From NCBI GenBank assembly GCA_012401045.1, contig GCA_012401045.1_4704.2: a DNA stretch of 64,000 bases. One strand, written 5' to 3'. This document shows, in pieces, positions 1-64,000 of this stretch. How positions within the stretch are numbered: position 1 is the stretch's first letter; every line of letters begins with the position of its first letter. This stretch comes from a phage. A program made the translations under genes and the position numbers. The notes under the pieces are model-generated. The model was not told the DNA's origin. It did no database searches and saw only the letters and a list, made by a program, of their open reading frames with translations.

Positions 1-1806
1 TGGTTTGATTGGGTCACTGTTGATTGTCTGGATAAAATGGATGGTGTAACTGCTCAATGTCTTAAGCAGCTGCAGCATTCCGTATTGAATATCCTTAAGA
101 CTGGTGACATCTTCCAAATCCTGGCCGGTGGCCTTTGTGAAGATATCGAGAGCCAGAATACCCGCCTCTTCTTGACTGATTGCGTCAAGCTCCCAATCCA
201 TCGATAAGAACCATTCCTTGTAAAGCTGTCCAATACCGAAGTCGACACCAACATCCATGTAGAAGTTTTCAACGATGGCTTCAGCCATGCCTCGAGCTTG
301 ATAATGTTCTTGGAGCTGATACATGAACTGATGACGACGCCAGCCCTGGTAGATCTCGGTAACGGCGCTCAGAAACTCTTCAGTACTGACGACAGCACGC
401 AGCGTCACTTGCTTATCCAAACACCACCAGATCAGTTTATCGGGAATGATAGCAGGATCGGTAATGCTACGGAGATGGTCGAATGTCGGTAGCGTTAACA
501 CCCTGACGTGGTTAGCATGGATCTTAGGTACTTCAATCAGCGTCATGCCCATCGAATAGTTCAGCAAATACAAGAACAGCTTGTAGGCATCTTTCATCGA
601 CATCGTCATGGTATCACCCGTCACCGGGTTGGTTGTCGTTAACCGTGACTGATACATGCCTATTGCGCTAAGATGAATCCATTCATTCAGCAGGAAATCA
701 TACTTAGGATACAATTCACTGTCTGTAAGGTCTTCGGCTTCACTTTCCAACACCTTGGTCGTTAAGGTATTGTTGTCATGCATCGACATTTTCTCTATCG
801 TGCGGTTAAGCTCGGTATAATACTCCGCTTCGTTATCCCGCGCTAGAGGGAACTGTTGCTGCATCACGGTGGTGACCTTACGTCTTACCGTGCCATTACC
901 GACGATCTCTTGAAGGTTAAGCGGTTTACGCTCCATGTAAACTGCGGGTTTTAACGTCTGGGGTATCTCGGAAGCGTCTTGTTTGATCGAGAACGCACCG
1001 ATTGGAATCCCACGATCGGTTAATACCTTTTGAATGAGCTTATCGTAGTTTTCCGTTCTGCCCATGTTTCTTTCAACGTAAGCGATGTTACGATAGAACC
1101 AGAGCATTTGGGATTCGGTCATGTACCGCTTGAATCGATCAAGGCCTTGATGGCTTGCCAGATAACTCCAGATATGGAAGCTATGGGCATAATGGGTATG
1201 ACAGTTTTCCCAACGAATACCTTTTATCATCTCAGGTATTTGTGTGAATAGGATGGCGTATAGCGCAGGCCAATGAAGCATATCGACGCTCTCGTATGCC
1301 GGATGTTCCCAGCGTCTGAAGTAATCGTCGATTTCTTGCTGTAAACGTGGAATAAGATTGGCCTCGCGTGACTCAACCTCTTGTCTATCGTACCAGAGAA
1401 TCTCATGATTGCGTGCCGCAATTGCTTTCTCGATATCGATGGGGTTAAGGATACCCAAGATCAACATACGTTGTTCCGGGTACCGCGCAATTAAACGATT
1501 GAAATAATCTCCGCCATACGCGTATTCCCTTGCCGTCATGCGATGCCGTAACATGTTTTCCTTGGTGAACTCGATCTCTTCGAGCGTATCCAGGGAATTT
1601 ACGGTCATCATTGTCTGACAAGGATGATACTCGCCAGCGAGATTCATGTAGTATAACCACGTGCGTGGGTCGTCCCCGACGGCCATCTGGTAGACTTCGG
1701 AAACCTTGAGGTTTAACCGTTCTGCCGTGATGTCGCTTTTAATAATCAGGGTGTCCGTTAGACGCTGCACGCTTTCCGAATAAAGCTGATAGTCAGTGTT
1801 GGACAC
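1..1806 (-). CDS. hypothetical protein, N-terminal ~600 aa; C-terminus lies left of the window
   Basis: Stop-free minus-strand frame across 1-1806, hand-translated, protein-like; GTG start near 1806 preceded by GGAGGA with 6-nt spacer; not in ORF track because it runs off the edge. Confidence 0.6.
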   Translation of the reverse strand, partial: MSNTDYQLYSESVQRLTDTLIIKSDITAERLNLKVSEVYQMAVGDDPRTWLYYMNLAGEYHPCQTMMTVNSLDTLEEIEFTKENMLRHRMTAREYAYGGDYFNRLIARYPEQRMLILGILNPIDIEKAIAARNHEILWYDRQEVESREANLIPRLQQEIDDYFRRWEHPAYESVDMLHWPALYAILFTQIPEMIKGIRWENCHTHYAHSFHIWSYLASHQGLDRFKRYMTESQMLWFYRNIAYVERNMGRTENYDKLIQKVLTDRGIPIGAFSIKQDASEIPQTLKPAVYMERKPLNLQEIVGNGTVRRKVTTVMQQQFPLARDNEAEYYTELNRTIEKMSMHDNNTLTTKVLESEAEDLTDSELYPKYDFLLNEWIHLSAIGMYQSRLTTTNPVTGDTMTMSMKDAYKLFLYLLNYSMGMTLIEVPKIHANHVRVLTLPTFDHLRSITDPAIIPDKLIWWCLDKQVTLRAVVSTEEFLSAVTEIYQGWRRHQFMYQLQEHYQARGMAEAIVENFYMDVGVDFGIGQLYKEWFLSMDWELDAISQEEAGILALDIFTKATGQDLEDVTSLKDIQYGMLQLLKTLSSYTIHFIQTINSDPIKP

Positions 1807-1833
1807 GATCGGTCCTCCAAGGAGCCAGTGTAA

Positions 1834-4743
1834 ATGAACGATATAAATAAAGGGCGCGTCGCCCTCGAACGTCAAATGAGTAATAATGACGTTGCGAAGG
1901 CACTCATGAACAAATTTGTCGCTCCTGCTCCGCAGTCACGTCTTTATAATACACGTGATGCGGAAGGAGCGAACGGTCGTTTCGGGTTAGTTGTTCCCGA
2001 CCAAATGACGATGAACACGGTTACGCGTGCGACCGCGACAAACATCGAGGATAATAAAAACATCCTCGAGTTGTTCCCTGAACTTAAACGTGTGATGCAG
2101 ATCTACGTTGCCGCGTTGACGAACCCTAACGATCTTAAGACGGTCGAGATGTTTATCGATAGCGAAGATTTCCCCGGCAGAGTCGCAGAAATCGTTCAGC
2201 CGATGATCGATACCATCGACACGCATTTTAAGAATATCTATAAAATAAAGACGCTTATCCCTCGTATCATCGAAGACGTCTTCTTTATCAAGGGCAGTTA
2301 TAACTTCGTTGTTCTGCCGGAAAGCACGCTCGACCGCGCCATTAATGGTAACGGTCAACTGAAACTTGAAGAATACGGATTTAAAGACAACCATTTTGCA
2401 AGTTGGGGGCTTCTAGGTAACGACAGTCGCAAACGCCACGAAAATCAATTACCTGCGACGGTTTCGATGGAAGATTATTTCTCGGGTGTTAATGAAACCA
2501 TACCGTACGATCCTGTTGTTCGCATAGACAGCATCAAGTTTACCAATACCCTGCTTCGCGATAAGGACGGTAAATTCATTGAAGCGAAGATCGATATTCC
2601 GGATATGGTTACGGTTGTCGATAACCCAGACATCCTCCGCATGCCTATTCTGCATCAACGTCGAGCAGCGACAGCAGTGCAGCGTGCGTTACGCGCAAAC
2701 ACGTTAGGAGGTAGTGGTTTGGTAACGCTGTCAGGCGATCCGACCCTAACCGCTAACCGACGTGAGCTGTCGCAAGAACAGGTTAACGAGATCTGGAATA
2801 AGCTCAACATCCAGCGCCACACCAAGGTATCGCCCGTTTACGCGCTGGCAACCCCAGATACGCTTGATCGTCAAAGCGTTGGCCATCCTGGCGTGATGCA
2901 TGTACCACCTGAGGCATTAGAACCCGTACATGCGCCCGGTGATCCTGAGAACCATATCGGGTATTTGGTTCAGTTGGATGAGTTTGGTTATCCAGTACGT
3001 TTGGTTGAAGATGCGGCGTATTACAAGCAGTTGGAAGGTCGGTTGTCGAAGATCACCGCAGATATCGCAGGTACGTCAAGCAACGGCATGGCGAGCGAGA
3101 TGATTGGTGCAGCCAAGAACATGATCCAGGGTACGTCATGTAATCAGGTAGACATGTCGGCCTTCGTATCATCGTACGAATCGCTGATGCAACGTTACAT
3201 TGTCGAACGTATCGTTAACGGTTATCTTGGCAGTGCGGTGGAGATCGGTGCGACATCATCGTTTTATCTGTCGATGCTTGCTCGTAGCCTCGCTCACAAG
3301 CAGACCCGTGTTTTGTTTATTCCTCGAGAGATGGTGACTTACATCGCTTATGAATACAACAAATACGGTATCGGTCGTTCGCTGCTTGAAAGTACGAAGA
3401 TGATCTCATCGCAACGAGCCATGCTCATGGTTCAAGAACTGATGGCGAAAATCAAAAGTTCGTTGAACTATACGACGCTAAGCGTAATGCTTGAAGACAC
3501 CGACAGAAACCCGGTCGATACCGTCGAACAAGCGCTGCATAGTTTCGCTCGTGTCTACCAGTCTGGTTTCCCTCTGGGTGAAACTAACCCGATGGATATC
3601 ATCAACGCGTACGAACGAAGCTCGATTCGATTGAAGGTTGAGGGGAATAACCCACGCTTCCCGAAATTGAATACAGACGTCAGTGTTGAGCAGCGTAACT
3701 ATCAGTCTCCTGATAATGAGCTGATGGATCGTTACCGTCGTGACCATTTCATGGGCTTGGGTGTGTCTCCGGAGATTATCGATACTTCCTACCAATCTGA
3801 ATTCGCAGCTTCTGTGATTACAGCTAACGCGATGCAAGAGAAACAGTTCACGGTTTGTCGTGAGGTGATCACGAATGGGTTATCGGACCACATCAAGAAA
3901 TATACGGCATACAGTCCCGTGTTGTTGACGTCGTTACGAAACACGGTTCGTGCGAACATGTCTAAGCTCTCCCAGGCACAATTGAAGCAGCTTTTTGGTA
4001 GCGATTTCGAAAACGGTGTTATCCGTAACGTTAACGCCTATCAGGAGATTGACGACCAATCAGCAACAATGGATCTGGATTACACTAAACCAGAAGTCCA
4101 GGAAGTTATTGCCGATGCTTATGTGTCCATGTTCTTAAACAGCCTGCGTGTGCGTTTACCGGATAGCAATGCCCGTCGCCTTGAAGATCAGGTACGTGAA
4201 TATAATCAGTACAAGGAAGCGATTACTGCGCAACTTGATGATTATTTAACGCCTGATTACGTCATGGGTCTGGGTGGGGTTGATGAAACAACGCTGCAGA
4301 TGATCCGCGCATGCATTATTGGTACCGCGATGCGTACGTGGGCAAAAGAGAACAACTTCAATCAGGAGCTGGCTGATCTCTTCAGTCTTGACGATAAGAA
4401 GAATGCCGTGCAAGATTGGAAACGTATGTCCATGGAACATATTGAAGTCATGGGTAAATGCATGGGTGATTTTGCATTGTATATTCAGAATCTGACGAAG
4501 AAGATTGAAGAGAAGATGGGAGCTCAAGCACAGGACGGTAGCGTTTCATCTGATGGTTCGTGGTCATCCGATTCAAGTAGCGATACCGGTTCTTCTGATG
4601 ACTTCGGTGGCGGTGACGATTTCGGAGATACCGATTTCGATACCGAAACGATGGAGGAAACCTCAACAGAAGAAACAACCACATCTGAGGATACGACGAC
4701 CGACACAACGTCAGAAGACGATACTTCAGGTGACATTGTCTAA
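1834..4743 (+). CDS. large protein (969 aa) with acidic Ser/Thr/Asp/Glu-rich C-terminal tail; possibly portal or other virion protein (unverified)
   Basis: ORF track; AGGAG about 10 nt upstream of ATG; last ~70 aa are SSDGSWSSDSSSDTGSSDDFGGGDDFGDTDFDTETMEETSTEETTTSEDTTTDTTSEDDTSGD. Confidence 0.85.
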   Translation: MNDINKGRVALERQMSNNDVAKALMNKFVAPAPQSRLYNTRDAEGANGRFGLVVPDQMTMNTVTRATATNIEDNKNILELFPELKRVMQIYVAALTNPNDLKTVEMFIDSEDFPGRVAEIVQPMIDTIDTHFKNIYKIKTLIPRIIEDVFFIKGSYNFVVLPESTLDRAINGNGQLKLEEYGFKDNHFASWGLLGNDSRKRHENQLPATVSMEDYFSGVNETIPYDPVVRIDSIKFTNTLLRDKDGKFIEAKIDIPDMVTVVDNPDILRMPILHQRRAATAVQRALRANTLGGSGLVTLSGDPTLTANRRELSQEQVNEIWNKLNIQRHTKVSPVYALATPDTLDRQSVGHPGVMHVPPEALEPVHAPGDPENHIGYLVQLDEFGYPVRLVEDAAYYKQLEGRLSKITADIAGTSSNGMASEMIGAAKNMIQGTSCNQVDMSAFVSSYESLMQRYIVERIVNGYLGSAVEIGATSSFYLSMLARSLAHKQTRVLFIPREMVTYIAYEYNKYGIGRSLLESTKMISSQRAMLMVQELMAKIKSSLNYTTLSVMLEDTDRNPVDTVEQALHSFARVYQSGFPLGETNPMDIINAYERSSIRLKVEGNNPRFPKLNTDVSVEQRNYQSPDNELMDRYRRDHFMGLGVSPEIIDTSYQSEFAASVITANAMQEKQFTVCREVITNGLSDHIKKYTAYSPVLLTSLRNTVRANMSKLSQAQLKQLFGSDFENGVIRNVNAYQEIDDQSATMDLDYTKPEVQEVIADAYVSMFLNSLRVRLPDSNARRLEDQVREYNQYKEAITAQLDDYLTPDYVMGLGGVDETTLQMIRACIIGTAMRTWAKENNFNQELADLFSLDDKKNAVQDWKRMSMEHIEVMGKCMGDFALYIQNLTKKIEEKMGAQAQDGSVSSDGSWSSDSSSDTGSSDDFGGGDDFGDTDFDTETMEETSTEETTTSEDTTTDTTSEDDTSGDIV

Positions 4744-4828
4744 ACGGATGTAAAAAAAATAACACATAGTTAACCTTCTCCCCAACCCGATGAGGGAAGG
4801 GGAGAAGGGCTATGCGCTATTTAATTTA

Positions 4829-5101
4829 TTACGAGGTTAACCACGATTCAATTGTGGTGAGTTTGCTTCTCAGTACGCGCCAACTAGGGTGTGGTGGGAT
4901 CACAGCGCCTTTGTCGATTACGGTTAGCTGAACCTGGTACTTCTGCTGCATACGCGCTACCGTGTCGCTTATCGAGAGGAAAAGCTGGTAACGTTCATAT
5001 GCCGTCAGTTCACTGTCCTGTTGAACTGCGTTGGCCGCTAACGTAATTTCGCGTAAGTCCTTTGCATCCACAGAGACGGTAATGAGTTTATATTGACTCA
5101 T
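4829..5101 (-). CDS. hypothetical small protein (90 aa)
   Basis: ORF track; AAGGAAA RBS 4 nt before ATG; bounded 3' by stem-loop element. Confidence 0.6.
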   Translation of the reverse strand: MSQYKLITVSVDAKDLREITLAANAVQQDSELTAYERYQLFLSISDTVARMQQKYQVQLTVIDKGAVIPPHPSWRVLRSKLTTIESWLTS

Positions 5102-5162
5102 ACGGTTTCCTTATCAACTAGGGTATTGCAAATACAATACCCACCGTCGGACGATAAGTTAA

Positions 5163-7721
5163 TTACTGCTCTTCACGTTCCAGCAGATACTCGGAAGCGG
5201 TAATACCGTTTACCGTACGTACTGCTTTCAGACGAGTATCATCGCTCAGAATTACAGTAACAGATTGCAGACCTTTTACTTTGGTTTCGAAGGTCTTGAA
5301 CACCTGATCCAGCATACGAGCAATGCTTGGGTTGGTTGCAGCCGATGCGTGGGTGTAACCGCTCTGATTCAGCTTCAGAATCTTGGCGTTGGTCGGTACG
5401 CGAACAACAACATGCGGGCGCATCGCGAATACGCTGTGATTGAACCAGTAAGCGTCGTTACTATCTTCGTCGGTAACGATGTCTGGATTAACACGCATAT
5501 CCTCGACAGCCGCATCCGCCAAACGACGTTCGATTTCATCGGCGTCCAGAGAGCCATCTTTCTCCAGTTCTGCACGATACTCACTCATGGCAACCAGATG
5601 ACGTTCACGATTCGCTGCGGATTTTTCGTGAGCTGCTTTCAGGTAGTCATGCATGTTGTACAGTTCTGCCATGGAAAGACGAATGTTCCACTGACCTTCG
5701 CCGTCACGATTGCAGTAGAGACACTTCAGCATGTTGACCCAGGTATAGTAGCAATTGGAGAATTCATCTTCAATGAACTTCTGGTCCATTTTAAGATCGT
5801 GAATCAGCCAACCGGACAGTTCTCCGATATCATCAACGAAGCTAGAGATGGTGGTTTCAGAGAAGTTCTTCGGTACGATACGTTTGATCAGCTTATTGAC
5901 GTCTTTGGTCATGCTATCGTTCAGGAAATGCCAAATACGCAGAGGAATAACATCTCGATACTGTTGCATGATCTGACGATAAGCTTTGATATCGTCGCTA
6001 CGACCTTTATCAATAGACAACGCATCCAGGAATTCATGGATTGCATCCAGCTCTTTGTCGGTATAGGTTCCCAGATAGGAATTGACGGTGGCAAGGAATG
6101 CTAATGCGTCGTTTTGGTTGACGTCGGTGTTGGTCTGCTGAATGATTGCCACTGAAGCTTTGGTTTCAGCATCCTCAACGCTTGACGCTGCGATTGCGTC
6201 GGTGACGGTAAACAGTTTCATTTCGCGCTGCTCACCGACAACGATTGGCTCACGTTGAACCGGTTTGTTAAGACTAACACGAACAACTTCTGCTTGCGCG
6301 ATGCGATCCAGTTTTGCCATTTCCTGCTCTGCCATACGACGAGCGGTTGGATCTGATTCAAGTTCGATGTATTCCACTTCTTCCTCCGTGAGGGATGTAA
6401 TGTCAACAATGGTTTCATGAAGAATTCCGTTTTCGTCGATACGTGCTCGACGAGCGAAGTGCCTGAAGTCATACAACGTCGGCCAACGACTATTAGGTGC
6501 AAAGTCTTTGGCTTTCAGACGCATCTGCATAAATTCTTCATGTTGAACAACACGACCGTAACGCTTAGCATCTTCGGTCGCATCAATTGGATTAACGGTC
6601 TTTGTTACCGTAGCAGAACGAGCCGTACGAACGGGTTCCGGTTTCACCTGCGCAGGTTCAGGTTGAACGGGTTTCTGCTGCCCAGCCTTAACATGCCATT
6701 CTGGCTCTTCGTACTGTTCAGCAAACTGTTCAGCCGCTGCAAAGATATCGTTGATACCACCAATATCTCCTTCAGGATTTGTCGAGTAAATCCGTGGTTG
6801 TGGTGCCTCGTAACGCGGCGCTGTGTTAACAGGTACCTCATCAACGATAGGATCGTCATCACCAACATCATACAAACGGTTGAACGCACAATCCTTCGAA
6901 TCGATGTATGATGGCGCTTGTGGTTGGACAACCGTAGGTCGAGGTTGTGTGCCGTATCCTGGTGTTGTTGGAGCCATACCACGCATAACTGCAGGACTAG
7001 GTTGGTATTGCGGTTGTGGGTAGGTTCCACCATACATGGCGTACGCAGGCTGTTGTGGTTGACCATACCCGTTGCTAACCATCGCGCTTGCTTGCGGCCC
7101 ACGATAAGTCATCCCCATCTGCATCACCTGCTGCTTCAAACCACGTGATTTCTGAGCGATTTGCGCCAGGCTTCCGCTTTTATTCAGCTGCGTGTACTTA
7201 TTCGCGGCTTCCGGGTTAATGCGTGATAATTCAATCGCGCGATAATATTCCGGGTACTGATTCGGTTCAAAGAGCCACGTTACAAGATGATACAGCGCAA
7301 CTGTACTCACGGCAGCAGAGACGATCTGGTCATCGGACGCGTTCTGTGGCATCGGGTTGATGTAAGAGAACACGTTCCAACAACAGTCTTCAACAAGCGA
7401 TTCCATCATCATATCGTTATTGGTATAACGTGCGACGAACTCGGTTTGTATTTTGTCTTGCTGAGCGAAGTCTTTCAGGACATTAAAGATGGCTTGACGG
7501 ATTTTGACGATCGTCGCTTCTTGGGTGATGAAGTTATAGTTCTGCTGATATGAGGGTTGTTGGTATTGTGGTGGTTGATAGGCGTTATTCGGGTATGCGC
7601 CGTACGGCGATTGCTGATACTGTTGCTGACTAACCTGTTCAGCCGCATAATTAACCGTGCTCGTATAAGGGTTTTCGCTATAGCCCATTTGTTGATACAT
7701 GTTGTTACTGCCATTATACAT
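5163..7721 (-). CDS. hypothetical protein (852 aa) with Gln/Tyr/Pro-rich low-complexity regions
   Basis: ORF track; AAAGGA RBS; N-terminal ~60 aa and an internal ~75 aa stretch are Q/Y/P/G-rich (QQPAYAMYGGTYPQPQYQPSP). Confidence 0.85.
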   Translation of the reverse strand: MYNGSNNMYQQMGYSENPYTSTVNYAAEQVSQQQYQQSPYGAYPNNAYQPPQYQQPSYQQNYNFITQEATIVKIRQAIFNVLKDFAQQDKIQTEFVARYTNNDMMMESLVEDCCWNVFSYINPMPQNASDDQIVSAAVSTVALYHLVTWLFEPNQYPEYYRAIELSRINPEAANKYTQLNKSGSLAQIAQKSRGLKQQVMQMGMTYRGPQASAMVSNGYGQPQQPAYAMYGGTYPQPQYQPSPAVMRGMAPTTPGYGTQPRPTVVQPQAPSYIDSKDCAFNRLYDVGDDDPIVDEVPVNTAPRYEAPQPRIYSTNPEGDIGGINDIFAAAEQFAEQYEEPEWHVKAGQQKPVQPEPAQVKPEPVRTARSATVTKTVNPIDATEDAKRYGRVVQHEEFMQMRLKAKDFAPNSRWPTLYDFRHFARRARIDENGILHETIVDITSLTEEEVEYIELESDPTARRMAEQEMAKLDRIAQAEVVRVSLNKPVQREPIVVGEQREMKLFTVTDAIAASSVEDAETKASVAIIQQTNTDVNQNDALAFLATVNSYLGTYTDKELDAIHEFLDALSIDKGRSDDIKAYRQIMQQYRDVIPLRIWHFLNDSMTKDVNKLIKRIVPKNFSETTISSFVDDIGELSGWLIHDLKMDQKFIEDEFSNCYYTWVNMLKCLYCNRDGEGQWNIRLSMAELYNMHDYLKAAHEKSAANRERHLVAMSEYRAELEKDGSLDADEIERRLADAAVEDMRVNPDIVTDEDSNDAYWFNHSVFAMRPHVVVRVPTNAKILKLNQSGYTHASAATNPSIARMLDQVFKTFETKVKGLQSVTVILSDDTRLKAVRTVNGITASEYLLEREEQ

Positions 7722-7755
7722 TTCTTACGATCCTTTTTATTTATTCGGTTATGTG

Positions 7756-9552
7756 TCAATCGATTATGTCACGATCGTTAATTTCTACAATTTCTTCATC
7801 GAATCGACCGACGTCTTTCTTCAAGCCTGCATTGGTTGCTGCAACGTCATTTGCAATTTGTGGGGTAATGATTAACCGACCGCGTTCGTCGATAGGTGCG
7901 TACATACTGAACTTCTGACGTCCGGTTGGTTCGGAGTGTGGAAGATTCAGATAGCTTGCGCAGAACGGGATGGAACCACTAACCAAACGACTCTCGTCAG
8001 CCAATGCAGCACCGCCTGCGTTTTGGCTCTGGAGAACAACATGCGTGCTCACTTTGAACAGCATGCAATCACCAGGTGACTGAATCGATGTTGCCACTTT
8101 CTCACGTTTGTCACGATTGCTCTGGATATTGAGAATCGCTTCCGTTGCAACTTGATTTCGCAACGCCTTCTGTACATCGCGATTGGTCATCTCTTTACGG
8201 TTGTTCTGTCGTTTACCACGCTCCGTGGTTTTAAGATGGAACCCCAGTTTAAAGATGCTCTTACGCACATCCTCCATGACATATTCCAACACCATCAATT
8301 CCTTACCGAACATCGTCGTGGTATCAACACGACTCATTTCGATAGTAACATTGTCAATCAGATAGGCCATAAATTCATAGAAGTCGTCGCAAGGAATATT
8401 TTCCTGTTTGAACTTCTTCTGCTGAATTTCGTCAACGTAAAGATCGAGACTGTCGATGTGGTGGTTTACATCACGCAACAAACGCGCATCCGCATTGTTG
8501 TTATTAAAGATAATCAAACCGAGTAATGTACGCCAATGGTCTGGCGCATTCGCGAACTCCTCAACCGGATAGTCTTCCGGAAAACGATCGTAATAACGGT
8601 CGATGAGATACAAGAATGCACCGACAAGGCCAAGAACAATACGTTCCGTGCCTCCACGTCTTACAGCAATTTGAATATCAGGATGTTTGTAACGTACAGC
8701 GCTAGCGCTACGACTTTTACCGCTTTTGCTGATACTAAAACCTTTAGGAATAACCCCCATGGTGCGATAGATTACCCATTGGTCACGCGGAAAATCGCGT
8801 TCAGCAAGGTTCCGTCCGGTTACGGCTTCGACACCTGCAAAACGTCGGAAACACTCACCCACCCCGTACTTCGCAAAGAGATAGTGACCCAGTGTGGTTA
8901 CGCTGGTGTGGTTGATGTTGTCACCGTTCACTTTACTTTGTTTGGTAAGATGATAGATTTGTGACCAGGGTAATGACAGGTAATGACGATAATCGATACC
9001 GGTCGGTGTATCATTGCTCAGGAACTGATACGGCGTACGTTTAACCGTGATTTTGTCACGCGGAAGCATGATGAACGCCATGTCTTTCGTGTAACTGATT
9101 ACCGGGTCAGCGAGCACTGCACTGAGAATGAAGTTCGCACCACGTAGACGCATTTTACCACCCTGACCTACCGCGGGTAATAGGAGAGGATGTCGGATAA
9201 TGCAGTAGTCCTTTCCGGGTTCACGACGGTCACCTGATTCCATCGCGCCGTACCAGCGGAATTCTAGCATCACCATAAACACATCGGATGGCGCAAGGTC
9301 GAAGGTCAGCTTACCGCTATCCTTCCCTTTGGTTTTCTTTCCTCCGCTTAAGTAGTGGAACTGTTCGCGGGCCATACAGCGACGCAGGCCATGATACACC
9401 AGATCCTTAGGTAAACTATCTTTGCTGTTCCGCCAAAGACGATCAACATAGGACTCAACATCTTGCATCTTATCGACGACGATGTTGCGTGCTATCTTCT
9501 CGTTCATCTTCGGTGCAAGCCCAGCGACAGCTTTGCAGAATCTAGGATCCAT
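7756..9552 (-). CDS. hypothetical protein (598 aa)
   Basis: ORF track; start moved to second Met (ATG) preceded by AAAGGAG. Confidence 0.85.
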   Translation of the reverse strand: MDPRFCKAVAGLAPKMNEKIARNIVVDKMQDVESYVDRLWRNSKDSLPKDLVYHGLRRCMAREQFHYLSGGKKTKGKDSGKLTFDLAPSDVFMVMLEFRWYGAMESGDRREPGKDYCIIRHPLLLPAVGQGGKMRLRGANFILSAVLADPVISYTKDMAFIMLPRDKITVKRTPYQFLSNDTPTGIDYRHYLSLPWSQIYHLTKQSKVNGDNINHTSVTTLGHYLFAKYGVGECFRRFAGVEAVTGRNLAERDFPRDQWVIYRTMGVIPKGFSISKSGKSRSASAVRYKHPDIQIAVRRGGTERIVLGLVGAFLYLIDRYYDRFPEDYPVEEFANAPDHWRTLLGLIIFNNNNADARLLRDVNHHIDSLDLYVDEIQQKKFKQENIPCDDFYEFMAYLIDNVTIEMSRVDTTTMFGKELMVLEYVMEDVRKSIFKLGFHLKTTERGKRQNNRKEMTNRDVQKALRNQVATEAILNIQSNRDKREKVATSIQSPGDCMLFKVSTHVVLQSQNAGGAALADESRLVSGSIPFCASYLNLPHSEPTGRQKFSMYAPIDERGRLIITPQIANDVAATNAGLKKDVGRFDEEIVEINDRDIID

Positions 9553-9591
9553 CACACACTCCTTTCAGAAAGTTGCTTAAGCAGATTAAAG

Positions 9592-11028
9592 TTACTTTTT
9601 CGATGACGCTTTCTCAAGAATCTTGAAAAAGGTCATACCTATACCGACAACGGCCGCGGTTATGCTCGCAGCGGCTTTCCAAACATCGACGTTACGTTGA
9701 CGTCGCGCTTCTTCCGCTTCACGTTGTCTTTTTGCCTCTTCATCACGTCGACGTATCTCAGCAGCAAACTCGTCGTGCTTACGTTTGGATTCTTCGTCTC
9801 GACGACGAAGTTCAGCGACGAATTCTTCATGTTTGCGTTTAGCCTCGTCGTCACGACGTTTTAAATCAGCTTGATAATCTTCGTGTATTTGTCTACGTAG
9901 ATCATCTTGACGCTTCATTTCGGCTTGGTGTTGTTCCATCCTACGTTTTTGTTCGTCTTTAAGCTGATCGAGTTCGGCTTTATGTTGTTCATCGCGCAGC
10001 TTTGCGTCGGCGCGATGCGCCTCATGCATCTGTGAGATAACTGCCTTGTGTTCATCCGCCATACGTCGCATTTCAGCCATCACCCCTTTAAGGGTTTCTT
10101 CTGATGCCTTACGTTCGTAGCTACGTTGGTCGAAATCATTTTTGTAGGCTTCTTTTTGGATGGGGTCGCGCCAATGCAATGCCGATTCACGTGTCGGAAA
10201 AACATTGTACTTCCACATCTCTTTTTCCAAATCTTCGACCGGTACGAAGATGGAGTCATTATTCCCGAAGGTAACCAACATGCCTGGCGCGCCTGCTCCA
10301 TTCGTTGGTTTTATTTCGAACGCTTTCCCCAACACGTTAACCCATAAGCTATACGGATTATGAAAGTCGGGCGGCGTCCAATGGATAGTGAGTTGCGTTC
10401 CGAGAATCCGGAAACCCTCTGTTTTTCCCGTCAAGCTCCGCGCGCACGTTGCGATGTAGGGGTGATCAATCCCTTTCGTAACGTGGTCTGCGCTTTTGTA
10501 TTCTCCTTTAACTTTTACGATTGCCACGTTGATTTGCGCGACATAAGCGGGTTGATTAAAGTTCAACGTGTTGAGGTCAATTTGACATATTTCATCCAGC
10601 GTATCGTACCAGTCTTGCTGGTCTAATAGACGCGGCATTTTCTCTGTGTTAACAATACGACGGATATGCGGTTTCCTTATCGCGTAACCTGTACCGTTTT
10701 TAACACGGAGTATATCCCGACGTCTACCCGCGTAGACGAAGTTTCTGAATGCACCATTCGCATTAGATACGTCATGGCTGTCAACTATTACAGGACTACG
10801 AAATTTTGAACGTCGTACGATCCTGAATGTATTGCCGTCCTCAACCCTACCAGGAATGTACTGGAACATATTGTCGGAGGTGATAACCAACACGGTATGG
10901 CCAGATTCATTAATACATGCCCATCCTAATTCCAGGTCATATAACGGTTCAGCATAACCGTCAATGCGATAAGCGTGCGTACCATCCCACGGTTCGAACG
11001 CGGTATCACATATTGGCATGGAGGGCAT
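9592..11028 (-). CDS. hypothetical protein with E-R/K-rich repeat helix and C-terminal transmembrane anchor
   Basis: ORF track; start moved to ATG after GGAGG; about 2.5 tandem 16-aa repeats (RRRDEExKRKHEEFxAEL); terminal hydrophobic AAASITAAVVGIGMTFFKIL followed by KK. Confidence 0.85.
   Translation of the reverse strand: MPSMPICDTAFEPWDGTHAYRIDGYAEPLYDLELGWACINESGHTVLVITSDNMFQYIPGRVEDGNTFRIVRRSKFRSPVIVDSHDVSNANGAFRNFVYAGRRRDILRVKNGTGYAIRKPHIRRIVNTEKMPRLLDQQDWYDTLDEICQIDLNTLNFNQPAYVAQINVAIVKVKGEYKSADHVTKGIDHPYIATCARSLTGKTEGFRILGTQLTIHWTPPDFHNPYSLWVNVLGKAFEIKPTNGAGAPGMLVTFGNNDSIFVPVEDLEKEMWKYNVFPTRESALHWRDPIQKEAYKNDFDQRSYERKASEETLKGVMAEMRRMADEHKAVISQMHEAHRADAKLRDEQHKAELDQLKDEQKRRMEQHQAEMKRQDDLRRQIHEDYQADLKRRDDEAKRKHEEFVAELRRRDEESKRKHDEFAAEIRRRDEEAKRQREAEEARRQRNVDVWKAAASITAAVVGIGMTFFKILEKASSKK
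9690..9860 (-). repeat. imperfect in-frame tandem repeats (~48 nt units) encoding the E-R/K-rich helix
   Basis: Repeated cgacg/cttcat-containing units visible in DNA; repeated KRKHEEF motifs in protein. Confidence 0.6.
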
Positions 11029-11177
11029 CGTCAACCTCCATCAGATTGAAAACTATCACGCATAATACATTTCCCTTTTCTTGTTCTTATCGAGCCGACA
11101 GCCGACGGTTTCAGCATCGTTCCTAGCGCGAGAACGACCTTACGTGTTGTCTATGCCTTATTCATCGCAGGCGTCTG

Positions 11178-11197
11178 TCACCTAGGTAATGTAAGCG
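11178..11197 (-). promoter_or_regulatory. conserved TCACCTAGGTAATGTA box (third, partial copy of the cassette at 19341 and 56566)
   Basis: Near-identical 15-20 nt block shared with 19361-19380 and 56586-56605; lies upstream (minus-strand sense) of CDS 9592-11028. Confidence 0.3.
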
Positions 11198-11228
11198 TCA
11201 AATTTTTTCTATTCGCAACGATAAACGG

Positions 11229-11276
11229 CATAGAAACCTCCCCCAACCCTTGCGGGCTGAGGGAGGCTGACTTATG
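11229..11276 (-). terminator. GC-rich extended stem-loop, family member b (CATA ... TATG flanks)
   Basis: CCTCCCCC / GAGGGAGG arms with inner CCC-TTGC-GGG; ~90 nt 3' of capsid gene stop. Confidence 0.45.
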
Positions 11277-11365
11277 TATCACGGTGCCGGATGAATGTCC
11301 GGTGCAATGAAACCATCCGCAACGTTGTCATCAAGAATATCATCCAACGAAGCAGCTACGGTAGT

Positions 11366-13588
11366 TCAGTTAGTCTGAACCGGCAGCTTGATGTTTTCAG
11401 TGTAGACCTTACGCAGGTTCACAACGTTAATCAGACCCAGCAGCGGGCAGTTGTTAACGAAGCGGCAGCGCGGCTGAACCATGGTTTCTTTAGAAACCTG
11501 ACCGTTACGGGTAACCTGAGCAACAGATACCAGTTCCGGTACGTACAGGAACATACCGAAGGTCAGCGGATCCGGAGAACCCTGGATACCACGAGACAGG
11601 GTCACGAAGATCTTATCGCGCAGCATGACGTTCGGGTTATCTACAACCACGAAGTTGAAGCTTACACCGACGGTACGGAAATCGCCATCGGTCTGCAGGA
11701 ACTGCGGGATGTAGTTGTCAGTTGCTACTACGCAACGCGGTTTCTCATCGGCGTTGGAAGACAGCAGCTGCAGAGCTGGCTGATAACCAGACTCGGAGTA
11801 CATGCGGTATGCCATCTCACGAATCACGTTCATGATCGCAGCAGACACTTCAGCACGACGTTCTGCAGTGGTGGTACCCTGAACAGATTTCTCCAGGTCC
11901 AGATTGATTTCTTCGAACCACGGACGGATCAGGTAACGACCGAAACCTTCGATCTGGATGTCACCGAACTGACGGAAGCGAGAGGTCGCAACCGCTTTCA
12001 GTGCGTCTTTGTAGCTGAACAGTTTCTCAACCATCAGGTTGTCGAAACGTGCGTTAGCAGCTTGGATCAGAACGTCCAGGTCAGCAGCGTTTTCTTCCCA
12101 ATCCAGCGGACGAGGAATGGAGAACGGAGCCAGCAGGCCGATTGCGTAACGTTCTTGCTTCATGTTGAAGTCAAGGTGCTTACCGCGTTCACGACGGTTG
12201 CTGTTGTTACGGCGGATACGCAGTTCGTAACCAACCAGTTTGAAGCTCAGGTCTTCAGCCAGTTGTTTGAACTCTTCGCTCTTACGCGGTTGTTCGATGT
12301 TGTCCTGATCAACCAGGCGATACAGTTCAGCGTTAGCGCCGTTAACACGCAGACCCGCTTTCTCTACGTTGGAAGAACCGTAAACTTCGATCGCCAGCTG
12401 AGCAGCAGATTTCGCATCGATGATGTCCTGCAGCGCTTCGGCTTTCGCACCTTTAACGTCTTTGGTGTTCTCATCAACGAAGATGGAGTGGGTGTCGAAC
12501 GCCAGGGTCATTTTGCGGAAGTCGCCTTCCAGGGATTTCTGGAAACCGTTGGTGATCAGACCAGATACGTCGAACGGTACGTAAGAGGTTTTGCTGTGCT
12601 TGGTAGATTTGATTTCCACCAGGATTTTGGTCAGCGTGATCTGGGCGTCCAGCGCGTCGGTGTTGTCGCTATAACCGTTAGCCAGGATGCTATCGTCTTC
12701 AGCGATACCGATCATGTCGATCAGTTTATCAACAGCCAGGTAAGACGTTTTATAAGTTACGCCTTTAATTTCGATGTCGCGCGGAGCAACGATAGCTTTG
12801 TCAACGAAGTACTGCGCGTTAGCATCGTCAGCACGATAGATCGGATGCAGATCGGTCACGTCGTTGGACAGAACGTCGTTGTACATGAACGCATCCAGCA
12901 GCGGACGACGTACCCAATCAGCCGGAGTACCGTCGGCGTTACGACGCAGGTGGTTGAACACCAGCGGACGACGGAAAGATACGTCGTAACCGATCTGGTT
13001 CGGAGCCAGAACGATGGTGTTGTACAGTTCGTTACCCATGCGGCTCAGACGAGAAGCCTTCACGTTGAACACAACGGAGTACGGCATCATGTCACGCAGT
13101 TCTTTCTGGTCGTAGGACAGCTGAACCAGTTCTTCAGATTCGCAACCGCAGGAATCAGCAGCCATCATGACGAAGTTAGAGCTGTCAACTTCACGGCCAG
13201 ACGGAGTGGTGCTGATGTTCATGGAACGTGCTTGTTTAGCATATTCCACCGGGTTACCATGAGCCAGCATGATCAGTGCTGCTGCACGAGCCTGCTGTGC
13301 GTTCATGGTGAACAGCTGTTCTTCAATACGCTGCTTCTCTTCCGGAGTGGTGGTTTCGAAGCCCAGCATGGACAGAACCGGTTCTTCTGCTTTACGGATG
13401 TCGCTGCTGAAGCTCTTAACATCCATTTCGTTAACCAGTTTGTCCATGGATTTGAAATCAACCTTAGAAGCAGATTCCATAGACAGGAAGGTGTTCTCCA
13501 GACCTTTGTCTGCTGGTTTGCTACCATTAGCGGTCAGGAACTGGCGAGTGGCCGCGACCTGTTGGCTAAGAAGGGTTTTATCATTCAT
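11366..13588 (-). CDS. major capsid protein candidate (740 aa, jumbo-phage size class)
   Basis: ORF track; size typical of phiKZ-like capsid proteins (~740-750 aa); very strong highly-expressed codon bias (ctg, cgt, ggt, aac); AAGGAT RBS; followed by stem-loop b. Confidence 0.7.
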   Translation of the reverse strand: MNDKTLLSQQVAATRQFLTANGSKPADKGLENTFLSMESASKVDFKSMDKLVNEMDVKSFSSDIRKAEEPVLSMLGFETTTPEEKQRIEEQLFTMNAQQARAAALIMLAHGNPVEYAKQARSMNISTTPSGREVDSSNFVMMAADSCGCESEELVQLSYDQKELRDMMPYSVVFNVKASRLSRMGNELYNTIVLAPNQIGYDVSFRRPLVFNHLRRNADGTPADWVRRPLLDAFMYNDVLSNDVTDLHPIYRADDANAQYFVDKAIVAPRDIEIKGVTYKTSYLAVDKLIDMIGIAEDDSILANGYSDNTDALDAQITLTKILVEIKSTKHSKTSYVPFDVSGLITNGFQKSLEGDFRKMTLAFDTHSIFVDENTKDVKGAKAEALQDIIDAKSAAQLAIEVYGSSNVEKAGLRVNGANAELYRLVDQDNIEQPRKSEEFKQLAEDLSFKLVGYELRIRRNNSNRRERGKHLDFNMKQERYAIGLLAPFSIPRPLDWEENAADLDVLIQAANARFDNLMVEKLFSYKDALKAVATSRFRQFGDIQIEGFGRYLIRPWFEEINLDLEKSVQGTTTAERRAEVSAAIMNVIREMAYRMYSESGYQPALQLLSSNADEKPRCVVATDNYIPQFLQTDGDFRTVGVSFNFVVVDNPNVMLRDKIFVTLSRGIQGSPDPLTFGMFLYVPELVSVAQVTRNGQVSKETMVQPRCRFVNNCPLLGLINVVNLRKVYTENIKLPVQTN

Positions 13589-13737
13589 TGAAAGTATCCT
13601 TTACAGAATTAACTTATATAAGTCGGTCGATAGACCATAGCGTACACGCGTGCATGCGCCACTATAGTATCAGTAAACACTTACCGTTATTGAGGTCGTG
13701 ATACAACACTAAAAATGCCGCATAACTTTTCCCTACG

Positions 13738-14358
13738 TCATAAACGACGCAGGCGATAATGGATGGAACGATTGGTGCAATATGAACGGAACAGCGGCAA
13801 TTGCGCAACTTCCGCAAGACTCATATTAATTCGCAGGTGTTCAATAACGGCGCTGTAGTTATCAGCAATACGATCGCTCAATAACTCTTCTGCCAATAAA
13901 GGAAGACAATCGACAACAATCGCGATCACATCCTCATTAACATAACGCACCCGAACACTCAACGGACGTTTGTCTGGGCTGTAAGTTGGATCCGCCAAAC
14001 GACGTTCAATATCACGCGGATAGCTCGTCAGTAAATGGTAATAACCATTGTCATAACGATTGATGTACTCACACAGCACATCAACATTCTTCTCTGGCGG
14101 CAAACCTGTTTCGTCATAGTGATACGCAAACATACCACCAAGCAGGTTGTTAAGATGAACCGCAGGGTTCGCTTGTTCGTGTTCTTTCGTGATGAAGAAA
14201 GGCACATTTTGAGCTGCGAAATAAAAACCTACATCATTGGGCGATAGTATGCCGAAAAGACTTTTAGGGTCTAATAACACCTGTAAGTCATCACGCGCAT
14301 TTCGAATAATCGCGTGTTCTACCCAATTCGGAACGACGAGATATCGGAGTTCCTTCAT
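13738..14358 (-). CDS. hypothetical protein (206 aa)
   Basis: ORF track; AAAGAGG RBS. Confidence 0.8.
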   Translation of the reverse strand: MKELRYLVVPNWVEHAIIRNARDDLQVLLDPKSLFGILSPNDVGFYFAAQNVPFFITKEHEQANPAVHLNNLLGGMFAYHYDETGLPPEKNVDVLCEYINRYDNGYYHLLTSYPRDIERRLADPTYSPDKRPLSVRVRYVNEDVIAIVVDCLPLLAEELLSDRIADNYSAVIEHLRINMSLAEVAQLPLFRSYCTNRSIHYRLRRL

Positions 14359-14397
14359 TATGATTACCTCTTTGCAAGTATCGAAAGGATTGAGTCG

Positions 14398-16008
14398 ATG
14401 GACCCAAAACAGATAGCCATTAAGATTATTACGTTACTGTTTCGTAATGCACAATTGAACCATCCCGATCCCAGTACGATCGAACATGTTAAATCCGTCT
14501 TAGATAAAGTCGAACCCCCGAAAAACCATCTCGCTACAGACGTAGATAGAGAGGTTTTCAACAACCTGATGAATACCATTCATTGGATGTTGGAACAACC
14601 ATTATCGGAACCTTTCGATAAACAACAGTTGTTACAAAGGATACGTTTGGATTGCCTTGAACAAAGCAATCTTTACGAGATTCTTGCCGACGGACTGTAC
14701 GATATCGAAGACGACGCTCATATCAGTAAGGTCTGTTCACTCTATTACAACGAATTACGTAATCTGATTACCCGTCGTCGTGTTTTCGAAACCTTTAGAA
14801 ACACGTACATGGATATCAGTAACGGGCGACTTGGGGATAAAGAATTTTTCGATGCAATGGCGAATCTGAAATTATCGCTAGACAGTATCGAAATGGATAC
14901 CGAAAATCCCGAAGAGATGTCGTGTATGATTGACGGCTTTATCGCTGACAGCGAAGACGATATCGAGAAAGTCGAACGTATGTTCGTCAAAGCGATGGAA
15001 CGTAACAGTCCTGAAGGTGGATTTGTAACCGGCTGGCAAGGCTTTAATAAAATGTTGGGGTCGGTCGGCGTTTTACGTCGCGGTACCTTAGGACTGATCG
15101 GTGCAATGCAGCACCGGAACAAGTCAGGCGTGTTGTTAAAACTGTTCACACATCTGGCATTGTACAACAAACCCCATTTCTTTTTCCCGGAGCGAGCAAA
15201 GAAAGCATTACTGATTCATTTGTCGACAGAAAACGAAGTGGAAGAAAACACGCTTCAGATATACAAGAACATGCGAGAACAGGAAACAGGCGAATATGTC
15301 GATATTCGTAAGATTGACCCTCGCGAGGCATCACGTTATGTGTTGAAGGTGTTCAACGATGCGGGTTTCTCTGTTTGTATGCGTCGTGTTGATGGGATGA
15401 GTTATAAACAACTCGCTAATCTCATCGACCATTTCGAACGCATGGGTTATGAAGTCATGGCGTTGTTCATTGACTATCTGAAAATGTTCTCATCGGAAGG
15501 GTTGGATAGAAATGGACCGACCGGCGCATGGCTCCAAGAACTCTTCAACAAAGTACGTAACCTCTGCAGCGTCAAACGTATTTTAGGTATGACTGTACAC
15601 CAGCTGTCATCCGATGCGAAGATGCGTGCGCGTGATGGTAACGATGAAGAGTTTGTTGACCAGGTCGCAGGTTTAAGTTACTGGGATGGTTGTAAAGGGA
15701 TCGACCGTGAGATTGACCTTGAAGTGATTGTTGATATCGTTAAGGAGCCGGGCAAACGTCAAAGCTGGCAGGTCTTTGCGTTAGGGAAAGACCGTCAACC
15801 GGATAACGGTTCAACGAAACCTGAAGACAAACATTTCGCGATGCCATTCCAAACCATCGGGATGCTTCCTGATGATTACGGTAAGAAAGCAGTATATTGC
15901 CGCAAGGTTGGCGGACAACCTGTCTCCGAGGGAGGTAAAGGTCCGTGGAACAAGTTCGATGAAAACGCAGCACCGAGTAATGAATTACAATTTGATTTAG
16001 AATTTTAA
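14398..16008 (+). CDS. DnaB-like replicative helicase (RecA-like domain) with atypical P-loop
   Basis: Start moved to ATG after AAGGA; motifs LIGAMQHRNKSG (Walker A-like, N in place of G), MALFIDYLKMF (DnaB H2 / Walker B, compare IDYLQLM), VHQLSSDAK (compare SQLNR). Confidence 0.6.
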   Translation: MDPKQIAIKIITLLFRNAQLNHPDPSTIEHVKSVLDKVEPPKNHLATDVDREVFNNLMNTIHWMLEQPLSEPFDKQQLLQRIRLDCLEQSNLYEILADGLYDIEDDAHISKVCSLYYNELRNLITRRRVFETFRNTYMDISNGRLGDKEFFDAMANLKLSLDSIEMDTENPEEMSCMIDGFIADSEDDIEKVERMFVKAMERNSPEGGFVTGWQGFNKMLGSVGVLRRGTLGLIGAMQHRNKSGVLLKLFTHLALYNKPHFFFPERAKKALLIHLSTENEVEENTLQIYKNMREQETGEYVDIRKIDPREASRYVLKVFNDAGFSVCMRRVDGMSYKQLANLIDHFERMGYEVMALFIDYLKMFSSEGLDRNGPTGAWLQELFNKVRNLCSVKRILGMTVHQLSSDAKMRARDGNDEEFVDQVAGLSYWDGCKGIDREIDLEVIVDIVKEPGKRQSWQVFALGKDRQPDNGSTKPEDKHFAMPFQTIGMLPDDYGKKAVYCRKVGGQPVSEGGKGPWNKFDENAAPSNELQFDLEF

Positions 16009-16012
16009 ACGC

Positions 16013-16025
16013 AAAAAAAAAAAAA
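16013..16025 (+). repeat. A13 homopolymer between helicase stop and stem-loop c
   Basis: 13 consecutive A; on the minus strand this is a U13 tract about 12 nt after the hairpin. Confidence 0.8.
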
Positions 16026-16037
16026 GATTGTACGGTT

Positions 16038-16075
16038 CCCTCCTCCAACCCGTAAGGGAAGGAGGAAGGTTTATG
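16038..16075 (-). terminator. GC-rich extended stem-loop, family member c
   Basis: CCCTCCTCC-AA-CCC-GTAA-GGG-AA-GGAGGAAGG then TTTATGACCGC; convergent gene ends on both sides. Confidence 0.5.
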
Positions 16076-16085
16076 ACCGCTTTGA

Positions 16086-16412
16086 TTAACTTATTGTCAT
16101 GAATTCATTAGGTGAAAATTTCCAGCCGTTCTCAGTGAGAAGCGTGTTGAGTTTTGCCGCAACGATAAGCCATGCATGCATGGCCGTTACATCGTATTGG
16201 CGATTCACTCGACGTTGGTTTTCGATATTGATTTGCTCCTGTTCAGTGATGTTTGGATAAAGTGCGATAGCGCTAGGTTTACCCAGCGCGCTAGTCATCA
16301 CCGCCGTACATTCACTGATAATGTTGTTTAAGTGGTAGTTATACACCGTTCCACGCATGACGCGATGACGGCATTCGATAATAGCGTCGTAAATGATTTC
16401 TCGAGTAATCAT
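16086..16412 (-). CDS. hypothetical protein (108 aa)
   Basis: ORF track. Confidence 0.7.
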   Translation of the reverse strand: MITREIIYDAIIECRHRVMRGTVYNYHLNNIISECTAVMTSALGKPSAIALYPNITEQEQINIENQRRVNRQYDVTAMHAWLIVAAKLNTLLTENGWKFSPNEFMTIS

Positions 16413-16418
16413 GATAAT

Positions 16419-16820
16419 TTAAAACATACGGTCGTTTTTAGCACGGGCGTCCATTACCAGATCGTAGATGCCTGCGGTTCGTAAGCACTCTTCGTAGTAA
16501 CGATGTGTGCCTTCCTCAGCCATCCACGATAACCCTCGGCTATCCGCAACGATAACCAGTTTGTTATTGTTGAACGCACACACCACACGGTAGGTCGCGT
16601 TGTTATTCGGATCGCGAGTGATAAGTTCGTAAACGCCGTTAACAGGTTTACTGAATTCGCCGTTTAACGGAACGAGTTCGGTAGTACCTTCAGCAAACGT
16701 TACGTTGATCGGTGATGGGTCTTTAGCGATAACAGTATATTCCACATTGTGTTCTTTACTGGTCATAATACCGAAGTAAGAACTCACAGGGGAACGCGGT
16801 ACACTAAGAATATTAAACAT
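16419..16820 (-). CDS. hypothetical protein (133 aa)
   Basis: ORF track. Confidence 0.7.
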   Translation of the reverse strand: MFNILSVPRSPVSSYFGIMTSKEHNVEYTVIAKDPSPINVTFAEGTTELVPLNGEFSKPVNGVYELITRDPNNNATYRVVCAFNNNKLVIVADSRGLSWMAEEGTHRYYEECLRTAGIYDLVMDARAKNDRMF

Positions 16821-16889
16821 AAATGTTGTCCTCTTAATTGGATTTAGATTGTTGGGTATGTGATTGGAAATGAAAACGTTGTTTCGGTT

Positions 16890-17459
16890 TTAGACGATGA
16901 GTGACCAGGTGGTAAGCACCCCACTTGCGAATTCGAGCTTAAGACGTTTACCGATAAGTTGTTGCTGGATCATCTTCTCGGTGATACGTCGATCATGCTG
17001 AACCGCTTTATCAAACGCTTCTTTCGCTTCAGCTTGGTAGAAGTTCGTTTCTTCGTTTTCGTCGATCTCTTCGAGAGCATCGTCGTCGATGTCAGCAAGT
17101 TTCACTCGACCGTTTTCATCAGGTTGTTCTGCAGGTTCATTGTCATACGGCGTGTCTTTTGTTGGTGCGACACGATGTTGCAACTCGACCTGCGTTAACA
17201 TGATCTCCATCTCACCATCGATAGGAATGATTTCATCGGCGCTGCCGTTTTCGGTCAGCTCGCGACTTTCCAGTAATGTCGTCGTAACAGAGAACACCTC
17301 TTCAACAGGAACCTCATCATCGTCGATGGTGTTAACCGTGTTGCTGGTAACTTCAGCAACAACCATCAAATCAAATGCGTGAGGGTCACCTGGCATTTTG
17401 ATTCCTGGAAGTTTGTTGAGGTACCAAGGATCAAGAATCATGATTTCTGGATTAAACAT
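16890..17459 (-). CDS. hypothetical acidic protein (189 aa)
   Basis: ORF track. Confidence 0.7.
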   Translation of the reverse strand: MFNPEIMILDPWYLNKLPGIKMPGDPHAFDLMVVAEVTSNTVNTIDDDEVPVEEVFSVTTTLLESRELTENGSADEIIPIDGEMEIMLTQVELQHRVAPTKDTPYDNEPAEQPDENGRVKLADIDDDALEEIDENEETNFYQAEAKEAFDKAVQHDRRITEKMIQQQLIGKRLKLEFASGVLTTWSLIV

Positions 17460-17535
17460 CGTATTTTACCTTTCTATGTTAGGTGGATTTCGGATAGAAG
17501 AATCAATGCATAAACTAATTTAAGTTTGTTAAGGT

Positions 17536-18438
17536 TTACTTAGCCTTTGAGTTATACGGACTAACATGTTGTTGTACTCGTTGGATTGTATCGTAGTACG
17601 GGTTAAGTTGATTGAACATGTTGTTGTGTGGGTGATAGCCATATGGCGCATTTTGCCTTGTTGGTGAGAAACCTTGTTGAGAAGGACGGTTTGAATTAAC
17701 CGCGAGTACGTAGTAAACCAAATTTTGGCGGTCGAACGTTCCTTCGTTTTTGAAGGTGTCGGCGTAGGCGCTTACCGCTGGAGCGAGCCTATCACCATCG
17801 GTTGTAATGATTGTGCCATCGGGATAAACTTCCCGAACGACGCACCATGTTCCGATGAGAACATCTTTGGGTGATGTATTACCGTATCCGGTTGTAACGG
17901 TAAGGTAAGTATCGAACCCTTCAGAACAACAAGGATGACGATAGATGGGTCCTGTCATTTCCAGTCTATCGGTGTCACCGCATTTCTCTATTGAGAGCGA
18001 TGATGTGTCGGTTTTGAAATTGTCAAATTCTTTCTTTAAGTCGATTACGGGTTCTTTCGTATAGTACTTCTTGATTGCTTTGACGTAAAGATCGGGAACG
18101 GTTGTCAGCAATCCGTTATACCTGATTCTCAGGTTTTCGAGTAATCCAAAGATGCTCGCGCATGCCTGTTCGCGAGGTTTTGTAAGATAAGAGATCCCCC
18201 CAGGAACGCTGGGATCTTTGAGAAAGAAGATTGCGTTATTGTCGTTGTGCGATGCGTTGAAGAAAACGATTGATTCGATATATACGGAGCATAGGCTGTC
18301 GTTGGCGTCGTCAGATAACACCCAGATGCACTCATCGGTCGTCTTGTTTAAAAGTTCTGTTTTGTCGACCAAACGTTGTTTCATTGCGAGGAAATGTGCC
18401 TGTTGTTCAGCGGATAATTCACGATAAATGGTGGTCAT
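17536..18438 (-). CDS. hypothetical protein (300 aa), paralog of 18524-19306
   Basis: ORF track; shared block PIYRHPCCSEGFDTYLTVTTGYG...REVYPDGTI versus PIYVHPECHTTYDRYLTITGGVA...REIYPDGRI. Confidence 0.8.
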   Translation of the reverse strand: MTTIYRELSAEQQAHFLAMKQRLVDKTELLNKTTDECIWVLSDDANDSLCSVYIESIVFFNASHNDNNAIFFLKDPSVPGGISYLTKPREQACASIFGLLENLRIRYNGLLTTVPDLYVKAIKKYYTKEPVIDLKKEFDNFKTDTSSLSIEKCGDTDRLEMTGPIYRHPCCSEGFDTYLTVTTGYGNTSPKDVLIGTWCVVREVYPDGTIITTDGDRLAPAVSAYADTFKNEGTFDRQNLVYYVLAVNSNRPSQQGFSPTRQNAPYGYHPHNNMFNQLNPYYDTIQRVQQHVSPYNSKAK

Positions 18439-18523
18439 GTTGAGCTCCTTGATTACGATAAGGATGATTGCGGTTTTGTGGTGTTGGTAGGGCCCTAAAC
18501 AAATGAACCCTACTAATATTAGG

Positions 18524-19306
18524 TTAATCGGGATCGGCGTAGAAATGGTGAGGATAGCCGGAGTACGATCCCGCGTTACCGGTTATGGATTCTTTCTGGG
18601 AATCGACGACGAGTGCATAGAACTGTCGGGAATTTGTTAGCGTTGAGAAATAAGAGGAAAGGACTTTTTCATTCAACGCATCGCAAGGTAGACAGGTGCG
18701 ACCGCAAAACGTCACGATACGGCCGTCAGGATAGATCTCACGAATCATTCTCCACTCGCCAATATCGACTGGTGATGGCGCTGCTACACCACCTGTTATC
18801 GTTAAGTAACGATCGTACGTGGTATGGCATTCAGGATGAACGTAAATCGGTTGGGCATCAATACTATCGTTTTCTGTTTGATCTTTATTCACGTATACCT
18901 CAAGGTAGATTGTTGGTAACCCGGTTAGAACGCCAGTGTCACGACGTTTTTTGGTAATCCGGGGACGGATATTATCGAGCACGCCTTCCAGTTTTTCTGC
19001 GACTTCGTCAGCCGGTAATATATACCCGTATGTTGGTTCTGGGTCATCACCGTGGCTAAATAAGATACGACAGTCGTTTTTATTAAATTCTATATCTTCA
19101 GGTGGGAAGATGATGACGCGAACCGTATGGCGTTCTGCGATATAAAATCCTTCAGGCCCCTCAGTTTTGGTAAGTGTAAAGGACCAGGATGAATGATCTT
19201 CAAGTGACGTGCCTGCCAGGAAAAAGTCCGCCCGAATTGGTGCGTTCCATTTCGCGATCATATTGGCGTGACCAATAACGCCTAATTTTTGATAAATATC
19301 TGTCAT
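18524..19306 (-). CDS. hypothetical protein (260 aa), paralog of 17536-18438
   Basis: ORF track; GAGGA RBS; promoter/operator-like cassette immediately upstream. Confidence 0.8.
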   Translation of the reverse strand: MTDIYQKLGVIGHANMIAKWNAPIRADFFLAGTSLEDHSSWSFTLTKTEGPEGFYIAERHTVRVIIFPPEDIEFNKNDCRILFSHGDDPEPTYGYILPADEVAEKLEGVLDNIRPRITKKRRDTGVLTGLPTIYLEVYVNKDQTENDSIDAQPIYVHPECHTTYDRYLTITGGVAAPSPVDIGEWRMIREIYPDGRIVTFCGRTCLPCDALNEKVLSSYFSTLTNSRQFYALVVDSQKESITGNAGSYSGYPHHFYADPD

Positions 19307-19340
19307 GATTGTATCCTCGGTTATTAAGAGAATTTACAAC

Positions 19341-19400
19341 GATAACAGTAACCGCTGTTATCACCTAGGTAATGTAGTCGCGAAATAAACTGGAGTAATG
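19341..19400 (-). promoter_or_regulatory. conserved promoter/operator-like cassette: 8-bp inverted repeat GATAACAG-N6-CTGTTATC followed by ACCTAGGTAATGTAGTCGCGAAATAAACTG
   Basis: About 60 nt block ~85% identical to 56566-56620; sits 35-95 nt upstream of CDS 18524-19306 start. Confidence 0.4.
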
Positions 19401-19413
19401 CGAAATAAGACAG

Positions 19414-19457
19414 CATAAGCCCTCTCCCAACCCGTAAGGGAAGGGAGAGGGAATATT
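19414..19457 (-). terminator. GC-rich extended stem-loop, family member d
   Basis: CATAAG-CCCTCTCCC-AA-CCC-GTAA-GGG-AA-GGGAGAGGG-AATATT; stop codon of upstream minus gene overlaps 3' flank. Confidence 0.5.
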
Positions 19458-20823
19458 AAACGGTTGGACGAACGGTGTTGTCTTTTTCTGGTGCAAGCCA
19501 TAACGTGACCGTACCATGGCATGTCCACTGTGGTTCACGTACAGAAGAACCTGCCATTGTAACAGCGCAATCGGTACGCATGATAACCCCGTATGCTTCG
19601 CAGAGATTGTTATCTTGCATCCACACAACTTTAGCAGGCATGCCGGGATACAACATATCCATGTTTGCGTATTCCCACACCAACTGCATTGTTCTACCGC
19701 GTAATCCAGCAGTATTACTTAATTCACGCCATCGGTTATCGGTTACGCGTCCCATCCCTTTCGCCACCTTCACGTTATCGCTACGTTCTTCAGTTACGTA
19801 CTCGCTAACGTTTACGGTACGACTGATTATCGTATCACCCCCTTTTGATAACGTCATTCCCTGACTCATCTGACTTGCCGAAACAAAACGCCCACCCGCA
19901 TTACCTAACAACGAAGCCGCGTTATTGATGTCGCTTACCGACGCCCCTCTCGTACATGCAATTTCCACGTATTTGTCACGATTGATCCAGGTCTTGTCCA
20001 TGCCCGGAAACATGTCGGCAGGATAGTTGTAAAAGATAGCCGTGCGCCGACCGTCAGAGAAACGGGTTTCGTCGTAGAGAGGATAAATATACAGATACGG
20101 AGATTGATAATAACAACCGACATCCGCTGAATAAATACCGACCTGGTTCTGGATTTTGTCTACGAGATCCATTGCGTTGGTGCCGTGCGGAAGAATAAGC
20201 AACTTGAACAGGTTGTCGTTATTCGGTGCAACAATATCCACGCCCTGCATTTTGAACCCGGTGTCGGCTTCAACCGCAGAAAGTATCTTGCTGAATTCGA
20301 GCCGTAACACATCCAGCACTTTCGACCCGGTATAGTTTTCACCGGTTTCTGATTGCATGAAGCTTTCAAGAACAGGATCGAACAGTTGAAATTGAAGATC
20401 GACCATTTGTTCGTAGTCTTTCTTCGAAGAATCGGTTGCGGTACGTTCGTCGTTAGCAGACATACGACTGTCTACGGTTGTTAAACAAACCGCTCGGTAG
20501 ACGTAAGCTTGTGCGGCATCGTCTACGGTTTGGCGTTGTCCGCGCATCAGGCTGTACGCCTGCACGATGATGCGCATTTTAAGTTGTTGTTGGTACGGTA
20601 GAATGTATTTTCCGTAACTGCCGGGCGGGAACTTTACAGAGATATAGAGTTCATCTCCAGCGTTACGTTCATAGTCTCGATACGTGTGGACTTGAGTCAC
20701 TAAAGGAACAGACACCGTCATTGACGGCGTGATTAATTCCGCGGTGACTTTATACGCAACAGCAACTGCTTCCTGCGCAAATGTACCGATATACCGTCCT
20801 AACGGCGTCTGTTTGTAATCCAT
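19456..20823 (-). CDS. hypothetical protein (455 aa), probable virion protein
   Basis: ORF track. Confidence 0.85.
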   Translation of the reverse strand: MDYKQTPLGRYIGTFAQEAVAVAYKVTAELITPSMTVSVPLVTQVHTYRDYERNAGDELYISVKFPPGSYGKYILPYQQQLKMRIIVQAYSLMRGQRQTVDDAAQAYVYRAVCLTTVDSRMSANDERTATDSSKKDYEQMVDLQFQLFDPVLESFMQSETGENYTGSKVLDVLRLEFSKILSAVEADTGFKMQGVDIVAPNNDNLFKLLILPHGTNAMDLVDKIQNQVGIYSADVGCYYQSPYLYIYPLYDETRFSDGRRTAIFYNYPADMFPGMDKTWINRDKYVEIACTRGASVSDINNAASLLGNAGGRFVSASQMSQGMTLSKGGDTIISRTVNVSEYVTEERSDNVKVAKGMGRVTDNRWRELSNTAGLRGRTMQLVWEYANMDMLYPGMPAKVVWMQDNNLCEAYGVIMRTDCAVTMAGSSVREPQWTCHGTVTLWLAPEKDNTVRPTV

Positions 20824-20825
20824 GT

Positions 20826-21431
20826 TTAACGACCCCGTTGCTGTTGTTGAATGATGAATTCTTCGATCTTCGTACCACGGAATTCGCTGTGACGAACCGC
20901 TTGCAGTTGCTCTTCAACGGTTGGGCCTGCATTGAGACCACCACGACGTGCGCGGTTGATGCCGATTTTACGGCGCTGACCGATTTCACGTAAACGTGAA
21001 GATAATCCGCTCATTTCGGTTGGGTCTTTAATGCGACCGCGTGCAACGTTCCACAGACCACCCATGAACTCTTCGAGAATACGACTGGCTTCGAGAGACG
21101 GTACGCGTGCGTTAGGATCGTTTTCGAGATTGTATTTAACGTATTCCGTGTGTTCCAGAAGAAGCATGAACATCTTCATGGCGTTCACGTCAGGATTTGC
21201 AATACGCATAGGAACACCACGAGAATGTTTTTCAGCAGCCTGCGGTACGGTAAGCTGTGCGGGCACCTCTTCGTTCATGGCCATATCGTCGATTTCTGCA
21301 ACCCCTGAAGAGTAGACGCCGCTGACCTCATTGGTGTAATTGTCCACCATGAATTTACGGGGAATCCAGAATTCGAATTTACGTTCAAATAGACGTTTGG
21401 TTGGGGTATCTTTAACGTGTTGTAGACTCAT
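20826..21431 (-). CDS. hypothetical protein (201 aa)
   Basis: ORF track; 3-nt gap to upstream gene. Confidence 0.8.
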   Translation of the reverse strand: MSLQHVKDTPTKRLFERKFEFWIPRKFMVDNYTNEVSGVYSSGVAEIDDMAMNEEVPAQLTVPQAAEKHSRGVPMRIANPDVNAMKMFMLLLEHTEYVKYNLENDPNARVPSLEASRILEEFMGGLWNVARGRIKDPTEMSGLSSRLREIGQRRKIGINRARRGGLNAGPTVEEQLQAVRHSEFRGTKIEEFIIQQQQRGR

Positions 21432-22744
21432 GGTTCAATAGCTCCTGCTCGTAACAGCATAATAACGAACGGTGTGAAATAATAACGATCCAGCGGAGAA
21501 AGCAACGGTATTGCGTCAACCATCTGTTTCAGTGCCGGATGGCTGATCGCTTTCTCATCGACCATATCACGTACCATACTCTCAATAATCGTCATTGGGG
21601 CTTGGTTGCGGTAGAAAGCCTCTGTGAAAACATAGTACGGATCGTCTGCTACCGATGGAAACAACGGAACGCCGTCATACTCCATCGATGTAAGGTTGGT
21701 CACCAACGGATTTGTCGGTGGTGTGTTTTCAGGTACAGCCAACTCTTTACCGACGTCTTCACCGAGCGACGTGGTCGCAGGCCACATACAGAATCGCGCC
21801 CCGCTAAAACGAATCCCACCTGCAGCCGGGTACTGATAGAAACGCTTTGTTGACAACAGTGTGAATTTCACCGTCAACCGCGCCTCGTCTTCCCGACGTC
21901 CGTCCATTACCCATTCAAAGACAGAAATCGCATTCGCTTCCTGGCTGTCGTCTACGTTAAGACGTCCGAAGTTCCATGAAGGTTTTCCTTCAAGCGACGA
22001 CCATAATTTCGTAAACGCGTTAACACACCAGGGATCGTAGGTTGCCGCATCCTGACCAGGAACAAGTAGTGTGTTTAATTCACGGCTGTAAAATTCGTGG
22101 TAATACGCATGACAAAGTCCCAGCGCACGACGGAGATAATCATACTTACGATTGTATTTCTCCGTTGCCATTACGGGATGTTTTCCGTGCTTCAACTGGT
22201 CTTGGTCGTACAGTGTATCCTCAACGATTTTCGCTTCCAGTTCGATAAGCTGTTTTTCGTCAAGAATACGCTGGAAGGAAATATCGCATTCGTAAGCCGG
22301 TGCTAAGCTAATGTTCTTCGGCGTGATTCGGGTGATCGTGTACACCGCGATACGATGATCGAGACCGGAGATTAACAGCATGTTACCTAAAAGAGGAACC
22401 GATACCGCCGGAAGTATACACGTACCCTCGGATTGAAAACGTGCGGTCCCGTTGTCGTACGATGGCGTCAATGACGACATTAACTTGATAGGGTAATGTC
22501 TGATGCGACGGTACTGCTGTTCAGCGATATCGCGGTTAGCTTGAAAACTGCTTTGTTCATCATCGCGACCGAGAATCTGTTCGTAATAATCACATTCTAC
22601 GGAATAACCGGATGCGTAATTCACTAACCCGATTTGACTATTGTATTGCTCATCCACCACCGCAGAACGATAAACATCGTCGCGAGCCTTCGCGGGTTGT
22701 TGGGGGTTGATGATGGGTTTCGCGGGCTTCTTAGCGAGCGCCAT
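21428..22744 (-). CDS. hypothetical protein (438 aa)
   Basis: ORF track; 4-nt overlap with downstream gene. Confidence 0.85.
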   Translation of the reverse strand: MALAKKPAKPIINPQQPAKARDDVYRSAVVDEQYNSQIGLVNYASGYSVECDYYEQILGRDDEQSSFQANRDIAEQQYRRIRHYPIKLMSSLTPSYDNGTARFQSEGTCILPAVSVPLLGNMLLISGLDHRIAVYTITRITPKNISLAPAYECDISFQRILDEKQLIELEAKIVEDTLYDQDQLKHGKHPVMATEKYNRKYDYLRRALGLCHAYYHEFYSRELNTLLVPGQDAATYDPWCVNAFTKLWSSLEGKPSWNFGRLNVDDSQEANAISVFEWVMDGRREDEARLTVKFTLLSTKRFYQYPAAGGIRFSGARFCMWPATTSLGEDVGKELAVPENTPPTNPLVTNLTSMEYDGVPLFPSVADDPYYVFTEAFYRNQAPMTIIESMVRDMVDEKAISHPALKQMVDAIPLLSPLDRYYFTPFVIMLLRAGAIEP

Positions 22745-24296
22745 AGCGTTTCACTCCTACGATGGTACCGACAAGAATTCTCGGTACGAATAAACTACGA
22801 TGTTTGAACCATGAAGCGGTTGTTGGGATACGTTTGATGGCTTCGATAAGCCCGATTAGCGTATAGCATCCCCGACTGTTCTTCTTAGGCCAGTACTTTT
22901 TATCTAGACCTAATACTGCAAACAGCTCATCCACCAGATTGGGATAACAACACAATGCTTCAAGTGTTTCAACCTGTAACTGACTTAAATCTAACAGTAT
23001 CGCTAGACGAACGTGGTAATCACTCCGTAAGTCTAACGGATCTTTCGCTTCAAGATCACCAACGTCGGTTAATGTCCACGCGTCTCTTGCGTAGCGGTAT
23101 TTACCCTTCCAAACCTCAAGGAAAAAAGGAGATTGGTAATGACATTTTGACCATTCTGGGTACTCACGGAACCACCGAACAAGATCGGGATGGAATTCAC
23201 CTTCTTCGGCTAACGAGTCCAACGTCACCAACAGGTTAGGTTGTTCAGGATCGATGGCAAGCAGCGCGGTGAAAAGCGTGCTTGATGGAAGTTCGGTTTC
23301 CACACTTGATGGCGGTAGCCATTCATCCAGATCAGGATACCGATACGCTTGAATCGACTCACCCTGCTCGGGCAAGAACGAATCACGAAGAATGTCCTGA
23401 TACTGCACCACCATACCACCACGACGCGCACGGGATTTATCGCGCACCGAGAGGCTCGGTTTGTAAAGGTACTCTTCGGGGAGTATCTGTTGGTGTACTT
23501 GAACAGGATACCGTGCTACGATATGTGTTGGCGTGTCGTACGTGTAACGGTAAGAGAAGGTTGCGTTGTACGAAGAACTGTTCTCATTCTTCTCTGGCTT
23601 CGGAGCGTCGGTGAAATCAAATTGACCAGAGATCTCTTCTTGCATTTCCCTGATAACCAATTTAACGCTCTTACCGTCACCGGCAACTGTCGTCATGGTG
23701 GTTGCGCGGTTGTCGAACCCGTCTCTAAGGTATTCGCTGAACTTATCCCCGTAACCCGCTATTGCTTCCCGGTGTGTATGAATAACTTTTAACAACATGA
23801 GAAACTGTGTTGGGATCGCATAGCTGTATTCGGCGCTAAGGAAGGCAGCGACATGCTGACTTGTGAGCAACCGTTTCATGTCGTACCACCAACGTTCGGC
23901 AGTGACCTGATCTTCGAACCGTTTGGTGATCTGCATGGTTGCAACCATCGTACTGTAAACAGGTACTAACGATACGCCAAGGTTACGGTCTTCAAATACG
24001 GGAAGACTGTTTCGTTTGTAAACGGTATCGTACATAGAGGCCTGTTCTTCAGGGACAATGTTAAGCTCAATTTGGATAAACCCGTCAGCAGGCCCCTTTA
24101 CATCCTGATCAACAACTTGCGGCGGTTGCTCGTTCGCAGCACTCATTTTAGCGTGAAGAGCTTCCCCTCGAAAAAGAATGTTCTCCCGACTATAATCCCA
24201 CCCGCAAAGCTCGCTGATCTGCCGTAACACCGCGATTGCAACCGGACGTGTTACCGTCGCGTATACGTCATTGATTTTTCGATCAAGTTTAGGCAT
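22731..24296 (-). CDS. hypothetical protein (~521 aa)
   Basis: ORF track; start moved to ATG (MPKLDRK) preceded by GAGGA; overlaps stop of upstream gene. Confidence 0.85.
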   Translation of the reverse strand: MPKLDRKINDVYATVTRPVAIAVLRQISELCGWDYSRENILFRGEALHAKMSAANEQPPQVVDQDVKGPADGFIQIELNIVPEEQASMYDTVYKRNSLPVFEDRNLGVSLVPVYSTMVATMQITKRFEDQVTAERWWYDMKRLLTSQHVAAFLSAEYSYAIPTQFLMLLKVIHTHREAIAGYGDKFSEYLRDGFDNRATTMTTVAGDGKSVKLVIREMQEEISGQFDFTDAPKPEKNENSSSYNATFSYRYTYDTPTHIVARYPVQVHQQILPEEYLYKPSLSVRDKSRARRGGMVVQYQDILRDSFLPEQGESIQAYRYPDLDEWLPPSSVETELPSSTLFTALLAIDPEQPNLLVTLDSLAEEGEFHPDLVRWFREYPEWSKCHYQSPFFLEVWKGKYRYARDAWTLTDVGDLEAKDPLDLRSDYHVRLAILLDLSQLQVETLEALCCYPNLVDELFAVLGLDKKYWPKKNSRGCYTLIGLIEAIKRIPTTASWFKHRSLFVPRILVGTIVGVKRYGAR

Positions 24297-24672
24297 CGAT
24301 GTCGTCCTCGCTAATTTCCTCACCTCCTTGTTGTCGATATCCGGTATAATGAATCAGACTGCTCTGTAGAAGCTCTTTAACGAGCCCTAGACGCGTTTTA
24401 TCTGTTTCATTGGACGTTTCCATTAATGTTTCTATTTCGTTGTTTAAAACAGCGTATAGCGCTTCTAACGGCAATCCTTGGATGATTGGTTTGATGGTAC
24501 CTTCCGGTAGTGCCGCAACAGGAATCTGCACGACGGTTTCGTGTGCGGTATGTGGGTTAATACGGCAAATATACATACCGGGTACTGAATGTCGCGGGCA
24601 CGCCGCTACCAAGCATGTCTGTTGCTGCGCACCGTTAAGTGCGAGTGAAAGAAATTTTGCTTCACGTGTCAT
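24289..24672 (-). CDS. hypothetical protein (127 aa)
   Basis: ORF track. Confidence 0.7.
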   Translation of the reverse strand: MTREAKFLSLALNGAQQQTCLVAACPRHSVPGMYICRINPHTAHETVVQIPVAALPEGTIKPIIQGLPLEALYAVLNNEIETLMETSNETDKTRLGLVKELLQSSLIHYTGYRQQGGEEISEDDIDA

Positions 24673-24718
24673 CGCAGATTCCTGTTTGAAAGATAAGATA
24701 TCACATGATGGTCGACAG

Positions 24719-24752
24719 CATAAAGCCCACCCCGAAGGGCGGGCTGTTTATG
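24719..24752 (-). terminator. GC-rich stem-loop, family member m (diverged: GCCC-A-CCC-CGAA-GGG-C-GGGC)
   Basis: CATAAA before and TGTTTATG after the stem; directly 3' of the 1125-aa gene. Confidence 0.45.
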
Positions 24753-24760
24753 CGTACGGA

Positions 24761-27700
24761 TTACTTGTAGGCACCGCAATGGGCTTTGATGAGGAAAAGC
24801 ACCGCTTGCATCGGTTTATTGAACTGTTGCCATAACGTCAATGCCGGATGGAACAACCAATCTTCCAGGCCGAGAACAATACCGTAGTTAACGACATTAT
24901 TAACATCGTTCTCAACGTTGAGTTCGCTATCCAGGAATTTATCGATTGAACGCAGGGTCTGCATGGCGTTGTCAGCAATAAGCCAAGCTTCATGTGCTTC
25001 ACGAGCCGCACGCAGCACTGCCTCCAGTTCGCTGATAGTAGCTACCGGTAATTCCTCACTGGTGAGGTCGTCAGAAACCGTAAACTGGCGATTGATACCG
25101 GTGTAGATCCACTGCATCAGTTTCGCTGCTTCCTCGTTCGGGTTGTTACGCGTTGTCGCATAAGTCGCGCTCACCTTCACGATGTGCGTTTCACCAAGAT
25201 ACGCTTTGGACCCAACACCTTTACGATCGCTGTCTTTCCACGGTTGTACGGTAGCGACCATGAGCTTATCCCATTTCTGAATAGGAATACGCTTCAGACC
25301 AACAACCGATCCAGCGGATGTTTCGGACTGGTTGCTCTTCCGCACGTCGCTGAGCTCACGATCGATCGCAACGATTAATTCACGCGTCATGTTACCAAGC
25401 ATTTTGATTTCACCCAACGCAGCGATGAGCTTCTTCACATCGGTAACAGGTTCACCACCGATGGTAAGATGACGGATGAAACGTTTCAGAATAATCCGTT
25501 CTGCTGCTGGGTTACCGCGCCGCGCTTTGGCCAACGCTTGCTGTGTTTCGGCGAACAGCTTATCCCATGGAGCCGTAGCGGCGGTATAGTAACGATGGTT
25601 GGTTTCAATCCAGTTACCGATACGGTTGACCGCGGTCTTAACGGTATCCATGAATCCTTCCATCGCAATTTCGGTAGCTTCGACGTTACCCTGGAAGTTA
25701 TCAGGACCGATCTCGCGTGCCGCTACCAGAATACCTTCCACCGCGCTCACCGCGTGGCGACCGATAGCCAGATTTCGCTGCGCTTCTTCAGCACGCTCAA
25801 CGAATTCCACCACCGCAGGATCGTCAACGATTTCCACCTCAGCAACAACACGAGTACCAGCATCGCCTTCCAGTGTTTCGATGGTGACAACAGGATCGTT
25901 TTCACCAGCAACATCCTGGTATTCTTCCTGTTTGAGATCGCCGTTATCAGCCGCTGCGACAGCGGTGAGTATACGAATGGTAACATCGCCGAGTTCTTTT
26001 GCAGCGAATCCGTAAACGGTGCATGCGGTCGTTGCAAAGTTCATCAGGGTACGTGTGCGCTGCGTGACGTAGCGTGCGCCCGATTCGTTTTCCACTTTGT
26101 CTAGATCGCGGAGTAACTGCTCAGCCGTCTCCTGAAGTTGAGTAGCTGCTTTCAGGAGGTCTTCGTCAAACAGTTTTGTTGATGCATCGATCAGCATTTC
26201 AACGCTAACGTTGGGCGGTACAGCATCATCCTGCTGTTTCATGGCGCTAAGTTCGTAACGGAACTCACGAATGCCGTTTAACGCGTCGTCGATAGAATAT
26301 CCGAACGCTTTCACGCCCGCCATTCCAAGAGCTGCTTTCATTTCAGCTGGATGCTGAACTTGCTCGCCTTCCTTGCTGTTCTTTAACTCATCGAAATATT
26401 TCTTCGACGCGTCCGCAATACGTTTACTGTCTTTAACCGCATTTACGATCTTATCGACAGATTTCGAGTCGTTTGCGAGCAGCGTATCCAGTTTATTCCA
26501 CTCAACGTCAACCTTCTTGGTGTCGCTCGGCGGAGGAAGCAGTTTCATCACTGGTGCTGTGCGTTGTTCTTTGGTCAGCTTGTTGGCCTTCTCTTCGATT
26601 TTTTTCTTATTAACACCAAAGAGATTTTTCAAACGCGCCACGAGGGCTTTTAAGAACTTCGCGACCGCTTCGTAAACCGATTTCAGAATCTGTTTAAAGC
26701 GACCCGGCTGCTTTTCCCCGTCTTCCAGATTGAGATCGCTGTTCAGTGCGACATCAAGCTGTTTGTACGATTCCATGATGTATTCGTCTTTGATTTCAGG
26801 ACGAATCTCGAAGCTTTCCATCGGACCTTCAGCCGGACGGAATTCCATTTTCAGTTCGCCTTGCAGGGTAGGGTCGACAATGGCGATCGCTTCACCCTGA
26901 CCATCAGCGTTAAAGCGTTCAGCGTAACGAGTACGGCGAACAATAACACTCTTACCCCCGTCAAGACGACGTACCACCATGGTGCCAGGAATGTACGGTT
27001 GTTCTGTTTCAATGACGGTTACATCTGTTTCACCCTCACCGAGAATAACAGATGCACGCTGTTCAACAACAGGAACATCTAATACACCACGGGCTTCCAG
27101 CTCTTGATGAATTTCGAACGACTCTTGTTTCAGATCTTCATCTTCTTCGTTTTCGTCGTCTTCATCATCGCCACCTTTGGTGTTTTCATCACCCTTGGTG
27201 GTTGTGTCGTCGGTGGCACCAGCGTCAGCGTCGGTGTTAGCAGGTTCTTCGGACGCAGGTTCGGTGGTGTTGTCCTCCGTGGACGACCCGTCAGTGTTAT
27301 CGACATCAACATCACCTTGCAGTTCTGTTTCCTGAGCAACTGCTTCGGCTTTCTGCTCGCCGGTATTGCCGTCATTAGCGTCAACGACAGGTTGTTCGTC
27401 AGCGACGGTATCTTCAACCTTTTCTACTTTCTCCACGACACGTTTAATCACGGTGACTTTGATGGGTTCTTCCGTCGTTTTGGTTTCTGGCGTCGCCTCG
27501 GCTACCTCAGCTGCTGTTTCAGCAACAGGTTCTGCTTTTTCCGGTTCGACGACATTGCCTTTAACACCTTCGGTGGTTTCTGCAGGTTGCGTCGCCTGTT
27601 CGATTTGTGCCGGATTGGTTGGATCGATGGCGTTAGCCGCATCCTGAATCTTGTTCTTCAGGTTGTCGCGGTCAGCGTTAACGGTCGGGTCGTTGGTCAC

Positions 27701-28138
27701 TTTCGGTGCCGGTGTTTCGGTCGGTGCGTTTGCCGGATACGGGTTCTTCGGCTCTTCGCCAGGTGCGGTCGGTACCGCGATCAGAACGAACGGTTGAACA
27801 TCGTTACCGTCTTCCATGGTTACGCCACCGTTGCTCGGTGTGAAACGAATTCGTAAACTACCATCAATAGGACGGGTCACAATAACAGCACGTACGACAT
27901 CCTCACCGTTCTCATCCGTGCTACGAATCACACGAACAGCGTCATCAACGGTAGCCCCTTCCTCGAGCGTATCTGATTCGATCGTCGCTTCGATGCTGTC
28001 TGGCCGTGCCGCTGTAGGTAATGCGATCACTTGCTCTTCTTTATCAGTAGAAAGCGTTGCTTTGACTTCGATAGGTGTATCGCCGCTTTCCAGGTTAAGA
28101 TGCGACTTACGCATCAGATCAGCTAACGATTTTTTCAT
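24761..28138 (-). CDS. large virion-type protein (1125 aa) with acidic Thr/Glu/Asp-rich low-complexity segment; member of EGF-helix paralog family
   Basis: ORF track; AAGAGGAA RBS; motif EATEIAMEGFMDTVKTAVNRIGNWI shared with paralogs. Confidence 0.9.
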   Translation of the reverse strand: MKKSLADLMRKSHLNLESGDTPIEVKATLSTDKEEQVIALPTAARPDSIEATIESDTLEEGATVDDAVRVIRSTDENGEDVVRAVIVTRPIDGSLRIRFTPSNGGVTMEDGNDVQPFVLIAVPTAPGEEPKNPYPANAPTETPAPKVTNDPTVNADRDNLKNKIQDAANAIDPTNPAQIEQATQPAETTEGVKGNVVEPEKAEPVAETAAEVAEATPETKTTEEPIKVTVIKRVVEKVEKVEDTVADEQPVVDANDGNTGEQKAEAVAQETELQGDVDVDNTDGSSTEDNTTEPASEEPANTDADAGATDDTTTKGDENTKGGDDEDDENEEDEDLKQESFEIHQELEARGVLDVPVVEQRASVILGEGETDVTVIETEQPYIPGTMVVRRLDGGKSVIVRRTRYAERFNADGQGEAIAIVDPTLQGELKMEFRPAEGPMESFEIRPEIKDEYIMESYKQLDVALNSDLNLEDGEKQPGRFKQILKSVYEAVAKFLKALVARLKNLFGVNKKKIEEKANKLTKEQRTAPVMKLLPPPSDTKKVDVEWNKLDTLLANDSKSVDKIVNAVKDSKRIADASKKYFDELKNSKEGEQVQHPAEMKAALGMAGVKAFGYSIDDALNGIREFRYELSAMKQQDDAVPPNVSVEMLIDASTKLFDEDLLKAATQLQETAEQLLRDLDKVENESGARYVTQRTRTLMNFATTACTVYGFAAKELGDVTIRILTAVAAADNGDLKQEEYQDVAGENDPVVTIETLEGDAGTRVVAEVEIVDDPAVVEFVERAEEAQRNLAIGRHAVSAVEGILVAAREIGPDNFQGNVEATEIAMEGFMDTVKTAVNRIGNWIETNHRYYTAATAPWDKLFAETQQALAKARRGNPAAERIILKRFIRHLTIGGEPVTDVKKLIAALGEIKMLGNMTRELIVAIDRELSDVRKSNQSETSAGSVVGLKRIPIQKWDKLMVATVQPWKDSDRKGVGSKAYLGETHIVKVSATYATTRNNPNEEAAKLMQWIYTGINRQFTVSDDLTSEELPVATISELEAVLRAAREAHEAWLIADNAMQTLRSIDKFLDSELNVENDVNNVVNYGIVLGLEDWLFHPALTLWQQFNKPMQAVLFLIKAHCGAYK

Positions 28139-28153
28139 AAAGCGTTATTCCTC

Positions 28154-29260
28154 TTAAAAGTAATATTTCAGCGCCTCGCGAGAGACATCAAGCATAGCCG
28201 CTGTTGAATTCGTAAAGAACTCGGCATAGCCCACAAGCGGCACCTTGATCCACGCGGTATACGCTGTAAGGTATCGAGAAAGGGCTACCATAGCATCATC
28301 AGAAGCAGTAGTAACTGACAACTGACCTTGTTGACGATAAACGTCGTTAAGTTTTGCTTGTAGATTCCCTGCGATTTCGAGTAACTCGTTGGCGTACTTT
28401 TTACGATGGTAACTAACCAGTAAATCAACACCCGTATTTACCGACTCGAGTAGCACACCAACTTGTTCTAATGTTGGCATTGTAACCACCATATCCCGTT
28501 CAACGGACGGTACATCCTGGACTTCAAACCGTGCGGATTGAATAGCGAGGGACTGTTGAATTGAACCAGAACCTGAGGTGGTAACCTGATCGAGTCGTAG
28601 CGTACGGTTACCCAGTAACGTTACATTGACGAGTCTCGATTCGTTCAGCGTACTGTAGACTTTATGCAATAACGTATACGCGTCACGGTTAATCACATCG
28701 ATTAATGCGGTATCCGTCTGTTTTAAGATAATGTCGAGCGCTCTATCTAACGTATTAGCGAACTGTTTGAAATCATCACGGAACGACGAAGACAAGAGAT
28801 ATTCAGCGATTGCCAAATTCTGTTTGTATAACGTATTCCCAGTTGTGAAGTCGAATCCAAAACTGTTCCCATACCGTAGGTGCGGTGCCAGCGTTGACGA
28901 AGCTTCGAAGCTTTGCGCGATGGGTTTACGACCAACGGCTTTTGTGTAGTGACGGCGGATGTTGCTGAGTTCGAGCTGTAGTGCGCGACTACGATCGATA
29001 AACCGGGCGATAAACGCAGTGATGTTCCGCAACGTTGTCCAGATTGCATCGATGATGGCTTTGATGATTTTCATCGCAAGCTGATTGTACGATTCCATCG
29101 TGAGGAGATCAGCACTTTCCGTGGTATAACTGGTTGTCGGAATACCGCCCGCTTGCTGATAAATGAGCTGGTGAATTTGTCGTTGCGTTGCTGTCTCTGG
29201 CACAGGTAATTTTTTTAACAAGCTTAACGCTTGAATCTGTCCATCATAGGTCTGCAGCAT
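28154..29260 (-). CDS. paralogous virion protein family member (~368 aa)
   Basis: ORF track; start moved to ATG (MLQTYDG) after GAGGAAA; weak family motif. Confidence 0.8.
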   Translation of the reverse strand: MLQTYDGQIQALSLLKKLPVPETATQRQIHQLIYQQAGGIPTTSYTTESADLLTMESYNQLAMKIIKAIIDAIWTTLRNITAFIARFIDRSRALQLELSNIRRHYTKAVGRKPIAQSFEASSTLAPHLRYGNSFGFDFTTGNTLYKQNLAIAEYLLSSSFRDDFKQFANTLDRALDIILKQTDTALIDVINRDAYTLLHKVYSTLNESRLVNVTLLGNRTLRLDQVTTSGSGSIQQSLAIQSARFEVQDVPSVERDMVVTMPTLEQVGVLLESVNTGVDLLVSYHRKKYANELLEIAGNLQAKLNDVYRQQGQLSVTTASDDAMVALSRYLTAYTAWIKVPLVGYAEFFTNSTAAMLDVSREALKYYF

Positions 29261-30545
29261 TGCTGGTTTCCTCAAGTTCGAGATGCGCGTCAAGATAATC
29301 ATTAAGACCGTCGATGACGTCGCAGACAGTTAACAGGAATCGGGCAAAAGCAACCGCCTGGAAGCCGACGACGTTACGCGCGATACCCACACGTTGAACG
29401 ATAGCGGATGCGGCGGTATCGTTGTTGTCCATCTGTTGTAGCAGGCGCTCGTAAGGTTGAATCCATTCGTCCTGATCGGCAAGGCTTGCTTCAAGACAAC
29501 GTTTAAATTCCAACTGTCGTAGCGTAGACCATAACGTACTTAATGCGTTGATGATCGCGTTGGTTCCGTCGATAACATCGTTTAACGGCAAGAAACGGAA
29601 TCCGTCTTTTGCTGATTGGAAAGGTACGGCTTCCCACACAACGCTGAATTGCGTTCCTGTTGCGTCTTCGATGTTGTGTAATTTAAGATAGGAAGCACCA
29701 ACAGGTACGTCAACGACTAGATCGTCTGTTCCGGTAGGCGTTAACGGCTTCTCGCATAACGCATCGTTGATGACTTCAAGGATATTCTCCCAACAGGCTT
29801 CGTTTTCTGCAGCGATACCTTCTTTGTTATCCGCTGATGGTGCTTTTAGTAGCCGCATTAATAACGGATCGAGTTGACGATGCCACGCTGCGAGGATTCC
29901 TGTGTTCGTTACGATGTTTTCTGCGGTTTGTCGTAAATCAGCAATACTGCTTACCGCACCGCCTTTCGGATGAAGATAACGCCAGTTGTAGGGAAAGTTC
30001 TCCCAGAACGCGTTATCTTCATCGACGTCGTATTCGGAAATATTTTTCAACGCAACCGCTTTCTTTAATAACGGCTTCACCTGACGAACGAATCGACGAT
30101 AACAACGATTACAGATATCGATCGCGTAACGGTATAACTCGTTCATGTAAAGCCATAACGCTCGGGTTGCTTCTTTTGCGGTCTTGTCAAAACTTTCCAT
30201 GTTCAAGCTCATCCCGCTGGAAGTTTCCTCTTCCAGACCCTCGATGATTTGGTTTGGGTCCATCCCCATCCCGGCTGCTGCGGTTGTTGCGATATGTTTG
30301 ATGGTGTTAATATCGCGTTCTTCAACTTCAGCCATGTTTGGGACAATATCCAGCCTGAGTTTATTTAATGTTTGAAGGTGTTGTTCACCTTCTTTCATCA
30401 CCGTGTTTGTTTCGTCGATTGAGTGAAACTGATTCTCAATATTACTGGCATCGAGAACGTTGCCAGCGATACCGAACGATTCTACAGGTTCATCATCAAT
30501 CCCTTGAAATAACGATGTCATGGGTTGTTGTAACACGTTTTCCAT
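29244..30545 (-). CDS. paralogous virion protein family member (433 aa)
   Basis: ORF track; AGGAG RBS; contains one copy of the 25-nt repeat. Confidence 0.85.
   Translation of the reverse strand: MENVLQQPMTSLFQGIDDEPVESFGIAGNVLDASNIENQFHSIDETNTVMKEGEQHLQTLNKLRLDIVPNMAEVEERDINTIKHIATTAAAGMGMDPNQIIEGLEEETSSGMSLNMESFDKTAKEATRALWLYMNELYRYAIDICNRCYRRFVRQVKPLLKKAVALKNISEYDVDEDNAFWENFPYNWRYLHPKGGAVSSIADLRQTAENIVTNTGILAAWHRQLDPLLMRLLKAPSADNKEGIAAENEACWENILEVINDALCEKPLTPTGTDDLVVDVPVGASYLKLHNIEDATGTQFSVVWEAVPFQSAKDGFRFLPLNDVIDGTNAIINALSTLWSTLRQLEFKRCLEASLADQDEWIQPYERLLQQMDNNDTAASAIVQRVGIARNVVGFQAVAFARFLLTVCDVIDGLNDYLDAHLELEETSNAADL
30368..30392 (+). repeat. 25-nt exact repeat copy 1 (ATGTTTGAAGGTGTTGTTCACCTTC), inside CDS 29244-30545
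   Basis: Identical 25-mer at 51691-51715; contains 7-bp inverted repeat GAAGGTG/CACCTTC. Confidence 0.8.
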
Positions 30546-30645
30546 TTGGGACTCCTACGTAGGAAAATCTTGGCGGGTGATCATGTCCGCCATTTACCTT
30601 CTGAACCGTTGATTCAGAAGTCAAAAGATAACCGGATACCAACGC

Positions 30646-30689
30646 CATAAACCTTCCTCCAACCCAACAGGGAAGGAGGAAGGGATATG
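30646..30689 (-). terminator. GC-rich extended stem-loop, family member e
   Basis: CATAAA-CCTTCCTCC-AA-CCC-AACA-GGG-AA-GGAGGAAGG-GATATG. Confidence 0.5.
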
Positions 30690-30693
30690 GTGA

Positions 30694-31983
30694 TTATGCT
30701 TTTTCGGTCGCTGCGTTGAAGTATTTCGCAGCAGCAAATACAGCATCCGCATATTGACGTATCGAAGCGCGAAGAATCTTGGTTGACAATACTGTACTTA
30801 AACGTGCCATTTCAGAAACCGCGCTTACATAAGGACGGATGGTTTCACGATCGGCTTCAGGCAGCTTGTCAAGCATATCACCCCACTTCGTTTTGATTTT
30901 CATGCCGTTGAGTTTAGCGGTACGCTCCACAGAACCAGCCAAAGCTTCAACCATGTGGAAATAAGAGGAGTCTATCGTACGGAACACGTTAAGATAGGAA
31001 GTCAATGCACCTTTCAGTTCGTTATCGTCTTTGAAAATGTTTGCGTTCTCTATCTCACCGGTCGCCGTCGTCTCGGTTTCAACCCGAATATTTTTCACCA
31101 ACGTGTAGGCTTTAATCGCATCACGTTCGTTTTCAACAGCATCGAGACCTTGAATAACGAAACGTTTCCCACCGCTCTCTGGAAAAACAACTTTATTCAG
31201 AGCCGATTTGATCGCAAGCAGGTATTTGTCTAAGATAGACGGAAGCAGTGTGAGGTCAGTGAGGTCTGCGACCTTTTTATTGATATCAGCCACTTGCTTA
31301 AACAATGAATCCACCCCGCTTGCGCTTGCAGCGAGTTGTTCGATATGCTTGCTTGCAAACACGGCATTCGCTGATTTCGCATTAGGGAACATATTGACCA
31401 TATTTCCAGTGGGCTTATCCAACTGTTTGATATGGCGCTCACCTTTATTCACAGCGGTTGCGATGTTGACAATTTTGTTGTATGCGACAACCAGGTTCTT
31501 GAACAACATCTGGAACAGTTTGAACAGCTGCTCAGCGATATTCGCAATGATTACCCAGACCGCATATAACGCTTGTGCTGCGCGTTCTTTAAAACCTTCC
31601 AGTACAATAGCTTGCCCTTCCACCAAACGATCGTCGGCTTGGAACATGTCTTCATCGGACATCCCCAGGTTAGCTGCTGACGTCGAAGCAATCTGACGGA
31701 TAAGTGCGATGTCGCTGGCGCGAGCTTCAGGGATCGTAGGTGCGATCATGTACGCGGTATCTTCCAGCGTTGCTGAGGTACGCACCGCAATTTCAGCCAG
31801 TTCGCTGGATTCATCGATCGTCTCGTCGGTACGTCGAATCACCAACTCAACTTCGTCCTCTTCGATTTCTGCGTTAGGATCGTGTTGCTCCGCTGGAATT
31901 GCTGCAAGAAGATCTTCGGCGCTGAGCAATGCGAGTTCGAATGCGTTTTTATTGACGTTATCAAAAAGAGAAATACGTGCCAT
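30694..31983 (-). CDS. paralogous virion protein family member (429 aa)
   Basis: ORF track; AAGGAA RBS; motif VLEGFKERAAQALYAVWVIIANIAEQLF. Confidence 0.85.
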   Translation of the reverse strand: MARISLFDNVNKNAFELALLSAEDLLAAIPAEQHDPNAEIEEDEVELVIRRTDETIDESSELAEIAVRTSATLEDTAYMIAPTIPEARASDIALIRQIASTSAANLGMSDEDMFQADDRLVEGQAIVLEGFKERAAQALYAVWVIIANIAEQLFKLFQMLFKNLVVAYNKIVNIATAVNKGERHIKQLDKPTGNMVNMFPNAKSANAVFASKHIEQLAASASGVDSLFKQVADINKKVADLTDLTLLPSILDKYLLAIKSALNKVVFPESGGKRFVIQGLDAVENERDAIKAYTLVKNIRVETETTATGEIENANIFKDDNELKGALTSYLNVFRTIDSSYFHMVEALAGSVERTAKLNGMKIKTKWGDMLDKLPEADRETIRPYVSAVSEMARLSTVLSTKILRASIRQYADAVFAAAKYFNAATEKA

Positions 31984-31992
31984 GTTAGTTCC

Positions 31993-33309
31993 TTAACCTT
32001 TGGTATAAGCTTTAACGAGAGTGTTGATAAATGAAGTCAGTGCGCGAAGATATTGGTAAGCGAACTGGTTTTCAATACGGTTCTCTTTACCGCAAAGCAG
32101 AATCGCACGCTTAACGAGCTTAGGGTAGATCTCAACGTACGGTTGGTAGCTTGCATCAAAATTCTGCTCGTTGAAGCGTTTCATGGTGATTTCCTGGATG
32201 CGCTCCATGGTGCGAATTTTATTGCGAGAGAACATCTCAGAGAAAGCGCGTCCGCGTTTTGTTACCATCAACAGATCTTTCGCGAACGTCAGTTGTCGAA
32301 CGTTACGCAAATCGTCCGGTGTCGGCAGGACGTACGTTTCCGGGTCACTATCCCATTCAACATCTTCAACGACAATATCCAAGTCGAGGTAACGTTTAAC
32401 CGCATCGATGATATTGTCTTTTGACGCATCGAATTCTTTCAAGAAGACCGCGCCGTTGATGTAGCGGATGCGTTTTCCGGAAACCGTTGGGGTGATAACG
32501 TCAGTACCTTCCACGGAACCGCGATTTTCCAGCGTCGATTTGACAGCGTTCAAGAAAGTCAGATAATCAACGGGAAGTTTTTCAACCTTATCTAAATGGA
32601 AGTCGACGATGCTTAATCCTAACCCATCAATAACTGAATAGCCGTCTGATTTAAGGAACATCTGATTGAAGGTATCGATGTTGCTTTTCAGCGCGTCTAC
32701 GCCACCAACGTTGTTACGGTTAGGGAAAAGTGTCCGCCACTCCGCTTTAAACGCAACTTCTTTATTTTCCTCGTATTTGCCTTTAGGCATTTGTTCGAGG
32801 TCTGCAACGGCTTTCTGAAAATTGCGCGTCTCGTCGTAAACAAGACGGGTAAGCTTCTCGAAGGCTGCTGCCAAGGTCAGGGCAATATCAACGATGATAT
32901 CCCAGATCTTTTTCATGGCTTTTACAACGGTGTCCTTAAACCCTTCAATAACCAAAGCTTCTCCAACCTCAACACGATCGGTTGGCGTCAGCAATGCTTC
33001 GGAGGGTAGACCCAGAGCAATCGATGCGGATTCTTGCACGTTACGAACTAATGCAACGTCACTGTAGTTAGCCGATTCGATAGTCGGAGCAACATCAAAA
33101 CTGATTTCCCGCAGTGCAGCAACAGCAGGGAAAGCACGATCAAGTGCGTCTTCATGTTCGTCGATTGTCGCCAAACGCAATTCAACACCATCGGCATCGA
33201 TGACATCGGCTGTAGGCTCCACGGCAAGCGCCTCAGCAACAATAGGATCTTTTTCAAACGCCTCAAGGCTGATATCGCCTTGGGTCGCAAATAGCGGTAT
33301 GTGTACCAT
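31993..33309 (-). CDS. paralogous virion protein family member (~438 aa)
   Basis: ORF track; start moved to ATG (MVHIP) after GGAGA; motif VIEGFKDTVVKAMKKIWDIIVDIALTL. Confidence 0.85.
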   Translation of the reverse strand: MVHIPLFATQGDISLEAFEKDPIVAEALAVEPTADVIDADGVELRLATIDEHEDALDRAFPAVAALREISFDVAPTIESANYSDVALVRNVQESASIALGLPSEALLTPTDRVEVGEALVIEGFKDTVVKAMKKIWDIIVDIALTLAAAFEKLTRLVYDETRNFQKAVADLEQMPKGKYEENKEVAFKAEWRTLFPNRNNVGGVDALKSNIDTFNQMFLKSDGYSVIDGLGLSIVDFHLDKVEKLPVDYLTFLNAVKSTLENRGSVEGTDVITPTVSGKRIRYINGAVFLKEFDASKDNIIDAVKRYLDLDIVVEDVEWDSDPETYVLPTPDDLRNVRQLTFAKDLLMVTKRGRAFSEMFSRNKIRTMERIQEITMKRFNEQNFDASYQPYVEIYPKLVKRAILLCGKENRIENQFAYQYLRALTSFINTLVKAYTKG

Positions 33310-33350
33310 GTGTTGTCTCCAGTAATGATTCAAAAGATAAACCTGAGCGG

Positions 33351-33395
33351 CATAGAACCCTCTCCCAACCCGTCAGGGAAGGGAGAGGGGATATG
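33351..33395 (-). terminator. GC-rich extended stem-loop, family member f
   Basis: CATAGAA-CCCTCTCCC-AA-CCC-GTCA-GGG-AA-GGGAGAGGG-GATATG; only ~45 nt upstream of the next start codon. Confidence 0.5.
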
Positions 33396-33411
33396 TCAGT
33401 TTATTAACTGA

Positions 33412-34734
33412 TTACTGCTGTGCTGCGTCAGCCGGTTTCTCAGCCGCCTGGCCGCCGTACTCTTTCAGCATTTTAGCAACGCCATCCAGGACAGCGTTAC
33501 CTGCCTGAACACCGTATTTCATCAGACCAGTCTGCGGGTTCACGTAGCAGGAACGTGCGTCTTTCAGTGCAGACAGTACAGCTTGAACACGCTGTTTTTC
33601 CTGAGCGGAAACTTCGCCTTTCTTAGACAGATCGGCTTCCATATCGTCACCGAATTTAACAGCGTCTTTGAAGCCCTGGGATTTCTTACCGATGTTGCCT
33701 TTCAGCGCCAGCAGTTTGTCAGCCAGTACTTCAACACCGCTAACCGCAGCAGCCAGCTGATTCAGGGACAGGACGGTAGCTTCAACTTCTTTTGCTTCGC
33801 CAGAGCGTTCCCAGGTTACTTTACCATCGTTGGCTTTGAAACCCCAGCCCGCAGGACCAGCAACGTCGGCAATCGCCGGAGCGTTCAGTTTATCAGCGTA
33901 CTCGGTGTGAGATTTAGCGACAACGGTACCAACGAATTTATCAGCACGATCGTCAGCAGCCTTCATTGCTTTCTCGAAGGTGTCAGCGATTTTGGTCGCG
34001 CCGGTAACCAGATCATCACCACCGATGTAACCAGAAACGCCGCTACCCAGCTTAACTTTGGTATTTTTAGCAACGCCTTTACGCTTGCCGATCATTTCTT
34101 TCAGTTTAGCAGCACGTGCTTTCAGTTTGGTCGCGCCGTCGAAGATGCGATCCATGAACTTCACGAAGGTTTCCCAGGAAGTTTTCAGGAAGTTCTTGAT
34201 GGTTGCCCACAGTTTCTGCCACCATTTTTGTTCTTCCAGGAAGATCATGTTGGTTGCATCGTAGCGGGAAGCGGAACCACCGAAGCTTTCGAAGGACGGC
34301 ATGGTTTCCGGCAGTTTGAAACCGATAGTACCACACAGACGTTTCAGATTACGCATGTGTTCCTGAGCGGTCTGTGCAGACATACCGCCGTCTTTCAGGT
34401 AGCTTTCGGTTGCAACAACGGTTTCCGTCAGTTCATCCATGGCTTCGTCCATGGCTTCTGCGGTTTCGTCGTCTTTTGCAATTTCGATAACAACAGCATC
34501 AACCTGCTCGATATCACCACGAACTTCGATAGCCAGTTCGGTTTCAGCTGCGGTATCTTCAGCGATTTCAGCACGTTCGGTCAGTTCAGCCACAACGGTT
34601 TCATCCGCTGGTGCAGCATCAGCTGCCGGTTCTGCTTCAACGGTTGCCGCTGCATCCGGGTCGATCTCAGCAGCCAGTTGAACCAGCTGTGCGTTAGATG
34701 GATTTGCGACAAGACGATCAAAAATAGAAGGCAT
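33412..34734 (-). CDS. abundant paralogous virion protein (440 aa) with acidic Ala/Glu-rich N-terminal region
   Basis: ORF track; AAAGGAAA RBS; strong highly-expressed codon bias. Confidence 0.9.
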   Translation of the reverse strand: MPSIFDRLVANPSNAQLVQLAAEIDPDAAATVEAEPAADAAPADETVVAELTERAEIAEDTAAETELAIEVRGDIEQVDAVVIEIAKDDETAEAMDEAMDELTETVVATESYLKDGGMSAQTAQEHMRNLKRLCGTIGFKLPETMPSFESFGGSASRYDATNMIFLEEQKWWQKLWATIKNFLKTSWETFVKFMDRIFDGATKLKARAAKLKEMIGKRKGVAKNTKVKLGSGVSGYIGGDDLVTGATKIADTFEKAMKAADDRADKFVGTVVAKSHTEYADKLNAPAIADVAGPAGWGFKANDGKVTWERSGEAKEVEATVLSLNQLAAAVSGVEVLADKLLALKGNIGKKSQGFKDAVKFGDDMEADLSKKGEVSAQEKQRVQAVLSALKDARSCYVNPQTGLMKYGVQAGNAVLDGVAKMLKEYGGQAAEKPADAAQQ

Positions 34735-34798
34735 AATTTGTTTCCTTTACAATAAATTGCACATTAGCTAATGCGGCTTAAGTGAACCGTCAGCTCAC

Positions 34799-35329
34799 TT
34801 AAAAGCCCTTAAAACCCGGTGCCATAGGTTGCCCAAACACCGCATTCAAAGTACATATGATGTCCTGGATGCCATTGTCCCAATGGAGCCAAGTACGCAC
34901 CATCTCTTCGTCTGACAACGTGATATAACTCATAAGTTTACCGCTGCTTTCCAGACGTTGGTGTGAACTTAACGACTGACGATCTGACCAGTTATCAATC
35001 AATTGACCAGCAATCTGAACGTTCGTGTCTCGTCTACCCGTGTGAATGAACCGTAGTGTATCACGGATAAACTCCAGACTGGTGAAGTTCAGATTTGGGT
35101 TATGGCTGTTCATTTCCACCCAATCGGTGATGGGGTACATCAAACGATAAAGGGTAGAAAGAACCTGACGTTCATATTTCCAGTCATCGAGAGGAGTACC
35201 GTCGACCAGACGCTGATACAAACTAACAACGTCACGATCGTAGTTCTCCTGACGTTTTACACCGTTAACCGGAAATCCAAAGAACCCGGTACCGTATAAC
35301 GTTAAAGGGACGTCACGAAGTGCATTCAT
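34799..35329 (-). CDS. hypothetical protein (176 aa)
   Basis: ORF track. Confidence 0.75.
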   Translation of the reverse strand: MNALRDVPLTLYGTGFFGFPVNGVKRQENYDRDVVSLYQRLVDGTPLDDWKYERQVLSTLYRLMYPITDWVEMNSHNPNLNFTSLEFIRDTLRFIHTGRRDTNVQIAGQLIDNWSDRQSLSSHQRLESSGKLMSYITLSDEEMVRTWLHWDNGIQDIICTLNAVFGQPMAPGFKGF

Positions 35330-36228
35330 ACAGCCGCCTCTTCTTTTCGTTTAATATCGTAACGAAGTTTCTTCAGTCGCTCTTCGTGATATTCGATCTG
35401 CTGCTGGATTTTTGGATCGTTGCCTGCATTCTGCTGTTTTTGCTTCAGTGACAAAATCCAATACTCCAACGCTTGGGCTTCTTCTTTGGCCGCTTGTAAT
35501 GATGCTTCTTCACGTTCGCTGCGCCAGATACGGAAACGGTAAACAAGCGTGTCGGTTACATCACCGTTAGCCCACGAACCCATGCGCATCGGGTCAGTAT
35601 TACCCGCGTTGTACAATCCGTTACCAACACCGTCTTCATCAGAAACCACAACATCCGGGATTTTATCCAACCCAGCAAGGATCTGTTGTTTCTGTCCACA
35701 CAGCACCTCGGTGGCGATGGCGAAGCCGTACATGTTGGCGGTCAGGTAAGCAATCTCGTTTTTGGTGAAGAACTCACCAAGTGCTTTATCACCACCCGGC
35801 ATGCTTTCGCAGATGACCGTTGCACGAAGCAGCGTACGGGCGTAGCTAACGTAGAAGCCCAGGGATTCAACAAGACGTACCAGAGCGGCTTCTTTGAAAC
35901 TTAGACCGTCAGCAGCAACATCGATTTCCAGGTTTTTGTTAACGCGTTTAACAATTTCTGGAATCAGGTCAACAGCATTGCGTAGCGCTAAGTGAACGTT
36001 TTCTACCCAGCTTCCAGAGCGAACGCGGGTTAAACGCTGGTGAAGATCCTTGTCAGCAAGTTTCCATAAGGCGCTTTCACCCTTTTGGAGAAGCGAAGCG
36101 GATGTCTCGTAGTAAGGAATCGCGGTGTTGTTGATTTCGTCACGGATTGATTCGAGTGCGTCAGCAACACCGGTGCGTTTAAAAAGCGGCTTCAAACCGC
36201 GAATGAATTCTTTAAAATCGATTGCCAT
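35326..36228 (-). CDS. hypothetical protein (300 aa)
   Basis: ORF track; AGGTG RBS. Confidence 0.8.
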   Translation of the reverse strand: MAIDFKEFIRGLKPLFKRTGVADALESIRDEINNTAIPYYETSASLLQKGESALWKLADKDLHQRLTRVRSGSWVENVHLALRNAVDLIPEIVKRVNKNLEIDVAADGLSFKEAALVRLVESLGFYVSYARTLLRATVICESMPGGDKALGEFFTKNEIAYLTANMYGFAIATEVLCGQKQQILAGLDKIPDVVVSDEDGVGNGLYNAGNTDPMRMGSWANGDVTDTLVYRFRIWRSEREEASLQAAKEEAQALEYWILSLKQKQQNAGNDPKIQQQIEYHEERLKKLRYDIKRKEEAAV

Positions 36229-36267
36229 GAGTGAGCACCTATGCTATTTCGAAACAGGTTACGTGTA

Positions 36268-37374
36268 TTAACGAATCTGTGGGACGTTTCCGGTACGGAG
36301 CGCCTGGAGGATCGTCAGAAGATCGGAACCCGAGGTTGACGAACTGTTGGATTTTTCCAGTTGCTTGAAGCTTACGGTGGTCCCTTGATCCAAGCTGTGG
36401 AAATAGAAGGTCACCATCTCTTCAGCTTCGTCGATGATGATCAACTGCATTGCGAGGGCTTCAGCCATGACTTTCTGACGTGTGGTATAGTCAGATAAAC
36501 GACGTCCGATCTTACGCTCGATGGCTTCCTGGTTAGCCTTAGAGATGATATAGGTGGAGGCGATGGCTCCAGAAGAAGGGATCTTTGTGCTCGCTGCAGC
36601 TTTTGCGGCATTGATGCGTGCAGCATTAACAGCCTTGCGGATACCCTCTTTATCCATACGTGAGATTCGTTTATGTTCACGAACCAGATCGCTAAGCAGG
36701 ATCATATCGCTCCAGAAAGACAGCTCACCTGCCATCATGCGATGCCAACGTGCTCGCCAGGTGTTCTGTGGGCCACCGATCGCTAAAATCGATGCAAGCA
36801 CTTCCGCTGGAGAGCTTGCAATACGCATGCTGATGTTCAACGGCATTTTCATCGTTGCTTGACCATCGGTCAGCGTCACGGTTAAGAACTTGCCGGTAAC
36901 CGCGTTCGCATCTTTGTTCAGCAATTCGATCGCAGCGTCGCTGGCTCCAACATCGAGGCTATTTTTTTGTTTCCCCTGCAGGTTGAATCCTTTGTCATCA
37001 AGGAAAACAAGGCTTTTGCTATCCGCACTTTCCAGCGCTAATTTAACAGCCTTATCCATCAGGTTAGCGTTACGATTTGGGTTCACACGACCCAGCGTTT
37101 TGTCTACACTGATATTACCCACCTGCATGATGGTATTCAACGCCAGTAAATAGAACCCGGTATACATGTTTTCAGCGGTGCGCATGCAGTTGCCTAACGC
37201 ATTGCGTGCGTCGCTATAATACAACTCACGTTCAAAGATCAACGGCGCGATAACGCGTGAAGGTTGTGAGAGTTCAACCAGCGAACCTGGCTGGATAAGT
37301 TTATTAACTTCGTAGACTTTAGCGATACCGGACGCAACAACGTTAACAGCGTCGGCAATTTCTGATGCTACCAT
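36268..37374 (-). CDS. hypothetical protein (368 aa)
   Basis: ORF track; AAGGA RBS. Confidence 0.85.
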   Translation of the reverse strand: MVASEIADAVNVVASGIAKVYEVNKLIQPGSLVELSQPSRVIAPLIFERELYYSDARNALGNCMRTAENMYTGFYLLALNTIMQVGNISVDKTLGRVNPNRNANLMDKAVKLALESADSKSLVFLDDKGFNLQGKQKNSLDVGASDAAIELLNKDANAVTGKFLTVTLTDGQATMKMPLNISMRIASSPAEVLASILAIGGPQNTWRARWHRMMAGELSFWSDMILLSDLVREHKRISRMDKEGIRKAVNAARINAAKAAASTKIPSSGAIASTYIISKANQEAIERKIGRRLSDYTTRQKVMAEALAMQLIIIDEAEEMVTFYFHSLDQGTTVSFKQLEKSNSSSTSGSDLLTILQALRTGNVPQIR

Positions 37375-37408
37375 ATTGAAATCCTTATTTACAAATAAAG
37401 GAAAGAAA

Positions 37409-38614
37409 ATGTCTAATTACTACGACCAAGCTATTCAAACCATTCAGGAGAATAATGCGTCGTTAACACCCGAAGCTGTGGAGGCAGCGGGCAATGCGGT
37501 GTTATTCACTGATTCGGATTGGGCAATAGCGCGGAAGAATATTCGTACCAGTGTCGGTCAAGGGACATACGAGGACAGTATCGCCAGACGGTATCGGAAT
37601 GTGTCACCTATTCCGGGTAACAGCCCGATCCCGATTAACCGCGATCATGCCGGTATTACCTTCTTCACACGACCTAATTTACATCTTACCGACGCGAACT
37701 TAAAACGAGATCGACGTTTGTGGTCGTTACGTACGGATAACCCTAACAGTATTCAGGCTGTTGTCCGTGATTACTTGGACCCTGTGGGTGCCAGAAAGCG
37801 GAACCATCGAGGACGTGCCATCGTCGATGAGCGCAATCCATTCATAAGTATACTGACGGACAACCTAACGGATATCAGTGGCTTCAACGACATGGAAATG
37901 CAGGTTTACCAGGGTAAACCGGGATTACGTCAAGAAACCGTTGTGATGGCTGACGGTTCGGTGGATATGTTCCAGCCCTATAACCTGAACGCGACGTTCA
38001 AGAACATCATGGGTAACCCCATCATGTTCCTTCATTATATTTGGTTGATTTACATCGCAGGTGTGCATAATGGCGAACTGACGCCAAGCCCTCAGGCCAT
38101 CATTGATAATGAAATGGATTACTGGACAAGATGTTATCGTATCATCTTGGATCCGACTGGGATGTATGTTCGTTATATCTTCGCACCGACCGCGATGTTT
38201 CCTGTCGGGTTACCGATTGGTAATATGGCTAACTACAGCATCGATAAACCCTTCACGCAAGATAACGAACGTATCACTATCCCATACCAAGCGGTTGGTA
38301 ACAACGCATTCGATGAAATTCTGAAGGATGAATTCAATCGCCTTGTCCTGATGTTCTATTACGGTGAGAACGATACCCGTACGTTCCTTGAAGATGAGGA
38401 GCTGGTACCTATCTCACCCTACGAGCGTCGAATCATGTCGTATCGTGTCGATATGTATCCATTTATTCATCCGTTGACCTCAGAGCTTCTTTGGTTCGTA
38501 CCCGCTGATGATTACAACGAATTCTATCTGGATCTTGAGCCGTCGGCGTTACCACCGGATACGTTCAGTCGCGATCTTGTCCGTACCACCATTCCGCAAA
38601 ATTACGAGGGATAA
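37409..38614 (+). CDS. hypothetical protein (401 aa)
   Basis: ORF track; start moved to ATG after AAGGAAAG. Confidence 0.8.
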   Translation: MSNYYDQAIQTIQENNASLTPEAVEAAGNAVLFTDSDWAIARKNIRTSVGQGTYEDSIARRYRNVSPIPGNSPIPINRDHAGITFFTRPNLHLTDANLKRDRRLWSLRTDNPNSIQAVVRDYLDPVGARKRNHRGRAIVDERNPFISILTDNLTDISGFNDMEMQVYQGKPGLRQETVVMADGSVDMFQPYNLNATFKNIMGNPIMFLHYIWLIYIAGVHNGELTPSPQAIIDNEMDYWTRCYRIILDPTGMYVRYIFAPTAMFPVGLPIGNMANYSIDKPFTQDNERITIPYQAVGNNAFDEILKDEFNRLVLMFYYGENDTRTFLEDEELVPISPYERRIMSYRVDMYPFIHPLTSELLWFVPADDYNEFYLDLEPSALPPDTFSRDLVRTTIPQNYEG

Positions 38615-38617
38615 TAA

Positions 38618-41611
38618 ATGAGCGTAACCAACAAAGATCTTGCTGAACAGCTCAATCGCTATATGCTTTCACCTATTGAAATGCAGGCTGTTGCAAGCGA
38701 TATGATCCGTTTGGCTTCTGATGGTGAATTAACCCTGGTTGACCCCAGCTGTCCGTTTGTTTATCTGCTGGAGGTTGCAACGGCGACGGCTGCGAACCAG
38801 AACGCACGAGATGAGTCCCGTGTTCGCGAACTGTATCCAAAACTTGCAACCAACTGGAGCCAGCTCTATCGTTGGATGTACGACGAGTCGTACGTCGGAC
38901 GTTTCGCAATGCCGGGTAAAACGGAAATCATTTATTCGTTAGGGTATCAGGAAATCCTCGATCGTGCGGTAGAAATTCCAAACAATGCCACCTCCGATGA
39001 TTTAAGCCGTTCTTACAGCCGTAAGTTAGTGATACCACGTACGACGGCGTTTACGGTAGCCGGAATGGATTTCGGGTTGCATTATCCCATCGAAATCCAA
39101 GTGCAAGCGCACGACCAGATCCGCGTCGTTTATAACACCGATAACATCAGCCCATTGCAAACCTTGGAGAGTAACCAAGTTGAGTATGGGGTTGTTCGTG
39201 TAAAAGCGGGTAAAGTGTTGGTGATGCGTATCCCGCTGTTCCAGTTTAAAACACTGGTAAAAGATGTGCCGTTTAACAGCGTTCACGGAATGAACAGCAG
39301 TATTACCTTCGAAGATCAGTTTTACCATTGTCGTGCGTACATGTCGTCGGATAACGATACCTGGACGGAGATAGCGACAACGCACAGTCAACAGATCTAC
39401 GATCCGTTAACACCAACCATCGCGTTACAAGTAGAAGGGAACAAACTTAACTGGCGTGTTCCTGAAATTTATTTGTCTCAAGGTACGATGGATAAAAGCA
39501 CCATTCGACTTGAGGTGTTGACGACGAAAGGGAAAATCAGCGTCGACCCGTCTGATTACGATGTGACCGACTGGAAAGATAACTACATCGATTTGTCGCC
39601 AAAAGCTGAACAGAAATACAGTGCACCGCTAAGTGCATTCAACATTAAAGGGATTTATAGCGAAGGGGCATTGTCGGGTGGGCGATCCGCGTTAACGTTC
39701 GAGGAACAACGTGAACGTGTTATGGCGGGTGTGAACAAAACCAAGGTGCCGATCACAGGAACGCAGGTAGAGCTGGTGCTTCAAGATGCGGGTTACGGGA
39801 TGGTGACCACCATCGACAACGTAACCAATCGTTCGTTCCTGGCAACCCGAGATTTACCGCAATTGAGCGACAGCGTACCGCAAGCCGGTTCGTTGATGGG
39901 GTCTTTCTATACTTCAGCCGCAGCATTGGTGAAAAGTAAGTTTGTCGCCGATAACGGCGATCGTATTACGATTAAACCCGATTGCTTGTATCGTGACAGT
40001 AACGGAAGTATCGCGCTGTTGTCAGACGATGAAATTGACCGTATTAATGCAGGCAACTCTGATGCAAAGTTGAACGCGGTAAACAACGCCATGTTGTTTT
40101 ACAGTCCGTTTCATTACGTATTAGACGCGACAAGCGATTTCGATATCCATGCTTATTACCTGGACGCCCCTAAGATCGGCACACAAGCATTCCTCGACGC
40201 GAACGAGACAATCCCGTTAACCGCTATGGTGACCGGATACCGTCTGGATCGTATCGCTGAAGGATATCGTCTAAGCCTCATTGTAGAAGGTAACGACGCA
40301 TGGAAGGCGCTCGACGATAAAAACGTGCATATCCAGCTGGGATTCAATCCGCGGGGTGAGGGTGATTATGCGACGATGTTGGCGTCACCGACAACCGATG
40401 AACAAGGTCGTCGTTTGTTCACCTTCGATATCACCACGAATTATGATTTTACACGAATCCTGGCTGATGATTCCACGGCGTATGAACCGTATATCGCATT
40501 GACCTCTTTCTCGATGTATGAATCAACACCGCGGGATTATTGGGCATCACTGCAGCAGTATTTGGAAATCTTCCATGTGGTGACGGATTACGCGCCGGAA
40601 GATGTCGACGGTATCTTACACAGTGCTTCCGATAATTACCTGGTTAAGAAACTCACGCTTCAAAATGGGTATTGTTTCTACCGTGAACGTCTCACCGCAA
40701 CCTTTGGTTATGATCTGGATGGCCTTTGGATGCGCTCACGTACGGTGGCCTCGGAGATTACGTATAAACGTTACACCGAGAACATTCCGTGGGTGTATGA
40801 TGAAGATATCCCAGCGACGGATGAGACCGGCTCGGTTATCATTGAACAAGGTGACGATGGTACGCTGTCGGTTAAATACCTGCATCGTAAAGGTGACCCG
40901 AAATTAAACAGTGATGGAAGCCAAGCCTATCGTTATCTGAAAGGCGACATCATGAAAGATAATTACGGTAATCCGATCCCTGTCGATGAACGTGAGGTTC
41001 TGCGTAACCTGGACATGTTCTTTATTGATGCGTCGTATCTGTTAGCGAACGATACAGACGTGATTGAGTATCGTAATGCGATTCCTACGCAGCTTATCGA
41101 ATGGATCCAGAACGATATCGACACGTTCAGGAATTTCTGTTATGAAGAAACAGAGATTTCATTGTATCCTAAGCAATCGCTGGGGTATGTGGATGTTATT
41201 GTGGAAAACGGATTGGAAACAACGCTTCCTGCTGCCCTCTCGTTCAACGTGACACTGTACTTACCGGCTAAGCAATACGCTGACCTGGATTTACGTCAAG
41301 TCCTTCAAGCGATGGTATCGAAAGTCATCAATGAATGCTTGACATCCCGTACAGTAGCTAAAGCAGAAATGATCGCGATGATTCGTGAGGAGGGCGGTGA
41401 CGACATCCTTAACGTTGAAATCGATGATTTTGGACCAGGTAAGAACCTCAGTGTTTATACCGCGAAGAACGACGGTGTTCGCTGCGCGGTGAAGAAAGAG
41501 CTTTATGTGAAAGCGGATGGTATCTTGTCCGTACGTGAAGCGATCGATGTGAGTTTTGTGAAACACGCACAAAGCAACAGTTCAGCGCTAGCGCAAGGCC
41601 TTCGTGTCTAA
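38618..41611 (+). CDS. hypothetical large protein (997 aa), probable virion component
   Basis: ORF track; GAGGGA RBS; 3 nt after upstream gene. Confidence 0.9.
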   Translation: MSVTNKDLAEQLNRYMLSPIEMQAVASDMIRLASDGELTLVDPSCPFVYLLEVATATAANQNARDESRVRELYPKLATNWSQLYRWMYDESYVGRFAMPGKTEIIYSLGYQEILDRAVEIPNNATSDDLSRSYSRKLVIPRTTAFTVAGMDFGLHYPIEIQVQAHDQIRVVYNTDNISPLQTLESNQVEYGVVRVKAGKVLVMRIPLFQFKTLVKDVPFNSVHGMNSSITFEDQFYHCRAYMSSDNDTWTEIATTHSQQIYDPLTPTIALQVEGNKLNWRVPEIYLSQGTMDKSTIRLEVLTTKGKISVDPSDYDVTDWKDNYIDLSPKAEQKYSAPLSAFNIKGIYSEGALSGGRSALTFEEQRERVMAGVNKTKVPITGTQVELVLQDAGYGMVTTIDNVTNRSFLATRDLPQLSDSVPQAGSLMGSFYTSAAALVKSKFVADNGDRITIKPDCLYRDSNGSIALLSDDEIDRINAGNSDAKLNAVNNAMLFYSPFHYVLDATSDFDIHAYYLDAPKIGTQAFLDANETIPLTAMVTGYRLDRIAEGYRLSLIVEGNDAWKALDDKNVHIQLGFNPRGEGDYATMLASPTTDEQGRRLFTFDITTNYDFTRILADDSTAYEPYIALTSFSMYESTPRDYWASLQQYLEIFHVVTDYAPEDVDGILHSASDNYLVKKLTLQNGYCFYRERLTATFGYDLDGLWMRSRTVASEITYKRYTENIPWVYDEDIPATDETGSVIIEQGDDGTLSVKYLHRKGDPKLNSDGSQAYRYLKGDIMKDNYGNPIPVDEREVLRNLDMFFIDASYLLANDTDVIEYRNAIPTQLIEWIQNDIDTFRNFCYEETEISLYPKQSLGYVDVIVENGLETTLPAALSFNVTLYLPAKQYADLDLRQVLQAMVSKVINECLTSRTVAKAEMIAMIREEGGDDILNVEIDDFGPGKNLSVYTAKNDGVRCAVKKELYVKADGILSVREAIDVSFVKHAQSNSSALAQGLRV

Positions 41612-41627
41612 AACAAAATAGCATGAG

Positions 41628-41670
41628 CATAACCCTCCTCCAACCCAACAGGGAAGGAGGAGGGAATATG
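41628..41670 (-). terminator. GC-rich extended stem-loop, family member g
   Basis: CATAA-CCCTCCTCC-AA-CCC-AACA-GGG-AA-GGAGGAGGG-AATATG between convergent genes. Confidence 0.5.
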
Positions 41671-41673
41671 CTG

Positions 41674-44466
41674 TTATCTTACGTTATTGCTGTTCTGCTG
41701 TTCGCTGAACCAACTGTACACCTTGAGATCGGTACCGTATTTCAATGCGATATACGCATTCAGCGCAGCACAGAACAAAGACGCGAATGCCCATATCAGC
41801 GAAGGATCAACATCTTCCGTTACCACCTGGAGAGTATTATCCGGTTCCCATGATGGAGAACTGTCCATGAACGTCGTGTACCATTCCCGCCGTTGTTCTT
41901 CGGTGGTAAAGTCGCTATGAGGTTCCAACGCTTCTTTTGCCAGACGTCGATATTCGAACATATGCGTTGCTAAAGCCGACGAGTTACCAGATTCGCCTTC
42001 ATAGTTCGGATCCACCGCATAACAGAGTTCTGTTGAATCCAACAAAGCAATCGCTTGTGTGATGCTGTCGGCAGTGCCTGCACCATAAAGCTCGATAGAC
42101 CGCGAAAGCTTTTCACAGAACGCATTTAACGCGGAAGGATTGGACACCTGAAGGTCAAGGCCTAATGTCCACGGATAGTTACTGAATACGCCCGTAAACC
42201 GCGGCATAACACCCAACAGATGTTGTCCGATTACAGCACGGTTATAAACAGCCCGGTTATAGACTTGAAACGCAGCCTCCAAAGCTTGGTTATAATGACG
42301 ACGAAGTTCGTCACGCGAGTTGCGGAATCTGTTTGCCGCAAGACTTGTGGCTGCGACGCTACAAACATCGTAATTGGTGGACGAGAGCACAGTTTCGTTA
42401 AGATCGAACGATTCCTGTTTCAACGATCCGCTAACCGCTGCTGCTTCGCTGTTTGCTTTATCGACAACAGTACTCAAAGCGTTGATGTAACGTTTAGCTC
42501 GGACTTCCAGCCATTGTGCGATACCGAGAATATCCACCGCGGCTTTAGCAAGATCGCGTGCATTCACGATTTCGTTCTTCAACGCCCCTAAACCTTTATT
42601 TTCAGGCAATGAGGCTTGTTGACGAATCATGCTGTTCAACATGGTAAGCAGATTATCCAACTCATGTCCACTGACCTTGTTACGTGCATCGGTAATAGGA
42701 CCTTGCAGGAATTTACGGCAACCATCGTTGTATCGAATCAGTTTATCCACATCGATAGATTCGTTCGTGGATTCCTTGAACTGATTCTTCAATTCTTCAC
42801 GGTAGTCATGGATTTCACTTGCGAGATTATCGATAGTGATACCATCATATCCAAGAAGAACTTTATTGAAGTTACCTTTCTCGAATGCAAGAGCAAGACC
42901 TTCACGAATCTTAGCGAGTTTGTCCTGATCAAGTTCACGACCGTTCGATAGCTCTTTCACTTCCGAGCTGATTAATGCCGAAACGTTACCCAGATTGTCG
43001 GTAACTCCTTTGAACGCTCCCGACCAGATCGTTCCTGCTTCAGCGTATTTCGCAATGGTCTGAATACCGACGGTATGCAACGACGCTAAACGTTTCTTCG
43101 TGCCTTCGGTAAGCAGTGCGTCTTTAGCTCGCGTAAGTTGACTGTTATTAGCTTCCGCTTGCTGGATTGCTGCTTTCGCACTTCCATTACGCCAGCTCTT
43201 AACTAACCAATCAACCAAACGTTTTAGGATGTTGACGGTGTATTCCATTGTCCGCCGTAACGTTTCCCACGCGCTTTCTGCGGTATAAATGCCGTACCCT
43301 TCCATCTTCGTTGGGTCAAAGAAACCTTCCTGCACGAGATCAGTACGTGTGTAGCCATCAGCAGCTTCTACTTCCGCCTGGGTTTTATCCCAGAAGTCGT
43401 CGCTCTTTGCAGCAATCGCTGTATCTTTAACGTCCAGGATGATCTGACCAACCGTTTGTGCAAACAGCAAGGCCGCACGTACCGATTGTGCGAACATCCG
43501 CTGATATTTGATTCGAACGCATTGCATCTGGGTTAGCAGATTCAGTTGTGCGATCCCATCCAAGGTGCTATCCTGAGCAAGCCCTTCGGCTTTAGTGATA
43601 ACCTGTTTTACACGTTCAGCGACATCACCGTACTGCTGGCAAACATCTCGCAGAATACGTGCCGCGAAGACCCCGGTACCGATATAGTTCAATAGGTCTT
43701 TTAACGACCATTCGGTCGGACAATCGGTCGGCGCAATAGGGAGTAAGCAACCATCACCGTCCATGAATCTCTCTAATGCGCTAATATCCTGATTTTCTAC
43801 GCTCATGGGGATATCGACATCAGCCGCTTGCAGATCCAGCATCTGTTGTAGGATGTTGGTATCGGCTTGTACAAGCGTCACAAGCGCTTGGCTGTGTGCG
43901 ATTATTGGTAACGCAGGTGACCATACTGCAGCAAGCTTGTCGGCGTGACGTTGAATGGCATACCCCATATCCTCGATCACATCGGGATGCTCGATAACCC
44001 CCTGAAGCGTTTGATGTAGCTCACCGAGTTGCTGAGACAGATCGACCATCATGGTGTTGAAGGTTTCACCATCCTCTTTGTGGTTGTCCAGACGCTCGAG
44101 TTCATGTCGAAGCAATGTAACGAGCTGTCCGTTGCCTTCTTGCTTCAGCTTGCTTTCCATTAACGTAATGGCTTTATCGACGATCTGACACGCTTCACGA
44201 AAACCGGTTGTGGAAGGAAGCTCTGTCCATAACGCCAACGGTTTACCGTCAAGGGCTTCCGGCATCGATAAAGAAAGCATAGACAGTTGTTGACGTGATA
44301 CTTGCTGTTCACGGTGTAATGTTTCTTTTAACGCCAGGAGATCGTCAAGAAACGCGCCGTTAAGGGTGGTCGTACGCGGTGTTGAATTAATACCGTCAGT
44401 TAACGATTCAAGCACCAGGAGACCGTTATCAGCTGAAGAGAGTCCCGCGGCAAGATATTTGTTCAT
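41674..44466 (-). CDS. large virion-type protein (~930 aa); family-like EGF helix motif
   Basis: ORF track; start moved to ATG (MNKYLAAG) after GGAG; motif DLVQEGFFD...WETLRRTMEYTVNILKRLVDWL. Confidence 0.9.
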   Translation of the reverse strand: MNKYLAAGLSSADNGLLVLESLTDGINSTPRTTTLNGAFLDDLLALKETLHREQQVSRQQLSMLSLSMPEALDGKPLALWTELPSTTGFREACQIVDKAITLMESKLKQEGNGQLVTLLRHELERLDNHKEDGETFNTMMVDLSQQLGELHQTLQGVIEHPDVIEDMGYAIQRHADKLAAVWSPALPIIAHSQALVTLVQADTNILQQMLDLQAADVDIPMSVENQDISALERFMDGDGCLLPIAPTDCPTEWSLKDLLNYIGTGVFAARILRDVCQQYGDVAERVKQVITKAEGLAQDSTLDGIAQLNLLTQMQCVRIKYQRMFAQSVRAALLFAQTVGQIILDVKDTAIAAKSDDFWDKTQAEVEAADGYTRTDLVQEGFFDPTKMEGYGIYTAESAWETLRRTMEYTVNILKRLVDWLVKSWRNGSAKAAIQQAEANNSQLTRAKDALLTEGTKKRLASLHTVGIQTIAKYAEAGTIWSGAFKGVTDNLGNVSALISSEVKELSNGRELDQDKLAKIREGLALAFEKGNFNKVLLGYDGITIDNLASEIHDYREELKNQFKESTNESIDVDKLIRYNDGCRKFLQGPITDARNKVSGHELDNLLTMLNSMIRQQASLPENKGLGALKNEIVNARDLAKAAVDILGIAQWLEVRAKRYINALSTVVDKANSEAAAVSGSLKQESFDLNETVLSSTNYDVCSVAATSLAANRFRNSRDELRRHYNQALEAAFQVYNRAVYNRAVIGQHLLGVMPRFTGVFSNYPWTLGLDLQVSNPSALNAFCEKLSRSIELYGAGTADSITQAIALLDSTELCYAVDPNYEGESGNSSALATHMFEYRRLAKEALEPHSDFTTEEQRREWYTTFMDSSPSWEPDNTLQVVTEDVDPSLIWAFASLFCAALNAYIALKYGTDLKVYSWFSEQQNSNNVR

Positions 44467-44481
44467 AAAACACTCCGTTGG

Positions 44482-44512
44482 CCTAGGGGAAGGCTGAAAA
44501 CCTTCCCCTAGG
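44482..44512 (-). terminator. perfect 12-bp inverted repeat hairpin (CCTAGGGGAAGG-CTGAAAA-CCTTCCCCTAGG), separate class
   Basis: Between stop of 44526-47321 and start of 41674-44466, about 15 nt upstream of the start codon. Confidence 0.45.
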
Positions 44513-44525
44513 GTTATAAACACAA

Positions 44526-47321
44526 TTAAGCTAATTTACCGAAACCGGCTTTCTGCAGTTTCTCGTTGATGATTTTCGCTTCAGCGAAGACGTAATCACG
44601 ATACGCAGTGACTAATCCGTCCACCCGTGAACGCAAGGCTTCTTCGAAGCTATACCACGCAGCGATTTCACGAATCTGTGCGTTGATATAATCAACGGTT
44701 GAGCGAAGCTCGGTTGCGTTTTCTTGCGGAATGGCTTTCACCTGGCGAGCAACGTCATTTAAACGACGGAACTGTGTTTCGATTTCTTTAAACTTACTGT
44801 CGGCAAGTTTGCTGAATTCGTCACCAGAACGGGTAAATAACAGATAGCTGTTGCCGTCAAGTGCGGTCGCTAACTGCTGAAGTACGTTGGTGTCCGGATA
44901 CACAGGAGTACCGCTTTGCAGTACTTTCTCACCGAATTCCGCGAAGTCCTTCGGTGGTAAGTGTGCAGACGTTGTCAATTCGTTGAAACGGAAAGTCAGC
45001 GAATTATCATACAGCATCCGGTACGCTTCCATACCCTGTTTCATGGTACCGGCCAGGTTAGCCAGACGCGGAGCAATCTCGCCTTCTTTAGCGCGTTTCT
45101 GGTCTTCTAACGCCCCTTCGAGTTCTTTACACTGGTCGTTCAGATACACGATACGATCAGGACGTAGACGACGCATCTCACGAAGAATAGTATCCAGCTT
45201 ACCTTCCTGGAAATAACCCAACGTTAAAGACGTACACGCTTGCTGAAGACGATCGAACACCGGTAAGGTTACCATCTCCTTACGGATACCATCAACAATC
45301 GCAGAAACAGCCGAAAGTTTCTGTTCTGTAGTCAATGGAACATCAGAGGCCGACTTGCTGGGTGCACCAACAACGTTACGCATTGCGTCGGTATCCTCGG
45401 TTTTATCAACCTCTTTACGAACATGCTCATCAGGAACATAAACGTTCGCGTTACGTTTCGCCTGCTTGATGGCGTCGTTGGCCGCTTTTTCGGTGGCTGC
45501 TACGCTATCAGCACGTTTCTTCAAGAGTTCAATAATCCAGAGCAACAGACGACGAATCGCAGTATAGGCCGTCGTGATGATGACACCGATAACAGCCATC
45601 TTCATGATACCGAACGATTCCATGGTCGGCTCTAACGCTTGGTCTGGCATATACCGTTCACGCAGCTCCAGATAGATCTGCTCATCTGGTTTGCTGACCT
45701 CACCACGATGCGAAGTACGATAGATGGCTTCGTCAATCTCAACAAGATCTTTGCGGGCCTGGCGATCGGATTCTGTTAAGTAAGCACAACCGGATACGTC
45801 GTCTTCGAAGCTTAAGAATTTGAAAAAGTCACTGACGTCGATCTTGATCTTCTTCGCTTCATTATCGACATCGATAACATCTTTTTTCTGTGCCTGATAT
45901 TCCGCTTTGATGTCGTTCACCGGCTTCAACGCACGTTCTTTTAATGCCTGCACGATCTGTTTCCAGTCGGCGTCACGCTCAAGAACAAGGAAGTAATTCT
46001 TGAGTTCAAAAGCACGGTAACGCGCAACGAGTTGTTCTACCTGAATATGAGCGAGTTGCACATCCATCAGCCAACGCGACATTGCTGAGATCAAACGGCT
46101 ATAAGCAAGCAATGTCTGATATGTTAGCTTCATGTGCTTTTCGTACAGCTCAATATCGCCGTCTTGAATATCAGCCGTTGGGTTCATTTCCTTCGTTGCT
46201 TTGAAGATCTGTTCGGCCTCATTTAACGTTTGTTCGAATTTGACTTCATTAAACGTGTCAAACGGTTCAGCCAACTCCATCATTCGATCGTGAAGCTCAC
46301 GAACCCAGGCTTCCTTATTGTTGCGAATAGCTGCGTCATCGTGAAGTTCAGTTTGATGTTTCTGTACCCATTCTTCGACGATATCAGCGGCGGCAACAAT
46401 TCCTGTACCATCGGAAACTAACGGAACAACTCCAGCAAGTACGCCTACACACGCCGGGGTTTTCCAATAATCGTTCAAAGCGTTTCTGAATTCAACGATG
46501 GATTGTACGTTTGGTACCGTATCCAAAAACGTACTGCCGTTACGGCTCATTGTCGTTACGATATCAGCGAATTCCTTCTGCTTAGCGGTAACAAAAGGAA
46601 CCAGGACCATAAGCCATTCAGCAACCGACTTCGCTTTCTCTTTCAGATTTTTGTCAGCGATTTCCTTAAGGTTTATCGCACCACCGTAACCTGCAAGCTC
46701 TTTATATACGTCGCTAAGGGTCATCTGTTTATCCAACATTTCTTTGAAACGTGGGTAATCAGCACCTAACGCATCGACAATATCGTTGATTACGTCATCA
46801 GTTGTTGCGATAAACTTCTTCGTATCAACGTTTGAATATTTCCAGACGTATCGTACTGCTTTCTTGATTCCTGCAAAGATAAACGCCCAGATACGCTTGA
46901 TGAGTTCCCAGACTTTCTTCGCGCCATCGACAAACAGTTTAGAGACCTTGGCAACGAATCCTTCCTGCACCAATTCAACGCCGTTACGTGATGGGATTTC
47001 CGTGAAGAAAGCATCCGGCAGTTGTTTCGGGAATGCGTCACCAAGACGCATACGCAGTTCCGGTACATCAGCACGAGAAATACCGCGTGTTACTAATTGT
47101 TCGTGAAGACGAACGTTTTCTTCACCAGAGGTCACGAATTCGTCAACATCGAAGGAGACCATTGTTTCCTGATCTTCGGTGGTAACGACGCTTGAACCAT
47201 CACTGGTTTGGATGTCTTCGTCAGGGAATGCCATGAGCATACCGTGACGCATTTCAACCACCCCGTAATCGGTTGCTAAACCGAATTCGTTGTGGTCTGG
47301 GGTAATAACTGGGATACTCAT
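44526..47321 (-). CDS. large virion-type protein (931 aa); N-terminal region homologous to paralog family
   Basis: ORF track; AAGGAG RBS; motif ELVQEGFVAKVSKLFVDGAKKVWELIKRIWAFIF. Confidence 0.9.
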   Translation of the reverse strand: MSIPVITPDHNEFGLATDYGVVEMRHGMLMAFPDEDIQTSDGSSVVTTEDQETMVSFDVDEFVTSGEENVRLHEQLVTRGISRADVPELRMRLGDAFPKQLPDAFFTEIPSRNGVELVQEGFVAKVSKLFVDGAKKVWELIKRIWAFIFAGIKKAVRYVWKYSNVDTKKFIATTDDVINDIVDALGADYPRFKEMLDKQMTLSDVYKELAGYGGAINLKEIADKNLKEKAKSVAEWLMVLVPFVTAKQKEFADIVTTMSRNGSTFLDTVPNVQSIVEFRNALNDYWKTPACVGVLAGVVPLVSDGTGIVAAADIVEEWVQKHQTELHDDAAIRNNKEAWVRELHDRMMELAEPFDTFNEVKFEQTLNEAEQIFKATKEMNPTADIQDGDIELYEKHMKLTYQTLLAYSRLISAMSRWLMDVQLAHIQVEQLVARYRAFELKNYFLVLERDADWKQIVQALKERALKPVNDIKAEYQAQKKDVIDVDNEAKKIKIDVSDFFKFLSFEDDVSGCAYLTESDRQARKDLVEIDEAIYRTSHRGEVSKPDEQIYLELRERYMPDQALEPTMESFGIMKMAVIGVIITTAYTAIRRLLLWIIELLKKRADSVAATEKAANDAIKQAKRNANVYVPDEHVRKEVDKTEDTDAMRNVVGAPSKSASDVPLTTEQKLSAVSAIVDGIRKEMVTLPVFDRLQQACTSLTLGYFQEGKLDTILREMRRLRPDRIVYLNDQCKELEGALEDQKRAKEGEIAPRLANLAGTMKQGMEAYRMLYDNSLTFRFNELTTSAHLPPKDFAEFGEKVLQSGTPVYPDTNVLQQLATALDGNSYLLFTRSGDEFSKLADSKFKEIETQFRRLNDVARQVKAIPQENATELRSTVDYINAQIREIAAWYSFEEALRSRVDGLVTAYRDYVFAEAKIINEKLQKAGFGKLA

Positions 47322-47758
47322 GCATTCTCTCCTTGCAGTGCGTTAGCGAAAGCCGTTGCGAGTTGCGCAACCAGCTTAGGATCAACACCTTCGATAACGT
47401 CGGGCAGCCCTGCGGTTTCTTGGTCACGAACGGCGGAGGCTAATAACAGCATGGTTTCAGGTGCGGTCGGCTCATGCACCATGCGGTAACGCAGGCACCA
47501 GAAGTAGCGGGCAACGTCTAACGCATCGGCCAGCCCAATAACCAGTACCTTGTTCAGCTTATCCAGCCCTTCACGGATTTTAGGGAGATGTTCGCGAACG
47601 AAAATGCTATCTGCGGTCAGATCTTCTTTTTCAGCGAATACGGGCATGCTGTAACCAGCGATATAACCTGCGGCAATACTTAGCGCACGGGTCTGTTGTT
47701 CGGCTGGGAAATCACGTACCAGGTCTTTCAGCTGAACGGCGAAATCAGAAATATTCAT
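47318..47758 (-). CDS. hypothetical protein (146 aa)
   Basis: ORF track; AAAGGAA RBS. Confidence 0.75.
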   Translation of the reverse strand: MNISDFAVQLKDLVRDFPAEQQTRALSIAAGYIAGYSMPVFAEKEDLTADSIFVREHLPKIREGLDKLNKVLVIGLADALDVARYFWCLRYRMVHEPTAPETMLLLASAVRDQETAGLPDVIEGVDPKLVAQLATAFANALQGENA

Positions 47759-47790
47759 GTTAAATTCCTTTATAGTAAAAATAGAAGAGA

Positions 47791-49101
47791 TTAGGCGATA
47801 ATGGAGTCAAGAGTCGCTGCGGTTTTGAACAGATCGTTGTTCATTGTAGAAGAAAGGACTTGCTGAATTTCTTCCTGTTTAACCGCTTTACGAACCCCAG
47901 GACGAAGGATAAGCGTAACCATCTGTGAAAAGGTACGATTATTGTTCATCGCACTCAGCGTTTCATCGATTGTTTTGATGGCATCCAGCGTCATGGAACG
48001 AACATCGCTTGGGATATCACGATCTTTCAAGCGTATAATTAAATCTTGTTTGATTTTACGGAATCGTTCCATGTCGTTATCGTAAATGCTGTATGTCGGA
48101 TCTAACCAAACAGAAAGCGCGGTTACAGCGACAACAACCAACACGCCGATAGCACCAACAGAAGCTAAACCTATCGCCATCATAGAAGCTATAGTAGCAT
48201 CCATGATGAAGGAGAGCCAGAACATCGTTTTGGACTTCACGGAGTCTTTGCTATAAAGCCGATACATTTTAGCAAGCCCGCTAACGAGATACTCCCCACC
48301 GCCATGACGCGTAGCGAACTGATCAGCCATGAATTCGGAAGCAACGTCGGTATATCGTCCAGCGTTGTTTACGTTTCTTAACTGCATCGCTCTGTTAGAC
48401 ACGTAAACCGTGTACCAGACACTACCGTCGTCTGAATCACTGATTTTGTCTACGTCGACGTTGGTATCCAACGTTTTGTTTAACGCTTTCGCCAGTTCGA
48501 TACGTTTTACCTTATCGGTTGTCCCCAACAGTTCACGCTGTACGGTCATGATTGAGGCTTCGACACGAACCGTTTCCGACAATGTTTCAAGGAAGGTAAA
48601 TGCGTGCCCGATTTCATGCAGCATTATGGCTGCTTTTTCTTCCGGAAGAAAGGGTTCTGTCGCCGTTAGCAGTTCATACGTGATGGCAGAACGAATCTTC
48701 AATTCTTCAAAAATACCGTAAACACGACCTTTTTCTAAATCGACGTAACCGACAGGTGTATCTTTAATCTTCTTAAGGAGCGTAACACCATCAGCACCGC
48801 GCATCCATAACCGATGATAGTCTGCCAGGATTGTGTTGTTTGTCGAAATATCCGGCGGGTACACGTAGGCATTCATCCGGCCCATTTTCACGTCGACCGA
48901 GAATTCGATGTTCAACCCCGTATAGCGTTTAACCATCTCGGTTAAACGACCGTCCTTGAAAACGTTTAAAACCTCTTTTTTATCCAGTCCCTGTTTGCTT
49001 CTGAAGAACTCGGTCATTTCCTTGAACAAGGAACCATCTTGAAACTTGATGGCCTCCATCGTTAATTCGTCATGACCATACACGCGTTGTAGTAATGACA
49101 T
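47791..49101 (-). CDS. putative membrane-anchored zinc metalloprotease (HExxH)
   Basis: ORF track; motif MLHEIGHAF; hydrophobic stretch FWLSFIMDATIASMMAIGLASVGAIGVLVVVAVTALSVWL. Confidence 0.6.
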   Translation of the reverse strand: MSLLQRVYGHDELTMEAIKFQDGSLFKEMTEFFRSKQGLDKKEVLNVFKDGRLTEMVKRYTGLNIEFSVDVKMGRMNAYVYPPDISTNNTILADYHRLWMRGADGVTLLKKIKDTPVGYVDLEKGRVYGIFEELKIRSAITYELLTATEPFLPEEKAAIMLHEIGHAFTFLETLSETVRVEASIMTVQRELLGTTDKVKRIELAKALNKTLDTNVDVDKISDSDDGSVWYTVYVSNRAMQLRNVNNAGRYTDVASEFMADQFATRHGGGEYLVSGLAKMYRLYSKDSVKSKTMFWLSFIMDATIASMMAIGLASVGAIGVLVVVAVTALSVWLDPTYSIYDNDMERFRKIKQDLIIRLKDRDIPSDVRSMTLDAIKTIDETLSAMNNNRTFSQMVTLILRPGVRKAVKQEEIQQVLSSTMNNDLFKTAATLDSIIA

Positions 49102-49322
49102 TGTACACTCTCTAAATTTACGTAAATTTAAGGGCTAATGGATCGGCTGGCCGCACCAATCACAATGTGTCCGCTGCTATGCAACGGCATTCATAGAAAT
49201 ACCTTTTGACGGTAACATCACCGTTCATACCCCAAGCAATAAGAGTGGTCGGTTAAAAACAACAGAACGTGGGGATGATATAGAAAATCACCTTTTAACA
49301 CTTATTACGAGTTTATCAAGCC

Positions 49323-51074
49323 ATGAGCGAACAAGAACGAAAACCTAAGAAGAAACTGCTCGGTATTCAATGTCGACACATCAGCTATAACGAAGCGAAC
49401 GATGGCAGCAAGAACGACCTCATGATCGCAAAAGAGATCATGTTCTTTGATGACAATACGCAAGCGACGAACCTTCGCTTCTTTGAGAATTACAAACGTC
49501 CGTTTTGGGTGACGGTAGAGAGTAAACGTAAGAACAAATATAAAAAGGAAAGCGAGAAGCTCTCGCATGTGCGTCGCTACGATGTCCGCCAAAGCGAACT
49601 GGTTGAAAAGATCAGCTCGGTACTTTATAAAAGACGTGCTGACGATAACACCCGTTTACAGCAGCTTGCACGGAGTCCATACCTCTATGGAACGGACGTT
49701 AGCGCCAGCTGTTATTTAAAAACCCAGTACAACACAAAATGGCCGGAATACGTCGATAAATTACCCGCTTCCATTGCCTGTTTCGATATCGAAACCGACG
49801 TTGTCCACGGACACGGTAAGATCGTTTGTATGTCTATTACAATGGGATACAATGCGATACTTTGCTATACCAAGGACTTCGTTGGTCATATTCCGAATGC
49901 CATTGAGAAAACCCATGAGAAGATTCGATATTACCTGGCCGAACGTCTGAATACCAAAGAAGATCCCCACGCATTCGAAAAATATCAGTACGATGTTCGA
50001 ATCGTAGAAAGCCCGGCACAAGCGGTCATCCAATGCATGCAGAAGGTTCACGAATGGCAGCCGGATTATCTCCTTGGCTGGAATATCGCGTTCGATATTC
50101 CGCGCATGCTCCAGGCACTGAACGAGGAAGGGTATCGTCCCGAGGATGTTTTCTCCGATCCCCGTATACCACCTAAATATCGTATTGCTCGCTGGGTACC
50201 ACCGAAGACCGACAAGGTATCTGCTTCAGGTCGTAAAACCAACCTTACCCTTGAGCAAACCTGGCCGATGTTTTATACGATGGCTACGTATCAGGTTATG
50301 GATGCGATGTGTGGCTATAAGTTCGTTCGTTTAGGAAGACCGGATGAAGGACGCTATTCACTCGATGCGGTGTTAGAGCGAAATAAATGCCATACGAAAT
50401 TAAAAGCTATTCCTGGTACAGAGGGGTTCACGGAGCTTGCCTGGCACGAAGAGATGCAAACGAACCATCAAATCGACTACGGCGTATATAACCTTTGGGA
50501 TAACCAGGGTATTGAGGCGTTGGACCAGAAAACAAAAGACTATTCGATGACCATCCCTATCCGTTTAGCGGCGTCGGATTTGAAAGATTTCAGTTCTAAC
50601 CCTAAACGTATCTGCGATAAACTTTTCTTCGTTTATCTTAACCGTGGGGAAGTCATGGGATGTACCGCTGACGACATGACCCAGGAAGAAGATAAGTGGG
50701 TTATCTCACGAGCTGGACATATCGTCACATTACCATGCGATCTCATGGCTGACAACGGCATTCATCTCTTCTGGGATATGCCGAACCTGAGAAGTTATAT
50801 CCGTCTATTCGTTGCAGACCTTGACATTAGCAGTTCATACCCGAATGGGCAGATCCTGTTGAATCTATCCAGAGCGTGTGTTTTTCGCGAGCTCTCACGC
50901 ATTGAGGGCGTCTCTGACTATCAATTCAGGAAGTTAGGTATCAACTTTATTACCGGAGGTAAAACGAACGCTGTAGACTTCTGTAGAATCGTTTATAAAG
51001 CACCATCGATGTTTGAACTTTTAGAACATTTCGATGCAACGCGTCCAAAAGAGGAAGCGCGGACCATCGAATGA
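49323..51074 (+). CDS. family B DNA polymerase, N-terminal part (3'-5' exonuclease domain plus motifs A and probable B; no motif C)
   Basis: ORF track; Exo I FDIETD, Exo II NIAFD, Exo III YNLWD, motif A DLDISSSYPNG, possible motif B KLGINFITGG; protein ends ~35 aa later. Confidence 0.7.
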   Translation: MSEQERKPKKKLLGIQCRHISYNEANDGSKNDLMIAKEIMFFDDNTQATNLRFFENYKRPFWVTVESKRKNKYKKESEKLSHVRRYDVRQSELVEKISSVLYKRRADDNTRLQQLARSPYLYGTDVSASCYLKTQYNTKWPEYVDKLPASIACFDIETDVVHGHGKIVCMSITMGYNAILCYTKDFVGHIPNAIEKTHEKIRYYLAERLNTKEDPHAFEKYQYDVRIVESPAQAVIQCMQKVHEWQPDYLLGWNIAFDIPRMLQALNEEGYRPEDVFSDPRIPPKYRIARWVPPKTDKVSASGRKTNLTLEQTWPMFYTMATYQVMDAMCGYKFVRLGRPDEGRYSLDAVLERNKCHTKLKAIPGTEGFTELAWHEEMQTNHQIDYGVYNLWDNQGIEALDQKTKDYSMTIPIRLAASDLKDFSSNPKRICDKLFFVYLNRGEVMGCTADDMTQEEDKWVISRAGHIVTLPCDLMADNGIHLFWDMPNLRSYIRLFVADLDISSSYPNGQILLNLSRACVFRELSRIEGVSDYQFRKLGINFITGGKTNAVDFCRIVYKAPSMFELLEHFDATRPKEEARTIE

Positions 51075-51112
51075 TTCAAGTAGGTTGATCCTCGCTTAAC
51101 AAAAAAGAAAAC

Positions 51113-51165
51113 ACATGCGAAGCCCCTCCCCCTGGCGGAAGCCGGAGGGAGGGGTGAGGTTTATG
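51113..51165 (-). terminator. GC-rich extended stem-loop, family member h (GGAA tetraloop)
   Basis: CATGCGAAG-CCCCTCCC...GGC-GGAA-GCC...GGGAGGGG-TGAGGTTTATG between convergent genes. Confidence 0.45.
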
Positions 51166-51646
51166 CGCGTTCGTTACCAACCGTTACTTTGTAGTCAGCG
51201 TCGGTTAAGAAAATAGACAGGAATCCATGTTCTTTGCAAATCTTACTAAGGATGTCAGCAATGATTTCGTTGATCATCGGCTTGTTTGCAAGGGCATAGA
51301 TGTACCCGGGTGTAAAAGAAAGTGCGTGATTGATCATAGGCTCATGAGAAGCCAAGATAAGGATCACGTGATGCTTCCCATCGTCGGTAACGACCGCTTG
51401 CGTAGACACGAAGAAATCAGTGAAGCAGCAGCGATCACAGGCTTTAGGTATATACAAGTCACCCAGAGCTTCGTCACGTGCTTTTACGTGTGTTTCAGGG
51501 GTGATGCTGCTAAGTTGATCTTCAGCGAGATCCAAGACATCCTCAATCGTTTTAAGAATAGCGTTGCGGAAATCCTCACGGTAGAATGGGATGATATCAC
51601 GATCGTTCATGTAATCGCCGGATTCGATAGTAAAGTTGATGTTCAT
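51161..51646 (-). CDS. hypothetical protein (161 aa)
   Basis: ORF track; AGGAG RBS. Confidence 0.75.
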   Translation of the reverse strand: MNINFTIESGDYMNDRDIIPFYREDFRNAILKTIEDVLDLAEDQLSSITPETHVKARDEALGDLYIPKACDRCCFTDFFVSTQAVVTDDGKHHVILILASHEPMINHALSFTPGYIYALANKPMINEIIADILSKICKEHGFLSIFLTDADYKVTVGNERA

Positions 51647-51690
51647 TGAATGCTCCTAGTGGTTATGTCGATTGATCGATGTATTGATTT

Positions 51691-51715
51691 ATGTTTGAAG
51701 GTGTTGTTCACCTTC
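51691..51715 (+). repeat. 25-nt exact repeat copy 2 (intergenic)
   Basis: Identical to 30368-30392; between stop of 51717-52181 and start of 51161-51646. Confidence 0.8.
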
Positions 51716-51716
51716 G

Positions 51717-52181
51717 TTAGATATCGTCATCCGTGGTGCCGTAGGACATATGCTGAATTAATTTTCTCGGCTCGATGAAAATACGACATGTGATAAACAC
51801 ATCGGGATCGTATTGCTCCACGCAACGTCCGAAGGTTTGTTTTGCGGCTTGGCGCATCGATGTTATTTCCTGATCGTTCATCGCATTATCGAATTCGATG
51901 TTGATCGTGATTTTATCGGGAAATAAATAGATAAAGTAATCGCCGCTGATACCACCATCATCAAAGTGACGTTCATTGTAGCACTGGACGAGCTTACCTT
52001 CACGTTCTTTCTGATACCATCCAAGGATACTATTAAGACCTCTGTCCACGCATTCGAATGCTTGAGTAATAACATCCTCAACGACGGATGCAGGCGTGGG
52101 ACCATTGAATAGACGATCTAAGCGCTTTTTCATCGATTTGGTTTTCTCGTTCATGATTTCTTTTCCTGTTATAATCGGCAT
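51717..52181 (-). CDS. hypothetical protein (154 aa)
   Basis: ORF track. Confidence 0.75.
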   Translation of the reverse strand: MPIITGKEIMNEKTKSMKKRLDRLFNGPTPASVVEDVITQAFECVDRGLNSILGWYQKEREGKLVQCYNERHFDDGGISGDYFIYLFPDKITINIEFDNAMNDQEITSMRQAAKQTFGRCVEQYDPDVFITCRIFIEPRKLIQHMSYGTTDDDI

Positions 52182-52221
52182 ACAACCCTTCCCCGGCCTG
52201 ATGGCTAGGGAAGGGGCTATG
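52179..52221 (-). terminator. GC-rich extended stem-loop, family member i (diverged)
   Basis: CATACAA-CCCTTCCCC...GGGAAGGGG-CTATG. Confidence 0.4.
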
Positions 52222-52229
52222 CTACGTTG

Positions 52230-52628
52230 TTATGCTTCGCAATCAGCTGAAGGCGTCGCGCCTTTCTTACCAGCGATACACCAAATCCGACACGCTGGGT
52301 AATGGTTAACCTCTAGAGAGCAAGGAATGTTATATTTCTCTTCCAGCGCATAAAGACATTTCGTTAGCTGCTCCAGCGCGTTCTCGTCGTGTCGTAACGC
52401 GTGGTGGCCTAATCGATGTTGGTCGTTCTTTATATACGCCTCGAAGAGAACATGTTGGCGATGTACGCTGACGTTTACAGCCTCGAGTATAGCTTGGTCG
52501 AGCATACGACTAAAGCACATCAACGAGTCAGATACGTTTTCTCGCTTAACCAGATCAATCATGGCGGGAATATACGAATGGTCGATGTTATCGATGACCG
52601 CTTTAGCGACGGAATCAGCAACGTTCAT
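52230..52628 (-). CDS. small protein, tandem paralog family A (copy 1)
   Basis: ORF track; start moved to internal Met to match paralog; MNVADSVAKAVIDNIDH versus MSIVESIVKAVNDNIDH. Confidence 0.7.
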   Translation of the reverse strand: MNVADSVAKAVIDNIDHSYIPAMIDLVKRENVSDSLMCFSRMLDQAILEAVNVSVHRQHVLFEAYIKNDQHRLGHHALRHDENALEQLTKCLYALEEKYNIPCSLEVNHYPACRIWCIAGKKGATPSADCEA

Positions 52629-52664
52629 CTTTTTAATCCCTAGTTTGTTATTGATCACGTATAT

Positions 52665-53060
52665 TTACTCTTTGACGTCAGTTGTCGTTTCGACATGCTT
52701 CTCACTACTGACGTACCAGAGCAGGTACGCTGGGAAAAGATTGACCTCTAAGCTAAATGGAATATTGTATTTCTCTTCCATTTTACAGAGATGTTCTTTA
52801 AGTAAATTTCTCGCGTCTCTGTCACCACGAACAGAGTGCCAGTCTAGTTCTTTGTTCTCCTTTACCAGGACCTCTACGATGATACGTTGCTCGTGAACCT
52901 CGGTTTTCACAGTGAAAAGTAAATCGCTGCTATCAAAACGGGTAAAACGAATGTATGAACCAGGTGTTTTTTCTTGTTTAATAATATCGATCATGGTAGA
53001 AATGCGCGGATGATCGATGTTGTCGTTAACAGCTTTAACGATGGATTCTACAATGCTCAT
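52665..53060 (-). CDS. small protein, tandem paralog family A (copy 2)
   Basis: ORF track; EEKYNIPFSLEVNLFPA versus EEKYNIPCSLEVNHYPA. Confidence 0.75.
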   Translation of the reverse strand: MSIVESIVKAVNDNIDHPRISTMIDIIKQEKTPGSYIRFTRFDSSDLLFTVKTEVHEQRIIVEVLVKENKELDWHSVRGDRDARNLLKEHLCKMEEKYNIPFSLEVNLFPAYLLWYVSSEKHVETTTDVKE

Positions 53061-53092
53061 TTTTTATCCTTAATGTTATCGATTTGGAAATA

Positions 53093-53860
53093 TTACTTAT
53101 TTTTGCTTTCTTTATAGACAGTTGTTACCCACGATGGGAAAGCCGGATGGAAACAGAGCGTGAACGTAACTGTCGTATCGTATTTAAACGCACAGTTCAC
53201 TAACCGGGTATCTAACGTTTTCCTTAATCCGTCATCATCGTTATCGATGATGGTCATATCTCTTAATATCCCAAGCACGTTAACGCCATCGGGTGTCTGG
53301 GTTACGACAAGTCGTCGTAATGGCCCGCATGTATAGTCACGTACAAATCCTTTCTTCGGGTCCGATACCCTGTTTAACGCATCGTGATTTTTGATGAATT
53401 CATCGGCGATACAATAGGTTTGTTCCCTTGCTTTATCGGGATCGTATTCTGCTAATAGTTCCTTCGTGTCGAACGTTATCATGTTATTATCATTCGATTC
53501 AGAAGGGAAGCATAAAACTAAACGAACAGGGTACTCGTATTGATCTGTTCTCGTTTCGAAAGCATTAGCTAAACACGGCTTGTATGCCTTTGCGTCGACA
53601 TTGTCCAAACATGGATGCAATAATGCATGAATAACGGCACCATCGTCAGTTAAACCGAATTCCAGAAATTGTACCCTATCAGTATCCGCTACGGTTTTCT
53701 GAAGGTACGCTTTACCGTTAACAATATCGGTATCCCACATATCGTCGTTTAACGATTCTTCAAACTTATCGAATATATGGTTTACGAGATTGACGAGTTC
53801 ATCAATACGGCACTGTTGGTTGAATTCGATTAATCGTTGAACTTTATCTTTGATAGACAT
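53093..53860 (-). CDS. hypothetical protein (255 aa)
   Basis: ORF track. Confidence 0.8.
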   Translation of the reverse strand: MSIKDKVQRLIEFNQQCRIDELVNLVNHIFDKFEESLNDDMWDTDIVNGKAYLQKTVADTDRVQFLEFGLTDDGAVIHALLHPCLDNVDAKAYKPCLANAFETRTDQYEYPVRLVLCFPSESNDNNMITFDTKELLAEYDPDKAREQTYCIADEFIKNHDALNRVSDPKKGFVRDYTCGPLRRLVVTQTPDGVNVLGILRDMTIIDNDDDGLRKTLDTRLVNCAFKYDTTVTFTLCFHPAFPSWVTTVYKESKNK

Positions 53861-53862
53861 GA

Positions 53863-54321
53863 TTACCCATTAGCTCCTTCTTCGTCTGGAGAGTATTCCA
53901 TCGTGTAGAATTCATAACCATCGGAAAACTTGAGTGTTAATGTAATAGGGAAATCGCACGGCATAGCTGATTTCGTAAATGCGTTATTAGCAACATCAGC
54001 CAACCGACGTATAGCATCAGTCCCGCTGACGCTGAACGGTAGTTGTATGTTGATAAGGATGCGGTGCTTGTAAACATGGAAAACAACGGTACTGTCAAGA
54101 TAAACGCTATGGAACGGTATTGTTGGGATGCGTTCCACAATGGAAAAATACGTCCCGTCATTATCGCTATGCCCCATCGACCAAATATCGGATTTGCGTA
54201 GATTTTGTTTGAGGGATTCGATACTTCGAGTGACGGTCTCATCAACAGGCGTGACGTAAGTGTCTTTATGCGAGTCGAAAAGTTCGTTGACGTTAGATTC
54301 GAATGAATACATTGTTGCCAT
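53863..54321 (-). CDS. small protein, tandem paralog family B (copy 1)
   Basis: ORF track; QLPFSVSGTDAIRRL...TLKFSDGYEFYTMEYSPDEEG. Confidence 0.75.
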   Translation of the reverse strand: MATMYSFESNVNELFDSHKDTYVTPVDETVTRSIESLKQNLRKSDIWSMGHSDNDGTYFSIVERIPTIPFHSVYLDSTVVFHVYKHRILINIQLPFSVSGTDAIRRLADVANNAFTKSAMPCDFPITLTLKFSDGYEFYTMEYSPDEEGANG

Positions 54322-54782
54322 TATTCTACCTCTTTCTTCATCTTCATCGGAACAGAGAGTGCTGTTATCTCTGTTCCATTATCCGGTTCATACTCCAATG
54401 TAACGAGATTGCAGCCATCCGATAATTCATAATCGATCGCTAGGGGGAACGAGATACCGTGCGACTTTATGCATTTACCAAATGTCTCGTTGGCTGTATA
54501 CATTAGAAGTTGCTTTGCGGCAAGCCCGTTTACGCTGAAAGGTAATTGTGCTGTCGCAGCGATACGATTATTGTAAACTCTGATATCGGTGATATCTACA
54601 ATCGTAGCATTGCCGTGTTGTGTTGTTGGAACGGATAGGTTGTAGAAGTAAGGTTCGGAGTCGGAATCGGGCTCGTTAAATAATTCCCAGCACCCGTCCT
54701 CCTGCAATCTTACTTCGAGTATTTCAAAGCTTTTAATTATCGATTCTACCAGCTGCTCACCGTAAGAATCCCATGTCGTCAT
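54321..54782 (-). CDS. small protein, tandem paralog family B (copy 2)
   Basis: ORF track; QLPFSVNGLAAKQLL...DYELSDGCNLVTLEYEPDNG. Confidence 0.75.
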   Translation of the reverse strand: MTTWDSYGEQLVESIIKSFEILEVRLQEDGCWELFNEPDSDSEPYFYNLSVPTTQHGNATIVDITDIRVYNNRIAATAQLPFSVNGLAAKQLLMYTANETFGKCIKSHGISFPLAIDYELSDGCNLVTLEYEPDNGTEITALSVPMKMKKEVE

Positions 54783-54853
54783 TTTTTAACACCTTCGACA
54801 CCTTTTAACCGATACGTGTCCCATCTAACAAGGGACACGATATCGTTGATTAA

Positions 54854-55354
54854 TTACTCTTCTGTGTTTTCATTGTCAGGATCGTAGTGGAATTCGAACA
54901 GCCCTGAACCGTCGTGTCCGTTGATTGTTAGTATAACGGGCATATCGAATCCTCGGACACGCGAATGAAAACATTGTGCTAATTTTAGTTTGGCGTATGC
55001 CGCTACTTCATTGACAGCAATACACGATTCACCTGTTATACTCAGTATAACGTCGATACTAACAACGTTGTCGTGCAACGCAAAACGCCAGCGATCGATA
55101 CGATTATTATCTTTATCGGTTGTCTCGTTTACGAGATAGACTTTATCGTCAACCGACAAAGCGGGACTCCAGCAACGATCGTTTATTAAATTCGCCTGGA
55201 GTTTTAGTATCGTCTGATCGATAATATCCCAACACGTAACCAGCGTGGTGTCAGGCACTGAGTAGAGAAGGGCGTGCACTTTATCCTTTATTTTAAGTGC
55301 TTCCGCAGGACGTCCGCAAATACCATGCATTTCAACTTTCTTATTCATATTCAC
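54854..55354 (-). CDS. small protein, tandem paralog family B (copy 3, diverged)
   Basis: ORF track; TINGHDGSGLFEFHYDPDNEN. Confidence 0.7.
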   Translation of the reverse strand: MNMNKKVEMHGICGRPAEALKIKDKVHALLYSVPDTTLVTCWDIIDQTILKLQANLINDRCWSPALSVDDKVYLVNETTDKDNNRIDRWRFALHDNVVSIDVILSITGESCIAVNEVAAYAKLKLAQCFHSRVRGFDMPVILTINGHDGSGLFEFHYDPDNENTEE

Positions 55355-55391
55355 TTCTTTCTTAATCTAAATGTTAGTTGGGGTGGGATGT

Positions 55392-55994
55392 TTACATGCT
55401 TTCTAGCATATTGACGATCATGGAACCCATACCGAAACTCGGTCTTTCACCGATGTACTCAGCAAGCTGGCGATGGACGTCTTTTGGATTTCCTTCTTCA
55501 CCATCGGCATCGATGTAAACCGAAAAAGAAACCGAATCGGAATCCACGCTGATAACCAGACGACGTTCATTGCGTTCCTTGAGCGTGTCGACGATAGATG
55601 CTTTCAGTACCGGGATCGCATTCATCGCGTGCAAGATATCTCCATCGGGTTTCGGCAGATCGATCTTTTCTTTCAGGTCGATATTGATGTTGGTTACAAT
55701 TGGATTGAGGTCGACCTTGACATAATCGTTAGGATACATGCGAATAATCGCACGATCGATATCTGAGCCGTAAAAGTCAACACGCGGCTTTAACACTTCT
55801 TTGTTTGGATCCATGTTTTCATCCATCCCAGCCTGCAAGAAACGTTCTACGTTATCCAGTTCACGATAAACTGACGCTTCGATTTCTTTCAGATAGTTGG
55901 CTGCGGTTTCATGTTCTTTACGCAGCTCGTCTTTAAGGAGCTGTACGGTGGTTTCACTGGAACGGATGCTGTTCGCGAATTGTGTAATTGACAT
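55392..55994 (-). CDS. hypothetical protein (~200 aa)
   Basis: ORF track; start moved to ATG (MSITQ) after AAGGA. Confidence 0.75.
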   Translation of the reverse strand: MSITQFANSIRSSETTVQLLKDELRKEHETAANYLKEIEASVYRELDNVERFLQAGMDENMDPNKEVLKPRVDFYGSDIDRAIIRMYPNDYVKVDLNPIVTNINIDLKEKIDLPKPDGDILHAMNAIPVLKASIVDTLKERNERRLVISVDSDSVSFSVYIDADGEEGNPKDVHRQLAEYIGERPSFGMGSMIVNMLESM

Positions 55995-56092
55995 ATCGAA
56001 TTCCTTAAATTCTCTTGAGTTCAATTAATGATGAAAAGCTGTAAAAAAAGGTGGGGCGAACCCCACCAAAACGTCAGACACACGCAGGAAAA

Positions 56093-56518
56093 TTAATTCA
56101 GTGATGCATATAAGGCATAACGACTGTAGATCTCAACCGCCGGTCCGTTATGTGTTAACAGACCATCCTGGTTGTAATACTGGAAAAATGAATAACGTTT
56201 GTCGAAGTGATAAACAAAAGCGATGTCTTTGCCGTCAAAACCTGTGATGCGTGGTCTGTTTTTATCTAGCAATGCTTTGACTTTTAACAGTGTTGCCGCA
56301 CGTGCTTTAACGTTAGGGATCAAGCCATCACAATCGATATAAACGGTGTAACCTGTTTCAGATGTTGCGACGGTTGTATTGCGATTGACGCGGAAGATTT
56401 TTGTTTCGTATGTACTATCTTCAAGAATTGGGTTTTGTTTTTCGTATTTTCGTTTACGTAGAAATTCTACAACGGTGATATAGTTAGCGGTAATATGCCC
56501 GGTTATTGCTTGTAACAT
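56093..56518 (-). CDS. hypothetical protein (141 aa)
   Basis: ORF track; AAAGGATG RBS; promoter/operator-like cassette upstream. Confidence 0.75.
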   Translation of the reverse strand: MLQAITGHITANYITVVEFLRKRKYEKQNPILEDSTYETKIFRVNRNTTVATSETGYTVYIDCDGLIPNVKARAATLLKVKALLDKNRPRITGFDGKDIAFVYHFDKRYSFFQYYNQDGLLTHNGPAVEIYSRYALYASLN

Positions 56519-56565
56519 CTCGACATCCTTTTATATTGGATTGATTGCAATTGTCTTAAATAGAT

Positions 56566-56620
56566 GATAAGATATTTTGCTCTTATCACTAAGGTAATGT
56601 AGTCGCGAAATAAACTGCGT
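56566..56620 (-). promoter_or_regulatory. conserved promoter/operator-like cassette: inverted repeat GATAAGA-N8-TCTTATC followed by ACTAAGGTAATGTAGTCGCGAAATAAACTG
   Basis: ~85% identical to 19341-19400; upstream of CDS 56093-56518. Confidence 0.4.
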
Positions 56621-56639
56621 TAACACGAAATAAAAACAG

Positions 56640-56698
56640 CATAGAACCCTCCTCCCCCATCCTTCAAGAGGACGGTGGGAAGAGGGAGAGATTAAATG
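56640..56698 (-). terminator. GC-rich stem-loop, family member j (enlarged and diverged)
   Basis: CATAGAA-CCCTCCTCCCCC...GGGAAGAGGGAGAG-ATTAAATG. Confidence 0.35.
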
Positions 56699-57093
56699 TC
56701 GTGGACGGCAATGCCGTTTAACCAGCAATACAGCTTAACGCGACACGGATACCGCTTCGTTGCGGCAACCATTTCATCGCGTAAACGCTGGTAGATTTCA
56801 TCCTGGTGTTCACGTTCAATGGGGTAATCAGCCCAACATTCGATCATGACATCACCATTCGTCAGAATCGTCGTACGCATCCTGTCCTGGATACGGCGGT
56901 CTTTCCCGGCATTAGGGAAATACATTCCTTCAGTACGAATAAGGTCGCCGCAGGGCATGACTAACCATTCGTTCGTTTTGCCGGTATTCTTATAATCCAT
57001 TACGGCTTGCATTGCGGTGTCAACGCTAAAAGAAACATAATTCCAAACGGATGTCCAACGATAGATTGCGGGTTGTTCGAGTGTTTCGTTCAT
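56692..57093 (-). CDS. hypothetical protein (133 aa)
   Basis: ORF track. Confidence 0.75.
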   Translation of the reverse strand: MNETLEQPAIYRWTSVWNYVSFSVDTAMQAVMDYKNTGKTNEWLVMPCGDLIRTEGMYFPNAGKDRRIQDRMRTTILTNGDVMIECWADYPIEREHQDEIYQRLRDEMVAATKRYPCRVKLYCWLNGIAVHDI

Positions 57094-57140
57094 GGAGTGC
57101 TTGTCCTATTTTTATTTTCTGCACAGGATAAATTCAACGG

Positions 57141-57185
57141 CATAAAGCCCTTCCCTGCCCTTATATGGGGCGGGAAGAGTTTATG
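57141..57185 (-). terminator. GC-rich extended stem-loop, family member k
   Basis: CATAAAG-CCCTTCCC-TGCCC-TTATAT-GGGGC-GGGAAGAG-TTTATGACCGC. Confidence 0.45.
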
Positions 57186-57306
57186 ACCGCAATGAGAATC
57201 TCTCACGACAAGCTCACGACGATTATCGCATCACCCCGCGAGTGAGGGAGATCAGGATCACCTCCTACGTCGTAACGACAGCAATCCCGTTACGTCGCTT
57301 TAGACG

Positions 57307-57933
57307 TTATGCGAAGCGACGCATGTAACCCGCCAGATAGTTACGCGTATCGAAGTAAGCAATTTCAGGAATTGCGATATTAAGGTCGATAGCGCGGATT
57401 TCAACTTGGCGACGGCTTTCATCATAGATCGCATCCATCAGACGCAGTACTGTCAGGAAAGCCATGCGGGTATGGTAGTCCAGCGGCATGTTATCGATAC
57501 CGCGATACAGATAACGGTTTGCATTAAATGCCCCTTCGCTGTTATCTTTCCAGATCTTCAGAATATCAGCAAAGGCGGTGCGGAAAACTTCAGGATTATC
57601 CACATCCAGTAACGCACGGAAAGCAGACATTAAAGACCGCTGATGACGGATCAACGACTGCGGCGTTTGCGGCATGGTCGGACCCATTTCTTCCGCATAT
57701 TTCTGGAACGGAGCAACCAGGGTTGCGGCACGAGAAGCCACGATAGAAACAGCAGGCGATTCTTTCACCGCCGGTTTCGCAGGCTTTTCTTCAACAACGG
57801 TTTCCTTCTTCTCAACAGCGACCGTTTCCGGCTGTGCTACAACATCACTAACCGGAGCATCTGCAACGGTGGTTTCTACCGCAGTAATCTCCTCGTCCAT
57901 TTTTGCAGAACGTTGGTCTTTATTCTTGCTCAT
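57307..57933 (-). CDS. hypothetical protein (208 aa) with acidic Val/Glu/Ala-rich N-terminus
   Basis: ORF track. Confidence 0.75.
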   Translation of the reverse strand: MSKNKDQRSAKMDEEITAVETTVADAPVSDVVAQPETVAVEKKETVVEEKPAKPAVKESPAVSIVASRAATLVAPFQKYAEEMGPTMPQTPQSLIRHQRSLMSAFRALLDVDNPEVFRTAFADILKIWKDNSEGAFNANRYLYRGIDNMPLDYHTRMAFLTVLRLMDAIYDESRRQVEIRAIDLNIAIPEIAYFDTRNYLAGYMRRFA

Positions 57934-57958
57934 GTTTATTTCCTTTCATTTAACAAGG

Positions 57959-59260
57959 TTAACTAATATAAAGTTCAGGATCGTAAGGCGCTAACGATAC
58001 ACTGGCGTTATGCATTGCTTTCATCATAGTGTTCATGAAAACGTTGTTTACACCGGTGATCTCTGCCCCGATCGCGTCTGGGGTTGGAGCCATCGCGTTA
58101 CCGCAACAGGTAGCACAGTATTCCAATGGGCCTGCTTTACAACGTTGAGGATCGCGTAACTTGATGGTTTGTCCTTCCAAGGAAGCAAGTAATTCAGCAT
58201 CAATAAGTTTAAGCGCCGCACCGTCGATCATGTAACGGCCGACAAGCAGCTTATCTTTGATATGATCGCGGTTTACCGTGAACAGAATATGTTCGTGGGT
58301 ACCGCAGTCGTCCATCGTGATTTTAAGGTTCTGTGTCGCACGTTGTGATTCTTTCGCCGTCTGTCCCGCTAAAGCGGTCAGTGCGCCACGTGAGAACGAA
58401 CCTGCACGTGCACTGTTGTTGTACTCCGCCCAATGGTCGACACGCATCCCTTCAGCCAGGCTGTGTGTGATAACGTTACGTTTACCAGGGTCAACGAAGT
58501 CGGCTTCAACCCCCATCATGATGTGTGTTTTCTTTCGAGTATTACCGAAACTCTTGCCTGGGTTAATATAGAACCCTTCCGATTCGTCGCCCTTAAAGGA
58601 TTCTTTATCCATTTTGGTTAGCGTGGCTTCGAGTTTGATCAGTTCTTCAGGCGTGAACTTACCTTCCTCTTGTAAGCGTGCTAACTCTTTATCGCGATAG
58701 GCAATAATATCATCATCGACCGTTAACGCTTTATCACTCATTGATGGAACAATTAAACGGTTGATAGCGGTTAATGCGCTGATATTGTTGGTGAATTTCT
58801 TCACTTCGCTTGCGTACAACGGACCAATTGGACGTTCGTTAGGATCGGGTATTCCCTCTTCAGGATCGTCCGCTACGCGTGGCGCAATCAGTGACTCCAG
58901 TGTACCGCTGGTCAACCGTCCTGCCTGGTATTCAATCTGAATACCGAAAGCATCATAAAGGACGTACATATTGAACAACGCTTCACCGAAGGTTGTGGTG
59001 GTTGTATTCTTAACCGACGGTAGATCACCAGGTGCAAGCTCCAATGACTCCCAGAAACTCAACAAGGGTTTTGTTGGCTCGGTTTCCCATTGGTGTTCTT
59101 CACCGTCGATGGTAACCGTAACGACGTTACCTTGACGACGTAATTTAGGCTGATACTTCTCAGCGCCGCCTTCCGTAAAAGCAAATGCGTCGTTAATCCA
59201 TTCAAGATAACGGTAGTGCCCTTCACGCATCGCGTAAAGGAAATATTCACGAGGTGTCAT
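57959..59260 (-). CDS. hypothetical protein (433 aa) with C-terminal Cys cluster
   Basis: ORF track; CKAGPLEYCATCCGNAMAP. Confidence 0.85.
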   Translation of the reverse strand: MTPREYFLYAMREGHYRYLEWINDAFAFTEGGAEKYQPKLRRQGNVVTVTIDGEEHQWETEPTKPLLSFWESLELAPGDLPSVKNTTTTTFGEALFNMYVLYDAFGIQIEYQAGRLTSGTLESLIAPRVADDPEEGIPDPNERPIGPLYASEVKKFTNNISALTAINRLIVPSMSDKALTVDDDIIAYRDKELARLQEEGKFTPEELIKLEATLTKMDKESFKGDESEGFYINPGKSFGNTRKKTHIMMGVEADFVDPGKRNVITHSLAEGMRVDHWAEYNNSARAGSFSRGALTALAGQTAKESQRATQNLKITMDDCGTHEHILFTVNRDHIKDKLLVGRYMIDGAALKLIDAELLASLEGQTIKLRDPQRCKAGPLEYCATCCGNAMAPTPDAIGAEITGVNNVFMNTMMKAMHNASVSLAPYDPELYIS

Positions 59261-59273
59261 GTAACAACTCCTT

Positions 59274-60152
59274 TTAAACCCGGGTCAGGTCACCGTGACG
59301 TGAAACGAACTCTGATAACGCTCGGGTTGCTTCTTTGGATTCTTCAGCCATCGGGAAGTTTGCGGTAATAAGTTCTCGTAAGACAGGGACGAGTTCATTA
59401 TCTTCGAGATCGGAAGCTAAGGCGAATGCAATCAGTTCTTGGGTGTATGCATACGGTTGCTGACGTAATGCAGTAAGCTGATCCCGACACTGCGACATTA
59501 GCAGGTCCAGTGGAACCGCTATCGTACCCCCTTCATCAATATACTGGCTGAACACCGGTGGGAACGCATCGCTGATGACACGAATACGTCGACGAATATG
59601 ATCCGGAATCTGGACGTTTTCTTCGTCGGCGACGTTTTCGCTATCTTTCTCCAGCTTCTTGGTCAGTACCTGCTGGATACGTGGGAGCAGGCTTGAATGC
59701 ACAAAACTGATTAATGATGCTACGTCCACAGCATCGACACCGTAAATATAATGCGCGCATTCCGCTAGCGCTTCAGCTGCGGTGTAGTCTTCATCTTCAA
59801 CGATAGCGAGTAGAAAAGCGGTATCGTCGTGTGTTTCCAGGTCTAATAACGTAGACGCTAGCGCATGAAGATATTTCAGGCTATCCAGAGTTAGCTGCCC
59901 TTCGTTAATTCGGATCCCGAAGGCAAGCAATTGTTGTTTATAAAGTTCGATACATCCGTTTGTTAAAATGATGTCTAATTCGTTTAAATCGTATTGTTCC
60001 CCAGCACCTGACAACATCGTACTGCAGAACGTTTCCAGTTGTTCACATTTAAAATCTTGGTATAAACGATGCATGCAGTGCTGTAACAGCGTACGCCTTG
60101 TTTCAGGGATCTTACCTTCTAACAAAGCCAAGACGGAATCAATCATATCCAC
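59274..60152 (-). CDS. hypothetical protein (292 aa)
   Basis: ORF track. Confidence 0.8.
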   Translation of the reverse strand: MDMIDSVLALLEGKIPETRRTLLQHCMHRLYQDFKCEQLETFCSTMLSGAGEQYDLNELDIILTNGCIELYKQQLLAFGIRINEGQLTLDSLKYLHALASTLLDLETHDDTAFLLAIVEDEDYTAAEALAECAHYIYGVDAVDVASLISFVHSSLLPRIQQVLTKKLEKDSENVADEENVQIPDHIRRRIRVISDAFPPVFSQYIDEGGTIAVPLDLLMSQCRDQLTALRQQPYAYTQELIAFALASDLEDNELVPVLRELITANFPMAEESKEATRALSEFVSRHGDLTRV

Positions 60153-60242
60153 TCCGATGCGGTAAATGTCTACTAGCTCTCATAATCTATTGAAGAAACT
60201 ACCAGCTTACGCCAACTTAGATTAATCAGGAGTAACCATCCC

Positions 60243-60716
60243 ATGCCAGTTTCATCCAAACCAAGAAAAAAATCCGTAGGAAACCCTAAAGCTCAGGAAA
60301 CAACAGCAATTCGTTGGGACGAGTTACGTGAACCTATCGAAAACTGCGAATTGTTATTGGGTACCCTGGGTGCGGCTATTTACCAAGCGACGCAACCCTG
60401 TCGTTTACGATTAACCCAAAACAAACGTGATGAGTTCGTTGCGTTATCAACAAGCACGAATAAAGATCTGACCGAACTTCAAACCGAGTTGACGACGATC
60501 AAGAACTCCATTACGCCGATGTACGGTAAAGAAGTTGATGAACAAAGTATTCTGTTACAGTACAACTACGGGATGTCGTTAATGAACATCCTGGAACGCG
60601 CATCCGATATTCTGCGTCCTGACGTTGCACGTCTAAGCCAACTGCGTGTCGAAGGGATGGAGAACCAGATCCGATTCGCTAACAGTGTTAAATCTCAAGG
60701 AGCCACCGAAGCATGA
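60243..60716 (+). CDS. hypothetical protein (157 aa)
   Basis: ORF track; GGAG RBS; 4-nt overlap with next gene. Confidence 0.7.
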   Translation: MPVSSKPRKKSVGNPKAQETTAIRWDELREPIENCELLLGTLGAAIYQATQPCRLRLTQNKRDEFVALSTSTNKDLTELQTELTTIKNSITPMYGKEVDEQSILLQYNYGMSLMNILERASDILRPDVARLSQLRVEGMENQIRFANSVKSQGATEA

Positions 60717-62398
60717 GCGAACAAGAAAAAGAAGTCGTGACGAATCAGGAAGCCGTTGAGCGTTCAGAGTCGTCCGTTGAAACTACGATTCCGGCAAGTT
60801 CCGAGCCGGTTGGTTCCGCACAGCAGGAAAGTAAAGACGAAGTCAGCACGACTAAAGAAGATGTAGTGGCTCCAGAAGCAACCCGTGAAGAAGAACCATC
60901 ACATCCACCACTAATCGATTTCTCGAAGGCGACGATACGTTTCCAATGCGAAGACATTCGTCCTAAGAGCCCGAAGAAAACAAAACGCCAGCCGTTGGTG
61001 TTACCGCTGTATTCTCCACGTGTGCAGACAACGTATTACCGGGAATACATCAACGAAGCAATGGATACCGTGCAAGCCATTGTCGCTCAACGCGGTAAAC
61101 CGACAGACGAACAATTTGATAAATTCAGTAAAGCGGTGGTGCAATCGGTTGCTGATGGACAATATCATCCGCGTGGCCCAGCTCACGATCGCGCCTTGGA
61201 ACGTAAGGGCAGTCAGTGGACTAACGTACCCGTAGACTCATCGGGTGTTGGTCGCGTTATTCCTGGCATTCCACAACCGAACCATATCCCTGATGATGTC
61301 GAAGCGCCGCTGACAGGAACCGATGCGATCTATTTTGCAATCCGCAATACGAAATCAGGTGCGCCTGCGGTAATGCCGTTATGGCATAGCGGTATTAAGC
61401 TGCAGTTCAATCCGCCGTCAAATGAACGTGTTGCAATTATGCACGAACGTATTGCACGCGATAAAATCCTGGGTGGACGTGATAGCACCGGTTTCCTGTT
61501 TTCGGCAACCTCGATTATCACCATGAAGCACGCAATCGAATTAGCGTTAGAATGCTGTTACATGGCCAACGTACCGAACCTGGATATCCAGCGTTTGAAA
61601 GACATTATCCCGGTTACCGATGTTCCGGCATTGTTGTTGAACGTGCTGGTAACCATGTATCCGTACGGATATCCTTACGTACAGACCTGCTATCAGAATC
61701 CAGAAACCTGCGACTATCGTGTTGAAGATACCGTAAGCTTTGCGAAACTCTATCAAGTTGACAACAGCGCAATAACCAAACGTATGCGACAGATCATGAC
61801 CGAAGGTCCGGTCATGACGGATGAACTTTTGCGTGAGTATGCAAACGAACTGGGTGAAACAAACTCCCGTACGCTGGATCTGTCCGACAACGGTTCTGTT
61901 ATCATTGAACTTGAAGTACCGAAGATCTCACGACAAATAGCCATGGGCGAACGCTGGTTAAGCGATACCCTGGAAGATCTGCGTGATATTCTATCGCGTC
62001 CGTCAATGACCGAAGAAGAGCGTGATCGTGTTATTCGTGAACGTCAGTTTTATAGCTGGATGCGTCAGTATGATGCGTGGATCAAATCGATGCACGTGTC
62101 AGTAAACGGTACCATGCGTCGTGTAAGCGATGCAGATACGGCAACGGTATTAGCACAGCTGTCACGAGACAGCGACCTTCGTGAACGTTATATTGACGGG
62201 TTGATGCAATTCATCGGTGATTCGACGATTGCGCTCGCAGCGATGCCTGCCTGGAAATGTCCGAAATGTAATGCCGATATTGCTGACAATCTGCGTGACC
62301 AGAAATACTACGATCTGATTGCTTTGGATGTACCCCAGCTTTTTTTTACCCTAAACTCCGTCCAATCTCTTCAGGAGGGGATGGACGCGGTATTCTAA
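60713..62398 (+). CDS. hypothetical protein (561 aa)
   Basis: ORF track; C-terminal CPKC pair. Confidence 0.85.
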   Translation: MSEQEKEVVTNQEAVERSESSVETTIPASSEPVGSAQQESKDEVSTTKEDVVAPEATREEEPSHPPLIDFSKATIRFQCEDIRPKSPKKTKRQPLVLPLYSPRVQTTYYREYINEAMDTVQAIVAQRGKPTDEQFDKFSKAVVQSVADGQYHPRGPAHDRALERKGSQWTNVPVDSSGVGRVIPGIPQPNHIPDDVEAPLTGTDAIYFAIRNTKSGAPAVMPLWHSGIKLQFNPPSNERVAIMHERIARDKILGGRDSTGFLFSATSIITMKHAIELALECCYMANVPNLDIQRLKDIIPVTDVPALLLNVLVTMYPYGYPYVQTCYQNPETCDYRVEDTVSFAKLYQVDNSAITKRMRQIMTEGPVMTDELLREYANELGETNSRTLDLSDNGSVIIELEVPKISRQIAMGERWLSDTLEDLRDILSRPSMTEEERDRVIRERQFYSWMRQYDAWIKSMHVSVNGTMRRVSDADTATVLAQLSRDSDLRERYIDGLMQFIGDSTIALAAMPAWKCPKCNADIADNLRDQKYYDLIALDVPQLFFTLNSVQSLQEGMDAVF

Positions 62399-62490
62399 TC
62401 GATCCGCGATACGGGTTACATGACGGACAACTTGTTCGTAATGATGAAAAAATCTGGGAACTGCTGTTAGCGCGTAAAGGCGACGGCGGC

Positions 62491-62820
62491 ATGAAGCTGA
62501 ACATCGAAATGGGTATTGCGTACGATACCATGTTTGGCTTGTACGATCGTGTTAACGAATGGACGCCGTTGAAATGGGTTGCTCAGCATCCCGCTGAAGA
62601 TCCCTGGGACAGATTGGGGATTAAACCCTTAATCGAAGATTATGTCCGATTCGGTATTAAAGAGTTCATGACGCTGGATGCGTTTTTAAAAGCACCGTAT
62701 CCTTACGCGCAAACGGTACTCAAAATCGCACAAGACGAACTGCGGAAACGTAGTGCGGTACTGGACGACGATGAGGACAAGTTACGACGAGAAGAAGAAC
62801 GTTTACGAAACGGAAAATAA
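62491..62820 (+). CDS. hypothetical protein (109 aa)
   Basis: ORF track; 2 nt before next gene. Confidence 0.6.
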   Translation: MKLNIEMGIAYDTMFGLYDRVNEWTPLKWVAQHPAEDPWDRLGIKPLIEDYVRFGIKEFMTLDAFLKAPYPYAQTVLKIAQDELRKRSAVLDDDEDKLRREEERLRNGK

Positions 62821-62822
62821 AA

Positions 62823-63331
62823 TGGCAAGATTTACCAGTTTGATTGGATTGGATATTTGGGAAACACCGGCTGACGTTCGGGTTATTCCTGTTAACACCG
62901 TCGGTGTGATGGGACGTGGTCTTGCCAAACAGGCAGCCGATCGTGTGCCCGGTCTTCTTGAAGCGTACCGTAAGCAATGTCAAGATGGGTTTAAGGTGGG
63001 CGAAGTCGTATCGTATCAGCAAGGCGAGAACGATCAGCTCACTTACGTGTTGTTTCCATCAAAATCGGATTGGCGTGAAAGAACACGACGCGAGTATATC
63101 GTTAACGGTTTACTGGCGTTAAAAGCATGGTTACTGGAGCTTCAGTTCGAAAGAGACGGCTTCTCATATCGGCGTCCGGCTGAACCGCTGATCGTTGCAA
63201 TTCCTCCGGTCGGTTCTGGTTGCGGTAATATCGGTTACGGACAATCCGAAACAATCCAGCCTCAATGGGTACGCGCACAAATCAAACAGTATCTTGCCAC
63301 CGTACCAAACGTTCATTTCTACTTGTTCTAA
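62823..63331 (+). CDS. macro-domain protein (ADP-ribose binding / hydrolase fold)
   Basis: Start at ATG (MARFTSL); motifs DVRVIPVNTVGVMGRGLAKQ (compare DAIVNAAN...GGGVAGAI) and VAIPPVGSGCGNIGY (compare hAFPxIGTGxxGxP). Confidence 0.55.
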
Positions 63332-63342
63332 TGCAAAGGTAA

Positions 63343-63385
63343 CATAACCCTCCTCCAACCCGTAAGGGAAGGAGGAGGGCTTATG
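63343..63385 (-). terminator. GC-rich extended stem-loop, family member l
   Basis: CATAA-CCCTCCTCC-AA-CCC-GTAA-GGG-AA-GGAGGAGGG-CTTATG between convergent genes. Confidence 0.5.
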
Positions 63386-63388
63386 CTG

Positions 63389-63763
63389 TTAATGTTCGTT
63401 CCAGATGGCATCTTCCGGTGGAACAATAGGATCTTTCTTCGGCATTGACGGTACTTCATGACGATGCTTACGGAATTGCCTATCGATAACCTCACGAAGC
63501 CGGTACGCATCAACCCATGTTGATTTATTGAACAGCTCCAATGTCACAGTTAATCGTGTTCTTGACATTGAATAGCTTTTCTTTGCAATCAAATTGGGAT
63601 AATTCAGTTGAGCGAACCACGCACGTATTTGTGCTTCGGTAAAAGCGATGCTGTAATAACTAAGTTTACCGTCATTAAAATCGTGCGCGTGGGTGTAACG
63701 TCCAGCGTAACGCCAGACAAGATGCACATTCAGATCGATCCATGGTGGGGTGGTATCAGCCAT
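63389..63763 (-). CDS. hypothetical protein (124 aa)
   Basis: ORF track. Confidence 0.7.
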   Translation of the reverse strand: MADTTPPWIDLNVHLVWRYAGRYTHAHDFNDGKLSYYSIAFTEAQIRAWFAQLNYPNLIAKKSYSMSRTRLTVTLELFNKSTWVDAYRLREVIDRQFRKHRHEVPSMPKKDPIVPPEDAIWNEH

Positions 63764-63858
63764 GTGTTACCCTCAACGATTCTTCATCACTTTACCCAGG
63801 CTTTCGATATTATCCCAAAAGCGATTTTTACTTGGCGCATCGCCGACGATAACCGACA

Positions 63859-64000
63859 TCAAATCACGACGTTCGCGACTGATGATGCCTTGTGATTTCC
63901 AGATCACCATCGTCCAGCAAGCGGCCAGAACGAACAGATGGTTAATGCTCGGTTTGGTTTGCGCGATGAACGCAAGCCATGCCCAGATACCGGTGTATAC
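63859..64000 (-). CDS. possible C-terminal fragment of a gene running off the right edge
   Basis: Hand translation of minus strand gives a stop-free frame from the edge to a TGA near 63859-63861; frame choice uncertain. Confidence 0.25.

Follow-up and report, generated by a model that had tools for sequence, protein, structure and literature searches.

The window analyzed here, a 64,000-nucleotide stretch of phage DNA, shares 95.5% identity with Escherichia phage Goslar, a jumbo phage of E. coli that belongs to the nucleus-forming chimalliviruses. A preliminary description of the window listed 13 stem-loops at gene ends, and we found all 13 where it had placed them:

4765 to 4814, no strand assigned: hairpin flanked by CATA and TATG at a convergent junction, between a plus-strand gene end at 4743 and a minus-strand gene end at 4829; covariance model score 34 bits, shuffle z −7.0.
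11229 to 11276, minus strand: diverged hairpin, followed on the minus strand after the stem by TATGCCGT; z −5.8.
16038 to 16075, no strand assigned: core-family hairpin at a convergent junction; 54.6 bits; no TATG on the minus side, with a T13 run 12 nt downstream on the minus strand.
19414 to 19452, minus strand: core-family hairpin 3 nt past a stop codon; 55.5 bits; flanked on the minus strand by TATGCTGT, no TATG on the plus side.
24719 to 24752, minus strand: short diverged hairpin; the minus strand carries TATGCTGT, and the Goslar ortholog (55080 to 55101) is annotated as a putative terminator.
30646 to 30689, minus strand: core-family hairpin with TATGGCGT on the minus strand; 53.5 bits, z −7.3.
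33351 to 33395, minus strand: core-family hairpin with TATGCCGC on the minus strand; 55.4 bits; inner segment inverted in the ortholog of the relative L009.
41628 to 41670, no strand assigned: core-family hairpin at a convergent junction; 55 bits, z −7.3; full box TATGCTGT on the plus side, serving the plus-strand gene that ends at 41611.
51113 to 51165, no strand assigned: diverged hairpin at a convergent junction; minimum free energy (MFE) −31.4 in the window scan; CATGTGTT and then a T-rich run on the minus side.
52179 to 52221, minus strand: diverged hairpin; TATGCCGA is found on the minus strand.
56640 to 56696, minus strand: long diverged hairpin; the minus strand carries TATGCTGT, while the plus side lacks TATG.
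57141 to 57185, minus strand: diverged hairpin; TATGCCGT is found on the minus strand.
63343 to 63385, no strand assigned: core-family hairpin at a convergent junction; 57 bits; the plus side carries TATGCTGT; its Goslar ortholog (93445 to 93476), annotated as a putative terminator, differs in two compensated pairs.

Eight elements lie at co-directional sites. The other five are at convergent gene ends, as had been described, and occupy all five convergent junctions of the window. A minus-strand stop codon had been placed just upstream of every copy; this holds for 11 of them, which start −5 to +16 nt from it, but the element at 11229 lies 89 nt past the major head protein gene and that at 57141 lies 121 nt past the upstream stop codon, 47 nt ahead of the next start codon. 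At seven of the eight co-directional sites, TATG is found 17 to 194 nt upstream of the next start codon, and at 52179 it overlaps the start codon.

Orthologous sites for all 13 elements are present in Goslar, and the elements were also kept at the three loci compared in L008 and L009. Differences between the window and Goslar within the elements fall in loops or in compensated pairs. A Pfam search with two window-specific genes gave no match.

Structure and covariation of the hairpins

An unbiased scan of the window in 44-nt windows gave a mean MFE of −7.1 (standard deviation, 3.4). At −18 to −31 kcal/mol, the 13 elements are among its strongest hairpins, and their minus-strand RNAs fold with −25 to −35 kcal/mol. 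Compared with 200 dinucleotide shuffles each, the elements had z scores of −3.8 to −7.3; no shuffle folded as well for 12 of them, and one of the 200 did for the element at 52179. With a covariance model built on six copies, 7 strong copies were retrieved in the window and 16 in Goslar. Compensatory changes preserve the stems: five of the nine outer pairs vary on both sides, 98.3% of the pairs are standard, and the observed covariation score was higher than that of any of 500 shuffles.

The AA-CCC-loop-GGG-AA architecture attributed to twelve elements is exact in seven (4765, 16038, 19414, 30646, 33351, 41628, and 63343), but the other six of the 13 are differently built hairpins; what all 13 share is a stem whose 5′ arm is C-rich and whose 3′ arm is G-rich. 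In most minimum-energy folds, CAUA/UAUG pairing closes the base of the hairpin. Farther out, the next four positions of the flanks can pair in 7, 9, 4, and 6 of 18 pairs, which is not above chance. We rejected the idea that the AA/UU internal loop marks the strand functionally by its orientation, because this orientation varies by site relative to the full box, and because the inner segment is inverted at the orthologous L009 site. An Rfam search of the window yielded no match above the gathering score, and a known RNA family was rejected on that ground.

A directional box follows the hairpins

The flanks had been described as complementary, with TATG facing outward on both strands. The two flanks are not equivalent: on the side that lies downstream in transcription, the box is longer and reads TATGCYGT. 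Read along the transcript, TATG(C/G)YG was found at all eight co-directional sites, which places TATG in the non-template strand at each of them, and TATGCYGT at five. The sense-side logo in Goslar reads RGGG-T-T-TATG-YYGT. YYGT was ruled out as a mirror-image feature, as the antisense sides lack it; CATA, which mirrors TATG on the upstream side, is facultative.

The association holds across Goslar. TATG flanks its 86 strongest hairpins on 58 sides (9.6 expected) and is the top 4-mer beside them once stem words are set aside; in the window, about half of the intergenic TATGs are linked to hairpins. TATGCYGT occurs 39 times in Goslar (14.5 expected), including 19 copies located 1 to 5 nt past a strong hairpin. 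All 19 have a same-strand gene end upstream, whereas only 12 have a same-strand gene downstream. More generally, TATG beside Goslar hairpins is associated with an upstream same-strand gene end (46/64 versus 15/48 sides; P = 2.3e-5), but not with a downstream gene start (P = 0.84).

A canonical U-tract had been denied to all copies except one. No U-run directly follows the stem, and this is true of every copy: none of the 13 elements has a run of at least five T in the first 8 nt past the stem, the threshold for a canonical terminator in our test. On the minus strand, the T-runs at 4765, 16038, and 51113 begin 9 to 12 nt beyond the stem. A terminator consensus scan of positions 44001 to 64000, which include five of the 13 elements, returned one canonical terminator (56050 to 56067) and no member of the family. 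By the bacterial definition, therefore, the elements are not terminators, as the U-run is missing.

Counterparts in other phages and in bacteria

This type of element is already known, its kind having been mapped experimentally in phiKZ. The conserved phiKZ terminator motif, 5′-BCCYCCCCHWWDGGGRRGGBYTTATKYYGT-3′, was identified at 61 transcript 3′ ends mapped by ONT-cappable-seq (Putzeys et al. 2024, PMC10914365), which does not distinguish termination from exonuclease trimming to a hairpin. The same motif (motif A) was found with this method at 59 transcript 3′ ends of 201phi2-1 (PMC11512511). Judged by sequence, the elements of the window carry the motif of these mapped sites, namely a stem rich in C on its 5′ side and in G on its 3′ side around a short loop, then one to three pyrimidines and TTATG-YYGT; like them, the phiKZ and 201phi2-1 copies are intergenic after gene ends, many at convergent junctions. 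The published phiKZ motif differs in that the upstream CATA is not mentioned; CATAA…TTATGYYGT flanks are directly visible in the DNA of phiKZ, Ea35-70, and RSL2, and in all three they also occur past the gene for the major capsid protein. The core copies of the Goslar lineage also have a two-tier stem of 9 bp, with an AA/AA or UU/UU internal loop and an invariant CCC/GGG helix, whereas the phiKZ stem is about 7 bp long. At one co-directional phiKZ site (142924), the box is on the antisense side only. In PCH45 and SEGD1 we mostly found hairpins followed by T-runs, and the box is therefore not universal in the chimallivirus family.

Bacterial intrinsic (Rho-independent) terminators, including the bidirectional type, comprise an A-tract, a hairpin, and a U-tract. 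The elements resemble them in having a GC-rich hairpin directly past the gene, in serving convergent genes, and in an A-rich 5′ flank (here CATAA) that mirrors a T-rich 3′ flank (here TTATG), but they have a specific conserved box and no U run.

The proposal that the elements are terminators or 3′-end elements is supported by the match of their architecture to the phiKZ and 201phi2-1 motif and by their position at gene ends. That TATG tracks upstream gene ends and not downstream starts also argues for termination rather than for re-initiation. The elements are thus probably factor-independent terminators or, more cautiously, 3′-end-forming hairpins, and would represent the Goslar-lineage version of the chimallivirus terminator, read by the multisubunit RNA polymerases of the phage. 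Homologs of RNA polymerase β and β′ are annotated in Goslar. From sequence we infer termination in this phage, the polymerase involved, and the positions of the 3′ ends.

In such a mechanism, the nascent RNA would fold into a very stable C-arm/G-arm hairpin just past the stop codon. After one to three mostly T residues, the directional box TATG-Y-Y-G-T would come in place of the bacterial U-run, and transcription would end in the box or just beyond it. The upstream CATA may allow the same site to halt polymerases coming from the opposite side, a role suggested by the presence of an element at every convergent junction in the window; alternatively or in addition, it may close the base of the RNA hairpin. 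Our literature search found no account of how phage multisubunit polymerases of this type terminate.

Relation to late promoters

The preliminary description named TATG as the only conserved element of phiKZ late promoters. This is correct: TATG is their necessary core, with G as +1 (Yakunina et al. 2015, PMC4666361), and a pocket of phiKZ gp123 binds TATG in the non-template strand (PMC12809450). The window encodes a homolog of this protein, given here as context and not as part of an element:

7756 to 9555, minus strand: homolog of phiKZ gp123, the β-like subunit of the non-virion RNA polymerase, or nvRNAP (tblastn, 3.9e-53).

Of its 16 pocket residues, nine are identical to those of gp123 and two differ but remain aromatic, while overall identity is about 26%. 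Another candidate, at 57959 to 59260, was dismissed, as it has no similarity to gp123.

These features raise the possibility, which we regard as rather unlikely, that the elements combine termination with re-initiation, the TATG past the hairpin doubling as the start of an nvRNAP late promoter so that transcription stops and starts anew, from G as +1, at the same place. The shared TATG core and the better conservation of the pocket than of the whole gp123 homolog fit this idea. So do the placement of TATG at or shortly before the following start codon in all eight co-directional elements, five of which have no other recognizable promoter motif, and the share of hairpin-linked copies among intergenic TATGs. 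However, our tests gave no support to the re-initiation claim. In Goslar, the box is equally common on sides without a following gene (25/33 versus 21/31 sides), and 7 of the 19 full boxes face the 3′ end of an opposing gene. The late promoters of phiKZ are reported to have no conserved sequence downstream of TATG (PMC4666361), and to be devoid of conserved flanks and of a hairpin, whereas TATG here is tied to an upstream hairpin and an upstream gene end. The late promoters named in the supplement of that study are only P83-1L, P83-2L, and P119L (PMC4666361), and P119L, the best studied, lacks an upstream hairpin. Finally, about 30 nt beyond each of three co-directional elements lies a separate motif of the early-promoter type:

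19360 to 19385, minus strand: early-promoter-type motif TTTCGCGACTACATTACCTAGGTGAT, starting 29 nt past the TATG of the element at 19414 in the direction of transcription.
56585 to 56610, minus strand: early-promoter-type motif TTTCGCGACTACATTACCTTAGTGAT, downstream of the element at 56640.
11177 to 11202, minus strand: TTTGACGCTTACATTACCTAGGTGAC, a weaker copy of this motif, past the element at 11229.

A related and equally speculative idea is that the non-template-strand pocket with which the gp123 homolog would read late promoters may also recognize the TATG of the terminator box. Termination would then consist of a promoter-like pause combined with the hairpin, in replacement of the U-tract mechanism, and the polymerase could stay placed to restart at G.

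Other explanations

A role in RNA stability or processing is less probable still. Polymerases would read through, and the transcript would then be trimmed to the hairpin by a 3′-to-5′ exonuclease or cut by an endonuclease in the box, leaving a protected, fully paired 3′ end. The great stability of the stems without a U-run and the closure of most folds by CAUA/UAUG agree with this model, and the 3′ ends mapped in phiKZ fit trimming as well as termination. An exonuclease barrier, however, needs no conserved, directional YYGT beyond the stem, and complementarity stops at CATA/TATG. Moreover, the box is common to phages of Pseudomonas, Erwinia, Ralstonia, and E. coli, which share the RNA polymerases but meet host nucleases from different bacteria.

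The REP/BIME palindromes of E. coli and the promoter-stem-loop (PeSL) cassettes of T4-type phages likewise form sets of similar palindromes in intergenic DNA where genes end. The elements might act as DNA palindromes, i.e., as a repeated or mobile element, a cruciform, or the site of a dimeric DNA-binding protein, their position at gene ends being incidental. The copies that are nearly identical over 32 nt, of which the window has 7 and Goslar 16, are reminiscent of such families; multi-base loop swaps between AACA and GTAA at two loci, together with the inversion in L009, suggest recombination or template switching between copies and arms. Nevertheless, we consider this explanation very improbable. 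In contrast to REP/BIME and PeSL, all 13 positions are kept in Goslar, and the lack of presence/absence differences there or at the three L008/L009 loci speaks against a REP/MITE-like mobile element. Diverged members preserve pairing and not sequence, the spacing of the flanks varies with stem length, and the box is strand specific with respect to the upstream gene. Unlike with PeSL, sigma-70-like promoters are depleted (20 versus 32.8 ± 5.5 in shuffles), and the motif near three copies is of the phage early type, about 30 nt away.

Lastly, the resemblance of the arms to Shine-Dalgarno and anti-Shine-Dalgarno sequences is real (GGAGGAGGG-N2-ATG looks like a ribosome-binding site and start codon, which the C-rich arm would mask), but a translational element is hardly credible and was ruled out, because the flank ATGs open only short, unconserved ORFs of 4 to 61 codons on either strand, the sole exception, at 52179, has a Goslar ortholog annotated with a later start codon, and the motif is equally present at convergent junctions.

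Significance

As probable terminators, the elements provide a workable map of where transcription units are bounded in a phage of the Goslar type; Goslar is a main E. coli model for the phage nucleus. They also indicate that the phiKZ terminator box, TTATGYYGT with its CATAA mirror, is conserved across distant chimalliviruses. Of wider interest, this box holds the exact four bases that the nvRNAP recognizes at late promoters, which makes the elements ready templates on which a reading head common to promoter recognition and termination could be tested. If the TATG pocket were indeed shared, this would help explain both the specificity of a promoter core of only four bases and the conservation of the box from Pseudomonas phages to E. 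coli phages.

Stable hairpins at gene ends

With a 12-kb piece of the window as query, a search of a phage collection gave a single match, Escherichia phage vB_EcoM_Goslar (MK327938); the alignment covers 98% of the piece with 95.5% identity. Goslar is a nucleus-forming jumbo phage of 237 kb in the phiKZ-like group, with most genes on its minus strand. Two more close relatives, loci L008 and L009, were found in IMG/VR.

All 13 stem-loops listed in the preliminary description, designated here by "e" and their start position, were present. In a blind scan of all 44-nt windows (mean folding energy −7.1 kcal/mol, sd 3.4), they ranged from −18 to −31 kcal/mol and supplied the greater part of the extreme tail. 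When the minus-strand RNA was folded with the flanks included, energies reached −25 to −35 kcal/mol, with z scores of −3.8 to −7.3 against shuffled controls, and for every element no more than 1 in 200 dinucleotide shuffles folded as well as the native sequence. A covariance model trained on six copies, using the hairpin only and leaving out the flanks, recovered 7 strong window copies and 16 Goslar ones. Pairing in the window elements is under selection: in the strong copies standard pairs fill 98.3% of the cells, a proportion that falls to 70 to 77% once the partner is slid by one column, five of the nine outer pairs are altered on both sides, and the covariation score was reached by none of 500 shuffles. 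The architecture that was thought to be shared by the family, AA-CCC-loop-GGG-AA, is found in 7 of the 13 elements; the remaining six are C-arm/G-arm hairpins independent of it.

Placement just after a minus-strand stop codon held for 11 elements, which begin −5 to +16 nt from it, but not for e11229 and e57141, which are 89 and 121 nt away; the gap before e57141 contains no credible small ORF. The five elements described as facing a convergent gene end occupy all five convergent junctions in the window. Outside this family, a strong hairpin of opposite polarity occupies 44482-44514 between two minus-strand genes, just 5′ of a GGAG...ATG ribosome-binding site; its G-rich arm comes first (CCTAGGGGAAGG-loop-CCTTCCCCTAGG).

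A directional box follows the hairpin

The two flanks had been regarded as equivalent. TATG does point outward on both sides of some elements, but the sides are unequal, with a longer box on the sense side. Where another minus-strand gene comes next, as it does for eight elements, the minus-strand reads are TATGCCGT, TATGCTGT, TATGCTGT, TATGGCGT, TATGCCGC, TATGCCGA, TATGCTGT and TATGCCGT. Those of the five convergent-junction elements are TATGTGTT, none, TATGCTCA, CATGTGTT and TATGTTAC; in e41628 and e63343, TATGCTGT is instead found on the plus side, after the plus-strand gene.

The window has 11 copies of the full box, TATGCYGT, where about 4 are expected; seven are directly 3′ of a family hairpin, and none of the others is intergenic. 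The whole Goslar genome contains 39 copies versus 14.5 expected. They form two clear classes: nineteen lie 1 to 5 nt beyond hairpins that fold at −17 kcal/mol or lower and are varied in sequence, and the other 20, which lack a hairpin, are close to the chance number. According to the GenBank annotation, all 19 hairpin-linked boxes follow a same-strand gene end, whereas the next gene is on the same strand in only 12 cases and an opposing gene is faced in 7. The sense-side logo of the Goslar hairpins is RGGG-T-T-TATG-Y-Y-G-T, and YGT is lost on antisense sides. In an unbiased count of the 4-mers beside the 86 strongest hairpins, TATG ranks fourth, behind three stem words (58 occurrences versus 9.6 expected). 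The elements consist of a stable hairpin directly after the stop codon, then a directional box.

After some hairpins the box is duplicated in tandem, as TATGCTGTTATGCTA in Goslar (93479-93495 and 27780-27796) and TATGGTGATTATGC in the window (30686-30700), the second TTA often doubling as stop codon for the opposing gene. Goslar_00047 (49584..49772) is annotated as starting at the ATG of a terminator-box TATG; as the equivalent ATG in the window (19414-19416) opens only a 30-codon ORF, this gene call is probably spurious.

The elements match a known chimallivirus terminator motif

Elements of this kind have already been described in phiKZ and 201phi2-1. ONT-cappable-seq mapped 133 termination regions in phiKZ, and 61 predicted intrinsic terminators share 5′-BCCYCCCCHWWDGGGRRGGBYTTATKYYGT-3′, in which a "TTAT region" comes after the stem-loop (PMC10914365); the same motif is present at 59 termination sites of 201phi2-1 (PMC11512511). 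Its architecture equals that of the window elements, the Goslar-type form being a longer, two-tier variant.

A strong hairpin 3′ of the capsid gene is positionally conserved. In the 100-150 kb DNA of phiKZ, where a CATAA mirror upstream of the hairpin is common, one of the strongest hairpins, 3′ of the major head gene, reads GACATAGGC-CCTCCC-TTCG-GGGAGGG-CTTTATGTTGT. The corresponding sequences are CGCATAAACAGAGGAGGAGC-ATTG-CTCCTCCTCTTATGCCGT in Ea35-70 and ...GGAGTAGGAGTTTATGCTGT in RSL2, whereas PCH45 and SEGD1 mostly have plain T-runs. The box is therefore old and widespread in the group but not universal.

The Goslar record carries the label "putative transcriptional terminator" at two orthologs of window elements (55080..55101 and 93445..93476); the others presumably went unlabelled because they have no U-run. 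A consensus terminator scan of window 44001-64000 found only one canonical site, at 56050-56067 on the minus strand, a hairpin followed by T7 (GGTGGGGTTCGCCCCACC TTTTTTT) whose Goslar equivalent (86155..86172) has a terminator annotation. The phage thus carries both terminator types.

TATG as promoter core or terminator box

The preliminary description named TATG as the only conserved element of phiKZ late promoters, correctly so (PMC4666361), and suggested combined terminator/re-initiation modules as one possibility. In phiKZ, gp123, a beta-like subunit of the non-virion RNA polymerase, binds the four bases TATG of the non-template strand in a pocket (PMC12809450). The window encodes a homolog:

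7756-9555: gp123 homolog (tblastn, 3.9e-53)

In a pairwise alignment with approximately 26% overall identity, 9 of the 16 named pocket residues match exactly, among them Phe151, Lys158, Lys190, His331 and Gln466, and two aromatic residues are exchanged for other aromatics. Given this conservation, the polymerase of the window phage plausibly reads TATG too.

Re-initiation at the G of the box TATG is possible but unsupported. TATG with G as +1 is necessary at phiKZ late promoters, but it is not sufficient, and these promoters are reported without conserved bases after TATG (PMC4666361), unlike the box with its YYGT. The phiKZ late promoter P119L has no upstream hairpin. Taking our own Goslar gene calls together with 56 intergenic hairpins that fold at −18 kcal/mol or lower, we found TATG on 46 of 64 sides with an upstream same-strand gene end versus 15 of 48 without (odds ratio 5.6, p=2.3e-5), and no relation to a downstream same-strand gene start (p=0.84). 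The link to gene 3′ ends holds genome-wide in Goslar; the terminator half of the proposal is supported and the re-initiation half is not, the hairpin-linked TATG being tied to the preceding gene end rather than to the following gene start.

Also arguing against re-initiation, an early-type motif, TTTCGCGACTACATTACCTAGGTGAT, occurs some 30 nt after three co-directional elements, e11229, e19414 and e56640, and without a hairpin upstream of six more Goslar genes:

Window 19360-19385, 56585-56610 and 11177-11202, minus strand: motif TTTCRCGRCTAYATTACYTAGGTGA, 50-100 nt 5′ of start codons
Goslar 172987, 166078, 142809, 113806, 15076 and 2576, minus strand: motif TTTCRCGRCTAYATTACYTAGGTGA, 50-100 nt 5′ of start codons

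It matches, with a TATATTAC core, the family of early promoters, those of the virion RNA polymerase, published for N1M2, OBP, 201phi2-1, EL and phiKZ, TTTCARR..ATATTAY..AGTG (PMC7058600), and is probably the early promoter set of Goslar-type phages. The layout at these three elements is therefore an ordinary terminator followed by a promoter. We therefore assign the box to the terminator.

Approximately 1.8 kb of the window (17513-19301), next to e19414 and its motif on their downstream side, have no Goslar counterpart, some 90 nt being found there instead; the segment contains two ORFs (17536-18438 and 18524-19306) without Pfam hits. Sigma-70-like promoter matches are depleted in window 44001-64000 (20 versus 32.8 ± 5.5 in shuffles), which fits host-polymerase-independent transcription.

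Divergence between close relatives

Goslar keeps all 13 element positions, and differences from the window concentrate in the loops: AACA/GTAA (two loci), GTAA/AGCA, TTGC/TTAC, GTCA/GTGA and TGAT/TTGAC. Elsewhere, a mismatch is repaired (e16038) or a change is compensated (e63343, where CT becomes TC in one arm and AG becomes GA in the other). Loop positions have changed at about 24% although the genomes are 95% identical. The AACA/GTAA swaps, three bases changed between identical stems (window 30664-30667 and 41645-41648; Goslar 61009 and 71990), look like copy-to-copy conversion at two independent loci.

Within the e33351 ortholog, the innermost 14 nt read AACCCGTAAGGGAA in L009, TTCCCTGACGGGTT in the window and TTCCCTCACGGGTT in Goslar (L009:11355-11386 compared with window 33358-33389 and L007/L008). 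Reverse-complementing the TTCCCTTACGGGTT variant present at other sites gives exactly the L009 segment, so the inner segment, made up of internal loop, 3-bp helix and loop, is inverted except for the loop. This suggests that copies exchange, or flip between the inverted outer arms, and shows that the orientation of the internal loop, A.A or U.U, is not the decisive feature.

Proposed mechanism

The motif of the window elements marks mapped 3′ ends in both phiKZ and 201phi2-1. The phage polymerase would stop in, or just past, the box, with the weak U/A-rich TTAT stretch and specific bases standing in for a U-tract. The upstream CATA mirror may let a site work from both sides, or may pair with UAUG to close the hairpin base; CATA pairs with UAUG in most minimum-energy folds, and the flanks show no further complementarity beyond CATA/TATG. 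More speculatively, a gp123-type pocket might re-bind TATG during elongation and cause a pause. The literature searched yielded no paper on the termination mechanism of these polymerases.

A role as exonuclease barrier or processing site, inseparable from termination on existing data, is improbable, since the conserved, directional YYGT is kept across phages with common polymerases and different bacterial hosts, which points to a polymerase signal. Because positions are stable and structure is preserved as the copies diverge, a role purely at the DNA level or as a mobile repeat is unlikely. ORF analysis excluded a translational role.

The preliminary observation is real and highly non-random, and its interpretation was half right. 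The kind of element, already known from phiKZ and 201phi2-1, takes a longer, two-tier form in this Goslar-type phage, and the remaining interest lies in TATG being common to the promoter core and the terminator box.

Follow-up and report, generated by a model that had tools for sequence, protein, structure and literature searches.

The stretch of phage DNA analysed here (64,000 nucleotides, hereafter the window) shares 98% identity with Escherichia phage Goslar. Its minus strand carries, at the coordinates given in the earlier note (5163..7721), an ATG-initiated open reading frame that encodes 852 amino acids plus a stop codon. An AGGA Shine-Dalgarno sequence (7731..7734, minus strand) lies 9 nt upstream of the start codon. 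The ORF is the ortholog of Goslar gp038, which is annotated as hypothetical, and its sequence places the product in the JADA family (phiKZ gp124/Pa36 gp316) as a divergent member. Its upstream neighbour on the same strand (7756..9555) is a phiKZ gp123-like gene for a subunit of the non-virion RNA polymerase (nvRNAP), the conserved synteny partner of JADA. The two are separated by a 34-nt gap that contains no terminator-like hairpin, and a scan for sigma-70 promoters and terminators gave counts no higher than chance.

A PhiKZ-type major capsid protein (MCP) is encoded close to the ORF and, together with the identity to Goslar, bears out the nucleus-forming jumbo phage context that had been assumed earlier. 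The gene order MCP, one further gene, nvRNAP subunit and JADA-position gene is kept in Goslar, phiKZ, 201phi2-1 and two Xanthomonas phages, as well as in a metagenomic relative and 11 further chimalliviruses. The further gene, at 9592-11034 in the window, is the positional equivalent of phiKZ gp122, to which a pairwise comparison found no similarity. The nvRNAP subunit gene lies directly upstream of the JADA-position gene, on the same strand, in the window and at 18 other loci.

Membership in the JADA family

The assignment to JADA is secured by profile comparisons of the C-domain. Aligned with hhalign, a profile of the Goslar clade matched the phiKZ gp124 family with a probability of 99.1% (E=6.4e-19) over 244 C-domain columns, pairing Goslar residues 403-673 with phiKZ residues 364-626. 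An HMM built from Pseudomonas and Xanthomonas phage members only retrieved the window protein at E=5.9e-10 (Z=1e6, iteration 1), and eight unrelated proteins of the window, run as controls against the same C-domain profile, scored E values of at least 0.038. The homolog of phage Xoo-sp14 was also reached by phmmer (2e-4, Z=1e6), through an alignment that lies outside the low-complexity regions. The structural anchor of the family is PDB 9rp3_A ('Gp316/JADA'), to which phiKZ gp124 is 99.9% identical. Divergence is nevertheless deep, with an identity of about 14-17% between the C-domain and those of Pseudomonas-phage JADAs.

Simpler searches stayed within the Goslar clade or close to it. Plain phmmer against 1.8 billion proteins gave no connection between the Goslar-type protein and phiKZ-type JADA, and an exhaustive phmmer search with residues 381-852 found a single true distant relative, P0005 (39% identity); a match to P0006, a repeat protein, was spurious. 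A tblastn search of 50,697 phage records returned Goslar only. Word-indexed searches yielded four near-identical proteins, the same four being recovered when a 17-sequence family alignment was the query; with a C-terminal sub-query they yielded zero matches and missed even the protein's own cluster, which makes this type of search uninformative here. Nor did a profile search of PDB sequences give a match, so that the link to JADA needs profile-profile comparison or intermediate sequences. Scans of Pfam and PHROGs gave no usable match. A Pfam match to Cas9_C_2 scored 18.6 bits, under the cutoff of 27, and lies inside a clade-specific helical insertion; it was treated as chance. Finally, a literature search found no data on Goslar gp38; mentions of 'gp38' or 'gp038' in a preprint on early-infection (EPI) vesicles refer to phiKZ gp38.

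Domain architecture

The order of segments is that of JADA, with helices at residues 56-215, low complexity and low pLDDT at 196-350 and the C-domain at 351-852. Residues 64-195 (7137..7532, minus strand) make up an N-terminal domain that is helical throughout (pLDDT 55-71) and takes the position of the N-domain in JADA. An iterated HMM of JADA N-domains never recruited the Goslar clade, and hhalign gave E values of 0.1-0.19 between the two; the N-domain is either too diverged from that of JADA or different from it. The JADA-type C-terminal domain, residues 351-852 (5166..6671, minus strand), has a net charge of -20 and contains the family motifs WPTLYD, EYIELESDP, PLRIWHFLNDSMTKDVNKLIKR and TISSFVDDIGEL. 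It is interrupted at residues ~675-760 (5442..5699, minus strand) by a helical-hairpin insertion found in the Goslar clade and P0005 only; the 15 other JADA C-domains in the alignment lack it.

AlphaFold2 models, computed from shallow alignments holding only the window and Goslar-clade sequences, are of low confidence, with a pLDDT of 37.7 for the full length and 43.2 for residues 351-852. Even so, when this poor C-domain model was searched with Foldseek against 350,542 PDB chains, 9rp3_A and 9rp3_B ranked first, with a weak match (E 0.014-0.031, TM 0.14-0.17) from a query of pLDDT 43.2. The Goslar C-domain probably adopts the fold and the dimeric arrangement of 9RP3, as its sequence relationship suggests. 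Homology to a structured family covers most of the protein, its C-domain being the part solved as 9RP3, and the low-complexity parts correspond to portions that are invisible in that structure. The first objection foreseen in the earlier note, homology to a well-characterised structured family, thus applies in part.

Composition and patterning of the low-complexity segments

The earlier note had claimed Gln/Tyr/Pro-rich regions, and both peptide stretches that it quoted are present, in segments that are strongly biased under formal analysis (P from 1e-7 to 1e-17). Residues 1-63 (7533..7721, minus strand) form a prion-like N-terminal tail that is specific to the Goslar clade and measures 61-73 aa across it. 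Gln, Tyr, Asn and Pro make up 41 of its 63 residues (65%, compared with a fraction of 0.167 outside this segment; binomial P=1.5e-17), with 23% Q, 18% Y, 13% N and 10% P over residues 1-61, while only two residues are charged (3%, P=1.3e-7) and the Shannon entropy drops as low as 2.75-2.9 bits. Residues 196-272 (6906..7136, minus strand) form a nearly uncharged linker rich in Q, P, Y, G and M, the local version of a family-wide element, in which Q, Y, P and G account for 43 of 77 positions (56%, P=1.4e-16) and charged residues for four. This linker continues as an acidic Pro-rich segment at residues 273-350 (6672..6905, minus strand; net charge -11) in which an 'NRLYDVGDDDP' motif and an amphipathic helix, 'GGINDIFAAAEQFAEQYEEPEW', are both conserved. 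Across the 43 long ORFs of the window, the maximum Q/N/Y/P/G fraction in any 40-aa stretch is 0.78 in this protein and at most 0.57 in the others.

The 12 tyrosines of the N-terminal tail stand 3-10 residues apart with a CV of 0.32, an evenness equalled in 13 of 20,000 shuffles. In P0003, which carries a longer variant of the tail, the evenness of Tyr spacing was matched in none of 20,000 shuffles, and that of aromatic spacing in the FLC9 linker in 26 of 20,000. Spacing is not significantly even in the internal linkers of Goslar (3567/20,000) and Eowyn (2850/20,000). The likeness to eukaryotic prion-like domains that had been claimed earlier holds for an uncharged, Q/N/Y/P/G-rich composition and for regular Tyr, the latter in the N-terminal tail only.

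Since Tandem Repeats Finder detects no repeats in the coding DNA, the compositional bias does not reflect a DNA microsatellite, and tandem repeats were rejected as its source. The bias is kept in frame across four relatives (79-95% identical), with in-frame length variation from 61 to 73 aa, and aromatic residues are preferentially invariant in these close relatives (18 of 20, against 86 of 120 for other residues). In the full-length AlphaFold model both biased segments have a pLDDT of 21-34, compared with 55-71 in the intervening helical domain, which gives weak support for disorder because the whole model is poor.

Linkers across the family

All 21 proteins compared at the JADA genomic position have a low-complexity linker joining the N- and C-domains, but its composition switches between lineages. 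Nineteen of the 21 contain a low-order stretch of 40-157 aa, and the other two, from Noxifer and P0005, have shorter low-entropy linker segments only. In Miami the low-order stretch is N-terminal and the linker region has a shorter, Q-rich low-entropy segment. Two types of linker are found, one polar and aromatic (Q/Y/P/G/M/N/W), the other Arg-rich and of mixed charge (RG/RD/RS). Arginine reaches 38%, lysine stands at 0-2% in 20 of the 21 (4% in YongXC32) and length varies from 45 to 157 aa across lineages. Close relatives can have opposite flavours, as seen for Xoo-sp14 (R/D/G) versus RTH11 (N/G) and RSF1 (R/D) versus FLC9 (G/Q/N/W). These observations are best explained if the chemistry of the arm is interchangeable between lineages, and its low complexity, near absence of Lys and position are conserved. 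The Q/Y-rich N-terminal tail is absent from most family members, including P0005, the nearest relative beyond the Goslar clade (39% identity in the C-terminal region), and is therefore dispensable for the core function of the family.

Discussion

What is known of JADA function comes entirely from Pseudomonas phages, whose C-domains are only about 14-17% identical to that of the window protein. JADA, described in Mol Cell in 2026 (PDB 9RP3), is a recently recognised early protein of jumbo phages. In Pa36 and phiKZ it is early, abundant and important for infection, and the Pseudomonas-phage protein is diffuse before infection and forms foci at EPI vesicles afterwards (PMC12931631). In the cryo-EM map the C-domain is a rigid, ring-like homodimer, and the N-terminal domain and the linker, which the authors call simply a disordered or flexible region, are invisible; the C-domain is also what the Avs5 defence system recognises when it senses JADA (PMC12931631). 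Knock-down of PhiKZ124 with an ASO impaired propagation and strongly perturbed phage transcription at 30 min, and the same paper lists the gene as 'non-core' (PMC12571901). Since JADA-mScarlet is diffuse without infection (PMC12931631), the arms do not by themselves bring about assembly at the expression levels used there. No support emerged for an alternative identity as a virion or inner-body protein whose propeptide is cleaved off: the phiKZ record holds no structural note for gp124 and many for its neighbours, and the orthologs are early cytoplasmic proteins (PMC12931631).

We favour, with a probability of about 0.55, a reading in which the window protein is a divergent JADA whose Q/Y/P segments probably act as flexible, multivalent 'sticker-and-spacer' arms extending from a dimeric core. 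Were the C-domain to pair as it does in 9RP3, two linkers and two N-terminal tails would be present per dimer. Through weak contacts that act collectively, the arms may bind one another, phage transcripts or ribosomes, or further early proteins, and these contacts would help to gather JADA, N-domains included, at the early-infection vesicle or the nascent nucleus. At that site, the structured domains would perform a step required for nvRNAP to take over transcription in the middle and late phases.

The segments could instead be passive, serving as flexible entropic tethers that leave the N-domain free to work at some distance from the dimeric C-domain and whose composition drifts, constrained only to stay unfolded and soluble. 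We consider this improbable on balance, albeit with a real chance of being right. Drift would account for linkers that differ in sequence, composition and length from one lineage to another and that change flavour wholly between close relatives, but it is unlikely to generate biases as extreme and recurrent as 38% Arg with Lys near 0%, a charged fraction of about 5% or less in the Goslar-clade Q/Y segments, or a regular W or Y within G-rich spacers. Likewise, a tether of this kind fits the wording of the JADA authors (PMC12931631) and the missing tail of P0005, yet an extra free N-terminal tail tethers nothing, and the even spacing of its tyrosines and the invariance of aromatic residues would be left unexplained. 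A docking platform, where specific partners such as host proteins, phage mRNA or nvRNAP subunits attach to the arms or to short motifs inside them and no collective action is involved, appears distinctly unlikely. In relatives, the Arg-rich RG/RS/RD linkers look like RNA-binding tails, but uncharged Q/Y/P arms cannot bind RNA electrostatically, so that RNA binding cannot be the common denominator. An 'L/A-Y-D-V...P' motif and an acidic amphipathic helix appear to recur across clades after the low-complexity region, but the motif is short. The constant pairing of the gene with an nvRNAP subunit gene would also suit docking, as would the presence of phiKZ gp124 in pull-downs of host DnaX/FtsZ complexes, a report taken from the paper that cites it (PMC11849849).

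The earlier note had gone further and proposed a scaffold or compartment component. Its strongest form, in which the Q/Y domains cause aggregation by self-templating or give rise to a liquid compartment by which the phage nucleus is built or coated, seems to us very improbable. The Sup35/FUS-like composition, the Tyr patterning and the precedent of ChmC point towards it, but a Pro content of 10-17% is unfavourable to amyloid, the phage nuclear shell is built by chimallin, and the Q/Y tail is lacking in the nearest relative and in most of the family. Homology searches found JADA-family relatives only, with empty Pfam and PHROG scans, and no homology to chimallin or a known shell-associated protein. 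What stands of the proposal is the association with a compartment, since the Pseudomonas-phage ortholog forms foci in infected cells at the EPI vesicle, itself a phage compartment; these foci are not described as a shell or nucleus coat, and the diffuse signal of the phiKZ-type ortholog when expressed alone in uninfected cells argues against autonomous condensation (PMC12931631).

Extending the sticker-arm reading to the whole family, one may speculate that JADA is a phage-encoded 'condensate seed' whose arms nucleate a membraneless hub on the early-infection vesicle, where phage transcripts gather with ribosomes and nvRNAP subunits, a proposal that we hold to be doubtful. The arms of such a seed, interchangeable and borne by a dimeric core, are prion-like and Tyr/Gln-rich in Goslar-type phages and RGG-, RS- or RD-like in others. 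If true, it would be a viral analogue of FUS-type and SR-type assemblies of eukaryotes, and would explain both the way in which transcription passes from the vesicle to the nascent phage nucleus and the surveillance of the early-infection vesicle by Avs5, a host STAND sensor.

JADA matters as an important early protein of nucleus-forming jumbo phages and as the trigger of an immune sensor directed against them. Recognising Goslar gp038 as JADA extends the family to an E. coli model phage, in which ChmC has been knocked down with dCas13d and EPI vesicles are reported to stain with MitoTracker, and suggests that simple sequence clustering understates how widespread the gene is. Besides, the low-complexity arms offer a testable handle on the recruitment of JADA to EPI-vesicle foci. 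The advance is incremental, as the JADA family, its disordered linker and the condensate-forming tail of ChmC are already published. Apparently new are the extreme, lineage-specific composition of the linker in every JADA sampled and the Tyr-patterned extra tail of the Goslar clade, neither of which we found mentioned in the text of the JADA paper.

Comparison with known systems

The window protein shares with phiKZ gp124 and Pa36 gp316 a homologous C-domain (hhalign 99.1%, E 6e-19; HMM E 5.9e-10), a same-strand position directly downstream of the nvRNAP subunit gene in a chimallivirus, and the same succession of parts, a helical N-domain followed by a long disordered linker and then a large acidic C-domain. 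It differs by an extra Tyr/Gln-rich N-terminal tail of 63 aa, by a helical-hairpin insertion of about 85-100 aa in the C-domain, and by a linker that is Q/P/Y-rich where that of JADA is G/P/Q/M-rich; identity in the C-domain is only about 16%, and homology in the N-domain is not detectable.

Among eukaryotic proteins, the N-domain of yeast Sup35 and the N-termini of FUS, EWS and TAF15 are uncharged prion-like domains rich in Q/N/Y/G/P/S, with evenly spaced Tyr 'stickers'. The window protein resembles them in its uncharged Q/N/Y/G/P/S-rich composition over about 60-75 aa with a Tyr every 3-10 residues. Unlike them, it is Pro-rich, comes from a bacterial virus and is known from sequence alone, and no sequence homology links the two. 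RGG, RS and mixed-charge (R/D, R/E) domains, for their part, are found in eukaryotic RNA-processing proteins, and their likeness is seen in the linkers of PCH45, PhiEaH1, RSF1, Xoo-sp14, FBKp24 and BUCT660 and not in the window protein. These linkers have 22-38% R, about 0-1% K, dense RG/RS/RD dipeptides and alternating charge, a likeness of sequence only, and the phosphoregulation of SR proteins is not expected in them.

The closest precedent within chimalliviruses is ChmC (PhiPA3 gp61/phiKZ gp67/Goslar gp176), an RNA-binding protein whose N/G-rich tail is needed for RNA condensates in vitro and for localisation at the shell. The earlier note called such domains unusual among phage proteins, which for this virus family goes too far, given that ChmC, including Goslar gp176, already has a condensate-driving tail. 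ChmC has an unrelated fold (a Whirly tetramer), its tail is C-terminal, short (50-70 aa), N/G-rich and followed by an acidic cluster, and its RNA binding is demonstrated, which is not the case for JADA. Both are nevertheless early, abundant chimallivirus proteins encoded beside nvRNAP subunit genes, combine an oligomeric folded core with a low-complexity disordered region and form puncta in infected cells.

Compositional bias of the protein

The ORF at 5163..7721 (minus strand) encodes 852 residues from an ATG with the Shine-Dalgarno motif AGGA 9 nt on its 5' side, and contains both peptide stretches quoted in the earlier note. At 98% identity the region matches Escherichia phage vB_EcoM_Goslar, in which the ORF's counterpart is gp038 (YP_009820723, annotated 'hypothetical protein'). 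A 90-aa ORF (4829-5101, minus) and a portal-like virion protein gene (1834-4743, plus) lie on one side; on the other are the genes for a subunit of the non-virion RNA polymerase (nvRNAP; 7756-9555, minus) and for the PhiKZ-type major capsid protein (MCP; 11366-13588, minus; PF25620, E 5e-218), with a 480-aa ORF between them (9592-11034, minus).

The Gln/Tyr/Pro-rich stretches claimed earlier are borne out by composition statistics and low entropy. In sliding 40-aa windows, Q+N+Y+P+G+S reach 72-80% over residues 1-60 and 68-70% over residues 201-260, with charged residues down to 3-5% and an entropy of 2.9-3.2 bits in both. With the remainder of the protein as background, the N-terminal tail (residues 1-63) is enriched in Q/Y/N/P (41/63, binomial P=1.5e-17) and depleted of charge (2/63, P=1.3e-7), and the linker segment 196-272 is enriched in Q/Y/P/G (43/77, P=1.4e-16). 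None of the other long ORFs of the window (43 in all) has a Q/N/Y/P/G window above 0.57, the maximum here being 0.78. A nucleotide repeat was ruled out as the source of this bias. Four relatives (79-95% identity) preserve it in frame, at lengths of 61 to 73 aa through indels that keep the reading frame. Among them, 18 of the 20 aromatic residues of both segments are invariant, versus 86 of 120 residues of other kinds. In the tail, 12 tyrosines follow one another at intervals of 3-10 residues, an evenness equalled in only 13 of 20,000 shuffles; for P0003, a close relative with a longer tail, none of 20,000 shuffles equalled it. An AlphaFold model that is poor overall gives pLDDT values of 21-34 for the two segments and 55-71 for the helical domain that separates them.

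Low-complexity sequence of other kinds occurs elsewhere in the window. The lowest entropy (2.37 bits) belongs to an acidic S/T/D/E-rich tail of the portal-like protein (residues ~920-969, SSDGSWSSDSSSDTGSSDDFGGGDDFGDTDFDTETMEETSTEETTTSEDTTTDTTSEDDTSGD), and 40-aa windows of 2.73 and 2.62 bits, unlike the 852-aa protein in composition, are found near residue 185 of ORF 24761-28138 (minus) and near residue 27 of ORF 33412-34734 (minus).

Relationship to the JADA family

Conventional searches returned little. Pfam and PHROGs scans gave nothing, and tblastn against 50,697 phage records matched Goslar alone. Exhaustive phmmer with residues 381-852 against 1.84 billion representatives found only the protein's own clade and P0005 (39% identity), a metagenomic protein from a jumbo-phage contig with the same gene order. 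A word-indexed search with the same residues missed their own cluster, so its negatives are unreliable for this protein; with a 17-sequence family alignment it returned the Goslar clade alone.

Gene order was more informative. In phiKZ it runs MCP gp120, gp121, gp122, nvRNAP gp123, gp124 (721 aa) ... portal gp129, and since it matches ours around the MCP and nvRNAP genes, gp124 is the positional equivalent. Pairwise BLASTP between the two proteins is marginal (E 4e-4), and hhalign of the Goslar-clade profile against that of seven gp124-family proteins gives a probability of 99.1% (E 6.4e-19, 244 columns, Goslar 403-673 with phiKZ 364-626). Independently, an HMM made from C-domains of Pseudomonas and Xanthomonas phages alone recovered the protein in its first iteration at E 5.9e-10, computed at a database size of one million; eight unrelated window proteins, run against the C-domain profile of the family, gave E>=0.038. 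The Xoo-sp14 homolog was matched by phmmer (2e-4, Z=1e6) outside the low-complexity regions, with the common motifs WPxxYD, M(D/E)Y..E, P.R.WH.LND..T..VN and TI..F.DD.G.L. Several tests thus confirm, at the level of sequence, homology to phiKZ gp124, which is 99.9% identical to PDB 9rp3 chain A ('Gp316/JADA'). Judged by these comparisons, the protein is a divergent new JADA member, mostly structured and of a known family.

Structural models add less, both being poor because the input was limited to Goslar-clade sequences (pLDDT 37.7 at full length, 43.2 for residues 351-852). The poor C-domain model nevertheless ranked 9rp3_A and 9rp3_B first in a Foldseek search of the PDB, at a weak E of 0.014-0.031 and TM of 0.14-0.17, which fits JADA membership without deciding it. 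No homology of the N-domain to that of JADA was detected by iterated HMM or hhalign. A helical-hairpin insertion of about 85-100 aa in the C-domain (5442-5699, minus, residues ~675-760; net charge -11), predicted better than any other part of the two models (pLDDT up to 82), is present in the Goslar clade and P0005 and missing in 15 other aligned members. A sub-threshold Pfam Cas9_C_2 match within it is probably due to chance.

Published work on orthologs ties the family to early infection. Muralidharan et al. (bioRxiv 2025; Mol Cell 2026, PMC12931631) named Pa36 gp316 Jumbo phage Avs5 Defense Activator and reported that its gene always lies directly downstream of an nvRNAP subunit gene, that its C-domain, a novel fold, dimerises into a rigid ring-like body whose base is acidic, that this domain alone activates the Sir2-STAND sensor Avs5, and that the protein fused to mScarlet is diffuse until infection, after which it gathers in foci at EPI vesicles, the early-infection phage compartment. 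Gerovac et al. (Nature 2025, PMC12571901) classed PhiKZ124 as uncharacterised and 'non-core'; its antisense knock-down impaired propagation and strongly perturbed phage transcription at 30 min. Goslar gp38, low complexity and condensates go unmentioned in the text and available supplements of both papers; a figure, outside that search, indicates the phages with sequence homologs.

Knock-down of phiKZ gp122 also strongly perturbed phage transcription (PMC12571901). The 480-aa ORF sits at the gp122 position; the two show no pairwise similarity, and its sole PHROG match is weak (phrog_7727). A K/R/E/D repeat of high charge (RRDDEAKRKHEEFVAELRRRDEESKRKHDEFAAEIRRRDEEAKRQ) makes up its last third, and after it comes a hydrophobic helix at the C-terminus (VWKAAASITAAVVGIGMTFFKIL) that resembles a tail anchor.

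Low-complexity arms across the family

We compared the ORF that follows the nvRNAP subunit gene in 21 chimalliviruses, including the window, P0003 and P0005. Iterated HMMs identify 18 as clear JADA homologs, and hhalign adds three probable ones (Halocynthia phage, E 3e-7; YongXC32, 1.8e-5; Miami, 1.7e-4). Low-complexity sequence precedes the C-domain in every one of the 21 and forms a low-order region of 40-157 aa in 19; the linkers of Noxifer and P0005 have shorter low-entropy segments only, and in Miami the low-order stretch is N-terminal, its linker region holding a shorter Q-rich low-entropy segment. Linker composition differs completely between lineages. Polar/aromatic linkers occur in the Goslar clade (Q/P/Y/G), Eowyn (Q 29%, P 12%, Y 10%), phiKZ (G/P/Q/M), Desertfox (Q/M/P), Halocynthia (G/M/Q/S), FLC9 (G/Q/N with regularly spaced W) and RTH11 (N/G), and Arg-rich mixed-charge ones in Xoo-sp14, RSF1, FBKp24, PCH45, PhiEaH1 and BUCT660 (R 22-38%, D+E 14-26%, dense RG/RS/RD dipeptides). 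Flavour switches even between fairly close relatives (Xoo-sp14 versus RTH11, RSF1 versus FLC9), and lysine stays at 0-2% of the low-complexity stretches in 20 of 21 members (4% in YongXC32). An extra N-terminal tail is found in the Goslar clade, Desertfox (Q/M/P) and Miami, and is missing from P0005. With position and low complexity kept and chemistry variable, the biased stretches studied here are one lineage's version of a trait conserved across the family.

In the Photobacterium phage PDCC-1, the nvRNAP-downstream position (5311-7687 of its locus) holds five small ORFs, none similar to the JADA C-domain profile. JADA appears to have been lost, replaced or relocated there, in agreement with its 'non-core' status.

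Short motifs follow the linker in several clades: NRLYDVGDDDP here (6840-6880, minus, residues 281-291), NSLYDVPVNEP in 201phi2-1, NAAYDVPGSSP in phiKZ, FDYDEDD in P0005 and FSYDEVP in PCH45. These are candidate linear binding motifs, as is an acidic amphipathic helix (GGINDIFAAAEQFAEQYEEPEW) conserved between P0005 and the Goslar clade.

Possible role of the arms

We infer that the arms would act as multivalent stickers and spacers, helping to recruit or concentrate JADA and its partners at the site of early infection. Sequence analysis here establishes the protein's identity, its synteny and the compositional statistics; orthologs are the source for early abundance, importance, the effect on transcription, EPI-vesicle foci and the dimeric C-domain, which would apply here by analogy. 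The sticker reading is favoured by biases that are extreme, recurrent and typical of such domains (Tyr/Arg stickers, R over K), by the even spacing of aromatics in the Goslar tail and FLC9 linker, and by their preferential conservation. It is weakened by the diffuse state of JADA without infection, by the absence of the tail from the nearest relative (P0005) and by spacing that is not significantly even in the internal Goslar linker. The main rival, in which the segments are a passive entropic spacer, seems rather unlikely, and a free N-terminal tail cannot serve as a tether. The sticker reading also has a precedent in the ChmC protein of these phages, which depends on its N/G-rich tail both to localise and to form RNA condensates in vitro. 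The earlier suggestion of a scaffold or compartment component is supported in part: composition and a family tied to an early phage compartment speak for it; the protein proves to be a mostly structured member of a known family, and a scaffold or condensate role stays putative.

To conclude, the arms offer a cheap experimental handle on the role of JADA and its route to the EPI vesicle. The JADA family was known already and no new kind of system is proposed; what is new is a divergent member and, across the family, a pattern of interchangeable low-complexity arms that had not been reported.

Follow-up and report, generated by a model that had tools for sequence, protein, structure and literature searches.

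Can a replicative helicase work when its phosphate-binding loop lacks the glycine that canonically precedes the Walker A lysine, and what is the long A run that follows its gene? Both questions are raised by an open reading frame at 14398..16008 (+) of the window, the 64,000-nucleotide stretch of phage DNA analysed here. The initial annotation, made from the letters and their open reading frames, had described a DnaB-like helicase with a degenerate Walker A loop that may alter or abolish ATPase chemistry, followed by an A13 tract prone to slippage. The reading frame, the odd P-loop and the A13 tract are all real. Of the reading placed on them, the helicase identity, the site of the P-loop, the occurrence of the substitution across the family and the variability of the tract stand; the word 'degenerate' and the loss of ATPase activity do not. 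Taken together, we consider it quite probable that the gene encodes an active divergent DnaB-like helicase with a remodelled P-loop, and that the A13 tract beside it likely aids leftward transcription termination.

The helicase reading frame spans 14314..16008 (+), and the ATG at 14398 yields a protein of 536 residues. This start agrees with the annotation of gp043 in Escherichia phage Goslar and with the MDxKLL N-terminus that the homologues conserve. The window and Goslar share about 97% identity, and on this basis the source is a Goslar-like chimallivirus, in line with the mention of Chimalliviridae at the outset. The helicase gene itself shares 97.3% nucleotide and 99.6% protein identity with Goslar gp043, which is annotated "DnaB-like replicative helicase" and which, with phiKZ gp118 and RAY gp315, is among its orthologs. 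The major capsid protein (MCP) gene is at 11366..13588 (-), two genes away from the helicase as in phiKZ, and the order MCP, small gene, helicase is common to phiKZ gp120-gp119-gp118; the helicase of this Goslar-like phage thus lies in a block with a phiKZ-type major capsid gene, the context, in a phiKZ-like (chimallin-encoding) phage, in which PF20307 proteins are expected. A long plus-strand open reading frame at 11291..13591 and other antisense frames under the helicase gene were rejected as shadows of real genes. Because 36 synonymous and 2 non-synonymous codon changes separate the gene from its Goslar counterpart, it is, as judged from this comparison, under strong purifying selection. 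The features discussed below are collected in Table 1.

Table 1 Features of the helicase gene and its downstream junction (positions are those of the window).
Feature	Coordinates	Strand	Basis or remark
CDS, divergent DnaB-like replicative helicase	14398..16008	+	536 aa plus stop
N-terminal all-helical domain (about residues 1-141), equivalent of the DnaB N-terminal domain	14398..14820	+	AF2, Foldseek
Linker helix (about residues 147-167)	14836..14898	+	AF2; residues 168-181 after it are a low-confidence loop
RecA-like ATPase domain (about residues 186-516)	14953..15945	+	PF20307, profile alignment to 4NMN/2VYE/2R6A, AF2
Variant Walker A / P-loop, G235-A-M-Q-H-R-N241-K242-S243-G244	15100..15129	+	N241 at the canonical Gly site
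E278 codon, presumed catalytic base	15229..15231	+	Aligns with the Glu of DnaB 'SLEM'; 170/170, 4NMN alignment
Walker B block I-D359-Y-L-K-M-F (residues 358-364)	15469..15489	+	Aligns to 'VDYLQLL' / 'IDYLQLI'
H401-Q402-L-S-S block (residues 401-405)	15598..15612	+	Equivalent of DnaB 'AQLSR' / 'SQLSR'; Q402 presumed gamma-phosphate sensor
K464-D-R466 ('GKxR'), presumed trans-acting Lys and Arg finger	15787..15795	+	Family conservation
Low-confidence C-terminal tail (residues 517-536), acidic, ending ...FDLEF	15946..16005	+	AF2, homologue alignment
A13 homopolymer (U13 on minus-strand RNA)	16013..16025	.	Length varies among near-identical phages
Hairpin c: core 16038..16069 plus outer 5-bp stem	16032..16080	.	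One member of a 7-copy family
Convergent downstream gene, Goslar gp044 homolog	16086..16412	-	108 aa

Family membership and fold were assessed with profile and structure searches. The protein matches Pfam PF20307, "Divergent DnaB-like ATPase" (divDNAB), at 1.4e-120 (402.7 bits versus a cut-off of 26), and the match is above the gathering threshold and covers residues 151-513, or model positions 3-355 of 356. PHROG 3213, 'DnaB-like replicative helicase', is matched at full length (1.2e-122). Besides PF20307, the families listed by the Pfam scan of the helicase were two weak, unrelated ones, with DnaB_C (PF03796) not among them, and the NCBIfam scan listed no match, to a DnaB model or otherwise; precomputed PF03796 matches are present on three homologues. 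A single-sequence search of PDB sequences with the helicase returned nothing meaningful, whereas the family profile did reach DnaB, with 4NMN (Aquifex aeolicus DnaB) at E = 5.5e-6. The AF2 model has a mean pLDDT of 79.6, with values of 85-91 around the P-loop, and the best 50 PDB matches listed for it by Foldseek are all DnaB, T4 gp41 or the DnaB-like helicase 3BGW. The Foldseek alignments to DnaB-type chains, full-length DnaB among them, extend over about 500 columns (E about 1e-14, TM 0.44-0.56). By both AF2 and Foldseek the protein has the DnaB layout of an N-terminal helical domain, a linker helix and a RecA-like C-terminal domain. The DnaB-like identity proposed initially is borne out by the PF20307, PHROG 3213 and Foldseek matches, and the gene is a member of a catalogued and already known family, the divergent DnaB-like helicases of nucleus-forming jumbo phages.

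The position of the catalytic motifs was examined in alignments of the family profile with DnaB crystal-structure sequences (4NMN, 2VYE and 2R6A), all of which align in a single register. The profile string ALqhnfKtG falls on ARPGMGKTA (4NMN) or ARPSVGKTA (2VYE, 2R6A); in the same alignments, islEn corresponds to FSLEM, iDYL to VDYL or IDYL, and HQLS to AQLS or SQLS. The IDYLKMF and HQLSS blocks are present where the initial annotation had put them. The P-loop is also where it had been placed, and it does lack the canonical glycine, but the string HRNKSG quoted for it is out of register, its trailing G lying outside the motif. The Walker A octet is A236-M-Q-H-R-N-K242-S243, and its sole loss relative to the DnaB pattern A-R-P-x-x-G-K-T is the Gly before the Lys; the canonical [AG]xxxxGK[ST] is not matched, with Asn241 in place of Gly. 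The K464/R466 motif is beyond the reach of the DnaB alignments, and it is a putative counterpart of the DnaB 'GKQR' arginine-finger motif.

Two readings that would remove the puzzle, a true Walker A elsewhere in the protein or a fold other than that of DnaB with HRNKSG as a coincidence, found no support, and the chance that either is correct is negligible. The three DnaB structure sequences align at the loop in a common register, and in the AF2 model the loop is positioned between a strand (residues 231-236) and a helix (residues 239-256) in a P-loop-like manner. In addition, the best fold matches are all DnaB-type helicases, and among the tabulated positions no invariant Lys other than K242 has an invariant Ser/Thr next to it on the C-terminal side. 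We therefore excluded these readings on the strength of the DnaB alignments, the placement of the loop by AF2, the Foldseek matches and the conservation of K242.

Conservation across the family was measured in 170 family sequences, mostly representatives of 50%-identity clusters. K242, S/T243, E278 and D359 are each found in 170/170, and Q402, K464 and R466 in 167/168, 166/168 and 165/168, respectively. Position 241 (n = 170) is Tyr in 72 sequences, Phe in 63, Asn in 17, Trp in 7, Gly in 4 and His in 4; that is, Tyr, Phe, Asn or Trp occupies this site in 94% of the family and Gly in 2%. The P-loop scaffold A-[LM]-Q-H-x-[Y/F/N/W]-K-[ST]-G is family-wide, and the Goslar-clade version, AMQHRNKSG, occurs in 4/170 sequences. 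One check that had been suggested, whether other Chimalliviridae helicases carry the same substitution, was run on this alignment of 170 members, and the same kind of substitution is indeed seen in them. With Lys, Ser/Thr, Glu and Asp invariant in all 170, and Gln and the putative Lys/Arg finger conserved at 98-99%, calling the Walker A degenerate overstates the case. A modified ATP-binding loop combined with an intact Mg2+/catalytic site (K242, S243, E278, D359) is the trait of PF20307 itself. Iyer et al. 2021 described the divergent DnaB that typifies Group 1 (PhiKZ-type) jumbo phages, noted that its ATP-binding motif is modified and its Mg2+ site intact, and judged it catalytically active (PMC7824862). 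The P-loop deviation is thus a published family trait and no peculiarity of the helicase at 14398..16008 (PMC7824862), and since it is a conserved trait, the question is one of mechanism and not of whether a single gene is broken.

The window helicase shares full-length homology with PF20307 members from RAY, phiKZ and 201phi2-1 (about 31-34% identity), along with the P-loop scaffold A-[LM]-Q-H-x-x-K-[ST]-G and the invariant catalytic residues. It differs from them in the R-N that precedes the Lys in the Goslar clade, where most members have N-F, N-Y or K-Y (Asn occupies the 'Gly' site in 17/170), and in a C-terminal tail that is longer in the Goslar clade. With bacterial and phage DnaB-family (SF4) helicases (for example 4NMN, Geobacillus 2R6A/4ESV and T4 gp41 8GAO) it has in common the two-domain fold and linker helix, and their Walker A Lys-Ser/Thr, 'SLE' Glu, Walker B 'DYL' and 'QLS' block align with its own, although sequence identity in structural alignments is only 11-15%. 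These proteins also differ from the window helicase in the Gly before the Walker A Lys, which is replaced here, and in the family-specific N257-x-P259 and H239, which are invariant in PF20307.

The protein most likely assembles into a hexameric ring and, powered by NTP hydrolysis, unwinds the DNA of the phage within its nucleus. The residues that would perform this chemistry, with individual roles assigned presumptively, are retained: Lys242, Ser243, Glu278, Asp359, Gln402 and Lys464/Arg466. Because the catalytic residues are conserved across the family and the gene is under purifying selection, the sequence evidence suggests that the helicase is most likely not dead but active, its phosphate-binding loop having been remodelled. 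The abolished ATPase chemistry contemplated in the initial annotation is unlikely, given this conservation and the ratio of codon changes (36/2).

A catalytically dead DnaB-fold protein, serving the phage replisome solely as a scaffold or a ring that binds DNA, would account for the absent Gly before the Walker A Lys and for the failure of any canonical DnaB Pfam or NCBIfam model to match. It would also be consistent with the published record, in which we found no biochemical or activity data for any PF20307 family member and nothing related under the names PF20307 or divDNAB. However, if catalysis had been lost, the invariance of K242, S/T243, E278 and D359 and the 98-99% conservation of Q402 and K464/R466 among 170 diverse members would not be expected, and we regard a dead protein as improbable. 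The strong purifying selection on the gene argues against it as well, as does the standing of a divergent DnaB helicase as a hallmark of Group 1 jumbo phages (PMC7824862). Furthermore, four members carry the canonical Gly in a loop that is otherwise identical, which indicates that a standard P-loop and this loop are compatible. The conserved proteins from which chimallivirus phylogeny is built include the replicative helicase, the chimallivirus core block that holds the MCP includes one helicase, and RAY gp315, an ortholog of the window helicase by the homology found here, localises inside the phage nucleus (PMC10299810). Evidence that phiKZ gp118 is essential was sought in ASO and TnSeq studies, whose main texts make no mention of the protein.

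One point against an active enzyme is that, in P-loop proteins known in detail, nucleotide binding suffers when the Gly before the Lys gives way to a residue with a side chain; the loop here must therefore be built differently. Our tentative suggestion, which we would not call probable, is a new working version of Walker A in which a bulky Tyr, Phe, Trp or Asn stands for the near-universal Gly and the conserved Gln-His pair of the loop joins phosphate binding. Were this true, nucleotide preference or regulation could differ from that of host DnaB, and the helicase might be insensitive to factors, from the host or from rivals, that are directed against canonical DnaB. The gene supplies the replicative helicase to phages whose replication takes place inside a protein "nucleus"; interest in such nucleus-forming jumbo phages comes from their candidacy for therapy and from their use as models for compartmentalisation in viruses. 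Its P-loop is a conserved, selected family trait, which poses the question of how a RecA-fold ATPase can function when no Gly precedes its Walker A Lys; current understanding is changed neither by the P-loop result nor by that for the A-tract.

Downstream of the helicase, the A run is exactly 13 nt long and begins 4 nt past the TAA stop. No homopolymer in the window is longer, the runner-up being 8 nt, and about 0.005 runs of at least 13 A or T are expected in 64 kb from base composition, which indicates that the tract is not due to chance. The run lies outside the gene, between the helicase stop and a repeated hairpin at the convergent-gene junction; in a 74%-identical relative, neither tract nor hairpin follows the helicase gene. 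The window has A13 at this site, Goslar and L003 have A9, and L002 has A10. Since its length differs (13, 10, 9 and 9 nt) among these four near-identical phages, the slippage anticipated for the A13 after the stop is real, and the changes would arise by replication slippage while touching no reading frame. Several sequencing platforms are prone to errors in the length of homopolymers, so the difference between A13 and A9 or A10 might be a sequencing or assembly error with no biological basis. We consider this unlikely, since the three other independent assemblies disagree among themselves (9, 10, 9), which suggests that some of the variation is real or at least recurrent, and the bases flanking the tract are otherwise clean. 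As a practical caution, homopolymer length at the 3' site of the helicase gene differs between near-identical phages.

The hairpin that follows the tract, hairpin c, has a core composed of a 9-bp stem, a 2x2 internal loop, a 3-bp stem and a tetraloop, and its minus-strand fold has an energy of -27.6 kcal/mol (z = -3.7). The distance of about 12 nt first given between U13 and this hairpin holds for the core; it is 6 nt when the outer 5-bp stem is included. The hairpin motif is present in 7 copies in the window versus 0.9 expected, and all of these copies have a minus-strand gene ending 29-52 nt away (measured between motif-start and stop coordinates), show compensatory stem changes and are conserved in Goslar. 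When folding energy and G-U pairs are compared between strands, the minus strand is more stable in 5/7 copies, a small and inconsistent difference, and the constant position after minus-strand stops is more informative on the strand of the hairpin than folding energies.

In phiKZ and 201phi2-1, terminators have been experimentally mapped to a CCYCC...GGRGG hairpin that is conserved and has TTAT after it (PMC10914365, PMC11512511). Like these chimallivirus terminators (phiKZ motif BCCYCCCCHWWDGGGRRGGBYTTATKYYGT; 201phi2-1 motif A), the window hairpins are repeated and GC-rich, their 5' arm is rich in pyrimidines and their 3' arm in purines, (T)TATG comes next, and they are intergenic, just past stop codons, with some at convergent pairs. 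The Goslar-type hairpin differs in being longer and falls outside the phiKZ pattern, of which the sole match in the window is a near-exact phiKZ-type motif at 24715..24744 (-). Copy c has U13 on the minus strand instead of TTATG. It alone lacks TTATG in the minus-strand 3' flank, which is found in the other copies, suggesting that the U run may substitute.

A minus-strand transcript of the gp044 homolog would run into hairpin c and then into U13. Read in this direction, 6-12 nt past the hairpin, the tract most likely helps to end leftward transcripts, and the same hairpin, with TTTATG after it on the plus strand, probably ends the helicase mRNA. The A-tract is most likely the length-variable part of a predicted transcription terminator. 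It does not have the form of an intrinsic terminator with a U-tract 0-2 nt after the hairpin, as U13 lies 6 nt past the outer stem and 12 nt past the core, and this gap between stem and U-tract is why hairpin c went uncalled in a simple promoter/terminator scan. An Rfam search of 15900..16200 on both strands gave no match, and a search of the literature for transcript 3'-end data on Goslar-like phages found none.

Alternatively, A13 could be a neutral, slippage-prone spacer, with termination or 3'-end protection provided by the hairpin alone or together with a TTAT-type flank. A homopolymer adjoins only 2/7 hairpin copies (A8 at 4752..4759, and A13 at copy c), the tract is 6-12 nt off the stem and its length varies freely from 9 to 13, and what follows the hairpin in the terminator motif mapped for phiKZ is TTAT and not a long U run (PMC10914365). 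A spacer of this kind is possible but somewhat doubtful in our view: copy c is without TTATG, for which the U run may substitute, and a run of at least 9, far above chance length, is found in 4/4 near-identical phages. A role for the tract in ending leftward transcripts is thus the reading we prefer.

An ATG at 16073, with AGGAGG in the 3' arm of the hairpin, was also considered as a gene start. It was rejected, as it opens only a 9-codon reading frame and belongs to the palindromic CATAA...TTATG stem extension seen in other copies. Two contigs of short-read assemblies end at the repeated palindromic hairpin beside the tract.

The closely related Escherichia phage vB_EcoM_Goslar, a jumbo phage that forms a nucleus, serves as reference for the window: 14398..16100 and Goslar 46471..48169 are 97.3% identical. 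The plus-strand ORF 14398..16008 is the counterpart of Goslar gp043 (RefSeq label "DnaB-like replicative helicase"), and the two proteins are 99.6% identical. Translation starts at ATG 14398 rather than at the upstream GTG 14314, in agreement with the Goslar annotation and with the N-terminus MDxKLL conserved in 21 homologues. By tblastn, the gene is present in 282 phage records, including phiKZ, 201phi2-1, RAY and many jumbo phages of Erwinia, Salmonella, Vibrio, Serratia and Ralstonia. A 766-aa ORF (11291..13591, plus strand) antisense to the major capsid gene was dismissed as a shadow ORF because of its low-complexity translation.

The initial annotation called the product a DnaB-like helicase, and database and fold searches bear this out. 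Its Pfam match is PF20307, "Divergent DnaB-like ATPase" (1.4e-120; 402.7 bits, cut-off 26), and its full length matches PHROG 3213, "DnaB-like replicative helicase". No canonical DnaB models were listed in the Pfam and NCBIfam scans, and a single-sequence search of PDB sequences found nothing; a profile of 22 homologues reaches A. aeolicus DnaB 4NMN (5.5e-6), 2VYE (3.8e-5) and Geobacillus 2R6A (4.1e-5). In an AlphaFold2 model based on the homologue alignment (mean pLDDT 79.6), the N-terminal domain is helical and is followed by a long linker helix and a RecA-like domain. DnaB, T4 gp41 and the DnaB-like helicase 3BGW account for all of the model's top 50 PDB matches (~500 aligned columns, E ~1e-14). 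This leaves no doubt about the DnaB fold. Every testable defining feature of PF20307 is found in the protein. Compared with canonical DnaB, however, it lacks the Walker A Gly, one defining sequence feature, and is not matched by the canonical models, so "Divergent DnaB-like" is the correct label, although it probably works in the same way. The C-terminus (residues 517-536, 15946..16005) is an acidic, low-confidence tail ending ...KFDENAAPSNELQFDLEF, and a similar tail, with LEL at its end, is present in the two relatives of 74% identity. T7 gp4 and SSB proteins contact partners through acidic, aromatic-ended C-terminal tails, which the helicase tail recalls.

Two DnaB signature motifs recognized initially, IDYLKMF and HQLSS, are present in the translation at residues 358-364 and 401-405. 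The P-loop had been read as HRNKSG, which locates it correctly but with the register shifted by one step. Three DnaB alignments agree in setting the family consensus G-A-L-Q-H-N-F-K-T-G opposite DnaB A-A-R-P-G/S-M/V-G-K-T-A, and the Walker A octet is A236-M-Q-H-R-N241-K242-S243. Position 1 is Ala, as in DnaB, and the Lys-Ser pair is kept; the sole departure is Asn241, at the position of the Gly that precedes Lys in DnaB. In the predicted model, the loop lies between strand 231-236 and helix 239-256 (pLDDT 85-91), with the helix apparently starting two or three residues ahead of the Walker A Lys. Such an early start would be compatible with a residue other than Gly at 241, a weak hint given the shallow alignment under the model.

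Conservation was assessed in an alignment of 170 sequences, comprising earlier homologues and the best 150 of 1603 matches (E <= 0.001; 655 at E <= 1e-30) obtained when 1.84 billion cluster representatives were searched exhaustively with a profile. Pairwise identity to the window helicase falls to 22-35%. At position 241, Tyr (72) and Phe (63) predominate, followed by Asn (17), Trp (7), Gly (4) and His (4). Thus the substitution, which the initial annotation proposed to look for in other Chimalliviridae helicases, is family-wide in the form of a non-Gly residue, and the change is not peculiar to the gene in the window; the Asn of Goslar is a minority variant. Three further positions are conserved and family-specific, without counterpart in the aligned DnaB sequences: N257 (170/170) and P259 (162/170) where the P-loop helix ends (residues 257-259, nt 15166..15174), and H239 (148/170) inside the loop. 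These are candidates for compensating contacts in a remodelled loop.

Features of the window and conserved residues of the helicase (fractions are sequences with the residue)
Feature	Position	Strand	Remark
Major capsid gene	11366..13588	minus	Goslar gp041
P-loop GAMQHRNKSG	residues 235-244, nt 15100..15129	plus	from translation
Walker A Lys	K242		presumed role; 170/170
Walker A Ser/Thr	S/T243		presumed role; 170/170
Glu aligned to DnaB "SLEM"	E278		presumed role; 170/170
Walker B	D359		presumed role; 170/170
QLS block	Q402		presumed role; 167/168
Putative finger motif	K464		166/168
Putative Arg finger	R466		165/168
Hairpin c	core 16038..16069; with outer stem 16032..16080
Next gene, Goslar gp044 homolog	16086..16412	minus	convergent with helicase gene on hairpin c
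Insertion ORF, 300 aa	17536..18438	minus
Insertion ORF, 260 aa	18524..19306	minus
Hairpin family copies	4782, 16045, 19427, 30659, 33365, 41640, 63355	plus orientation	~33-45 nt each

An altered P-loop could change or abolish ATPase chemistry, as was initially suggested. Abolition is disfavoured: the residues expected to bind Mg-NTP or to hydrolyse it are invariant or nearly so across a diverse family, and codon differences from Goslar comprise 36 synonymous and 2 non-synonymous changes. Chimallivirus phylogeny makes use of a set of conserved proteins that includes the replicative helicase, the core block with the capsid protein includes one helicase, and the RAY ortholog gp315 lies inside the phage nucleus with DNA (PMC10299810). 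The phiKZ ortholog, gp118, has a matching position with respect to the capsid gene. Iyer et al. 2021 described a divergent DnaB with a modified ATP-binding motif and an intact Mg2+ site, and judged it catalytically active (PMC7824862); we read their motif letter "B" as a slip, the ATP-binding motif being Walker A. From these combined lines we infer hexamer formation and activity, and the helicase is most likely an active hexamer with a remodelled P-loop. On a more novel and less probable reading, of moderate interest if true, the loop is a separate, functional way for a RecA-fold motor to bind phosphate. A literature search turned up neither biochemistry nor a structure for any family member. 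Databases and Iyer et al. 2021 had recorded the helicase identity and the P-loop variant before; only quantitative detail is new, namely the residue spectrum at the Gly site, the catalytic-set invariance in 170 sequences and the series of A-tract lengths downstream.

This tract, initially noted as A13 after the stop, has exactly 13 A (16013..16025) and begins 4 nt past the TAA. No other homopolymer in the window is as long (next longest, 8 nt), and ~0.005 runs of such length are expected by chance from base composition. The helicase protein cannot be altered by slippage there, because the tract lies outside any reading frame. In the alignment with Goslar it is the sole indel in the region (A13 versus A9), and two further assemblies encoding a 98%-identical protein have A10 and A9. 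Length variation among near-identical phages (13/10/9/9) is thus seen directly, in line with the suspected proneness to slippage, although any single length may reflect homopolymer sequencing error. In a 74%-identical relative, neither tract nor hairpin follows the helicase gene and a plus-strand gene starts 10 nt past it, so the tract belongs to the gene junction and not to the helicase gene. A second run, A8 (4752..4759), follows the stop of a plus-strand gene (4743) and precedes a hairpin copy (4775..4808), 14 nt from the stem; the arrangement matches that of A13 and hairpin c.

Hairpin c, between the two convergent genes, folds with -27.6 kcal/mol on the minus strand (z = -3.7) and -23.4 on the plus strand. 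Its centre, CCAACCCGTAAGGGAAGG, belongs to a set of seven related sequences in the window that share their orientation, where chance would give 0.9. Their layout is CCYTCYYCC, AA, CCC, tetraloop, GGG, AA, GGRRGARGG, often flanked by CATAA...TTATG, and the 9-bp stems vary by compensatory changes. Each copy lies 29-52 nt from a minus-strand gene stop codon (motif-start and stop coordinates), and four also follow a plus-strand gene. Over 50 kb compared, Goslar has five copies at the expected places.

Long-read mapping of transcript ends in phiKZ and 201phi2-1 found many terminators with a common element, a conserved CCYCC...GGRGG hairpin and then TTAT (PMC10914365; PMC11512511). In arm composition the Goslar-type hairpins are alike, and (T)TATG comes after most of them on at least one strand; by this analogy the family is probably the Goslar-type equivalent, and hairpin c can be read as a terminator acting in both directions. 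For plus-strand transcription, hairpin c and then TTTATG would end the helicase mRNA. On the minus strand U13 stands in place of the usual TTATG, 12 nt from the core, as initially estimated, and 6 nt from the outer stem; it probably helps leftward transcripts to be released. A simple terminator scan did not call hairpin c, and the U13 spacing is unlike that of a textbook intrinsic terminator. The alternative, a tract that serves only as a spacer prone to slippage, is less likely but not negligible. Elsewhere, GCCCGCCCTTCGGGGTGGGCTTTATGCTGT (24715..24744, minus strand) is a near-exact phiKZ terminator motif (3 mismatches, 0 expected by chance) and corresponds, by coordinate offset only, to a putative terminator annotated in Goslar. 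Between genes 55392..55994 and 56093..56518, 56043..56067 consists of A7 directly followed by GGTGGGGCGAACCCCACC, on the minus strand a textbook hairpin and U7 terminator.

The two public short-read assemblies with A10 and A9 end inside hairpin c (their own positions 3145..3165 and 3144..3164, respectively; approximately 16045..16066 of the window), and one runs on into the reverse-complement arm as a fold-back; the repeated palindrome may break both assemblies. Further downstream, ~1.8 kb with two ORFs (17513..19301) has no equivalent in Goslar, where the site holds just ~90 bp and a 62-aa gene. The two insertion proteins have no Pfam or PHROG matches, and the insertion ends just before the hairpin copy at 19427.
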